39,835 bases of DNA from a virus (Duplodnaviria; Caudoviricetes), in the IMG/VR virus record IMGVR_UViG_3300033551_000015, positions 1 to 39,835 of that record. One strand, written 5' to 3'. Shown here piece after piece: positions 1 through 39,835 of this stretch. The position numbers and the translations under genes are program-made. The first letter of the stretch is position 1, and every line of letters starts with the position of its first letter. A model generated the notes under the pieces. The model worked only from the letters and a program-made list of their open reading frames with translations, had not been told where the DNA came from and searched no databases.

Positions 1-2
1 TC

Positions 3-272
3 TTAGAACTGCTCGTCCGGGAAGAACCAGTAGCGACCCGGTGCCGTCGTGCTGAGCCTGTGGCTGCACGACGACAACCGCTCGATCTGATTCCCGTACG
101 GATCGCGCCTCGTCTCGTCATCGACGACGTAGAGAACGTTGATTGCAGGACCGGGCGTACCGTCCTGCACCTCGCCGTTACCCCACTGGTTCGTGACGAG
201 TCCGTCGTGAAGACGACCATACTCGTCAACAACCTTGACGTGCTGTCCGATCTGGAGAGTTCTCTTCTGCAT
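3..272 (-). CDS. hypothetical phage protein (89 aa)
   Basis: Start moved to internal ATG at 272 (MQKRTLQIGQHV...); upstream part of the ORF overlaps a structured intergenic element. Confidence 0.6.
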   Translation of the reverse strand: MQKRTLQIGQHVKVVDEYGRLHDGLVTNQWGNGEVQDGTPGPAINVLYVVDDETRRDPYGNQIERLSSCSHRLSTTAPGRYWFFPDEQF

Positions 273-320
273 GCTGTCTCGCTTTCTGCGGCCTCGTTGC
301 CGCGCAGAGCGAGCGTCTCG

Positions 321-399
321 TGTTCCGCGCTGGAGTCGAACCAGCCTCTTCACCTGCCGACCAAGGCTAGTGACGACCTCCCTCGAGGTCCTGCAGAAC
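321..399 (-). ncRNA. tRNA-like element 1 (non-canonical cloverleaf)
   Basis: Minus strand: GTTCTGC/GCGGAAC 7-bp acceptor, GACCTC/GAGGTC hairpin, irregular TCAC/GTGA arm, T-arm GCTGG-TTCGACT-CCAGC, then A-CGA. Confidence 0.6.
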
Positions 400-425
400 A
401 GAGCCCGGAACCACCGGGCGAACGA

Positions 426-875
426 CTAGCTGCGAGCCGCCGTGTTGTACGAGCAGAATCCGGACCAGGAGTTCACCTGATAGCCGTCCTTCGGGATCGA
501 GTCGTCGTCCATCTTCAGGACGAAGTCGCCCGAGAGCGCCACCGAGCGGAGCAGACGCGAGCCGTCGCGGTACGCATACGTGATCGTCATCACGATCTCG
601 GGAAGCGGATCGCCGTTCAGCTCGGCCGCCTGAATCTTGTCCCACAACTCGGACCAGAGGTGATCTCGCTTCTCCGACTTGAAGCTGACGTCCCAGCCGA
701 CGACATCGAGGTCGCCGCGAGCGCGCTTCTCGCCGGTGAATCGCTTCTTCGCGATCGCGGCGTCGGGCTTGACGCTGAGATCGTGAATAGTTGAGAACGA
801 GCCTCCGAGTCGAGTCCCGTCCACCGTGAGCTGAACCCGCGCCTCCTTGGCGCGAATCTCTCCTGAACCTGCCAT
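426..875 (-). CDS. putative tail tube protein
   Basis: 149 aa, beta-rich pattern, directly downstream of the sheath gene; AGGAG RBS. Confidence 0.6.
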   Translation of the reverse strand: MAGSGEIRAKEARVQLTVDGTRLGGSFSTIHDLSVKPDAAIAKKRFTGEKRARGDLDVVGWDVSFKSEKRDHLWSELWDKIQAAELNGDPLPEIVMTITYAYRDGSRLLRSVALSGDFVLKMDDDSIPKDGYQVNSWSGFCSYNTAARS

Positions 876-907
876 TGGATTTTCTCCTTGTTCCTAGATG
901 GACGAAC

Positions 908-2476
908 TCACTGCTCGGAGACGACGGCATCAGTGCCGATGGTCGCCTGGAGGAGGATCTGGATGTTCTTCGGGATGAGCCGAGCGATCAGCAGCTCACG
1001 CTGAAGACCGACAGCGTTCTCTGCGAGGTTGTTCACCGAGGCGCCGTTCGCATAATCGAAGAGCGGACGACCCGAGCGCTCGTCCTTCATGATGTAGCGC
1101 TCGTTGTTCGCGAGGCCCTCGAGGAAGCTCGAGACTGCCGAGGCGCGAGCCGCGCGGTTCCCCGCGGTGTTCCCCTTGAACTGATCACCCTGGAGCCTAC
1201 GCGCGACCGCGTCGAGGATGAAGTCCTTCATGTAGCGACCATCCAGGTCCTTGTTGTTGACCGTGAAGTCGCACGTGAGCGCGTTGCCGGGGATGACGAC
1301 CTCGTTGCCCTGAGCGTCGACGTCGCGAAGCATGAACGAGACGCCACCGCGATCCAGCGCGTCGCGCACCGGGTTGGACAGCTCGAGGTAGACGCCGCGA
1401 GCAGCGCGAGTCAGCGGCGCGTTGTCGATGTCGCCCGGGTGAACGTCGGGGTCGGTCTGCGAGATGATCGACATCGGGTAGAGGAATGGCTCCTCCAGGA
1501 TCTCCTCGCGCGTGACCGGATCGGTCAGCTTCACGTGGTTGAACCAGTACGACATGCGATCGGTGTTGAACCCGGCGCGCTCCGTGACGGCCGCCGTGTA
1601 CGTGACGGTCTCGTCGTCCGGACAAGCGAACCAGACTCGCTGAGTCGTCGCGCCAGCGAGCTCCTCGATCTTCGTCTTGATCGCGACGTTCGAGAGACCG
1701 ACGACGGCGCAGGCGTGGATGCCAGCCATCGCGTCGATGGCTTCCATCGGGCCGGCCGCTCCGGTGTAGTCACCGTCGGCGATCGCGCCGTCGGTGCCGG
1801 CGACGCTCGTGTAGCTGGCAACAACCTGACCGAGCTTGACGTAGCCGTCGGCGTCAGCACCGTCGGTAGACGCCGCGTTGTTCACCGGACGACCGTCGGC
1901 GAGCTTGGCGAGACGGATGAGCGTCGCATGATCGTTGCCGATGACGACGTTCGTGTTGTCGAAGCCGGTCTCGATCTTGATGTTCTCATAGATCGTCACC
2001 TTGCCGTAGAGGCGAACGAGAAGGTTGAACGCGTCCGCGTCACCGTTCGTCGCGGCGACGACCTTGATCCCGACGTCGTTGCCCCACGTCCCGGGGCTCG
2101 CAGCGTCGACCCGCAGAACGGCGACACCAGCTCCGCCGGCGGCGTCCTCGAGCGTGAAGCTCGCCTTGACGGCAGCGGCAGCGGCAGCGCGCGCGACGTA
2201 GAAGCGACCCCAATACTTCCCCTGGAGTGCCTTCCACACGTGACCGAGAATCGCGCCGCCGTTCGTCGCCTTGTCGCGACCACCGAAGACGTCGAGGAAC
2301 CGCTGGTACGTGTCGCACAGAACCGGAACGCCGACGGGTCCGCGGACGCACTGTCCCACGAACCCGACGACGCGGTTCCGCTGACCGCGAATGGGAACCG
2401 CTGGAGCACGCTCCAGCACGTAGACGCCAGGAGCGCCCATCTGGTTCTCAGTGAGGATGTAACGAGGTGCAGGCAT
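908..2476 (-). CDS. contractile tail sheath protein
   Basis: N-terminal PGVYVLE...GFVGQCVRGPV...F...FG and SPGTWGND motifs typical of sheath proteins; 522 aa. Confidence 0.85.
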   Translation of the reverse strand: MPAPRYILTENQMGAPGVYVLERAPAVPIRGQRNRVVGFVGQCVRGPVGVPVLCDTYQRFLDVFGGRDKATNGGAILGHVWKALQGKYWGRFYVARAAAAAAVKASFTLEDAAGGAGVAVLRVDAASPGTWGNDVGIKVVAATNGDADAFNLLVRLYGKVTIYENIKIETGFDNTNVVIGNDHATLIRLAKLADGRPVNNAASTDGADADGYVKLGQVVASYTSVAGTDGAIADGDYTGAAGPMEAIDAMAGIHACAVVGLSNVAIKTKIEELAGATTQRVWFACPDDETVTYTAAVTERAGFNTDRMSYWFNHVKLTDPVTREEILEEPFLYPMSIISQTDPDVHPGDIDNAPLTRAARGVYLELSNPVRDALDRGGVSFMLRDVDAQGNEVVIPGNALTCDFTVNNKDLDGRYMKDFILDAVARRLQGDQFKGNTAGNRAARASAVSSFLEGLANNERYIMKDERSGRPLFDYANGASVNNLAENAVGLQRELLIARLIPKNIQILLQATIGTDAVVSEQ

Positions 2477-2506
2477 GAGACGCTCCTGAAGAAGTTGAAG
2501 AGACGG

Positions 2507-3472
2507 TTACACAGAACGAAGCAGAACTGGACCGTTCTGTCCGTTCTGTCCAGGCTGAGCGCCGAACCCTCCACCGAGTCCGCCGAGTCCGCCGATGTTA
2601 TCGATCACGTACTGACGAAGCGCGCCGACCTTGTCGACGATGACGACGAGTCCGCCGGCTCCACCTCCGCCACCTCCGCCACCGACGCCAGAGCCGGCGA
2701 ATCCGTCGCCGCCGTTCGCACCGCGAGCGAGAATCGTCCCTCCACCCTGGATGTCCGGAGCGAAGATGCAGACGCCGTACGACTGCTGACCGCCTCCTCC
2801 TCCGCCGGCTCCGTTCGCTCCGCCTCCGCCTCCGGCTCCACCTCCGCTGAGCGGAACACCGTTGTTTCCACCCTGAGGGCGAAGCAGGTAGAGCGGCATC
2901 AGCGTGATGCCGTTGAGACCGGAGCCGCCGTTGACGGTGGTCATCGTCCCGCCAAGACCGCCAACCTGACCACCACTCGCCGCACCACCGTTAGCGCCGT
3001 TCGGCACCGGAAGCTCGCTGAGTGCTCCAGTGCTTCCGCCACCGACAGCGCCGACTCCGTTGAATCCGCCGTTGCCGGGATTGAACGAGTTCGCGTAGAT
3101 GCGAATGCCGGTGAACGCTCCTGCCAGACCGCCGGCGACCGCCGTTCCGGGAGCGCCCGGTTGCGGCGCGCGCGACGTGATGATCGACGTCGGTCCGTCG
3201 GTGGTGATAGGCGTCTGGCACATGATCGGGTAGCCGTCGAGGTCGAGAGTGCCTCCAGCGGCGACGTGGATCGAGGTGTGAGCCGAGATGCGAGGATTGA
3301 CGTACGTCTGTCCAGCGCCGACGACGAGAGGTCCGTCCGTGCCTGGACCGAACGCGAACGAGTACAGAAGCGCGGCCGAGTCGACGAGGTCTCGCAGACG
3401 CGCGGGCGTGATGAGCCCCTCGCCGTTGTCTGCGAACAGCTCGTCAAGCTGTGCTTTCGTTCGCATCGTCAT
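2507..3472 (-). CDS. glycine-rich virion protein
   Basis: 321 aa with many GGxGG runs (GGGAGGGGGANGAGGGGGG); lies in the structural operon. Confidence 0.6.
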   Translation of the reverse strand: MTMRTKAQLDELFADNGEGLITPARLRDLVDSAALLYSFAFGPGTDGPLVVGAGQTYVNPRISAHTSIHVAAGGTLDLDGYPIMCQTPITTDGPTSIITSRAPQPGAPGTAVAGGLAGAFTGIRIYANSFNPGNGGFNGVGAVGGGSTGALSELPVPNGANGGAASGGQVGGLGGTMTTVNGGSGLNGITLMPLYLLRPQGGNNGVPLSGGGAGGGGGANGAGGGGGGQQSYGVCIFAPDIQGGGTILARGANGGDGFAGSGVGGGGGGGGAGGLVVIVDKVGALRQYVIDNIGGLGGLGGGFGAQPGQNGQNGPVLLRSV

Positions 3473-3475
3473 TGG

Positions 3476-4246
3476 TTAGCTCCCGAACCCTGATGAGAAG
3501 CCGTCGCTCCAGGAGTCGGCGACCTTCTTCGGCGGATATCCCGTGTAGTACTCGTTGTCGGCTCCGCCGTCGAGGTCGGTGATCTTGACGTCGTCCGGAT
3601 CGCTGTCGTCAATCGGTTGATCGACGTGAACGTCGAACCCGAAGATGAACTTCTTGATCAACGCCTGACGCGGATCGTCGCGCGGGACCAGAAGCGACAA
3701 CTCCAGCTCGAACGAGAGCCAGGCCCAGAGTCGCTCGGCAAATGCGTACTCGGCGGTCCAGGTGGAGTCGCCGACGATCGCCGTTGCGGTCCACGGACAC
3801 GGAAGCGTGTAGTCGCCGACGACCGGCTCGGGGATGTCGAAGAGCCATCGACCTGGGGCCTCTGGCTCGTCGAAGAACATTCGGAAGATTCTCGCCTCGA
3901 GTTCCTCGCGCTTGGCCGCGTGACGAGCGCCGACCCAGATGCGACCCCGACACCTCATGGTGCCGACGAGTGAGAGCCATGCTCCGCAGCCGAGGTCCAA
4001 GTTCGGCTTCCAGTCGAGCGTCGCGGTAGCACCGATGAGCGGCTGATTGTTCTCGTCAGCCTGGACCTCGTCGTCGTCGGTCACCTCGATGTTCGTCGTG
4101 TCGATCATGATCGACACTGATGGAGCGTCTGGAGCTGCGCTCGGTGGCGCGGCGATAGCCGTCGGTCGCTGTGCAAGACGCAACCGCTCATGCAGTGCGT
4201 CGCACATACGATTGACGGCTTGTCGCCTGAACGCCAGCGAGATCAC
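3476..4246 (-). CDS. hypothetical neck/tail-terminator region protein
   Basis: Overlaps upstream gene stop; position between neck genes and sheath. Confidence 0.45.
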   Translation of the reverse strand: MISLAFRRQAVNRMCDALHERLRLAQRPTAIAAPPSAAPDAPSVSIMIDTTNIEVTDDDEVQADENNQPLIGATATLDWKPNLDLGCGAWLSLVGTMRCRGRIWVGARHAAKREELEARIFRMFFDEPEAPGRWLFDIPEPVVGDYTLPCPWTATAIVGDSTWTAEYAFAERLWAWLSFELELSLLVPRDDPRQALIKKFIFGFDVHVDQPIDDSDPDDVKITDLDGGADNEYYTGYPPKKVADSWSDGFSSGFGS

Positions 4247-4716
4247 GGCTTACTCTTCTCCTCCCTCAAGATTCTCTGCAGCTCCTCCCTGAAGAACTTC
4301 TTCGCCATCGGGAGTGCTTTCCTCATCACGTGTCTACCTTCTTGACCGTGCTGCTCGATCGTCTTGGCGATCGCCCACGACGCCGACTCGGCGTTCGCCT
4401 CGTCGAGTCCCAGCTTGATCATGCACCATCGCTTGATCGCCTCGCGTCCCTCCTTGGAGACCTTGTGAGGGCGAGCACCCTCCTCGACGATGCCAGCGTG
4501 GGGAGCGTCGTTGACGACGCCTCTGTCGGTCGCGCGGAACCCGTTCTTGTAGGTTCCCTGATACGTGATGCCGAGCTTGTCGGATTGATTCGCGAGATAC
4601 GTCTTCAGTCTCAGCGACGCCGCTCGAGCGGCCTTCGGTATCGCGCCTTTGATCGCCTCGCCCTTGCGTCGCAGCGCTTTTGGCAGATCAGCTGCGCTGA
4701 TCTTGATCGCGTTCAC
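4243..4716 (-). CDS. HK97 gp10-like tail completion/neck protein
   Basis: VVNDAPHAGIVEEGARPH resembles the N..YA..VE.G motif; synteny. Confidence 0.55.
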   Translation of the reverse strand: MNAIKISAADLPKALRRKGEAIKGAIPKAARAASLRLKTYLANQSDKLGITYQGTYKNGFRATDRGVVNDAPHAGIVEEGARPHKVSKEGREAIKRWCMIKLGLDEANAESASWAIAKTIEQHGQEGRHVMRKALPMAKKFFREELQRILREEKSKP

Positions 4717-5216
4717 GGTGCGTCCGTCGCGTCCAGCGGACCCATGTCCGACGTCTCGTTGAGCACGATGTACCAGTCGGTCGCGTCGCCCGGTGTGTCA
4801 CCGCGTCGGGCGACCGGGCCGGCTGAGATCACGAAGTAGCGGGTCTTCTGCCGTTGTCCGTGCGCCTCGGTGAGGCGATACGCGACCTCGGTTCGGTGGT
4901 CCGCCTTCGGCGCGAGTTCGGCCTCGGTGTACCGAAGCGAGACGCCAGTCAGCGTGAGGGTGCCGGATGCCTCGCGCCCTGCCGGACCGAGGCGATCCCT
5001 CGTGTTCCGGCGGACGTGAGGTGTCGGGTCCAACTCGAGGACGCTCTCCTCGCATCTCCCGACCCCGGTGCTCTCTCCCGACCATCGTCTGGTGACGATG
5101 GCGACCTTCCACGGGCGAGTGCCGAGCTTGCCGTGGATCTTCCGCCGAACCGTGTCCACCACGTCGATGAGCTTATCGGCGTGCTTGGAGCGATCGACGG
5201 TAGAGTCCTTAGCCAT
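4713..5216 (-). CDS. putative head closure/head-tail joining protein
   Basis: 167 aa; synteny only. Confidence 0.4.
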   Translation of the reverse strand: MAKDSTVDRSKHADKLIDVVDTVRRKIHGKLGTRPWKVAIVTRRWSGESTGVGRCEESVLELDPTPHVRRNTRDRLGPAGREASGTLTLTGVSLRYTEAELAPKADHRTEVAYRLTEAHGQRQKTRYFVISAGPVARRGDTPGDATDWYIVLNETSDMGPLDATDAP

Positions 5217-5233
5217 CTCGGCTCAGCTCTCGG

Positions 5234-5995
5234 TCAGCGGTAGCCGGGGATCTGGATGCCGACGAGCGTCGCGGTCCACGCACCGCCGGCGCTGAGCGCC
5301 GAGAGACGAGCGCGGATGAGCTTCGCGTGCATCGGGCGACCGCCGGTGCCGCTGAGCGAGACGGGGAACGAGACGTTCGCCGCCGCGACGAAGTCGGTGT
5401 CGGCCACCGTCGCGAGCTCGTCCCAGTTGACGCCATCGATGGAGCGCTCGACGATGATCGCGCACGTGCCGACACCGGGATCGACGATCTGGTTCAGCAG
5501 GAGAGCGATGTTCGTGAGCCCCTCCGCGCTGAACGTGATCGCGTCGTTGACGGCCTCCATGAGCCCGTCCGAGTCAGCGTCGGTGGTGAGCGTCCCGGCG
5601 TCGATGATGAGGCGCTCGCTCGGATCGCGCTGGACGCCGTAGCCGAGAACCGTGTACGAGCCGCCGCCGGCGACGGCGGTGAGCTTGACGCGGATCTGCT
5701 TCGCGAGCAGAGGCATGCCGTTCACGTCGACGAGAAGCAGCGACTGAGCCTTGTTCGCGCCAGCGGGGAACGAGGCCTCGGTGAACTGACCGACCGGATC
5801 CCAGTTCACGCCGTCGAGCGTGCGCTCGATGTCGATCGTACACGTGCCGGCGTCGACGATCTGGTTGACGAACACCTCGATGTTCGTGCAGTGACGGACG
5901 TCCATAACGGCGACATCGTTCGTCGTGTCGAGCTGCTCGGTGGTGCCGGCGTCGACAGTGTACGCGACGAGAATGGGAACGATCTTCTTCAGCAT
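5234..5995 (-). CDS. structural protein with two tandem homologous beta domains
   Basis: NQIVD...C.I..ER..DGVNWD...F.A.AN...P..AK.IR..L.A occurs twice; AGGAG RBS. Confidence 0.65.
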   Translation of the reverse strand: MLKKIVPILVAYTVDAGTTEQLDTTNDVAVMDVRHCTNIEVFVNQIVDAGTCTIDIERTLDGVNWDPVGQFTEASFPAGANKAQSLLLVDVNGMPLLAKQIRVKLTAVAGGGSYTVLGYGVQRDPSERLIIDAGTLTTDADSDGLMEAVNDAITFSAEGLTNIALLLNQIVDPGVGTCAIIVERSIDGVNWDELATVADTDFVAAANVSFPVSLSGTGGRPMHAKLIRARLSALSAGGAWTATLVGIQIPGYR

Positions 5996-6087
5996 GTCGG
6001 TCTCCTAAAAGGTGGCGCCCTCCTCGGGCATTGGACGTAACGGTGGAATTAACCGCCCTCCGCGTCGAGGAGGACGCCGAAACTAGA

Positions 6088-6486
6088 CTACCGGCCGAAC
6101 CGGCTCTCGGCGGGATCGCCCGAGTAGAAGCTCCCGTTGTCACGAACATTGGAGCTCGAGCTGAAGACGTCTCCGTCGATGGAGATCTTCAGGAACCTGG
6201 CGAGCTGGTTGACGTAGCTGCGACCGAGGCGCCAGAGGTGATCCAGCGTGTAGTGAGCGCGAACCTTCACGCTCCCGTCCTCGATCGCCGCGGCGAGCGG
6301 CATGGTCTCGTGAACTTCGCGAACGATGTCCTCGAGCTTGCAGAGCAGGTCGCGAACGATCGGCCCAGCGACAGGCTCGACCGAGTCGATGGAGTTGAGC
6401 GAACGCATGGCTGGACCGTTGTCCTCGAACACCGAGTATCCGAGGAAGAAGAGGATCTTACCCTTCTCTGCGTCCGTGAATGCCAT
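6088..6486 (-). CDS. putative head-tail adaptor
   Basis: 132 aa, MAFTDAEKGKILFFLGY start; synteny downstream of capsid. Confidence 0.45.
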   Translation of the reverse strand: MAFTDAEKGKILFFLGYSVFEDNGPAMRSLNSIDSVEPVAGPIVRDLLCKLEDIVREVHETMPLAAAIEDGSVKVRAHYTLDHLWRLGRSYVNQLARFLKISIDGDVFSSSSNVRDNGSFYSGDPAESRFGR

Positions 6487-6494
6487 GGCGTCGA

Positions 6495-6758
6495 TCAGTC
6501 CCTGCGAGCGTTGCCGAGAAGGCCGCGAACGCGCTTGTCGTCGATCGGCAGGACCTTCTGCCCGGTGAGCAGCTCGATGACCGCGGGAACCGGATCGCGA
6601 CCCTCCTGCATGAGGCGCGGGAGAGCGTAGCTCTTGTGGAGCAGGAGCTTCTCGCGCGGAGCGAGCTTGTAGGTCGTCCCGCTGATGTTGAACTTGACGG
6701 TCTCGGCAGAGATGTTGATGACCTCGACCGTGTTCGTCTCTTCGTCGATAGCTGGCAT
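6495..6758 (-). CDS. hypothetical protein (87 aa)
   Basis: Start at MPAIDEE with GGAGG RBS; follows capsid gene. Confidence 0.6.
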   Translation of the reverse strand: MPAIDEETNTVEVINISAETVKFNISGTTYKLAPREKLLLHKSYALPRLMQEGRDPVPAVIELLTGQKVLPIDDKRVRGLLGNARRD

Positions 6759-6835
6759 TGAACTTTTCCTCCGTTTGGCGGTTGAGCGACTTCCACCTGC
6801 GTGCGACCGCTGGCAGACGACGACCAAACCGACAC

Positions 6836-6878
6836 AGCCCGCACGCTGGCGCGATAGAGGTCGCGCAGCGTGCGGGCT
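6836..6878 (-). terminator. long stem-loop after major capsid gene (terminator or processing site)
   Basis: AGCCCGCACGCT(G)GCGCGA / TCGCGCAGCGTGCGGGCT, ~18-bp stem; no strong U-tract. Confidence 0.45.
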
Positions 6879-6889
6879 ATGGCAGTCGA

Positions 6890-7963
6890 TCACTCGGCGC
6901 GGAACGCGATGTCCTTGATCAGGAGGTGCGCGTTCGGACGCGACACCTTCAGACCGAGGGTGCAGTCGATCATCCACGACTCGAAGTTACCCTGCGAGGG
7001 TAGCGAGATGATGTTCGCGACGAGCGGCGAACCGGCTCCCGCCGGAGCACCCGTCATGTCCTGCTCCTGCGGAAGACCGGCGAGCGGAACCGTCGCCATG
7101 ATCTTGCCGCGAGCGACGCGAGCAGGAGCGGTCGGCAGGTACTCGAGGGCGATCGAGTCCTCCGAGAAGAACGCGAGGTAGCCCGACGGAACCGAGATGT
7201 CCTTGAACACCGGAACGCCGTTCACCTCGACCGCGTTGAAGCCGAGCGACATGGTCAGCTTCTGGCTGCGGATGTAGACCTCTTGGAGAATCCGACGCTG
7301 ACCACCCTCCATCTCGGCGAGCGAGCGCCAGATGTTCGAGGTGGTGATGCCCCACGTCGGGATCTTGCCGGAGGCGTTGAACACCTGCTCGAAGCCGTAC
7401 TCGACGAGCGAGAGGCTGATGGCGCGCGGGATGCCGCCGTTCGCGAGCGTGATGCCCTGCGTCTGCGGGTAGGTCGCGCGGTCCATCGTGCCGGCGTACG
7501 TACCGGACGTCGACAGCGGACCGTTCGCCGCCATCGTGAGGCCGTAGAGCTTCTGGGGAGCACCCGTGCCGTCGCCGCTCCAGATGTCGTCGTTCACCTT
7601 CTTCGCGGCGCGCTCGCGAGCCTGGATCATCTTGAACATCCAGGTGTTGCCGAGGTCCGTCTTCGAGAACTGCGCGCCGTCCTCGGCACGACCAGTGATC
7701 TTGAAGGCGTCGCCGTACTCGGACCACGGCAGGGTCGCGAGCAGCTCGACGTCCGCGTTGAACGTGTTGACGACCTGTCCGTCGTCGAACACCTGACCCG
7801 TCGCGGTGCCGACGGACACGTCCCACGCGAGGTTCTTACCCATCCCCACCTCCTTGCGGATGAGGTTCGCGGTGACGTGCGAGCGGTTGTACTGCTTGAC
7901 AACCTGCTGACGGATGAACTGCTCGAGAGCGGGATTGAGAGCTGCGAGATCGGTGTCGGCCAT
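6890..7963 (-). CDS. major capsid protein
   Basis: 357 aa after scaffold; DDIWSGDGT...GL and NGVPVFKD motifs fit HK97-fold capsids. Confidence 0.75.
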   Translation of the reverse strand: MADTDLAALNPALEQFIRQQVVKQYNRSHVTANLIRKEVGMGKNLAWDVSVGTATGQVFDDGQVVNTFNADVELLATLPWSEYGDAFKITGRAEDGAQFSKTDLGNTWMFKMIQARERAAKKVNDDIWSGDGTGAPQKLYGLTMAANGPLSTSGTYAGTMDRATYPQTQGITLANGGIPRAISLSLVEYGFEQVFNASGKIPTWGITTSNIWRSLAEMEGGQRRILQEVYIRSQKLTMSLGFNAVEVNGVPVFKDISVPSGYLAFFSEDSIALEYLPTAPARVARGKIMATVPLAGLPQEQDMTGAPAGAGSPLVANIISLPSQGNFESWMIDCTLGLKVSRPNAHLLIKDIAFRAE

Positions 7964-8180
7964 GGTCGGTCTCCGGTGTTGCTCGGAGGTCCCCGAGCGT
8001 GGAATGTGAAGAGTGCCCTGCGGATTCGATCAGTTGACGCACTGACCAGCGAGCTTTGCTCTTTCACACCGAGCCGGCGAGCCCTCGCGTTCCTCTGAGA
8101 CGTCCACCCATCTCAGCACGAGGTATGACCACACCGATCACGCGCTTCGTCAGCGCAGAATCAACGTGTTACTTCCGCCT

Positions 8181-8206
8181 TAGCATAGCGCAAAACGCAT
8201 TGCAAG
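8181..8206 (-). promoter_or_regulatory. putative late promoter upstream of capsid leader
   Basis: CTTGCAA-N10-GC-N4-CTA in AT-rich patch; same spacing recurs at 21316-21341. Confidence 0.4.
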
Positions 8207-8307
8207 GAAGAAATGAAAAATCTTCAAAATTTCTTGGTCTGCGATGCGCGCGCAAATTGCCCGGTGAGTCTGCCGACCACCGGGCGATTCGCCGTTCGAT
8301 GACTGGA

Positions 8308-9126
8308 CTACTGCTGACGTGTGACCGAGCCGGAGATGATGCTACCGAGGCCCTCCATCGTCATCTCTCCCTTCCCGTCGACGCCACCAGCTCCACCGCG
8401 TCCGCCCGAACCGCGAGCCTGAACGGGCGGAGCGACCTCCTTGCCTGAGTCGCTCTTGACCCACGAGTCGAGACCGTCCTTGAACGGAAGCAACTCGCCG
8501 TTCGCGGTCTTCCACAGGATCTTCTCCGGGTCGTCCTCGTCGCGAACGACGTGCTTCCCGTGCAGCTGATCCACGACCATGTCGATGAGCGCCGGCTTCA
8601 CCTTGCCGCTCAGCGAGGTGACGAGCATGCCGCGCTCCTCGTTGCGACGAGCCTTGTCGCTCGCAGCCTTCGCCTCGCGCTCCCACTTCTCGGCCTTCTC
8701 CTTGGCCTCCTTCGCGGTGTCCTCCGCACGCTTGAGAGCGGCGCGAGTCTCCGGCGACAGATCGGACTGACCGCCCTTCGGCTTCCCGCCTTCGCCACCG
8801 GATCCGCCCTCCCCTCCGCCGGTGTCTTCGTCCTCCGCGAGGATCGCCTCCTTCAGCTCGTTCAGCTTCGTGCTGAACGTCTGGTCGATGTTCTTCATGA
8901 GGCGAGTCTCGAAGCGCTTCTCGCGCTCGCCCATCGCCTTGTGGAAGTAGCGGTTGAACCGCTCCTCGAACTTCTTGTCCTCGTCGTCGCCTCCGCCGGA
9001 TCCGCCGGACCCGCCACCTCCGCCGGACCCACCTCCACCGTCTTCCTGACCCATGAAGATGGTGGGTCGGCCGAACAGGCCGACGTGAGAAGCACCCGAA
9101 CCGCTGAACTTGCTCTGCATCCGCAT
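8308..9126 (-). CDS. capsid scaffolding protein
   Basis: Gly-rich linkers, charged coiled coil, C-terminal GSGG; AAGGAG RBS; directly upstream of capsid. Confidence 0.65.
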   Translation of the reverse strand: MRMQSKFSGSGASHVGLFGRPTIFMGQEDGGGGSGGGGGSGGSGGGDDEDKKFEERFNRYFHKAMGEREKRFETRLMKNIDQTFSTKLNELKEAILAEDEDTGGGEGGSGGEGGKPKGGQSDLSPETRAALKRAEDTAKEAKEKAEKWEREAKAASDKARRNEERGMLVTSLSGKVKPALIDMVVDQLHGKHVVRDEDDPEKILWKTANGELLPFKDGLDSWVKSDSGKEVAPPVQARGSGGRGGAGGVDGKGEMTMEGLGSIISGSVTRQQ

Positions 9127-9127
9127 C

Positions 9128-9298
9128 TTACTGATCTCCTTCTCCGTTGTTTGACTCGTCCTCCTCGGACTCGTCGTCGTCGTCATCGTCTTCATCGTCG
9201 CCGAAGTCTAATTCGTCGACGTCAACGCTGTAGTACTCGTCGACACGATCTGGATCGATGTCGACCTCGTCTGTGTCGTCGCCATCCTCGATCTGCAT
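9128..9298 (-). CDS. very acidic small protein (56 aa), possible partner of the ADP-ribosyltransferase
   Basis: Asp/Glu-dominated (DDEDDDDDDESEEDE); GAGGT RBS; fills gap between ART and scaffold genes. Confidence 0.5.
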   Translation of the reverse strand: MQIEDGDDTDEVDIDPDRVDEYYSVDVDELDFGDDEDDDDDDESEEDESNNGEGDQ

Positions 9299-9308
9299 TC
9301 TCACTACC

Positions 9309-10910
9309 TCACTGATCACTGGTGTCGTGCAGCTTGTTCGCCTTGTCGTGAATGATCGTTACGTGAACGACGCGCTTCTTGTTCGAAACACCGTCGATGG
9401 CTGCGTCATGCTCCACCTTGTCGACACGGTATCGCGTCGATCGCGGAAGCAGAACCTCTCGCTCGTGCGAGTGAAGCGAAGGGACCGGCGCGGCCGGATA
9501 GCCCTTCGGTATCGAAACGAACATGATCGTGTCCTTGTGAGAGAACGACGAGCCAAGAGACATCGACGAGGAGCTGAATCCGTGATCAGTGAACTCGTCA
9601 CCTGGCTTGATCTTGTCGAGACCCGACTTCGCGCCATTGAGGCCGCGGAACGTCATCATGTCGGTCGGGGCCGGAGACTTCTTCAGAGCGCCGTCGATGT
9701 TCCTGACATTCGGCGACTTCGTCGCACCGAGCCCCTTGTTCGCTCTGAGGGACGCGTTCATGCTCTTGAAGCCGGATCCAGTGTAGGACAGAACGGCCGA
9801 CTTCTGTTCATCCGTCAACTTCGACGCGAACTCTTCGCGAGCCTCCTTGAAGCTCTTGCCGAACACCTTCTTGCTGTGTGACTCCCCCTTCGGCGTCGGG
9901 TTTGAGATCGTAGCGCCGTACGTGATGTTCTTCGCCTCGGAGAGGATCTTCTCCTTCCACTTCGCGGTGTCTGCGTCGATCGCCTTCATGTTCGGCTTCG
10001 GCAAACCGAATTCCGCGCCAACAGACTTCATCTTCGTCTGCTCCGCACTCTGCTTCGCCTGCTTCGTCAGCTCGTGATCGGCACCCGCGGCTTTCTCCAC
10101 CTTCTTCGCAGCGAGATGCGCCTTCTTGCTGGCGATTGCCGCCTCCAGCTCGTGCGCCTTCTTCTCAGCCGGATCTGTCGCCGACTCCGCCTTCTTGACA
10201 GCTTCCGCGTGCTTCTTCTCCCAGAACTTCGCGCGAGCCGCGTATCGCTTCGCGGTCTTCTCGGCGGTCGGTTCGAGCTTCTTGACTTGAGCAGACTTGG
10301 GGATGGTCGTCTTCCACGCGTCCTGATCGGCCTTCTTCTGCTCGGCGATCTTCATCTCGCTCTTGATCTCAGTCTTCAGCTTCTCCTTGTCGATCGACTT
10401 AGACTTGTCGCTCCACGACTTCGGGTCCGGCGTCTTCGGTGCTTGACCAAAGGTCTTCATCGACCGATTGGAGATCTGCTCGAGATGCACCTGTGACGCC
10501 TTCGCCATCGGGTGATCAGTGCCGACAGCCTTGACCACCTTCATGTGCGCCTGGACGGCCTTCTTGTTCGCGGCATACGCGGCCGCGAGGTGAGTCTGTC
10601 GCTCGACCTCTGTCGACGCGTTCTTCGCCTTAGCGTGATGCTCCGCGGACTTCTTGTTCCAGAACTTGGTCCGCGCCGCGTATCGCTTCGCCGTCTTCTC
10701 GGACTTCGCGTCAGCGCCGATCGAGCCCGATCCTCCGCCCGGTGTTGCTGAAGACGCGTGAGCTGTCTTCGGCGCAGAGGTTCCACCCGCGGACTTGACG
10801 ATCTGCGACTTCTCCTTAACCGGAGCTGCACCGATGCGTCCACCACCGGGCGCGAACTGACCGCCGAGACGCTTCTCGATGATCTTCGCAGCCTTTGAAG
10901 CTCTACCCAT
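9309..10910 (-). CDS. Lys/Ala-rich protein with C-terminal VIP2-like ADP-ribosyltransferase domain
   Basis: YTGSGFKSMNASLR, TFRG, FTDHGFSSSS, EREVLLPR give the R-S-ExE signature. Confidence 0.85.
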   Translation of the reverse strand: MGRASKAAKIIEKRLGGQFAPGGGRIGAAPVKEKSQIVKSAGGTSAPKTAHASSATPGGGSGSIGADAKSEKTAKRYAARTKFWNKKSAEHHAKAKNASTEVERQTHLAAAYAANKKAVQAHMKVVKAVGTDHPMAKASQVHLEQISNRSMKTFGQAPKTPDPKSWSDKSKSIDKEKLKTEIKSEMKIAEQKKADQDAWKTTIPKSAQVKKLEPTAEKTAKRYAARAKFWEKKHAEAVKKAESATDPAEKKAHELEAAIASKKAHLAAKKVEKAAGADHELTKQAKQSAEQTKMKSVGAEFGLPKPNMKAIDADTAKWKEKILSEAKNITYGATISNPTPKGESHSKKVFGKSFKEAREEFASKLTDEQKSAVLSYTGSGFKSMNASLRANKGLGATKSPNVRNIDGALKKSPAPTDMMTFRGLNGAKSGLDKIKPGDEFTDHGFSSSSMSLGSSFSHKDTIMFVSIPKGYPAAPVPSLHSHEREVLLPRSTRYRVDKVEHDAAIDGVSNKKRVVHVTIIHDKANKLHDTSDQ

Positions 10911-10921
10911 CTAAGGTGACC

Positions 10922-11833
10922 TCACATGTTGACGCCGAGCGCGCCGGTTGCGGATCCGACGAGACCTCGGATTGCGTGGACCCACGCGAGCGCGTCGCCG
11001 CCTTTCGACTCGGCGGTCTTGAGCGCCTGAGTCAGAGCATTCTCATCCGCCTTGGACTTCGCGAGCTTGATCTTGTGCTCGTAGTCCGCGCTCTTCTTCG
11101 CCCAGAACTTGGCTCGAGCCTCAGCCTGAGACTTGACCTTCTCGCGTTGCTTCTCGTCCATGACGGACGCCTTCTGCTTCGCGCGCTCGACCCTGTCGTT
11201 CCACGCCTTCTCGTCCCGACCCTTCATCCGCTCGTCGCGATCGGTGAGTCGCTTCTGCTCGCGAGCAGCTCGGTCAGCCTTCTGCTTCTCGTGTCGCTCG
11301 CCGCGCTCCTTGCGATCGTTGTCGTGACGCTCGGAGCGAGCGCGCTTCTCTCCCCATTCCCTCTCCTCTCGCTTCGCCGACTCGTCGTGCTTCTTGCCGA
11401 CGGATCTGTCCGCGTGTCCGCGAGCGCGACGCGTGACGGCATGGTCGCTGCCGAGGGTCTTCTCGACCTTCGCGGCCGCCTCGTGCGACTTCTTGGACGC
11501 CTTCTTCGCCTGCGCAGCGAATGCCTCGCGCTCGAGATGCGTCGCCGCATTCTTCGACTTCTCGCGAAGCTCGTCAGCCTTGCGACTCCACTGCTCGGCT
11601 CGAGTCGCGTGCTTCTTCGCAAACTTCTCCCGTCGAGCTTTATCCGCCGGAGCCGACTTCGACGGCATCTTGCCAGAGGCTTGCGGAGAACCGCGACCGA
11701 CGCGACCCTTCTTCGCCTTCTCCCTCGCCGTCTTGCCGACGCGTCCTCCACCCTTGGCGAACTGACCACCCTGAGGAGCTTCCTTGGCTCCACCAGCACG
11801 ACGGCGAGATCCACCTGATCTTCCTCGAGCCAT
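10922..11833 (-). CDS. basic helical protein, paralogue of ART and zeta protein N-termini
   Basis: Start MARGRSGG overlaps MuF stop (TAATG); GGQFAKGGGR, KVEKTLGSDH and RAKFWAKK motifs. Confidence 0.7.
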   Translation of the reverse strand: MARGRSGGSRRRAGGAKEAPQGGQFAKGGGRVGKTAREKAKKGRVGRGSPQASGKMPSKSAPADKARREKFAKKHATRAEQWSRKADELREKSKNAATHLEREAFAAQAKKASKKSHEAAAKVEKTLGSDHAVTRRARGHADRSVGKKHDESAKREEREWGEKRARSERHDNDRKERGERHEKQKADRAAREQKRLTDRDERMKGRDEKAWNDRVERAKQKASVMDEKQREKVKSQAEARAKFWAKKSADYEHKIKLAKSKADENALTQALKTAESKGGDALAWVHAIRGLVGSATGALGVNM

Positions 11834-12723
11834 TACACGCGTCCCTTCGGCGAGCCCCACGACTTGCGCCACGGGACCAGCGAGCATCGGTCGTTCGGGT
11901 GAATCGGCGGACCCTGGACTCCACCCATGAAAACAGCGTTGAGCGGCAGGACGACCTCGTCCAGTGAGGCGCAGACGCGACACACTCGCTTGTCGTTCGC
12001 GGCGTCCCACATCTTGAGCCACCCCGGATCGTCCTCGTTGGCGATGCGGAGGGACTCGAGCTGCGACTCGGTGTATGCGTTGACCAGCTCGGTGCGAACG
12101 AGCCGCTCTGCGTCCGAGCGCGAGCGGAATAGGTTCTTGTCGGCGATGGCGTCGGCGATCGCCGTGGGTCCCTTCTTGCTGAGGGCGATCGCGCGACCAG
12201 CTCCGAGGATGCGCGTGGTCAGCTCGCCGACCGTCTCACCCTTGATCACGCCGACCGCGAGCTCGTTCCTGATCCTGCGACCCACGGCGTCGGCGTATCT
12301 GTCCGACTTCGACTGGAAGCGACCAATCATGGTTCGCTTCATGTTGGTCAGCACTTTCGCGACAGGAATGTTCAGCGTCCCAACTGCCCCGCTAAACTTC
12401 TTCTCGCCCTTGTTGACCATCGTCTCGAGCTTCTTGGCGCCGACCTTCGTCGCCTTGGTCGCGCCCTTCCCGAGTTCCTTCATGGTCGCAGAAGGAAGCT
12501 CCTCCTCGGCGATGGCGATGACGTCGTTCAGCTGTGCGAGCAGAGCGCGATGCTTGTGGAGGCTGTACTCGCTGCTCGCCTGCTCGCCCTTGAGGAACTT
12601 GTGAAGCGCACGAGCAGTCTTCTCCCGGAGCTCGTAGAGCTTCGGCATGATCTCGCGAAGCTCGGGATCACTGAGGGTGATCACGGCCTTGCGATTCTCC
12701 TTGACTGCGTCGCGGAACGACAT
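11833..12723 (-). CDS. MuF / SPP1 gp7-like minor head protein
   Basis: AERLVRTE, WDAANDKRVCRVC, PPIHPNDRC motifs. Confidence 0.85.
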   Translation of the reverse strand: MSFRDAVKENRKAVITLSDPELREIMPKLYELREKTARALHKFLKGEQASSEYSLHKHRALLAQLNDVIAIAEEELPSATMKELGKGATKATKVGAKKLETMVNKGEKKFSGAVGTLNIPVAKVLTNMKRTMIGRFQSKSDRYADAVGRRIRNELAVGVIKGETVGELTTRILGAGRAIALSKKGPTAIADAIADKNLFRSRSDAERLVRTELVNAYTESQLESLRIANEDDPGWLKMWDAANDKRVCRVCASLDEVVLPLNAVFMGGVQGPPIHPNDRCSLVPWRKSWGSPKGRV

Positions 12724-12725
12724 CT

Positions 12726-13049
12726 TTACTTCTTCGACAGGACCTTGCGGAGCTTGACGAGTCGCTTGGACTTCCCGGGCGACTTCGCCTTGGGCTTCTC
12801 CCGCCCGGTGGTCGCGTACTTGTCGAGGTAGCTCTTCTTCAGTCGGCCCTCGTACTTCTCCTCGGGCTCACCGTCCAGCTCCGTCGGCACGTGGAGCGAC
12901 TGACCTGGTGCGAGCTTAGACCACTCCTCCTCGATCTCGTCGCGGTACTCGAGCATCTCCTCGTCGTACTCGAGGATGCTGTCCTCGACGGAGATCTCGC
13001 CGGCGACGTCGTAGATGATGCGCTGCTGAACGTGACCGCTGATGCTCAT
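12726..13049 (-). CDS. small protein with acidic core, possible partner of zeta-like kinase
   Basis: 107 aa, EYDEEMLEYRDEIEEEW core and basic tail; AAGGAG RBS. Confidence 0.55.
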   Translation of the reverse strand: MSISGHVQQRIIYDVAGEISVEDSILEYDEEMLEYRDEIEEEWSKLAPGQSLHVPTELDGEPEEKYEGRLKKSYLDKYATTGREKPKAKSPGKSKRLVKLRKVLSKK

Positions 13050-13059
13050 GTGATCTCCT

Positions 13060-14814
13060 TCACGGGCTAAAGCCGCCGCCCGAGCCCCATCCGGTGCTCA
13101 TCGCGAGAAGCGCTGCGACGCTTGACTTCTTCTTCTTCTTCTTCCTCTTCGGCACAGTGTGATCCTTGCTCTTCGACTGGCCGATGAGTTTGGAGCCGCT
13201 CTCCTGGAGCTTCGGGGACTGCTTCGGCTTCTTCGACTTCTTCTCCTTGAAGCTCGGCGCGGACCCGCGCTTGACAAACGCGTCCCAGTGCTCCTGACTG
13301 TGGATCTTGAGACCGCCCTCCTTCGTGTACGACGCGACCTTCGTCGGCGGCCGACCGAACGGCTGACTGTTGTCGTGCAGCGTGAACTCGTCGAAGACGC
13401 CGCGCTTGATGCCCTCTTGAACCGTGCGGCTGACGTCGCGGTGAGCGTCGCGAATGTACTGCTCCGGAACAACGCGACCGTAGGAGTCGCTCTTCGGGTC
13501 GGCGGCGCGAGCGTTCGAGCGCTTGACCGCTTCCTCCACGTCGACGGTCGCGTAGCTGGCGACGACACGCTTCGCTCCGTTCTCCCTCCAGGTGTTAATC
13601 CGCTTCTCGAGGTTGTCGATGCCGTTGTCGCCAACGGTGTCGAACACGACGTCGTGTCCACCGTTGAGCGCCTTGTGAGCGGTCTCCTTCGCCATATGTG
13701 AGGACTCCTCGTGAGCGAACGCAGCGGCTCGGTCGTCCTTCGCCTTCTTGCCAGCCTCGTACTCGGGGATGTGCTCCTTGGCTCCGTCCGCGTTCACGTG
13801 AGCAGCCTTGCTCGCGCCAGGGATGGCTAGCTCCGGGTTCCTGAGCAGAGCCGACGACTTGCCGGACGCAGGGCCTCCGCCGGTCATGTAGACGGTCGGC
13901 GCCTCGTGCTTCGGGAGGTCCTTCGTGATGACGCTCTCCTCGTAGGCTTTGTGGACCCTGTTGACGCGGTCCTTGTCCCATCCGTTCGCGGTCTTGAAAC
14001 GCTCCTCAGTGTCCTTGTGACCTCGCGATTCTCCCTGCCACTCTGGCGCCTTCGCCGCCTTCTTCGCGAACTTCTCGGCGGTCTTCTGGTAGTGAGCTTC
14101 CTTGCCGCCTCGAGCTGTGTGAACCGTGCCGTCGGCTCGAGTCACCGTGGTGAAGGAGCCGTACTGATCTTTCCCGCGTGTGATCTTGTCGCCCGGCTGA
14201 TGCGCGAACTTCTCCGGCTTCGGCTTCTTCTCCTTGGCCGCCTCGAGTTTCGTGCCGAGCATGGGGTCGCCCTTGATGAACTCTGACCTCTTCAACGCAG
14301 CCTTCTTGCTCGCGGCCGTCCCGTGCGTGATCCTCGCCATCGCAGAGTTGTGACCGTCGGCGGCCTTGATCGCCGCCTTCGCGTCGAAGCCGCCTCCGGC
14401 CTTCAGCATGTGACCGTGGGACTGCTTCGCTAGCGGATGGCTCTCGCCAACCGCCTTCACGACCTTGGCGTGAGCGACTCGAGCCTTCTTGGCGGCGAGC
14501 GCCTCGGCGACTCCACGCTCCGCACCGGACAGCTTGCTCGCCTCAGCGTGCTTCTTCTCCCAGAACTTCGCGCGCTGAGTGTAGCGCCTCGCAGTCTTGA
14601 GGCTCTTCTCGTCGGGAGCACCTCCTCCGCCTCCACCACCGGATCCTCCGCCTCCGCCGCTCTTCTTGACGATCGCCTCCTTCGCCTTCGCGATGCGCTC
14701 CTGACGAGCGAGCTTCGCCTTCGACGGTCCCGCCGTGATGCGACCTCCACCCGGTGCGAACTGACCGCCGAGGCGACGCTCGATGATCTTGCCAGCGCGA
14801 CCACGCTTGCCCAT
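13060..14814 (-). CDS. Lys/Ala-rich protein with zeta-toxin-like P-loop kinase domain
   Basis: MTGGGPASGKS, VNAD, HEES, DVVFDT, GRVVP motifs. Confidence 0.8.
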   Translation of the reverse strand: MGKRGRAGKIIERRLGGQFAPGGGRITAGPSKAKLARQERIAKAKEAIVKKSGGGGGSGGGGGGGAPDEKSLKTARRYTQRAKFWEKKHAEASKLSGAERGVAEALAAKKARVAHAKVVKAVGESHPLAKQSHGHMLKAGGGFDAKAAIKAADGHNSAMARITHGTAASKKAALKRSEFIKGDPMLGTKLEAAKEKKPKPEKFAHQPGDKITRGKDQYGSFTTVTRADGTVHTARGGKEAHYQKTAEKFAKKAAKAPEWQGESRGHKDTEERFKTANGWDKDRVNRVHKAYEESVITKDLPKHEAPTVYMTGGGPASGKSSALLRNPELAIPGASKAAHVNADGAKEHIPEYEAGKKAKDDRAAAFAHEESSHMAKETAHKALNGGHDVVFDTVGDNGIDNLEKRINTWRENGAKRVVASYATVDVEEAVKRSNARAADPKSDSYGRVVPEQYIRDAHRDVSRTVQEGIKRGVFDEFTLHDNSQPFGRPPTKVASYTKEGGLKIHSQEHWDAFVKRGSAPSFKEKKSKKPKQSPKLQESGSKLIGQSKSKDHTVPKRKKKKKKSSVAALLAMSTGWGSGGGFSP

Positions 14815-14815
14815 T

Positions 14816-16771
14816 TCACTTGCCTCCCTTTGCGAACGGATTCTTGCCCTTCTTTGAAGGCGGAGCCTCCTCGTCCTCGGCGAGCTCCTCGTCCATCTGC
14901 TCCTCGGTCAGCTCGTCAGGCTCGTCGGGGTCGTCCTCGGCAAACGGATCCTCCTCGGCCATCGGGTCCGGCTCGGGCATCATGAACTGGTCCTGCGTGA
15001 TCGCGGACTTCAGCTCCTCCTTGATCTTCTCCTTCGTCTCGGACGACGCGTTGTCGCCGAGGTGCGCGGAGGCGAGGGCGAACTTCTGCTCGATCTGGTA
15101 CGTCGCGGACGGGATGTCCAGACCCTCGACCATGACGGACTGGTTGATGAGCGCCTCAGCGTCGGTGACGTTGAAGTGCTGATAGCCGATCAGCTCGGGC
15201 GGCTCCTCGTCCATGCCGCGACCAGCCGCGAGCAACTCGGCGAGCGCGTTCGCCATGGTGACGAGTTGCTTGCCGATCGCGCCGAGCACGATCTCCTGCG
15301 CGACGCTGTCCTGGCGCTTGGAGTCGGCGGAGCGGCGAAGCATGGCGCCGGACGTGTCCTGCGCGAGCGCCATCTGCGCGACCACGCGAAGGATCGCGTC
15401 GCGAAGGTCCTGCAGAGCATTGCGACCGACGTCGGCTCCCTGCATGTTGGGACCCACGAACTCAGCGCGGTCCTCGTTGCCGCGAACGTGAACCTCACCA
15501 GGTGATCGAGTGCGCTTCGCTCGGTTCGGGTCCTGCTGCGACTCGCTGACGACGGTGTCGATGCCGGCGATCTCGGGACCGAGGAACTCATACAGCTGCT
15601 GATAGTTGAACTGCGACCACTGGAACGACTCGCCGTTCTGTCGATTGAAGTACGCGCGACACAGCGACTCGATGATGTCGCCGACGTGGAGATGCGAGCC
15701 GTCCTTCTGGCAGAGGCTCAGGCGAACCCACGGCACGCGACCGAAGGAGTGCGATCCTGTCTGCCTCGGTAGGATCACAGTCTCCTCGCCTGGCATCGGC
15801 TGATCGCGACGCTCCTCGACGACGTACTTGATCCACTCGGTGTCGGTCCAGATGGTCCAGGTGTGAACCTTCGTGTCGCGAGGCTTCGTGAAGTCCGCTC
15901 CAGGAGTGTCGCACGTGTACGTACGGACCCAGAGGAACTTCCCGTTCTCCTCCTCCCAGTCCGTCACGCACTCCGTCCCCCACGAGATGACGTAGGCACG
16001 TAGCGACCCGTCGTCCTCCTGCTCCTTGAGTGACGACGGTGGGGGAGCGTCTAGGTCCTCGGCCGGTAGATCGGCCTGGAGCCACGACCATCCGCAGACG
16101 AGAGCCTCGACTCCAGCATCGCGAGTCACCTTGTCGAACGAGCGCCGATTCGAGCCGTCGTCGGACAGCGCGGTCGCGTTGTCCATCAACTCCTTCCAGT
16201 ACTCGTCGACCTCCTTCTCGACCTCCTCGACCTCCTCGACCTCCTCGACCTCCTCGATCGGGTCGTCGTCCACCTCGTAGTCGAGCGACTCGTCCTCTTC
16301 GCCGGACAACTCGTCCAACTCGACGGCGTCCTCGCCCTCCATCGCGGCTAACTCGGCCTCGGCCTCGGCGATGAGGTTCTTGGCACCCTCCTTCGAGGAC
16401 TTGACCTTCTCCTCGGTCTGGACGTTGATGCGGATCGGGTCCTGCGCGAGGCCAGCGCTGATCTGGTTGATCACCAGTGCGAAGATGTTCTCGTAGTACG
16501 CGCGCCTCTTGCGCTCGGCGTACACACCGGGCTTCTCGTGCGTGTACTTCGGGAACACGTTGTCGAGAATGGCGTCGTTACCGAGAAGGTGCTGACCTCC
16601 CCGGTACAGAGCCTTGAGCGTCTTCACCTGCGCGAGGTTCAGCGACGGATGGCACTGACGAAGGCGCTTCAGCTGGATGCCGCGCTGATCCTGCCCGGTG
16701 GTTCCGGGTCCTGGTGACGGACCCTGCTGAACCTGGCCGAGCATCGGCGGTTGATTGTTCCCGTATTCCAT
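14816..16771 (-). CDS. portal protein
   Basis: 651 aa between terminase and MuF; LYRGG, HSFGRVPWV, SADSKRQD; start MEYGNN with GAGG RBS. Confidence 0.75.
   Translation of the reverse strand: MEYGNNQPPMLGQVQQGPSPGPGTTGQDQRGIQLKRLRQCHPSLNLAQVKTLKALYRGGQHLLGNDAILDNVFPKYTHEKPGVYAERKRRAYYENIFALVINQISAGLAQDPIRINVQTEEKVKSSKEGAKNLIAEAEAELAAMEGEDAVELDELSGEEDESLDYEVDDDPIEEVEEVEEVEEVEKEVDEYWKELMDNATALSDDGSNRRSFDKVTRDAGVEALVCGWSWLQADLPAEDLDAPPPSSLKEQEDDGSLRAYVISWGTECVTDWEEENGKFLWVRTYTCDTPGADFTKPRDTKVHTWTIWTDTEWIKYVVEERRDQPMPGEETVILPRQTGSHSFGRVPWVRLSLCQKDGSHLHVGDIIESLCRAYFNRQNGESFQWSQFNYQQLYEFLGPEIAGIDTVVSESQQDPNRAKRTRSPGEVHVRGNEDRAEFVGPNMQGADVGRNALQDLRDAILRVVAQMALAQDTSGAMLRRSADSKRQDSVAQEIVLGAIGKQLVTMANALAELLAAGRGMDEEPPELIGYQHFNVTDAEALINQSVMVEGLDIPSATYQIEQKFALASAHLGDNASSETKEKIKEELKSAITQDQFMMPEPDPMAEEDPFAEDDPDEPDELTEEQMDEELAEDEEAPPSKKGKNPFAKGGK
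16218..16253. repeat. 4 x 9-bp tandem repeat (TCGACCTCC) encoding EEV repeats in portal
   Basis: Read directly; within an acidic insertion. Confidence 0.85.
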
Positions 16772-16791
16772 CGCGGTGATTCCTCGCTGAG

Positions 16792-17244
16792 TTAATCGCG
16801 CAGCGACTCGAGCCGACCGTTGTGAGCGGCGACGCGGATCTGTCCGGCGGTCTGTCGGTCGGGTTGGATCGACTCTGGGATCTTCTCGAGCGGAAGACAG
16901 TGGAGGCGATCGTCGACTACGGTGCAGCGGACGAGCAGCGGAACGTCCTGCCACCATCCCACGAGGTCGGCGTTCGTCGCGCCGATCACGACAGGCTTGT
17001 GGAGCTTGATGTCGCTGGACAGCGGACCGGTTCCCATGTCGAGAAGCAGCTGAAGAATGATGCGCGGACGCGCAACGAAGGCGAAGCCTCCGGACCGAGG
17101 GTCGCGGGAGTACTTCGCCTTCGTCTCGGCGGCTAGGAGCTGGAGCTTGATCCGCGGATCGAGCTTCTGCCGGTCGATCGTGTCCATGCGGTCCACGCCG
17201 ACGACGTCGTCGATCTGTCTCGGTGTTCCCTTGTCGCTGCTCAT
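16792..17244 (-). CDS. hypothetical protein (150 aa)
   Basis: Start MSSDKG with GAGGAG RBS and ATGA overlap. Confidence 0.6.
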   Translation of the reverse strand: MSSDKGTPRQIDDVVGVDRMDTIDRQKLDPRIKLQLLAAETKAKYSRDPRSGGFAFVARPRIILQLLLDMGTGPLSSDIKLHKPVVIGATNADLVGWWQDVPLLVRCTVVDDRLHCLPLEKIPESIQPDRQTAGQIRVAAHNGRLESLRD

Positions 17245-17435
17245 GACTTCTTGCTCCTCAGCACGTGTATCAGCGAGCATCCGTTCCACAGCGTGGCGCC
17301 GAGGTAGATGCCGCTCTTGGTCAGCGCGGTGGTGACCGACGTCAGCGCGAGTATGACGAGCATGACCCAGAATGTGATCACGTCGTCGCGCTTGCTCCAG
17401 CTGAAGTCGACGTACGACCTGCGCTTCCGCTTCAT
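17241..17435 (-). CDS. small membrane protein (64 aa)
   Basis: Basic N-terminus then hydrophobic VITFWVMLVILALTSV; coupled to neighbours. Confidence 0.5.
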   Translation of the reverse strand: MKRKRRSYVDFSWSKRDDVITFWVMLVILALTSVTTALTKSGIYLGATLWNGCSLIHVLRSKKS

Positions 17436-17659
17436 CAGAATCGCTCCAACTGATTGATCCTCTTGACCGCGTTCGCGATCACGTGTCGGCCGAGTTCGGT
17501 GATCGTCACCTCGACGACGTGCGTCCTGCCGACGCGCTTGACCGTCACGTACCCTTGACGTGCGAGCCAAGCTCTCGTGACGCGAGGTACGACGACCTTC
17601 TCGCCTCTGTCGAGCTTCGACAGGACGTTGAACTGAGCCTCGCTGAGAACGTACGGCAT
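17435..17659 (-). CDS. small hypothetical protein, possibly winged-helix
   Basis: LSEAQFNVL...WLARQGYV...ITELGR pattern. Confidence 0.5.
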   Translation of the reverse strand: MPYVLSEAQFNVLSKLDRGEKVVVPRVTRAWLARQGYVTVKRVGRTHVVEVTITELGRHVIANAVKRINQLERF

Positions 17660-17662
17660 CGT

Positions 17663-17980
17663 CTACTTCTGCTCGCGCTGAGCCAGCTCCTTGCGGATGC
17701 GCTCGCGCACCTCGTCGGTAATGACGGTGCTCCCGGGCATCTGCGCGACGGTCCCGTTGACGTCGTTGACGACGATGGTCGCAGTCAGCTCGTGTGCGAC
17801 GAAGTTCGGGGTCGGCTGATCCTCGCCGAAGATCACGTCGGCGATCGGCCCGAGTGTCTCGTCGAGTGTACGCGACGGAAGCGCTTCGTCCGTGGACGAG
17901 AGGATCGCCTCGACGATCGGCTCGACCTTCGCGTCGCTCGTGTCGAACTCGACCCACTTGTGACCGTTCCAGAACCTCAC
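17663..17980 (-). CDS. hypothetical protein
   Basis: 105 aa; overlaps upstream stop. Confidence 0.55.
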   Translation of the reverse strand: MRFWNGHKWVEFDTSDAKVEPIVEAILSSTDEALPSRTLDETLGPIADVIFGEDQPTPNFVAHELTATIVVNDVNGTVAQMPGSTVITDEVRERIRKELAQREQK

Positions 17981-18390
17981 TGCTCACCGCCGACGCAGAA
18001 CGGACACTTGGCGAAGGTGCATCCCACCTTACCGACGAACTTCTCGTGCTCGGCTCGGCCGATCTCGCGGATGCGCTTGATGTCCTCAGCCTCGATCTCC
18101 TCTGGCGTCATGCGACGGACGGGCTCGGTGCGTCGCAGCTTGACGTCCTCGACGACCTGGATGGAGGTCAGCTCGACCTCCTCAACCACGAGGTTGACGG
18201 TGGCGACAGCCTTGCGTCCGTCGACGCGAAGCACGAGGCCGAGGCACGGGAGGCGAACGAGCGTCCCGTCCTCGAGCTTCGCCATGACGCTGATGTCCTG
18301 ACCGCGCGACGGGTGATCGTCGCTCATCAGCTCGGGCTGCGAGCCAGCGCGTCCACCCTTGATGACGATCTGGCAGGACTTAGTCCTCAT
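17977..18390 (-). CDS. hypothetical protein with C-terminal Cys cluster
   Basis: Start MRTKSCQ with AGGAG RBS; ends CTFAKCPFC. Confidence 0.55.
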   Translation of the reverse strand: MRTKSCQIVIKGGRAGSQPELMSDDHPSRGQDISVMAKLEDGTLVRLPCLGLVLRVDGRKAVATVNLVVEEVELTSIQVVEDVKLRRTEPVRRMTPEEIEAEDIKRIREIGRAEHEKFVGKVGCTFAKCPFCVGGEQ

Positions 18391-18469
18391 GAGCAGCTCC
18401 TGACTACAAGCGCCATCGTCCACATGACGACAACCACGATTAGAGCACACGTCATGGACCGACGCTCGC

Positions 18470-18685
18470 TCACCGCTGATCTCCAGCAACCATGTCGGTC
18501 AGGAGCGTCAGCTGCTGTTGGATGTTCGCCAACTCGTGATTGACATGCGACACGATGGACTCGGCGACACAGCGCAGACGAGTGCAGACGTGGCACTTGC
18601 ACGATGCGACGTTGCAGCTGGTCGGAGCCAGCAACGTCTTCGCCCTCACGTCGGCGACCTCGAGGACCGACTCGAGATTGATCAT
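18470..18685 (-). CDS. small Cys-rich hypothetical protein
   Basis: MINLESV...CKCHVC; GGAGG RBS; coupled to terminase stop. Confidence 0.5.
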   Translation of the reverse strand: MINLESVLEVADVRAKTLLAPTSCNVASCKCHVCTRLRCVAESIVSHVNHELANIQQQLTLLTDMVAGDQR

Positions 18686-20346
18686 CACACACCTCCGCTC
18701 GCGTAGTCGCTCTCGGTGATCTTGGGAACGCCGCGATAGAGCGAGTTCCAAGCATGAGCGCCGGCGTCCACCTGGTCGTCGTGGGTGTCGTTGTTCCCTG
18801 TGAAGCGCTGGAACTCGTCGATGAGCACCTCGGCCCACGGAGCGTCCATCGGCACCATGACGCGACCGTCGTTCCACGCCGCGGCGAGTGCCATCGCTCT
18901 GGTGTACTTGTCGCGCGCAGTGTCGGTGATGTCGAGGACGCGAAGCTTCGGGTCGATGGCTCGCAGCGACTGCGGAACGGCCTTGAAGCCGCTGACGGCC
19001 TCGCACACGATCATCAGCTTGCGACGGTATTGGAGCTGACGCGCCATCTCGACGAGCTTGGGGATCTCGATCTGCTGACGAACGACGTCGACGATCCACA
19101 TCCGCGTGTTGATGCCGAAGCCTTCGGTCGCCACGGTCATCAGCACGGACCAGTCGGCGCTCGTCTTCGCAGTCGCGGCTGGATCGATGCTGATGCATCC
19201 GCGCTTGCCCTCCCACTTGAAGTCCTTGAGGCTGAAGCGCGACGGCTCCTTGAAGACCTGCGTTCCCTCTGGACGCGGCTTCCCCTGGTACATCGCGTTG
19301 AAGATGTGATCACCGAGCGTCTTCTTGATCTCGGCGAGGTGACCGTCGTGTCCGCAGATGTCCTTGTCGCTGCAGATCTCGTACGGGTACTTCTCCGGCC
19401 ACGCGACCTCGCCGAGCTTGCGGCCGAGGATGTCGGGGACGACGTCGCACACCGACGGAATGGAGATCTTGTCCCACTTGAGGTTCTTGTCGATGAACCC
19501 GATCAGGTCGTCCACGTGCCACCGAGTATGCAGCACGATGATGGATCCACCCTGCAGACGAGTGAACGCGACCGCCTTGAAGCGCTCGATGACCGCGTTG
19601 TTGATCGCCTGCGAGCGAGCGTCGCGCATCTCCTTGTACGGATCGTCGTAGATGGCGAGGCCCGGAACGCGCTTTCCGGTGATCGCACCCTGAGCGCCAG
19701 CGGCGATGAGTCCGCCACCCTGAGGCGTGAGCCAGAAGCTCGCGGCGTTCACGTCCTGCGACAGCGTGGACCCGGCAGCTTCGAGCGTCTCCTTGCAGAT
19801 GCGCGACTTCGTCCGGGCCTGAGCGTCGCTATAGGTGATGTACGCGCACAGATCGCCCGGGGACTTGTCCGGCGAGAGCCACCATGCGATGGAGCGAAGG
19901 AGAGCTGTCGTCTTCGCGTGACCCGGACCCATGTCGAACACGATGCGGATCGGCTTCAGGCGAGCGTACTCGATCACGTCGAGGATCGGCTGAAGGTGCG
20001 CCGGCGGAGGCTCGTGCGGCGCGACGCGCACCATGAAGTCGCGGATCGACTCGCCGCCGACGAGCTGGTTCGCCGCGCGGTAGAACTGGATCTGCTCCTC
20101 GGGCGGGAGGAGCTTGATCCAGGACTGGTCGAAGCCGTCGAAGAACGTCTCCTTCGCGTTCTTCCCGCGGATCGAGTTGACGCGCTGATCAGCCACGCAC
20201 GACTCCAGCTTCGCCTCGAGCCGATTGATCTTGCGTGACGCGCCGACCGTGACGGTCAGAACCACGACCATCGTGAGCATCAGCGCGATGAGACCGGCCC
20301 GACAGTCTGCGCATCGGGTGGAGCACGAGCATCGACGCGCCGACAC
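18685..20346 (-). CDS. terL: terminase large subunit
   Basis: Walker A variant PGHAKT, ITGKR...IYDDP, TRWHVDD, YQGKP, SIDPA, HDDQVDA; true start uncertain. Confidence 0.92.
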   Translation of the reverse strand: MSARRCSCSTRCADCRAGLIALMLTMVVVLTVTVGASRKINRLEAKLESCVADQRVNSIRGKNAKETFFDGFDQSWIKLLPPEEQIQFYRAANQLVGGESIRDFMVRVAPHEPPPAHLQPILDVIEYARLKPIRIVFDMGPGHAKTTALLRSIAWWLSPDKSPGDLCAYITYSDAQARTKSRICKETLEAAGSTLSQDVNAASFWLTPQGGGLIAAGAQGAITGKRVPGLAIYDDPYKEMRDARSQAINNAVIERFKAVAFTRLQGGSIIVLHTRWHVDDLIGFIDKNLKWDKISIPSVCDVVPDILGRKLGEVAWPEKYPYEICSDKDICGHDGHLAEIKKTLGDHIFNAMYQGKPRPEGTQVFKEPSRFSLKDFKWEGKRGCISIDPAATAKTSADWSVLMTVATEGFGINTRMWIVDVVRQQIEIPKLVEMARQLQYRRKLMIVCEAVSGFKAVPQSLRAIDPKLRVLDITDTARDKYTRAMALAAAWNDGRVMVPMDAPWAEVLIDEFQRFTGNNDTHDDQVDAGAHAWNSLYRGVPKITESDYASGGV

Positions 20347-21162
20347 TCACTTCTTCTCCCGCAAGTCGATGACCATGCTCTTGGATCCCCCGTTCGAGTG
20401 ACCGTTCCCGTTGACGACTTGACCAGTCGGCCCAATCATCAGCATCTCCTCACTGGCACCATCGTGAAGCTCCCTCACGGCGACGTCGATGTCCACGACC
20501 TTGGCGACTCCGCCCGGTGGTAGCTCCGGCTTCGGTACGCCTCGCTCGGCCAGCTCTCTCGCCTTCTTCATCAGTGCGCCGAGTGTCTCGCGTGCCGCGT
20601 TTGTGATGACGCCGCCGACGATCTTCTGCTCGAGGCTCCCCTCGATCGGCTGATCCAGAGCGTCCAACTTGACGAGGGCGTTGAGCGCCGCGAGCGCCTC
20701 CTTGATCTTCCCGGCCTTGATGGCGACGCGGTACACGTGGTTGAACCGCTGGCGAATGACGTCGCGCTGATCGCGCGTGACGTCCGCCGGCACACCGTCG
20801 AGTCGCCACGCCTTCAGGATGATGCGCTGGACGTCCTCGAACTGCTTGAGCGGGACGCCTATCTCGAGGGTCGCCCACGTTCGGTTCGACGCCTCAGTGT
20901 GACCCTCGAGCATCCGCTGCTCGAGCAGACCGGCGAACTTGACGAGGTTCGACGGGATCTCGTCAGGCGACGAAGCGTCGTCGGCTGTCGCCGGTGTCGC
21001 TTCAGTGGTGTCGCCTGGCGGAAAATCCTCCACCGGCCGACCCCTAGCATGGAGAGAAACGGAACGCAAGGAATTTCGCAAAAAATCGTGGAAGTCCTTG
21101 TAACTGCTGCGTTTTCCGTCTGCCGAGATGACGCGTAGGCGAGGTCGCCCCCGCTCGCCCAT
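20347..21162 (-). CDS. putative terminase small subunit
   Basis: Directly upstream of terL; helical AIKAGKIKEALAALNALVKL segment; start set at MGERGRP. Confidence 0.5.
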   Translation of the reverse strand: MGERGRPRLRVISADGKRSSYKDFHDFLRNSLRSVSLHARGRPVEDFPPGDTTEATPATADDASSPDEIPSNLVKFAGLLEQRMLEGHTEASNRTWATLEIGVPLKQFEDVQRIILKAWRLDGVPADVTRDQRDVIRQRFNHVYRVAIKAGKIKEALAALNALVKLDALDQPIEGSLEQKIVGGVITNAARETLGALMKKARELAERGVPKPELPPGGVAKVVDIDVAVRELHDGASEEMLMIGPTGQVVNGNGHSNGGSKSMVIDLREKK

Positions 21163-21315
21163 GGTGTTCGGCTCGGCGGAACCTTCTGCAGATCCTTCGG
21201 TCGTCGACCCGAGGGTGCGCCGTGCGCTATTTACTAACCTTAGATTATATCTATGAATGATGAAGAAGAAGTAGTAATAGAGGGTTTCGGGGTGGGGGGT
21301 CCAAGGATAGGCCGC

Positions 21316-21341
21316 TAGGTATGCACCGCGCACTTTGCAAG
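21316..21341 (-). promoter_or_regulatory. putative late promoter for packaging operon
   Basis: CTTGCAA-N10-GC-N4-CTA, matching 8181-8206. Confidence 0.4.
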
Positions 21342-21405
21342 AGGACACGTCATCTTTCGCACAGTCACCGACCACCGGGCTTTCAAAGAATTGCACCATC
21401 AACGC

Positions 21406-21434
21406 TTGCAAACGCTTACAGCTTGTGTTACTAT
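21406..21434 (+). promoter_or_regulatory. sigma70-type promoter for rightward arm
   Basis: TTGCAA-17 bp-TACTAT with extended -10 TG; AGGAGG RBS and GTG at 21461 follow. Confidence 0.7.
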
Positions 21435-21460
21435 CGGCCTCTTTTCGCTGAGGAGGAGAC

Positions 21461-21784
21461 GTGAGCTTCCGTCATCCCGGTTTCAGCGTTGGGTTCTACA
21501 ACGGACTTCTCGCCGTTGTGGAGCTTCACCGCTCCATCAACCTGTACATCTGCGAGTGCAAGTGTGGACGCCGCGCGGTCGTTCCGCTTCGCGTTCTGTG
21601 CCGAACCAAGAACGCGATCTCGTGTGGACCGCAATGCGGTCTCGAACCGACGCAATGGTCGCTGAATGAGAACGAGAGAAGAATCTTCGCTAACGTGCGC
21701 TGCAACCTGACGCAGTGGCGACTGAGGGGCGACAAGCCTTTGCTCGGCGACACCGTCGTAACGGACCCGCTCACACTCAAATGA
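21461..21784 (+). CDS. Cys-rich protein resembling the N-terminal domain of phage HNH/AP2 proteins
   Basis: YICECKCG...V...L...SCG motif; strong RBS; no HNH core seen. Confidence 0.5.
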   Translation: MSFRHPGFSVGFYNGLLAVVELHRSINLYICECKCGRRAVVPLRVLCRTKNAISCGPQCGLEPTQWSLNENERRIFANVRCNLTQWRLRGDKPLLGDTVVTDPLTLK

Positions 21785-22098
21785 TCGAGCCACAACATCC
21801 CACTCAACACGACTACGTCGCCGACATCTGCCCAGTTTGCGGCGTGAAGTGTCCGCACGGGGAGATGCTCGCTCGCCGCGACGGCAAGAAGCGCGGACCC
21901 AAGCCGAAGCCTCACTCCAATCGCCGAAAGCTGACGGTCTACATCAGCCGATCCCTCGAGCTGGCGATCCGAGCGCACGCTCCGCATCTCGAGACGTCCG
22001 CGTGGATCCGCGAGCATCTCGAGTCCATGTTCCCGAACCACCGGGCCGACGCCGAGCGACTGGCGCGCGGCGAGACGCAGACAGAGGACGACAAGTGA
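21781..22098 (+). CDS. putative DNA-binding regulator (CxxC plus ribbon-helix-helix-like)
   Basis: CPVCG, KRGPKPK, KLTVYIS...SAWIRE; ATGA overlap start. Confidence 0.5.
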   Translation: MIEPQHPTQHDYVADICPVCGVKCPHGEMLARRDGKKRGPKPKPHSNRRKLTVYISRSLELAIRAHAPHLETSAWIREHLESMFPNHRADAERLARGETQTEDDK

Positions 22099-24509
22099 GC
22101 ACCGACAGCCTTCAGCCGAACTTCAGTCAGTCCGTCGCGTTCCTCCGTCTGCTCTACCCGAGCGGTCCCTGGATGCTCACCGCGATCTCCGTCGACAAGA
22201 AGGGGATCGACGCGCGCACCTTCGGCGACGACCAGACGCCGCCGGACGAGGAGGAGGTGCTCGCGTGGCTGAACCTCCACAAGAACCGAAACCTCTACTA
22301 CAGCGTCAATCAGCCGACTGACTCCGCTCGCGACAAGCGCAAGCTCAGCAAGACGGACGTTCGCCGCGTTCACTATCTCCACGTGGACGTCGACCCGCGA
22401 GCCGGGGAGGACGTCGCGTCGGAGCAGGAGCGCATCCTGAGGGCGATCGAGTCCTACCACGTCAAGCCGACGTTCGTCGTCTTCAGCGGCGGAGGATACA
22501 ACGCTCTGTGGAAGCTCGCGTCACCGATCGACGTCGCGGCGAACTCCCCGAGTCCGGAGGAGACGATCGCCCGAGCCATCGACGTGGAGCGTCGCAACTG
22601 GCAGTTCGAGCTAGACTTCAACACGCCGGATCACTGTCGGGACGTGAGTCGCATCCTGCGACTCCCGGGCACCCTGAACCGGCCGAACGCAGAGAAGATC
22701 GCGAAGGGTCGCACCATCGCGCTCTCCAAGATCCACTCGACCAAGCTCGGCGACGACGGGAAGCCGCAGACGTACGAGTACGGCTTCTTCGTCGCGACAC
22801 CGGCCGTCCAGTCGAACGTGTCGGCGTCGACCACGGGAGGTGCTCGCGTCTCGTCGAACGTCGAGCGCGTCGAGTCGCTGGACCACGTGCGCGGCACGAA
22901 CGACCTGCCGATCCCCGAGTCGCTGAAGGTGGTCATCGCCCAGGGTTTCGACCCGACCGACCCGAAGAAGTGGGAGGGCGATCGCTCGTCCGCGCTGTTC
23001 TGGGTCGTGTGCGAGCTGGTCAGGCTCGGCGTGCCGGACGCCGTGATCCACGGCGTCATCACCGACAGCCGCTTCGAGATCAGCGCGTCCGTCCTCGACA
23101 AGGGGAACGGGACCGCGCGCTACGCACTCCGGCAGATCAGCCGCGCGAAGGACAAGGCGGACGAGAACGGCGAGATGCTCGAGCTGATGAACTCGCGCTT
23201 CGCCGTCATCCTCGACATGGGAGGCGCCCCGATGGTGATGATCGAGCCGAGCGGCTCGGTGGAGGAGGCGACGTTCCAGGCGTTCCGGCCGTTCAAGGAC
23301 CGCATCAAGAACTACCCGAAGGTGCCGACAGGCGTCAAGGGTAAGGAGCTCTCCGCCTTCGACTGGTGGACGAGTCACCGACGTCGCCGCGAGTACAAGC
23401 GCGTCGTCTTCGAGCCTGGACTGGACGTGCCGGACTGCTACAACCTGTGGACGGGCTTCGCGGTTCAGCCGACTCCCGGCGAGGCTCACCTTCGCTACCT
23501 CGAGCACGTGCGCGACAACATCTGCGACGGCGACGAGCGGTGCTACGACTACCTCGTCAAGTGGATGGCGCGCGTGGTCCAGTACCCTCGGACGCAGTCG
23601 ATGGTCGCCATCGTTCTTCTCGGCGACAGAGGCACCGGCAAGAGCGTCTTCACGCAGTTCTTCGGTCGGCTCTTCGGCGCTCACATGTTCGTTGTCAGCG
23701 ACGTGAACCAGCTCACGGGCAGGTTCAACGGACACCTGTCCACGTCGGTCTTCGTCGTCGCCGAGGAGGCGTTCGACATGAGGGAGAAGCGACACGAGTC
23801 CGTGCTGAAGGAGCGCATCACCGGGGCGCGGACCGCCGTCGAGCGGAAGCAGCGCGACATCATCCAGCTGCCGAACTACTCTCACATCGTGATGACGTCC
23901 AACAACGAGCGCGTCGTGCCGGCGGGCGATCACGAGCGACGCTTCATGGTCATGCGCGTCGGCAACGCGCGGCGACAGGACAGCGAGTACTTCGGCAAGA
24001 TCCTGGCGGACATGGAGGGCGATGGTCCGGCCAACCTGCTACACTACCTGCTCCGCGTCGACCTGAGCGGCTTCAACGTCGGCGATCCGCCGAAGACCGC
24101 GGAGCTTCGGCTTCAGCAGGAGCACTCCATGTCCTATCACCTGGACTGGCTCATGTCGAAGCTCCACGCTGGAGTGTGGATCGACGGGCGAGAGAAGTGG
24201 ATCGGCCCGGTGCGCAAGAAGCTCCTGTGGGAGTCGTACCGCAATCACGTGACGTCGCTCGGCGCGAAGGCGATGGGCGAGCGAGCGTTCCACAACTTCG
24301 TCATGCGCGAGCTACCGGGCACGATCGATCGGCAGATCTACGGCGAGCAGGCTGGCGACCGACCGATGGCGTTCTTCTTCCCGCCCCTGGAGCGGTGCAG
24401 ACAGATCTGGGACGAGAGGCGAGGCTACAAGTCGGACTGGAGGGACCCGAGCGTCCAGGAGCAGGGTGACGCCAAGGTGATCCCGCTGCCGGGGACGGTG
24501 TTCGAGTGA
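22095..24509 (+). CDS. primase-helicase (RepB/AEP-like primase plus SF3 D5-like ATPase)
   Basis: HVDVD, FSGGGYNALW, RILRLPGT, DRS helical domain, Walker A GDRGTGKS, MTSN; GTGA overlap start. Confidence 0.85.
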   Translation: MSTDSLQPNFSQSVAFLRLLYPSGPWMLTAISVDKKGIDARTFGDDQTPPDEEEVLAWLNLHKNRNLYYSVNQPTDSARDKRKLSKTDVRRVHYLHVDVDPRAGEDVASEQERILRAIESYHVKPTFVVFSGGGYNALWKLASPIDVAANSPSPEETIARAIDVERRNWQFELDFNTPDHCRDVSRILRLPGTLNRPNAEKIAKGRTIALSKIHSTKLGDDGKPQTYEYGFFVATPAVQSNVSASTTGGARVSSNVERVESLDHVRGTNDLPIPESLKVVIAQGFDPTDPKKWEGDRSSALFWVVCELVRLGVPDAVIHGVITDSRFEISASVLDKGNGTARYALRQISRAKDKADENGEMLELMNSRFAVILDMGGAPMVMIEPSGSVEEATFQAFRPFKDRIKNYPKVPTGVKGKELSAFDWWTSHRRRREYKRVVFEPGLDVPDCYNLWTGFAVQPTPGEAHLRYLEHVRDNICDGDERCYDYLVKWMARVVQYPRTQSMVAIVLLGDRGTGKSVFTQFFGRLFGAHMFVVSDVNQLTGRFNGHLSTSVFVVAEEAFDMREKRHESVLKERITGARTAVERKQRDIIQLPNYSHIVMTSNNERVVPAGDHERRFMVMRVGNARRQDSEYFGKILADMEGDGPANLLHYLLRVDLSGFNVGDPPKTAELRLQQEHSMSYHLDWLMSKLHAGVWIDGREKWIGPVRKKLLWESYRNHVTSLGAKAMGERAFHNFVMRELPGTIDRQIYGEQAGDRPMAFFFPPLERCRQIWDERRGYKSDWRDPSVQEQGDAKVIPLPGTVFE

Positions 24510-24562
24510 GGATTTCGACATGAGGATTTCGACATGAGGATTTCGACATGAGGATTCCGACA
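24507..24562 (+). repeat. 4 x 14-bp tandem repeat TGAGGATT(T/C)CGACA
   Basis: Three identical copies and one single-mismatch copy, starting at the primase stop codon. Confidence 0.95.
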
Positions 24563-24693
24563 TGACGTTCCAGGAGTTCTGTCTCGACCTTAAGCGATGG
24601 CGCGCCGAGGAGGGACCTCGCGCCGTCGACGTGTGGTTCGAGAACGGTCAGCTGAAGGTGAGGTTGAGGAAGCTGCCGGAGCGACGACGATGA
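24562..24693 (+). CDS. small hypothetical protein (43 aa, MTFQEFCLDL...)
   Basis: Not in ORF track; GAGGA RBS from last repeat unit; ATGA overlaps at both ends. Confidence 0.5.
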   Translation: MTFQEFCLDLKRWRAEEGPRAVDVWFENGQLKVRLRKLPERRR

Positions 24694-25274
24694 CGATCGA
24701 CTTCGACGTCGTCAGCAATCGCGATCCGGAGTACGTCGCCGCCATCCGCTCGCACTACACCGAGTCGGGTGGAGCGCCGGTCGGCAAGAAGCTGTCGCTC
24801 AGGATCCGCGATCACGGCGAGCATCGCGGATGGATCGGGCTCGGCGAGCCGTCGTACAAGCTCGCCCCGCGTCGGCGCCTCGGGCTCGAGGATGCTCGGC
24901 CTCTGCCGCTGACCGTGTGCTGCTTCATCTACAAGCTCGACGAGCCTGGACCGACGAGCGCGAGCGACATCCTCAAGGCTTGGCATCGCGTCGTCCCGAG
25001 GTGGTGGAGCATCCTGTACGGATGGGAGCCGATTCACTTTGAGACGATGGTGGACCCGAGCAAGATTCGCGAGAAGCAGAATCCCGGAGCCTGCTTCCGC
25101 CGAGCGGGATACAGACCGCTCGGCATGACGACCGGACGCAGCGCTCGCCGACCGTCGGGTCACAGCCGAGGTCCGCGCCACTGGATCGACGGAACGCCGA
25201 AGCTGGTCCTGTATCGTGGACCGCTCCGCAGACTGGTCGGCTCTACCGCTACCGGAACGTCAGGAGGCGTGTGA
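24690..25274 (+). CDS. DUF4338/DruA-like, Mom-related protein
   Basis: ASDIL...W...YG...FETMVDP...GACFRRAGY..LG.T.G matches my recollection of the DUF4338 C-terminal pattern. Confidence 0.6.
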   Translation: MTIDFDVVSNRDPEYVAAIRSHYTESGGAPVGKKLSLRIRDHGEHRGWIGLGEPSYKLAPRRRLGLEDARPLPLTVCCFIYKLDEPGPTSASDILKAWHRVVPRWWSILYGWEPIHFETMVDPSKIREKQNPGACFRRAGYRPLGMTTGRSARRPSGHSRGPRHWIDGTPKLVLYRGPLRRLVGSTATGTSGGV

Positions 25275-25498
25275 TGTCGAATGCTATCGTGGAGAAGCTG
25301 GTGGACGCGCAGGAGGAGATCTATCGCCTCACCGGCGAAGTCCTCGTTCTGTGCGCGAAGGTGTCGGACGAGGACTTCGACCTGATCTACGCGGAGTATC
25401 TGCGTAGACCGAAGCCGTACCTCTACATCAAGTCGTTCGAGTTCAACGTGAACGGCGGACGCATCTGCATCATGCGACAGACGGCGACGATCGTATGA
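25271..25498 (+). CDS. hypothetical protein
   Basis: GGAGG RBS; overlapping stop/start. Confidence 0.55.
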   Translation: MMSNAIVEKLVDAQEEIYRLTGEVLVLCAKVSDEDFDLIYAEYLRRPKPYLYIKSFEFNVNGGRICIMRQTATIV

Positions 25499-25806
25499 AG
25501 CCGCCGAAGCTCAGTGCCGAGGGTCAGGCGACGTACGACGCGCACCAGGTGCGTCATCACCTTGATGACTTCGAGAACGCGGCGCGTGCCGAGCACGACG
25601 CGACAGGTTCGACGATGGCTGGCGACATGATCGAGTTAATCGCCGAGATCAAGAGACTTCGTGTCGCGCTCGTTGAGGCGTGCGATATGACCGCGTTCTG
25701 GTCTGCTCTGGCCAGATCTCGTCAACGCGGTGTTGGTCGAGACGAACGATTCGACGCTGACCACGTTAGGCTGACCGAGCTGCGCAAGCTCGCGCCGCGC
25801 TCATGA
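25495..25806 (+). CDS. hypothetical protein
   Basis: ATGA overlaps at both ends. Confidence 0.55.
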   Translation: MKPPKLSAEGQATYDAHQVRHHLDDFENAARAEHDATGSTMAGDMIELIAEIKRLRVALVEACDMTAFWSALARSRQRGVGRDERFDADHVRLTELRKLAPRS

Positions 25807-26039
25807 GCCATCTCGAGAATCACGACCCAGGTGACGAGCATCCGCAGCGCGCGTGGGATCGCGGCACGCTGATGAGCCGCGTGCTCGACTTCCTGCTCGC
25901 ACACCCGGGCAGACAGTTCACGCCGACCGAGATCGCCGACGAGTTGGACTCGGCGCGAAACACGATCTACAAGTGTCTGACGCGACACGAGAAGCGCGGA
26001 CGCGTCAAGCATCACGGATACGGACGCTGGAGCGTCTAG
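25803..26039 (+). CDS. winged helix-turn-helix protein
   Basis: VLDFL...FTPTEIADELDSARNTIYKCLTR...GRV...GRW. Confidence 0.75.
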   Translation: MSHLENHDPGDEHPQRAWDRGTLMSRVLDFLLAHPGRQFTPTEIADELDSARNTIYKCLTRHEKRGRVKHHGYGRWSV

Positions 26040-26067
26040 ATAAAACCAGAGAAATGGAGAAAGAACT

Positions 26068-26556
26068 GTGAGAGACATCAAGATTCCTACACCGAACGCC
26101 GAGGCCCTCGCCATTCTCGCCAAGGCTGCTGACGCCTACGAGAAGCTCGCCGCCGCGCACGAGGTCGCGGCCGACTTCGTCCGCACCTACGCTCAGCACG
26201 TGCGGAAGGGCGACGGATTGAGGATGCTCGAGATCCGCGAGCAGCTGAATCGCGTGAGCATCTCAGACGACGAGGCTGTCGAGCTTCTGCGCGCGACGAA
26301 GATCGTCGATCCCGCGTGGGCCGACGCCGTCAGCCGCGTGGAGGTGCTGCACAGGATCGGGAGCATGAGCGTCGCCGAGCTGATCAAGGCAGGTATCACC
26401 CACGCGCTCGGGTGCGAGGTGGCGAGGGAACCTCGACCGGGTCGCGAGGTCGGTTCGTGGAGGCCCGAAGCTCCGGGCAACGCGTCCTCGTCCTGCGAGG
26501 TCTGCAACGCACTCGAGAGGCGCGCCGAGCAGGTGATGCGCGATCGCGGACGGTGA
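26068..26556 (+). CDS. hypothetical protein
   Basis: GGAG RBS; H...C and CEVC near C-terminus. Confidence 0.55.
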   Translation: MRDIKIPTPNAEALAILAKAADAYEKLAAAHEVAADFVRTYAQHVRKGDGLRMLEIREQLNRVSISDDEAVELLRATKIVDPAWADAVSRVEVLHRIGSMSVAELIKAGITHALGCEVAREPRPGREVGSWRPEAPGNASSSCEVCNALERRAEQVMRDRGR

Positions 26557-27599
26557 GCGAGCACCTCACAAGAGAGACGCGCTACCTCCTCGAGCGCTTT
26601 CGACGAGGCGACGTGTACGTATATGATCTGGACGCGCGCATCACGCATCGCTCGCCGCAGATGGATCGCTACAGCAGCGAATACTCAGCTTTTCGGCCGA
26701 CTGCGCGACATGAGGTGACGTTCGCCGAGCAGAGTCGACCGCGGGACATGAGCGTCTTTGGAATGACGTACGCGCAGCGTTTGGACGCGCTGCTCGAGAC
26801 ACGAGTCGCGCAAGTCGTCCACACGAACCACGTGTGGGAGGGTCGACGCGGTAGCCACTGCTTCACCGTCACGATCGAGATGGACGTGGACGCGCACCGA
26901 TGGCTGGAGGAGGCTATCGTTGAATACAGATCGGGGAGGGAGCGGGAGTTTCGGCGCGAGGTCCAGGGTCGGTTCGTCCCGCACGAGCCTCGCCCGGTGC
27001 GTGCGCCGAGACCCGAGCCGATGAGGCCGATCGAGTTAGAGCCGTACGGCGCGAACATCAACATCAATCGTATCGCGGGGATCACGATGGATCAGCAGGT
27101 GGAGCGCCTCAGGGAGGCGATGACCGTCGGCTTCGACCCAGGTGCTCCGTCGGGCGACGACACGGTTGATGCGCTGATGTACGTTCAGCACGCGATCCGC
27201 GGACAGCGAGCGGATGTGACGATCGTCGACGATCCGAATCAGGTTATGGTTCGCGGCCTGAATCCAGACGGTACGGAGGAGACCGACGAGCAGATGAGGC
27301 AGCGTGTTCGGGGATGGTATCGGTCGCACATGCCGACGCACGAACGACCAGTTCACTACGTTGCCGGAGCAGCGCGCGAGCACGAGGCTTATCTACAGAT
27401 GTGCCTCGGTCTTCTACGCGACATCATCTGCGTCGCCGCGAAGGTGTGGTGGCTCTCAATCGACGACTCGACGAAGCGCTTCCTGATGTTGGAGCACGAC
27501 ACCGAGCCGCGAAAGGTCGTGGATGAGACGGCGCTCGAGAAGGACGACGCGGACGTTCGCTTCAGCCTTCTCGAGATTCACGACAAAGGTGTGATGTGA
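26553..27599 (+). CDS. hypothetical mosaic protein
   Basis: GTGA overlap start; short terminase-like motifs and two DD...RF..LE motifs. Confidence 0.55.
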   Translation: MSEHLTRETRYLLERFRRGDVYVYDLDARITHRSPQMDRYSSEYSAFRPTARHEVTFAEQSRPRDMSVFGMTYAQRLDALLETRVAQVVHTNHVWEGRRGSHCFTVTIEMDVDAHRWLEEAIVEYRSGREREFRREVQGRFVPHEPRPVRAPRPEPMRPIELEPYGANININRIAGITMDQQVERLREAMTVGFDPGAPSGDDTVDALMYVQHAIRGQRADVTIVDDPNQVMVRGLNPDGTEETDEQMRQRVRGWYRSHMPTHERPVHYVAGAAREHEAYLQMCLGLLRDIICVAAKVWWLSIDDSTKRFLMLEHDTEPRKVVDETALEKDDADVRFSLLEIHDKGVM

Positions 27600-27835
27600 G
27601 GCGACGCGTCAGCCCGTGGTGCGTCCCGGACAAGTGGCGATACGTCGAGAGCAAGTTTCCCGGCGCGTACGAGGCGTGGACTCGCTGGCCGAGCGTCGAG
27701 CTGACTCGCGGCGACGTGCTCGGCACGACAGGCAAGCCAACGACCGCGGTCTGCTCGGTGCGCTTCCTCGTCGTGCCGGGAGGATATCGTCACTATCGGT
27801 ACGACGATCGCGCCAAGAGGTGGGTCGATCGATGA
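27596..27835 (+). CDS. hypothetical protein
   Basis: Overlaps both neighbours. Confidence 0.45.
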   Translation: MRRRVSPWCVPDKWRYVESKFPGAYEAWTRWPSVELTRGDVLGTTGKPTTAVCSVRFLVVPGGYRHYRYDDRAKRWVDR

Positions 27836-28308
27836 GCGAGCGTCGAGTGTTCACCTTCGGCGACTTCGATCTCATCCACGTCGGCGTCGTCAAGCTCCTC
27901 AGGTTCGCCGCGCAGGAGTTCGCCGCGTCGGGGACGGAGGTCGAGCTGACCGTCGCTCTGCGAACCGACGAGGTGATCGACTGTCAGCGGCGCGAGCGAC
28001 TTCACACGTTCGAGGAGCGTCTCGAGATGCTGAGCATGATGCGACACGTGAGCTTCGTGCGACGACTCGAGGACGAGCTGCCGATACAGATGCTGATCGA
28101 CATGTATCGCGTCGCGAATGGACCGCACGTGATCGTCGAGCCGACGACTCGGCTCAAGGGAAGAACAACCGACCTGGAGATCGCCGTCGGGGCGTATGGA
28201 GGCATCGTCATTCCGTACGACACGACGCACGACAAGGCTCACTACTGGAGCCTTCGCGCCTTCAGGGATCGCAGCAAGACGATGAAGAAGCTGAGAAGGA
28301 AGGTATGA
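27832..28308 (+). CDS. TagD-like cytidylyltransferase-fold protein with degenerate HxGH
   Basis: VFTFGDFDLIHVGV, VALRTDE, TFEERLEML...V; second His of HxGH is Val. Confidence 0.7.
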   Translation: MSERRVFTFGDFDLIHVGVVKLLRFAAQEFAASGTEVELTVALRTDEVIDCQRRERLHTFEERLEMLSMMRHVSFVRRLEDELPIQMLIDMYRVANGPHVIVEPTTRLKGRTTDLEIAVGAYGGIVIPYDTTHDKAHYWSLRAFRDRSKTMKKLRRKV

Positions 28309-30329
28309 GCGAAGAACCAAAGACGACCGACTACTGCGCGCGATGCGGCGAGTCACCGGAGAGCGGCTCGCATCTACCGCACGGACACGAGTACGTGGAT
28401 CCGCGCGTTCGTGATCCGGCCATCAAGACGAAGCAGTTCGCACATCAGGCGAAGCTCTACCTCGAGCAGCGGAACGCGAGGTTCTTCGCTCTACACTGGG
28501 AGATGGGTCTCGGCAAGACTAAGCTGACGATCGACGTCGCATCCCACCTCTTCCTCACCGGGCAGATCGACGCCGTTCTGGTCGTGGCTCCGAATGAAGT
28601 TTTCTTAAACTGGCTCCAGGAAGAGATGCCTCGTCACATGGCGGCTCCATACGTCGGCATGGCGGCGAGGACGAAGGGCTCCAAGTCCGAGCGGACCAGG
28701 ATGAAGCAGCTGATGATGCTGAACCGGGACGATCCGGACTTCCGCGGGAAGCTCAGGTTCGTGTGCGTCAGCTACGACGGTCTGCGAGTCGAGGCGACGT
28801 GGGAGTTCGTCAAGAAGTTCGCGATGATCTATCGCACGATGATCATCGCGGACGAGTGCAGCCGCATCAAGAATCGCAACGCTCAGCAGACGAAGCGCGC
28901 GAAGACGCTCGCCGAGTACTGCCCGGTGAGGTGGGAGGTGACGGGAACTCCGGCCACGGAGTCGCCGTTCGGTCTGCACTCGCAGATCGAGTTCCTCGAC
29001 CCGAACTTCTGGGCTCAGTACGGGCTTCGCTCGTACAGCGCGTTCAAGACGCGGTTCGGCGAGTTCGAGCTCAGGCGCATGGGGAAGCGAGTCTTCAACC
29101 AGCTGAAGCAGTATCGTGGTCTCGACGACCTTCGCCGCATGATCGCGCCGATCTCGTCGCGACTGCTGAAGGAGGACTCGGAGGTCGATCTCCCGCCGAA
29201 GCTGTACACGACGCGACGCTTCGACATGGCCGAGGAGCAGGCGAGGCTCTACGCGCAGGTGCGCGATCAGTTTCTCGCGGAGTTGGACGGCGGCATGATC
29301 CTCGAGGCGTCGCTCGCCGTGGTTCGCCTCACGCGACTCCAGCAGATCGCCTGCGGTCACGCGACCGTGGATCAGTACGAGTCGTACGACGAGACCGAGG
29401 ACGAGGAGCTGGAGCGTCAGCTGAGTTTCGACGACTCGCCGAGGTGGGACGAGCAGGTTCAGCGACCGCTCAGCGTAGAGATCATCGAGGACGCTACGCG
29501 ACGCGCTCTGGCGACGCCCGAGGCCGAGGCTGCCGCTCGTGCTCAGTGGGGCGACGGCGACGGCGAGGTGCCGAGGCTCGCCGGCTCGCAACTCGCGGAG
29601 CCTCAGTCGTACGAGGAGGTCTACGCGCGCGTACAGCAGGGGATTCAGGACGTCGCTGCGTCAGGTGAGTCAGGGAAGATGCGGACGGATCCGGTGATCG
29701 CCGAGGCCGCTCCACTGAAGTCGACGCGCAAGACCATCGACGTGATCCCGCCGAAGGACAACCCGCGTCTCAAGCTCCTGGTCCATCTGGTCGAGCAGGC
29801 GACGCAGAACTACGAGGTCGCGAGACCGAGGAAGGTGATCGTCTTCTGCCGCTTTCGTCGAGACGTCGACCTGATCGTCGAGCACCTCAACGCGCTCGGT
29901 TGCGAGGAGGATGACGACGAGGAGTTCGGGAAGAAGTTCGCCGATCGCCGAGGAGAGTTCGCGTTGAGGTACGACGGTGCCGTCAAGCACGGCGTTCGCC
30001 CGGGTGTCCTCAAGCGGTTCCGCGATTCAGCCGACCCCTCCCGCGTCCTCGTGGCGAACGTTCACGCGATGTCGATGGGCGTCACGCTGACCATCGCCAA
30101 GACGATGATCTTCTACAGCAACTCGTTCAGCCTCGAGAAGCGCCTTCAGGCGGAGGACCGCTTCCATCGCATCGGGCAGGACCAGTCGGTCCAACTGATC
30201 GACATCGTCGGCAACGGAACCGTGGACGAGCACGTGGTGAAGTCGATGCGCGAGAAGTTCGAGATTCAAACACAGGTCACCGGCGATCGCCTTCGCGAGT
30301 GGCTCAACATCAGGGGTGTGGAGTCGTGA
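28305..30329 (+). CDS. SNF2-family helicase
   Basis: EMGLGKT, DECSRIKN, TGTP, GVTLT, QAEDRFHRIGQ. Confidence 0.9.
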   Translation: MSEEPKTTDYCARCGESPESGSHLPHGHEYVDPRVRDPAIKTKQFAHQAKLYLEQRNARFFALHWEMGLGKTKLTIDVASHLFLTGQIDAVLVVAPNEVFLNWLQEEMPRHMAAPYVGMAARTKGSKSERTRMKQLMMLNRDDPDFRGKLRFVCVSYDGLRVEATWEFVKKFAMIYRTMIIADECSRIKNRNAQQTKRAKTLAEYCPVRWEVTGTPATESPFGLHSQIEFLDPNFWAQYGLRSYSAFKTRFGEFELRRMGKRVFNQLKQYRGLDDLRRMIAPISSRLLKEDSEVDLPPKLYTTRRFDMAEEQARLYAQVRDQFLAELDGGMILEASLAVVRLTRLQQIACGHATVDQYESYDETEDEELERQLSFDDSPRWDEQVQRPLSVEIIEDATRRALATPEAEAAARAQWGDGDGEVPRLAGSQLAEPQSYEEVYARVQQGIQDVAASGESGKMRTDPVIAEAAPLKSTRKTIDVIPPKDNPRLKLLVHLVEQATQNYEVARPRKVIVFCRFRRDVDLIVEHLNALGCEEDDDEEFGKKFADRRGEFALRYDGAVKHGVRPGVLKRFRDSADPSRVLVANVHAMSMGVTLTIAKTMIFYSNSFSLEKRLQAEDRFHRIGQDQSVQLIDIVGNGTVDEHVVKSMREKFEIQTQVTGDRLREWLNIRGVES

Positions 30330-30667
30330 TCCTTCGGTGCAACATGTCTCAGGAAGACTTCAACGAGGCGATCTCAATCGCGACTGAGCGCGAGCTTCTC
30401 GACACCATCTTCGAGCAGCCGTTTCTGCTCGAGTCAGCACACTTCGTCGAATGCCGAAGGGTGATCGGCAGACGTCACGCCGAGTTGCTCGCGGCTCGCG
30501 GTAACGAGAAGTCGCTAGCCGAGGTCGTCGACGCCGCGATCCTGTCCGTCATGACCACGCACGATCACTCGGCGCTGTGGAGCCACGGGCGACTGGATCC
30601 GGAGGCGTTCCGCTCGGCGATGCGACGCGTGCTCGAGAACCAGCATCGACACCTGGAGAAGAAGTGA
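30326..30667 (+). CDS. hypothetical protein
   Basis: GTGA overlap with helicase stop. Confidence 0.5.
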   Translation: MILRCNMSQEDFNEAISIATERELLDTIFEQPFLLESAHFVECRRVIGRRHAELLAARGNEKSLAEVVDAAILSVMTTHDHSALWSHGRLDPEAFRSAMRRVLENQHRHLEKK

Positions 30668-30909
30668 TGGATCGGCTTCAGCAGAGCATCCTCGACGCCG
30701 AGCGCGCCGCGAAGGTCGCCGAGAAGCGAGCCGCTCACCTCGAGGCGAGGGAGGACGGATGGCGGAAGCACCTCCTGCAGATCGGCTCGAGCGATCCGCC
30801 GCCGGAGCCTCCTGCGCTGTTCACCTGCGACGACTGTCCGGCAGCGCTGGAGTGTCCGTCCGCATTCGACGACTATAACACGAACGGCGACTGTCTGGAG
30901 ATGAAGTGA
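30667..30909 (+). CDS. small coiled-coil and Cys-rich protein
   Basis: TGATG overlap; CDDC...C...C. Confidence 0.5.
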   Translation: MDRLQQSILDAERAAKVAEKRAAHLEAREDGWRKHLLQIGSSDPPPEPPALFTCDDCPAALECPSAFDDYNTNGDCLEMK

Positions 30910-31322
30910 TGCCGAGAGTCTACGTCATTCAAAACACGCACCGTCTCAATCGAGACACTCACACGCTCGAGCCGAAGTACGACTTCGACGAGGCGAAGCA
31001 GTTCGGTGACGTCGTATTCCTGTTGTCGCCGATGGCGAAGCCGCACGACCCGACGGTGATCAAGGAGTTGCGGGAGAAGCTTCGCGACATCACGACTCAC
31101 GACTACCTCCTGCTCGTCGGCAATCCGTCGCTCATCGGTTTCGCGTGCGCCGTCGCAGCGGACGCTACCGACGGGCGGTTGAAGGTTCTCCAGTGGGACG
31201 GCAAGAACAAAGCGTACGTCTGCGTGAGCGCGAATCTTCGAGCGACCTTCAAGACGCGATGCAGAGTACACACGTTTGTCAACGACGTGTGTCGCGACTG
31301 CGGCATCTGCGAGGACGCGTAA
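30906..31322 (+). CDS. hypothetical alpha/beta phage protein
   Basis: VYVIQ...DYLLLVGNP...VLQWD; C-terminal CRDC. Confidence 0.6.
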   Translation: MMPRVYVIQNTHRLNRDTHTLEPKYDFDEAKQFGDVVFLLSPMAKPHDPTVIKELREKLRDITTHDYLLLVGNPSLIGFACAVAADATDGRLKVLQWDGKNKAYVCVSANLRATFKTRCRVHTFVNDVCRDCGICEDA

Positions 31323-31369
31323 AAGGCGTCTGCGACCAAACAGGCAAGAAAGAAAATTGCGCTCACCTA

Positions 31370-31398
31370 TTGCGTAACGTGCCGTAACCTGCTATAGT
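31370..31398 (+). promoter_or_regulatory. sigma70-type promoter
   Basis: TTGCGT-17 bp-TATAGT with extended -10 TG and A-rich upstream tract. Confidence 0.7.
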
Positions 31399-31496
31399 CG
31401 CCCGAACCACGGTTGGCCTCCAACTTCGGCAGCTCTGCGACGAATGTGCGTCGGCGAGCGCCTCAGCGGGTCATCCCAGAAATGGAGTACTGAACA

Positions 31497-32279
31497 GTGA
31501 GTGTGGACAGAAAACCAGATCCGCGCAACAACGCGGACGACGCGTACGACGCATTCGTGAAGATGGGCGACAGCGAGTGGCAGGGACTGCTCCGCTCGCT
31601 CGCCGGCGGAGGCGTGCTGACCGAGGCTGAGACCGAGGGCTTCAAGCGCGCTCGCACAGAGCGCGCTCAGCTGTCGCGCACCGAGACGGTCGACGCGGCT
31701 CCGGTCATCCCGAACTACGCCGGCGAGGAGCTGCCGACTCCGCAGGACGCCATCCGGGCGCTCGGTCAGCTCGCCGCGAAGCAGGGTCTGCTCGAGCTGG
31801 AGATCGAGGATCTCGAGCAGCAGCTCAAGGACAAGAAGAAGGAGCTGGCGGAGTACGCCGAGAAGCTCGTGCCGACCGCGCTCGAGCAGATGGGGATCGG
31901 CGCCGGCTCCAAGATCAAGACCCTCGGTGGTCTCACCGTCGAGCTGAAGGAGGACGTTCGCGCGTCCATCCCGCAGGACCCGACGAAGCGTCAGGCCGCG
32001 CTGGACTGGCTCTACGAGACCGGCAACGACGGCATCGTCAAGCGCGAGATCACCATCAGCTATCCGCGCGAGAAGGCGAAGTTCGCCGACGAGCTGATGG
32101 ACAAGCTGCGCGATATGGGCGTCATGGAGAACGCCTCGGTCGAGAACGACTGGGACATTCACAACTCGACGCTCGTCGCGTTCATCAAGGCTGAGCTTCG
32201 CGAGGGGCGCGAGGTGCCGATGAGCAACTTCGGCGCCTTCATCCAGAAGCGGGCGAAGATCAACAGGAGCGGTAAGTGA
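31497..32279 (+). CDS. phage coiled-coil protein of the replication module
   Basis: 260 aa, GGAG RBS, ALDWL...GIVK and IH..TL..F motifs; function unknown. Confidence 0.6.
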   Translation: MSVDRKPDPRNNADDAYDAFVKMGDSEWQGLLRSLAGGGVLTEAETEGFKRARTERAQLSRTETVDAAPVIPNYAGEELPTPQDAIRALGQLAAKQGLLELEIEDLEQQLKDKKKELAEYAEKLVPTALEQMGIGAGSKIKTLGGLTVELKEDVRASIPQDPTKRQAALDWLYETGNDGIVKREITISYPREKAKFADELMDKLRDMGVMENASVENDWDIHNSTLVAFIKAELREGREVPMSNFGAFIQKRAKINRSGK

Positions 32280-32563
32280 GCGCGCCGAAGACGAAGCCGT
32301 CGCTGACGGTTCTGCCCGGTGGGTTGAGCGCGCCGAAGCTCAGCGCGAAGTTCAAGGCGACGCTGCCGAAGCGAAGCCTCGCCAGGGAGGCTGTCTGGGA
32401 CAGCGAGTTCGCTCGGCTCCAGCGACGCCTCGAGAAGATCGCGGCGCTGAAGCGCGGCGACGCGACCATCAAGAAGGTGAGCGTCGGTGGTGGATGGGTG
32501 AGGCGACACTATCGCGACCCTCACACACGATATCTGATCCGACTCCGCTCCGACAAGAAGTAA
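32276..32563 (+). CDS. small basic protein
   Basis: 95 aa, Lys/Arg-rich; GTGA overlap. Confidence 0.55.
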   Translation: MSAPKTKPSLTVLPGGLSAPKLSAKFKATLPKRSLAREAVWDSEFARLQRRLEKIAALKRGDATIKKVSVGGGWVRRHYRDPHTRYLIRLRSDKK

Positions 32564-32570
32564 GCAGACA

Positions 32571-32623
32571 GCTCCCGCCGTCGAAGAGGGACGGGTTCGT
32601 CGGTTCGACTCCGACGGTGAGCG
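32571..32623 (+). ncRNA. tRNA-like element 2 (no D-arm)
   Basis: GCTCCCG/GGTGAGC acceptor (5 of 7 pairs), CCGTC-7nt-GACGG arm, T-arm GTCGG-TTCGACT-CCGAC, then G-CGA. Confidence 0.5.
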
Positions 32624-32739
32624 CGATGCTCCGGCTATCCAGCCGAGCAGGAACAACCGGGCGCGACAAGCTGGTCAGCGCTGCCGAATGGTCGGCGTGC
32701 GTTCGTCAGCCAGCATCCGGGACAAGCGAAGGTAGGAAC

Positions 32740-33552
32740 ATGACTAAGGAAACGACCGCGATCCAGAACCCCGACAAGAACACCGGCATCCAGATCTTCG
32801 ACTACGGCGAGGACGCCGGTAAGGGATACGAGAACCAGTCCAAGGCGGACCTCTCGATGCCCTTCATCAACCTCCTCCAGTCGGGTTCCCCGCTGGTGAA
32901 GGACGGCAAGGCTCGAGCGGGTGACTTCTTCAACACGGTGACTCAGCAGATCTGGCCGCGCGAGACTGGTCTGCTCTTCGTTCCCGGCAGCACGAAGCAG
33001 ATGTTCGCGGAGTGGGTTCCGCGGAAGCAGGGCGGAGGATTCCGCGGTCATCATCAGGTGAACGACGAGATCGTGCTGAACGCGATCAAGAACGCGGCGA
33101 AGTTCGGGAAGTATCTCACTCCCGAGGGCAACAACCTGAACGACACGTTCTACGTCTACGGTGCGCTCTGCACGGAGGACGGAGTCGCAGACTCCATGTG
33201 CGTGATCCCGTTCTGGTCGACGAAGATCCGGCCGTACAAGGCGTGGAACTCTCGTCTCCGCACGTTCAACATGCAGCACGGGAACAAGATCCCGCTCTTC
33301 GCGAACCTCGTGCGCATGACGTCGAGGGAGACGCAGAACAGCGAGGGCGAGTTCTACATCCCGGTGCTCTCGAGCGCCGATCCGCGTGGCATCGGCTACA
33401 GCTTGCTCGGTCCGGACGACGAGCGGTTCCAGATGGCGAAGGCTTGCGCTCAGCTGGTGATGAGCGGCGACGCCGACATCAACTACGGCAAGTCTCGCGA
33501 GGCCGAGGGCGACGACGAGGACGGCGAGAAGAAGGACGGCAATCCCTTCTGA
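32740..33552 (+). CDS. putative single-stranded DNA-binding protein
   Basis: Start MTKETT; acidic C-terminal tail ending NPF like SSB tips; replication context. Confidence 0.55.
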   Translation: MTKETTAIQNPDKNTGIQIFDYGEDAGKGYENQSKADLSMPFINLLQSGSPLVKDGKARAGDFFNTVTQQIWPRETGLLFVPGSTKQMFAEWVPRKQGGGFRGHHQVNDEIVLNAIKNAAKFGKYLTPEGNNLNDTFYVYGALCTEDGVADSMCVIPFWSTKIRPYKAWNSRLRTFNMQHGNKIPLFANLVRMTSRETQNSEGEFYIPVLSSADPRGIGYSLLGPDDERFQMAKACAQLVMSGDADINYGKSREAEGDDEDGEKKDGNPF

Positions 33553-33603
33553 CCAGTCGGTGAGTGCGTTCCGACTCGCGCACCTCAAACGAGTCGGTGG
33601 TCA

Positions 33604-33663
33604 GCCTCACGTATGGGAACTCACGGTAGACGCCGTGACGGGGTTCGAGTACCCGGTGAGGCG
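33604..33663 (+). ncRNA. tRNA-like element 3 (D-arm replaced by loop)
   Basis: GCCTCAC/GTGAGGC perfect acceptor, TCACGG/CCGTGA arm, T-arm CGGGG-TTCGAGT-ACCCG (one mismatch), then G-CGA. Confidence 0.55.
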
Positions 33664-33665
33664 CG

Positions 33666-33854
33666 ATGAGCTACAAGTGGAGCATCGAGGTTCCAACGCG
33701 CGTCTTCAACGCGTACAGGACGGTAGCTGCGGTCTACTTTCGTCTGGCGGACAGGCCCGGGTGTCTGTTCTTCATCGGCGATGATGAGATCGTGGCACGT
33801 TGTGACGGCGGAGACAGCGGAGACGAGGATCAGCCGTGTTCATCGAGCGACTGA
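33666..33854 (+). CDS. small hypothetical protein
   Basis: 62 aa; GAGG RBS lies in the 3' stem of tRNA-like element 3. Confidence 0.4.
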   Translation: MSYKWSIEVPTRVFNAYRTVAAVYFRLADRPGCLFFIGDDEIVARCDGGDSGDEDQPCSSSD

Positions 33855-34186
33855 ATCAGCTTCTGGTCAACTTTAGGGCTCAGTACGGCGTCAGCCACGC
33901 TGATCTCAGGAAGCACTCGTGCGTCGTCAGCGCAGACGGAGCCGTCGGTCTCATGCGCGAGGCGGCGAAGCACGTCGAGTTCAAGATGACGTTCCACGAG
34001 CGCATTCAGTTCGACTCGGACGACGACTCGCTGTTTCTCTTCGACGGAGTTCGCATCGTGCTTCGGCATCGCGCCACACCCGGGCATGCTTTCGTCGTCG
34101 AGACGAGCGAGGTCCCGAAGCGCGATTGCTGCGACTCAACCGCATTTCAGACGCTCATGATCGCCATGAGCACGGGAAGCGCATGA
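33836..34186 (+). CDS. hypothetical protein
   Basis: GAGGA RBS; ATGA overlap with HNH gene. Confidence 0.55.
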   Translation: MFIERLNQLLVNFRAQYGVSHADLRKHSCVVSADGAVGLMREAAKHVEFKMTFHERIQFDSDDDSLFLFDGVRIVLRHRATPGHAFVVETSEVPKRDCCDSTAFQTLMIAMSTGSA

Positions 34187-34641
34187 CATTTCAGACAGGA
34201 AATACGGTCGGTGCTCGTCATGGTCACGCGTTGCGATCAGGTAAGTCTCCAGAGTATCAGAGCTGGAGCAACATGATCGAACGATGCAAGAGTGACGAGA
34301 AGTATCTGCGCAACGGAATCACCGTTTGCGAGCGTTGGCAGATCTTTGATAATTTTCTGGAGGACATGGGAACACGCCCTTCAGGAACTTCTCTCGACCG
34401 TAAGAACGGTCGACTCGGGTATGTCCCTGACAACTGTCGGTGGGCGACGCCGACCGAACAGCGAAAGAATCAAATCGCCCCAAGTGGGAACCGAGCGCGG
34501 TATCAGCCGGTTTCGAGCGAGCAGTTCGAGAAGATCTATTCGCTGCGAAACGATGGAAGAACGTACCGAGAGATTAGCGAGGAACTCAATCTGCCGATCA
34601 ATATCGTTGGTCGTATCTGTCGCGGAGATCGCGTCGAATGA
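34183..34641 (+). CDS. HNH-family homing endonuclease with C-terminal HTH
   Basis: EYQSWSNMIERC, GITVCERW, SLDRKN...Y..DNCRWAT..EQ..N; visibly more AT-rich than flanks. Confidence 0.85.
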   Translation: MTFQTGNTVGARHGHALRSGKSPEYQSWSNMIERCKSDEKYLRNGITVCERWQIFDNFLEDMGTRPSGTSLDRKNGRLGYVPDNCRWATPTEQRKNQIAPSGNRARYQPVSSEQFEKIYSLRNDGRTYREISEELNLPINIVGRICRGDRVE

Positions 34642-35900
34642 GCTGGGGAATTCAACAGGAATCAGCGCTTCGCAACTGTGGTCGCTGGATGAATGCTCCT
34701 CGCGGAAGCGTGCCTCAGGTGCGTCGCCTCTTCGGGTTCGCAGGCACCGGGAAGACCACGCTCGCCAAACATCTCGTTGCTCAGGCTAGCGGAAAATGGC
34801 TCTTCGCAGCTCTGACGGGTAAGGCTGCTCACGTCCTCCGTCAGAAGGGATGCGAGGGCGCGACGACGCTCCACAGTCTCATCTACCGACCGTCTGGCGA
34901 CTCGAAGGCTAAGGAGCTGCTCCTGGTGGAGGAGAAGATCAACGCGATCTGCTTCGGCTCCGAGGAGAAGAAGCGCGAGTACACGCCGGAGGAGATCGCC
35001 GAGTTGCGACGACTCGAGGGCGTTCGCAAGCGACTGATGGAGGACAACGAGCCGCGATTCGCGCTGTGGGACCTAAGCCCGCTGAGCGAGTCCAGCGTCC
35101 ACGGCATCATCGTCGACGAGGTGTCGATGGTGGACCGTTATCTAGGCAAGGACATCGAGTCGTTCGGCAAGAAGATTCTCGTGCTCGGCGACCCCGCTCA
35201 GCTGCCTCCGGTGGGCGGAGGAGGATACTACACGGAGGCTGAACCGGACGACATGTTGACGGAGGTGCATCGTCAAGCTGCGGACTCGGGCATCCTGCGG
35301 CTCGCCACTCTGGTCCGCGAGGGTGGTAAGCCGAAGCCGGAGTTGTCGAGCGACCTAGTTGTGCTCGAGCGTAGTCGCACGGACAAGGCTGAGATCGCCC
35401 GGTTGGTCCTGCGCGCCGACCAGGTTCTGTGCGGACGGAACGCGACGCGGAAGAACATGAATCGTCGGCACCGCGAGCTGCTCGGGAGAACAGGCGTCGT
35501 CAGCGAGAAGGACCGACTGGTGTGTCTGAAGAACTACCGCTCGCTCGGTCTATTCAACGGCTCGCAGTGGGTCGTCACAGAGGCGCGCGACGTCGACACG
35601 AGTTCCAAGAGCGCAAGCCTCACGGTACGCTCTGAGGACGGCGCCTCCACTGAGGAGCCGACGCTCGCGTGTTGGCTCCATCACTTCGTCGACGCGGCGA
35701 GTGAGCTCGATGACCTCGGGCAGGAGCGTCGCGATCTCTGCGAGTTCGACTACTCTTACGCGCTCACGTGCCACAAGGCTCAGGGGAGTCAGTGGCCGAA
35801 CGTCGTCGTGTTCGACGAGTCCAGCTCGTTCCCGGAGGGTTGGCGATGGCTCTACACCGCTGTGACGCGGGCTAGCGAGAAACTGACGGTGATGCTGTGA
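34638..35900 (+). CDS. Dda/RecD-like SF1B helicase
   Basis: GFAGTGKT, DEVSMV, GDPAQLPPV, EVHRQ, YALTCHKAQGSQW, YTAVTRA. Confidence 0.9.
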   Translation: MSWGIQQESALRNCGRWMNAPRGSVPQVRRLFGFAGTGKTTLAKHLVAQASGKWLFAALTGKAAHVLRQKGCEGATTLHSLIYRPSGDSKAKELLLVEEKINAICFGSEEKKREYTPEEIAELRRLEGVRKRLMEDNEPRFALWDLSPLSESSVHGIIVDEVSMVDRYLGKDIESFGKKILVLGDPAQLPPVGGGGYYTEAEPDDMLTEVHRQAADSGILRLATLVREGGKPKPELSSDLVVLERSRTDKAEIARLVLRADQVLCGRNATRKNMNRRHRELLGRTGVVSEKDRLVCLKNYRSLGLFNGSQWVVTEARDVDTSSKSASLTVRSEDGASTEEPTLACWLHHFVDAASELDDLGQERRDLCEFDYSYALTCHKAQGSQWPNVVVFDESSSFPEGWRWLYTAVTRASEKLTVML

Positions 35901-36457
35901 GCGCGTGCGAGGATGATCCAACGGTCGGTTCAGAGCGTTGGCGAGACGCCGCGCGTGTCGTGTCGCTGGTTCGCTCGGTACCGGCGATGTCTCGGCAACT
36001 CCTGCTCGTAGGTGAGGACAATCCGGTCAGCTCGGCGCCTCAGTACGCGCTCTATCCGTATCCGCCGAACTGCGCGGGAGCTCGACTCTGCAACATGATT
36101 CTCGGGCTGAGCGAGGACGAGTACCTCGCGCTCTGGAGGACGAATCTCTGCACGCCGTCGTGGAGTCAGCGTCAGGCCGGACATCGAGCGCTCGAGCTTC
36201 TGTCGGTAGACGTGCCGTGGACCAGGCTCGTTCTGCTCGGTCGCAAGGTCGCGAAGGTGTTCGAGCCGATCACCGTGGCGAAGAGCCTCGAGCCGTTCTC
36301 CATCAGCCGCATCGAGATCAACGATCGTGTGTTCACCATCGCGTCGCTGCCGCATCCCTCCGGACGCTGTCGCGAGTGGAACGACGTCAACAACTACGGG
36401 CGGGCGCGGGACGTCATGAAGACGCTGGCTCCGTCCATACAGTGGGGAGCGAGCTGA
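35897..36457 (+). CDS. uracil-DNA glycosylase superfamily protein
   Basis: LLVGEDNP, AG.RL, TNL, VLLGRKVA, LPHPSG; alternative start at 35987. Confidence 0.7.
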   Translation: MSACEDDPTVGSERWRDAARVVSLVRSVPAMSRQLLLVGEDNPVSSAPQYALYPYPPNCAGARLCNMILGLSEDEYLALWRTNLCTPSWSQRQAGHRALELLSVDVPWTRLVLLGRKVAKVFEPITVAKSLEPFSISRIEINDRVFTIASLPHPSGRCREWNDVNNYGRARDVMKTLAPSIQWGAS

Positions 36458-36762
36458 TGCTGGAGACCAGGACCACCGATCACTACGCGGTAATCTGCAA
36501 CTTCGCAGTCGGCGACTCGGCTGTCGGCGAGGGAGCGCGAGCGTACCTTCACGCTGCGACGGCATTCGGCGACAACCTCATGGTCGTCGCGAGGTCGCGC
36601 TGCGATCGATGGATCGTGAAGTGGGTCGCGCGCAAGAAGCTGATGGGTTTCCGCGCGACGACTGTTCCACCTGGGAAGTCGCTTCACGGAGGAGCGCTTC
36701 TCGTCGCCAGTCGCGAGCTGGCTCTCGGCATCGCGGAGGAATTGAGGAAGGTGAACAAGTGA
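36457..36762 (+). CDS. hypothetical protein (101 aa)
   Basis: TGATG and GTGA coupling to neighbours. Confidence 0.5.
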   Translation: MLETRTTDHYAVICNFAVGDSAVGEGARAYLHAATAFGDNLMVVARSRCDRWIVKWVARKKLMGFRATTVPPGKSLHGGALLVASRELALGIAEELRKVNK

Positions 36763-37763
36763 GCGAGATGCATCTGCTTCTGGTGAAGGAGTTCTACGAG
36801 TTCCTGGCTGAGCGTGAGCGGATTCGACTCCGCAGATTCCACGGTCTGCCGCGCGAGCAGTGGACTAAGGACGAGATCTTCCGCGAGTATCGCTTCACCA
36901 ACGTGAAGCGTCACCACGATCGCGTGACCACGCTGCTGAAGCGCGAGTTCTACGACCCGGCGATCTCACGCATGAGCGAGTTCAGCCTCGATGAGCTGAA
37001 CGGCGCGGCGATGAAGCCGATGCTGCGCGACAAGATCATCTTCGCCGACGTCGAGTTGTGCGAGGTTCTGCTCAACTGCGCGCTCTTCCGCTACCTCGGG
37101 ACGATCGAAGCCGCTCGCGCGCTCGGCTGGACTAAGGAGTGGACGCCCGAGGCGCGGACTCGCTTCGTCGGCCTCGGCATGCGAGGACAGCTGCCGTTCA
37201 CAGGCTCGTACATCATTCCGGCCGGAGGTCGCACGGATCCAAAGATCGTGGTCGTGGCTGAGATCATCGACGATATCGTGAAGCACGCTCCGGCAGTAGT
37301 GAGGGAGGCGAAGTGGGAGAACGCCGTCTACGTCATGACGGACTGCTACGGCGTCGGCAGCTTCATGGCGAAGGAGGTCTACCTCGACTTCGTGCTCGCC
37401 ACCGGGCGGGAGCCGACAGACTGGCAGACCTGGACCCCGGTCGGCCCGGGTGGAAGACGCGGGGCGTCGGTCGTGAAGGACGGACACGCGGACAAGATTC
37501 CAGAGTGGGAGGCGCTCCAGGTGATCCGCGCCATCTACGCGCGTCGTGCGGAGTTCATGCCGGAGGTTCTCCACGTCGAGTCGAGGAGGCCGGACGGCGA
37601 GATTCAGCAGATGTGGACGCACGAGGCACCGTCGCTGGATCTCACCGACATCCAGTTCGTGCTCTGCGAGTTCGACAAGTATCAGCGCGTCGTACGGAAG
37701 GACGGGAAGCCGAAGCGTCGCTTCTGGCCGAAGGAGGACGACGTCACGCGTGGTCCCGAGTAA
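36759..37763 (+). CDS. aGPT-Pplase clade 1 / 5-hmdU DNA kinase helical-domain protein
   Basis: ERERIR...WTKDEIFREYRFTNVKR..DR.T, GVGSFMAKE...D, GPGG.RG, LCEFDKY.R. Confidence 0.8.
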   Translation: MSEMHLLLVKEFYEFLAERERIRLRRFHGLPREQWTKDEIFREYRFTNVKRHHDRVTTLLKREFYDPAISRMSEFSLDELNGAAMKPMLRDKIIFADVELCEVLLNCALFRYLGTIEAARALGWTKEWTPEARTRFVGLGMRGQLPFTGSYIIPAGGRTDPKIVVVAEIIDDIVKHAPAVVREAKWENAVYVMTDCYGVGSFMAKEVYLDFVLATGREPTDWQTWTPVGPGGRRGASVVKDGHADKIPEWEALQVIRAIYARRAEFMPEVLHVESRRPDGEIQQMWTHEAPSLDLTDIQFVLCEFDKYQRVVRKDGKPKRRFWPKEDDVTRGPE

Positions 37764-37770
37764 GTCGCCG

Positions 37771-37947
37771 TCACTTGATCACCCATCGGTCGCCGTTCAG
37801 CTTAGCGCGACCAGCGTCGCGCAGAAGCTTCAGCGCCATCGCCGCGGTCGCTTCGTCGCACCCAAGCATGATGGCGATCTCACTCACGGTGAGAGGCCAC
37901 GGACTCCGCTTCAGTAGATCGATCACGATGCATTGGTTCTTCGCCAT
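37771..37947 (-). CDS. small winged-HTH protein (58 aa)
   Basis: PLTVSEIAIMLG...AL..L...G...W; GAGG RBS. Confidence 0.65.
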   Translation of the reverse strand: MAKNQCIVIDLLKRSPWPLTVSEIAIMLGCDEATAAMALKLLRDAGRAKLNGDRWVIK

Positions 37948-37989
37948 GATTTGTCCTCTTTCTCCATCCACGCCGTCTACTCCTCACTT

Positions 37990-38092
37990 CCTGGCGTTGC
38001 CTGGCTTGCATGCAAGGTGGCACCGTAGCACGCTTGCCAGCGCGGCGCACCACGCAAACGCGCGTGCCAGGCAAAAGCCAGGCATGCCTGGC
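37990..38092. promoter_or_regulatory. palindrome-rich intergenic region (candidate operators)
   Basis: Perfect palindromes CTTGCATGCAAG (38005-38016) and GCCAGGCATGCCTGGC (38077-38092); five CCTGGC/GCCAGG half-sites. Confidence 0.5.
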
Positions 38093-38139
38093 CGAGCGCT
38101 GGCGCGCGGTGTGCCGCCGCGCCACGCCGCGGAGGTCTC

Positions 38140-38715
38140 GTGATCGTCCACGTGCTCGGTCCGTCTGGATCCGGCAAGACTCGAGCCGCGACTCGCCTGA
38201 TGGCGCGCTTCGACTCGACGGCTAAGATGCACGTGGAGTCCGTCCGCAATCCGGAGGGTGTCGGCGTCTACTGCTACTCGGACAAGTTCCCGCCGCTCGC
38301 GATGATCGGCCGCTACTCGGCGTCGATGTCGTGCGGAGGTCTGGACACGCTGAGACGGAACTTCGATCTGGCGCGCGATCTCTGCTCGCATCTTCACGGC
38401 GAGGGATACGGCGTCCTGTGCGAGGGTTTCATCACCGAGAAGCAGACGGGATGGCTCGAGGAGCTCGCGTCGTTGACGATCGTCAAGGTTCTGTGCGTGC
38501 GATCCACGCTCGAGGAGTGCGTGGACGGCGTCCGCAAGCGACGCGCTCGAGTCGGCGAGGTGAAGGACCCTAGCGCCGAGTACATCGACTACCAGATCAG
38601 GAGCTGCGAGCGCACGATGCGCAAGCTCGAGCTCGGAGACTGCGTCGTCAACCCGGAGTGGGTCGAGCGAGACGCGCTGGAGCAGAGGCTCCTCAACCTG
38701 TTCGGGATCCAATGA
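38140..38715 (+). CDS. P-loop kinase of base-modification cluster
   Basis: VLGPSGSGKT, IGRY...CGGLDTL, VLCEG, ECVDGVRKRR. Confidence 0.75.
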   Translation: MIVHVLGPSGSGKTRAATRLMARFDSTAKMHVESVRNPEGVGVYCYSDKFPPLAMIGRYSASMSCGGLDTLRRNFDLARDLCSHLHGEGYGVLCEGFITEKQTGWLEELASLTIVKVLCVRSTLEECVDGVRKRRARVGEVKDPSAEYIDYQIRSCERTMRKLELGDCVVNPEWVERDALEQRLLNLFGIQ

Positions 38716-38882
38716 TCAAAGTCAGCAACGACGTCGGTTCTTTCACCATCCACGACTGGATGGAACTCTGGACGGAAATGTTCAGGGCTCTGTCGTGCGG
38801 GATCTACATTCGTCTCAACGGAGCCTGTCGTTGTGGATGCGACGCGACAGACTGTAACTATTGCATCCATGAGTGTTTCTAA
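38712..38882 (+). CDS. small Cys-rich protein (56 aa)
   Basis: ATGA overlap; CRCGC...CNYC...C. Confidence 0.4.
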   Translation: MIKVSNDVGSFTIHDWMELWTEMFRALSCGIYIRLNGACRCGCDATDCNYCIHECF

Positions 38883-38894
38883 GGAGAAGTCACT

Positions 38895-39536
38895 GTGAAC
38901 CTGGAACAGATCCGCGAAGCTATCGTTCAACTCTCCGGCTCCGGCAAGAAGGTGATGCCGGGTGCCCGACGTCACGGCATCTACTCGTCGTTCACCCTAC
39001 CAGGTCTCGACGACATGGAGGCGGTCCGCGACACCGAGCAGCGCTTCAGGGACTTCGACGTCCCGGAGCGGCTCGACGGCAAGACCGTCATCGACGTCGG
39101 CTCCAACGTCGGCGCGACGGCGTTCGAGTTCGCTCGACGCGGCGCCACGGTGATCGGCCTCGAGTTCCGCGAGGACCGCGTGGCGCTCTGCAACGCGATC
39201 GCCAAGCACTTCGACCTGAAGGCTGGATTCTTCCAGGACAACTTCAACGCGCTCGAGGACTGCTTCAGCGACCGCTCGTGGTTCACCAAGTACGACATCG
39301 TCTGGTGCTCCTCGGTCGACGAGTACATCGACAACATCCCGTTCTTCTACGGACTGCTTCGTCGGCTCTGCGGCGATCAGCTCTACTTCGAGTCGAATCT
39401 GCAGATTCGCGACTCGCAGCTTCTCTCGCACTCGTTCCTGAACGACGCCGGATTCACCGACGTCAAGTACGTCGGGAACGGTCACAGCGGCGGCATCGCG
39501 CGCAAGCGCAAGCTCTTCGTCGGAAGGGGTGGATGA
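38895..39536 (+). CDS. class I SAM-dependent methyltransferase
   Basis: KTVIDVGSNVG motif I, VIGLE, YDIV; AAGGAG RBS. Confidence 0.8.
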   Translation: MNLEQIREAIVQLSGSGKKVMPGARRHGIYSSFTLPGLDDMEAVRDTEQRFRDFDVPERLDGKTVIDVGSNVGATAFEFARRGATVIGLEFREDRVALCNAIAKHFDLKAGFFQDNFNALEDCFSDRSWFTKYDIVWCSSVDEYIDNIPFFYGLLRRLCGDQLYFESNLQIRDSQLLSHSFLNDAGFTDVKYVGNGHSGGIARKRKLFVGRGG

Positions 39537-39742
39537 TGCGGATCATGGACATGACGCACAAGAACAATCACCCCGTGCTGAGGGCACCGTGCGCGACGTG
39601 CGGTGTCGGGATCGGTGACCGATGCGTGAGCACCGTCCCGTCGCTCAACGCCGGCTCGGTGGGTACGCCAATCACCGGCTATCACGCCGAGCGTCTCGAG
39701 AAGTTCTATCAGTTCTACGAGTCAACCGGGAGGGTATCGTGA
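39533..39742 (+). CDS. small zinc-finger-like protein
   Basis: CATCG...C...H..R pattern. Confidence 0.5.
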   Translation: MMRIMDMTHKNNHPVLRAPCATCGVGIGDRCVSTVPSLNAGSVGTPITGYHAERLEKFYQFYESTGRVS

Positions 39743-39835
39743 TCATCAACGTTCGCGGAGCCAACGGCTCCGGCAAGACCACGGCGGTTCGCGCGGTGCT
39801 CAACGAGTACCAGACGCGGAAGCCTCACTTCGTGG
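39739..39835 (+). CDS. second P-loop kinase, truncated by window end
   Basis: GTG start, MIINVRGANGSGKTTAVRAVL; not in ORF track. Confidence 0.7.
   Translation, partial: MIINVRGANGSGKTTAVRAVLNEYQTRKPHFV

Follow-up and report, generated by a model that had tools for sequence, protein, structure and literature searches.

The window analysed here is the whole 39,835-nt stretch of DNA from a soil phage (IMG/VR record IMGVR_UViG_3300033551_000015), and it contains three intergenic tRNA-like elements, E1, E2, and E3. All three lie on the coding strand, in the orientation of their flanking genes and 7–51 nt after the preceding stop codon. The elements and their neighbors are:

3..272, minus strand: conserved 89-aa gene after E1, with 29 homologues (63–99%)
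321..399, minus strand: E1 (read from 399 to 321), tRNA-like cloverleaf; trailer CGA at 320–318
403..419, minus strand: 6-bp GC hairpin ending 3 nt ahead of E1
426..875, minus strand: 149-aa gene upstream of E1, likely the tail tube from its place after the tail sheath
32571..32623, plus strand: E2, short tRNA-like element with a 5-bp T-arm and a single 5-bp hairpin with a GG loop
32740..33552, plus strand: SSB-like gene (Pam3 gp34-like, Pfam PF23977), acidic tail ending PF
33564..33597, plus strand: predicted H-type pseudoknot with 5-bp and 8-bp stems, ending 6 nt ahead of E3
33604..33663, plus strand: E3, mascRNA-sized, vestigial D-loop GG; trailer CG, then ATG
33666..33854, plus strand: 62-aa gene after E3
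34638..35900, plus strand: Dda-like helicase, conserved partner 3′ of the SSB-like gene

On re-checking, the coordinates and strands given by the original prediction were correct, as were the three N-CGA ends. The uniform fold that it attributed to the elements held only in part. E1 had a full acceptor (7/7, or 8 bp if U-1 pairs with the discriminator), a complete T-stem (5/5) with the TTCRANY loop, and a 6-bp D-like stem with a 4-nt GG loop. The acceptor of E3 was also complete (7/7), but its T-stem paired at 4/5 positions, with a G.A replacing the T-loop-closing G-C pair (G53-C61, normally invariant), and E2 combined a 5/7 acceptor with a 5/5 T-stem. The canonical anticodon arm, a 7-nt loop on a 5-bp stem, was absent from all three: the middle arm of E1 was interrupted with a 6-nt loop, E2 had none, and E3 carried a 6-bp hairpin with a 4–6-nt loop. 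This supported the view that they are non-decoding mimics of the tRNA top half.

E1 folded as a cloverleaf (z −3.0). The z-score of E2 was −0.56, and its tRNA-like model reached −19.5 kcal/mol vs. −25.0 kcal/mol for the lowest-energy fold; the lowest-energy fold of E3 was likewise not tRNA-like (−29.5 vs. −27.2 kcal/mol). ARAGORN had been expected to report a pseudogene or nothing, an expectation that failed for E1, which was called tRNA-Ala(agc). In the Rfam scans, the tRNA model RF00005 listed none of E1–E3, and it scored the elements of the relatives L420, L421, and L423 at 58–66 bits. The best Rfam match of E1 was tRNA-Sec (20.9 bits, cut-off 47), with the anticodon and variable arms unpaired. 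In the window scan, E3 best matched the whole mascRNA-menRNA model RF01684 (35.4 bits, cut-off 42.5, E 1e-3), which gave no match to E1 or E2.

The elements are real and exceed chance. With a fold detector that was loosened after E3 had been seen, four matches were observed in the window, one of them false and inside an SNF2 gene, vs. a mean of 0.35 and a maximum of two across 150 Markov copies of the same stretch; for strong matches, two were observed against a Markov mean of 0.04. When the window, about half of the genome, was searched for C4/CI-type antisense targets, the longest uncalibrated match elsewhere in it was 11–12 nt.

The gene ahead of E3 likely encodes an OB-fold single-stranded DNA-binding protein, as predicted from a structural model (pLDDT 91) with two middling matches, the phiC31 RDF (Z 7.8) and T4 gp32 (Z 5.4). 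A single-protein scan gave no match for it, an alignment scan gave matches, and the SsbA/RPA rows were weak. This SSB-like gene has 149 homologues. The pseudoknot between this gene and E3 tied for the strongest among 11 found in the window. It shared 30/35 bases with its counterpart in the relative G002 (L419 among the loci), including one compensatory change from C-G to U-A, though the SSB-like proteins are only 51% identical; a viral-contig search with the pseudoknot sequence returned G002 only. Stop-codon readthrough driven by the pseudoknot was rejected because its distance from the stop codon differs (11 nt here vs. ~75 nt in G002). An attP remnant was also rejected, because the 5′ strand of the acceptor is there as well and the ORFs scanned gave no integrase. 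The 62-aa gene after E3 is likely real: its coding frame was preferred (GC3 0.73), and it has three small homologues (53–60%). The final A of the CGA of E3 is the A of the ATG of this gene, and a Shine-Dalgarno-like run lies within the 3′ acceptor strand of E3. The original prediction included neither the upstream pseudoknot, nor the start codon overlapping the trailer of E3, nor the link to tRNA-Arg described below.

Conservation in relatives was found for position and fold at the site of E3, and there were no orthologues of E1 (0/16 tube-gene loci) or E2 (0/58 upstream regions). Contigs from four soil DNA runs revealed strain differences in neighboring genes; among the pieces listed, those covering E2 and part of E3 were free of differences. 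Among 56 non-redundant loci, nine top-half matches fell in the 16.8 kb just 3′ of the SSB-like gene vs. one in 595 kb elsewhere, a count that includes kin and is therefore not independent. In a quick tree the window fell within a six-member clade (SH-aLRT 99), all six members of which carry an element at the site: tRNA-Arg(UCU) in L420 and L421, and anticodon-less forms in L417, L418, L419, and the window, which group together with a support of 83. tRNA-Arg(UCU) also occupies the site in L423. Across the 10 site elements, 116/120 stem cells were paired, with at least three pair types at 10/12 positions (partly circular, as the elements were chosen for pairing); the D-loop GG was present in 10/10 and the middle varied from 16 to 67 nt. 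The elements are anticodon-less tRNA-like folds, likely derived from tRNA. Carriage by an HNH gene was rejected: L446 and L447 both have similar HNH-like genes at the site, and only L447 has an element.

A pseudoknot preceded the element in the window, L419, L420, and L421, and a hairpin or terminator did so in the other six; at a looser setting, pseudoknots 3′ of the SSB-like gene were also found in six loci without an element. As a trend only, a terminator occupied the gap in 27/47 loci without an element vs. 2/9 with one and 0/6 in the clade of the window. An ATG lay 2–4 nt past the discriminator in 5/9 relatives vs. 11/116 blind-sample T-arms (P 0.002). In L419 and L466, where the helicase directly adjoins the element, this ATG is the true helicase start.

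One explanation is that the elements are neutral remnants of tRNA genes, now decaying and without a function. The broken acceptor of E2 and the mismatched T-stem of E3 would suit it, as would the lack of any element in most relatives and the abundance of aberrant tRNA-like pieces in viral contigs (23 vs. 44 ARAGORN tRNAs, among 116 T-arms). However, decay should erode all arms equally, whereas here pairing in the acceptor and T-stem persists with many base-pair types, and deletions or expansions affect the middle. The pseudoknot has outlasted the divergence of the SSB-like proteins, and another aberrant form common to G003 and G004 shows compensatory changes. We regard neutral decay as an improbable account of the elements.

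The original prediction defined the family by its CGA end. Trailers at the site of E3 in nine relatives read CCA (three), CCG (two), and CGA, CCT, CGC, and TTA (one each); eight of nine begin with C, and the sole CGA belongs to a canonical tRNA-Arg. The tRNA-Arg of L421 ends exactly in N-CG-ATG. In a trailer-blind sample, CGA followed 0/44 ARAGORN tRNAs and 1/23 aberrant elements, and C came first in 20/25 CCA-less tRNA genes. Other tRNA-like elements of G003, G004, and G006 had CGA in 0/4 cases. CGA ties for the commonest triplet in the genome (4.2%); the original prediction had already cautioned that it is common. The chance of three CGA ends was 7e-5 naively, 0.0024 with the first C given, and 0.008 for any common triplet, so that they remain mildly unlikely (0.002–0.008) if E2 and E3 are independent. 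Because 13/14 final bases of E2 and E3 are identical, trailer included, there are probably two independent cases rather than three, for which the chance calculated by hand is ~0.08 for any common triplet. E2 is likely a decaying duplicate of E3, and the ATG at 32626 after it starts an extension of 38 codons that seems non-coding. CGA as a family signature is not conserved; it reflects a CG-rich genome, an apparent duplication of E2 and E3, and a start codon. A family marked by N-CGA for a dedicated enzyme, or for escape from CCA-directed ones, would account for the identical ends of E1–E3 and for CGA being the top non-CCA trailer among neighboring tRNAs (14/95, biased because the loci were picked for CGA), but in view of the counts above it is very improbable. 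Conservation lies in position and fold.

Since relatives carry tRNA-Arg or cut-down forms at the site of E3, the elements likely mark points where host tRNA enzymes cut the phage message. Our preferred explanation, with a probability of about 0.55, is that E1–E3 act in cis as marks for RNase P (and RNase Z). Such use as mRNA punctuation was already raised by the original prediction, and it ranks best on position, fold, the upstream pseudoknot or hairpin, the downstream start codon, and the tRNA-Arg at the site of E3. RNase P would measure the 12-bp acceptor plus T-stem and cut at the 5′ end of the element. The pseudoknot (E3) or hairpin (E1) would then form the end of the upstream mRNA and block 3′ exonucleases, in place of the terminator that many relatives have, and the SSB-like and tube-like messages would remain abundant. 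The tRNA-like body would lie at the start of the downstream message and hide the ribosome-binding site of that message in its acceptor stem; alternatively, trimming at the discriminator could leave a nearly leaderless mRNA. The next gene would in either case be expressed at a lower level, and the trailer would need little beyond its first C. RNase P is described as using a 12-bp ruler and cutting phage M3 and C4 RNAs as well as mRNAs (PMC11143913), and in B. subtilis precursors that lack CCA are processed by RNase P and RNase Z (PMC1874595). Bacterial RNase P also pairs with C74 and C75 and is less efficient without CCA, according to both sources. Counting against cut marks, CGA retains only C74, E3 lacks the G53-C61 pair, the lowest-energy folds of E2 and E3 are not tRNA-like, the ATG of E2 looks unused as a start, an element is absent from the site of E3 in 47/56 relatives, and a first C after the discriminator hinders B. 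subtilis RNase Z.

E3 carries the main argument, and E1 would fit by analogy. The hairpin ahead of E1 likely caps the 3′ end of the upstream message, and a hairpin is also found 3′ of the same tube-like gene in G003. A family search with this gene gave no match, and its assignment as the likely tail tube follows from position. The 89-aa gene, which starts 48 nt past E1, is not found at this place in the tube relatives and was thus likely acquired here.

A different role for the same fold would be a translation gate without cleavage, in which it hides the ribosome-binding site of the next gene, a reader of tRNA shape or the phage SSB opens or locks it, and helicase synthesis is tied to the SSB level. 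The 3′ acceptor strand does hold the one Shine-Dalgarno-like run available to the gene that follows E3 (−7.6 kcal/mol, similar to other window genes), the sole run has the same location in L419, L420, and L447, and the start codon adjoins the 3′ end of the element in the five relatives noted above. We also take the pseudoknot geometry to resemble that of the T4 gene 32 operator, which would favor such a gate. However, this pseudoknot lies 3′ of the SSB-like gene, not 5′; the run is weak or absent in L466 (−2.5) and L421 (−3.9); the start after E1 is distant; and the T-loop, D-loop GG, and 12-bp ruler would be superfluous for hiding a binding site. Such a gate is unlikely.

The original prediction also proposed decoys, for which no positive evidence emerged. 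Released as small RNAs, the elements could act in trans against anti-tRNA defence nucleases or CCA-end modifiers, a role compatible with cut marks: two cuts would release 53–79-nt RNAs able to gain CCA, like YrlA of M. smegmatis (PMC4201824). Hosts attack tRNA and phages respond with tRNAs (PMC7824862), and irregular tRNAs of soil metagenomes lie near toxin-antitoxin genes (PMC5389517). However, the lost part is the anticodon arm, which anticodon nucleases read, no promoter-like site was found upstream of E1, E2, or E3, and decoys would need neither a fixed gene pair nor an abutting start codon. We think this role rather improbable.

Plant mitochondrial t-elements are tRNA-like, carry a T-arm motif, lie at mRNA boundaries, and were proposed to guide RNase P and RNase Z, with canonical tRNAs serving other genes (Forner et al., 2007, PMC1920247). 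Like them, E1–E3 carry the T-arm motif within a tRNA-like fold and lie between genes. They differ from t-elements in belonging to a bacterial virus, in the upstream pseudoknot, in a start codon 2–4 nt past the discriminator, and in having ends predicted from the sequence.

In vertebrate lncRNAs, the MALAT1/MEN-beta 3′ module combines a U-A-U triple helix with mascRNA/menRNA. E3 is of equal size, has shrunken D and anticodon arms, and is preceded by a compact tertiary fold, but it scores below the family cut-off, lies in a polycistronic phage mRNA, and follows, instead of a triple helix, an H-type pseudoknot that is GC-rich and contains no runs of U or A; the likeness is likely due to convergence on a minimal tRNA top half. 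We tentatively suggest a phage counterpart of this end module evolving from a tRNA-Arg gene, in which host RNase P would cap the SSB message at pseudoknot plus top half and a 3′ cut or the acceptor fold would control nearly leaderless translation of the helicase-side gene, which starts next to the former CCA position.

Phage and bacterial tRNA genes that do without an encoded CCA, such as the T4 Pro-Ser precursor (PMC11143913) and genes of B. subtilis (PMC1874595), likewise have trailers beginning with C, but E1–E3 lack their anticodon loop and are unlisted by the Rfam tRNA model. YrlA Y RNAs are non-decoding tRNA mimics of bacteria and phages, one of which is an RNase P substrate and acquires CCA (PMC4201824). 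YrlA has a permuted tRNA domain and a Ro60 gene as its neighbor, whereas E1–E3 keep the normal tRNA order, and no TROVE family was found among 64 ORFs scanned in this genome fragment. Allo-tRNAs and other irregular soil-metagenome tRNAs (Mukai et al., PMC5389517) recall the odd cloverleaf of E1, whose D-stem, short loop, and possible eighth acceptor pair produce its weak tRNA-Sec match; E1 differs in its 5-bp T-stem (not 8/4 or 9/3) and in lacking an anticodon loop or long variable arm. Listings of the open-access literature gave no account of elements like these in phage operons.

The findings carry a warning for annotation: ARAGORN reports E1 as tRNA-Ala, and among well-paired T-arm matches in viral contigs roughly one in three (23/67) is not a tRNA. 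If the phage counterpart of the MALAT1/mascRNA module is real, the ratio of SSB to helicase would be tied to host tRNA processing. If the cut marks are true, phages punctuate their own messages with host tRNA-maturation enzymes, as is known for mitochondria and vertebrate lncRNAs, and certain phage tRNA genes would be kept for cut position, not decoding. With terminator, tRNA-Arg, and anticodon-less forms all represented at one site, a 110-nt cassette could be used to test the old question of what phages have tRNAs for.

The window is a complete virus record of 39.8 kb (~63% GC) whose sequence is contained in soil DNA runs. It covers part of the genome of a contractile-tailed phage and has the same gene order as Pseudomonas phages M6 and PaMx11.

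321-399, minus strand: tRNA-like element E1, past the tube-like gene (426-875, minus strand)
32571-32623, plus strand: tRNA-like element E2
32740-33552, plus strand: SSB-like gene
33564-33597: predicted H-type pseudoknot (5 + 8 bp) ending 6 nt before E3, absent from the original prediction
33604-33663, plus strand: tRNA-like element E3
Minus strand of the window: sheath, head, portal and terminase genes
Plus strand of the window: replication block with SNF2 helicase, Pam3 gp32/33/34-like genes, HNH, Dda-like helicase and hmdU kinase

Two genes next to a MuF gene in the head region, one with an ADP-ribosyltransferase domain and the other with a zeta-toxin-like kinase domain (9309-10910 and 13060-14814, minus strand), probably encode effectors that the virion delivers against the bacterial host. 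From 36609-37763 onwards, an hmdU DNA kinase helical domain gene is joined by kinase-like and methyltransferase genes in what is likely a DNA hypermodification cluster, common to the window and G002, G004 and G005. The SSB-like protein is a predicted OB-fold SSB with an acidic PF tail, at middling Z-scores. The soil runs also contained strain variants, with a 10-nt insertion just past the SSB-like stop (33555) and, at 33162-34126, diverged alleles of both the SSB-like gene and the 116-aa gene.

The three elements are real, and their positions and shared N-CGA ends were borne out by the sequence. They were the sole T-arm folds in a relaxed pattern scan of 13 intergenic gaps. A detector run on the entire window gave 4 hits, one of them a false hit within the SNF2 gene, far above the mean of 0.35 in 150 Markov copies of the window; strong matches numbered 2 against a mean of 0.04, and the bare hexamer GTTCGA was not enriched in the window (42 vs. 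47 expected). The anticodon arm is missing from all three elements; the original prediction had called the anticodon region abnormal or absent. The uniform acceptor and T-arm held for E1, which has a clean cloverleaf, and not for E2, whose acceptor pairs at 5/7 positions, or for E3, whose acceptor is perfectly paired, yet whose T-loop is closed by G.A. For E2 and E3 some other fold has a lower energy than the tRNA-like one. ARAGORN called E1 as tRNA-Ala where a pseudogene or no call had been expected, Rfam gave only sub-threshold matches (mascRNA for E3, tRNA-Sec for E1), and membership tests assigned the elements to none of the tRNA, YrlA, allo-tRNA or mascRNA families. More short inverted repeats lie at 32640-32720, within the 116 nt separating E2 from the SSB-like start.

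The site of E3 was followed in relatives through 73 loci fetched with an alignment of the SSB-like gene and four GenBank phages (77 in total, 56 after removal of duplicates and short ends). A tRNA top half lay within 300 nt past the SSB-like stop in 9/56 loci, against one match in the other 595 kb; three were canonical tRNA-Arg(UCU) and six matched no Rfam family. Across the ten E3-site elements, acceptor and T-stem pairing was kept in 116/120 cells with many pair types, the D-loop GG was present in 10/10, and the middle region ranged from 16 to 67 nt. In a quick tree the window fell within a six-member clade (support 99) with an element at the site in 6/6; L420 and L421 carried tRNA-Arg, and the aberrant forms of the other four grouped together (support 83). 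The element-type label required four changes on the tree, at least two of them forced; the E3-type forms are therefore likely descended from tRNA-Arg, with the order of change unproven.

In 16 loci the tube-like gene is followed immediately by the chaperone-like gene, with no counterpart of E1 between them, and E2 had no counterpart in 58 upstream regions; the 89-aa gene accompanying E1 has 29 homologues elsewhere. E2 and E3 are likely duplicates, judged by sequence comparison, since 13/14 of their last bases are identical and the E2 acceptor is that of E3 minus one pair, plus one mismatch. About 50-75 nt past the SSB-like stop, G002 (L419) had a 7-bp hairpin with both strands the same as the acceptor stem of the L417 element; it looks like what would remain of a second element after loss of the entire interior. 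Other tRNA-like RNAs were noted. G003 (L273:6887-6950, minus) and G004 (L282:8183-8247, plus) share a shrunken form with a 33-nt middle, near-identical in its 3′ half, and compensatory changes in acceptor and T-stem; the former and a second element (L273:8390-8447) lie directly downstream of sigma-70-like promoter sequences, by eye. In G006 (L289, T-loop near 2195), a tRNA-Leu-like element lies 5 nt past a stop codon; its middle measures 77 nt and its end reads A-CGC. Many unrelated viral elements (L004, L021, L022, L027, L031, L032, L050, L091, L099, L114) combine a perfect T-arm with a 6-bp acceptor-like stem, and in some of them the middle is as short as 12-21 nt.

The original prediction defined the family by its CGA end. 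CGA is a joint commonest triplet in the window, and a scan requiring it picked up numerous ordinary tRNAs and tmRNA-like ends. Several viral contigs (L143, L171, L191, L210, L376) carry compact tmRNA-like RNAs of ~70-75 nt with a tRNA-like domain, no reading frame and an A-CGA end. In a blind sample of 120 viral loci (116 unique) selected by T-arm only, from which the counts leave out 49 rows with weak or distant acceptors, CGA ended 0/44 tRNAs and 1/23 aberrant elements, and the first C was kept in 20/25 CCA-less tRNA genes; it was also kept in 82/95 neighbouring tRNAs in CGA-selected loci. The trailers of the nine E3-site relatives were CCA (3), CCG (2), CGA, CCT, CGC and TTA. CGA is not the signal, and a family defined by it is highly improbable. 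Given the first C, the chance of three CGA ends is 0.0024, and of three ends sharing any triplet 0.008. The final A of E3's CGA is the start-codon A of a 62-aa gene, which has homologues and a coding-like choice of codons. A small unexplained CGA excess remains, because the ATG at E2 opens no coding-like sequence and an ATG is lacking at that place in E1. The normal tRNA-Arg of L421 has the same N-CG-ATG end as E3; an ATG 2-4 nt past the discriminator occurred in 5/9 relatives vs. 11/116 blind T-arms (P 0.002), and was the true helicase start in L419 and L466.

Among the 11 pseudoknots of the window, the one before E3 is joint strongest, and it is conserved in G002 (30/35 bases, one compensatory pair, 5 nt before its element). 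In L420 and L421, unrelated pseudoknots precede tRNA-Arg; the remaining six elements have hairpins or terminators before them, and E1 has a hairpin 3 nt upstream. Pseudoknots at the site are not exclusive to elements, because six element-free loci also scored one at a looser setting. A terminator occupied the gap in 27/47 element-free loci vs. 2/9 with an element, and none was found in the window.

RNase P gauges the 12 bp made up by acceptor and T-stem, and its substrates also include phage RNAs and mRNAs (PMC11143913); CCA-less precursors are trimmed at the discriminator in B. subtilis (PMC1874595). The fold, its place, the upstream structure, the downstream start codon and the tRNA-Arg at the same place were all observed, and we give a probability of roughly 0.55 to the elements being cut marks in cis. 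RNase P would cut at the 5′ end of the element, the pseudoknot or hairpin would become the terminus of the upstream message, and the downstream message would open with a fold hiding its ribosome-binding site; alternatively, discriminator trimming would leave it a 2-4-nt leader. A fold that gates translation without cleavage is unlikely. Against cut marks stand the loss of C75 and of the G53-C61 pair in E3, and the lack of orthologues of E1 and E2; neutral decay of former tRNAs is rather improbable, and decoys acting in trans, as originally suggested, are about equally improbable.

As cut marks, the elements would work like plant mitochondrial t-elements (PMC1920247), and are probably not members of that family. 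The literature searched contained no account of such elements in phage operons. The window arrangement shares its layout with the MALAT1/mascRNA module, and the elements do not belong to that family. The outcome for the phage would be abundant SSB and tube messages and lower expression of the next genes. What this locus adds is a series at a single site, running from tRNA-Arg to forms that lack an anticodon, in which a start codon takes the former place of CCA.
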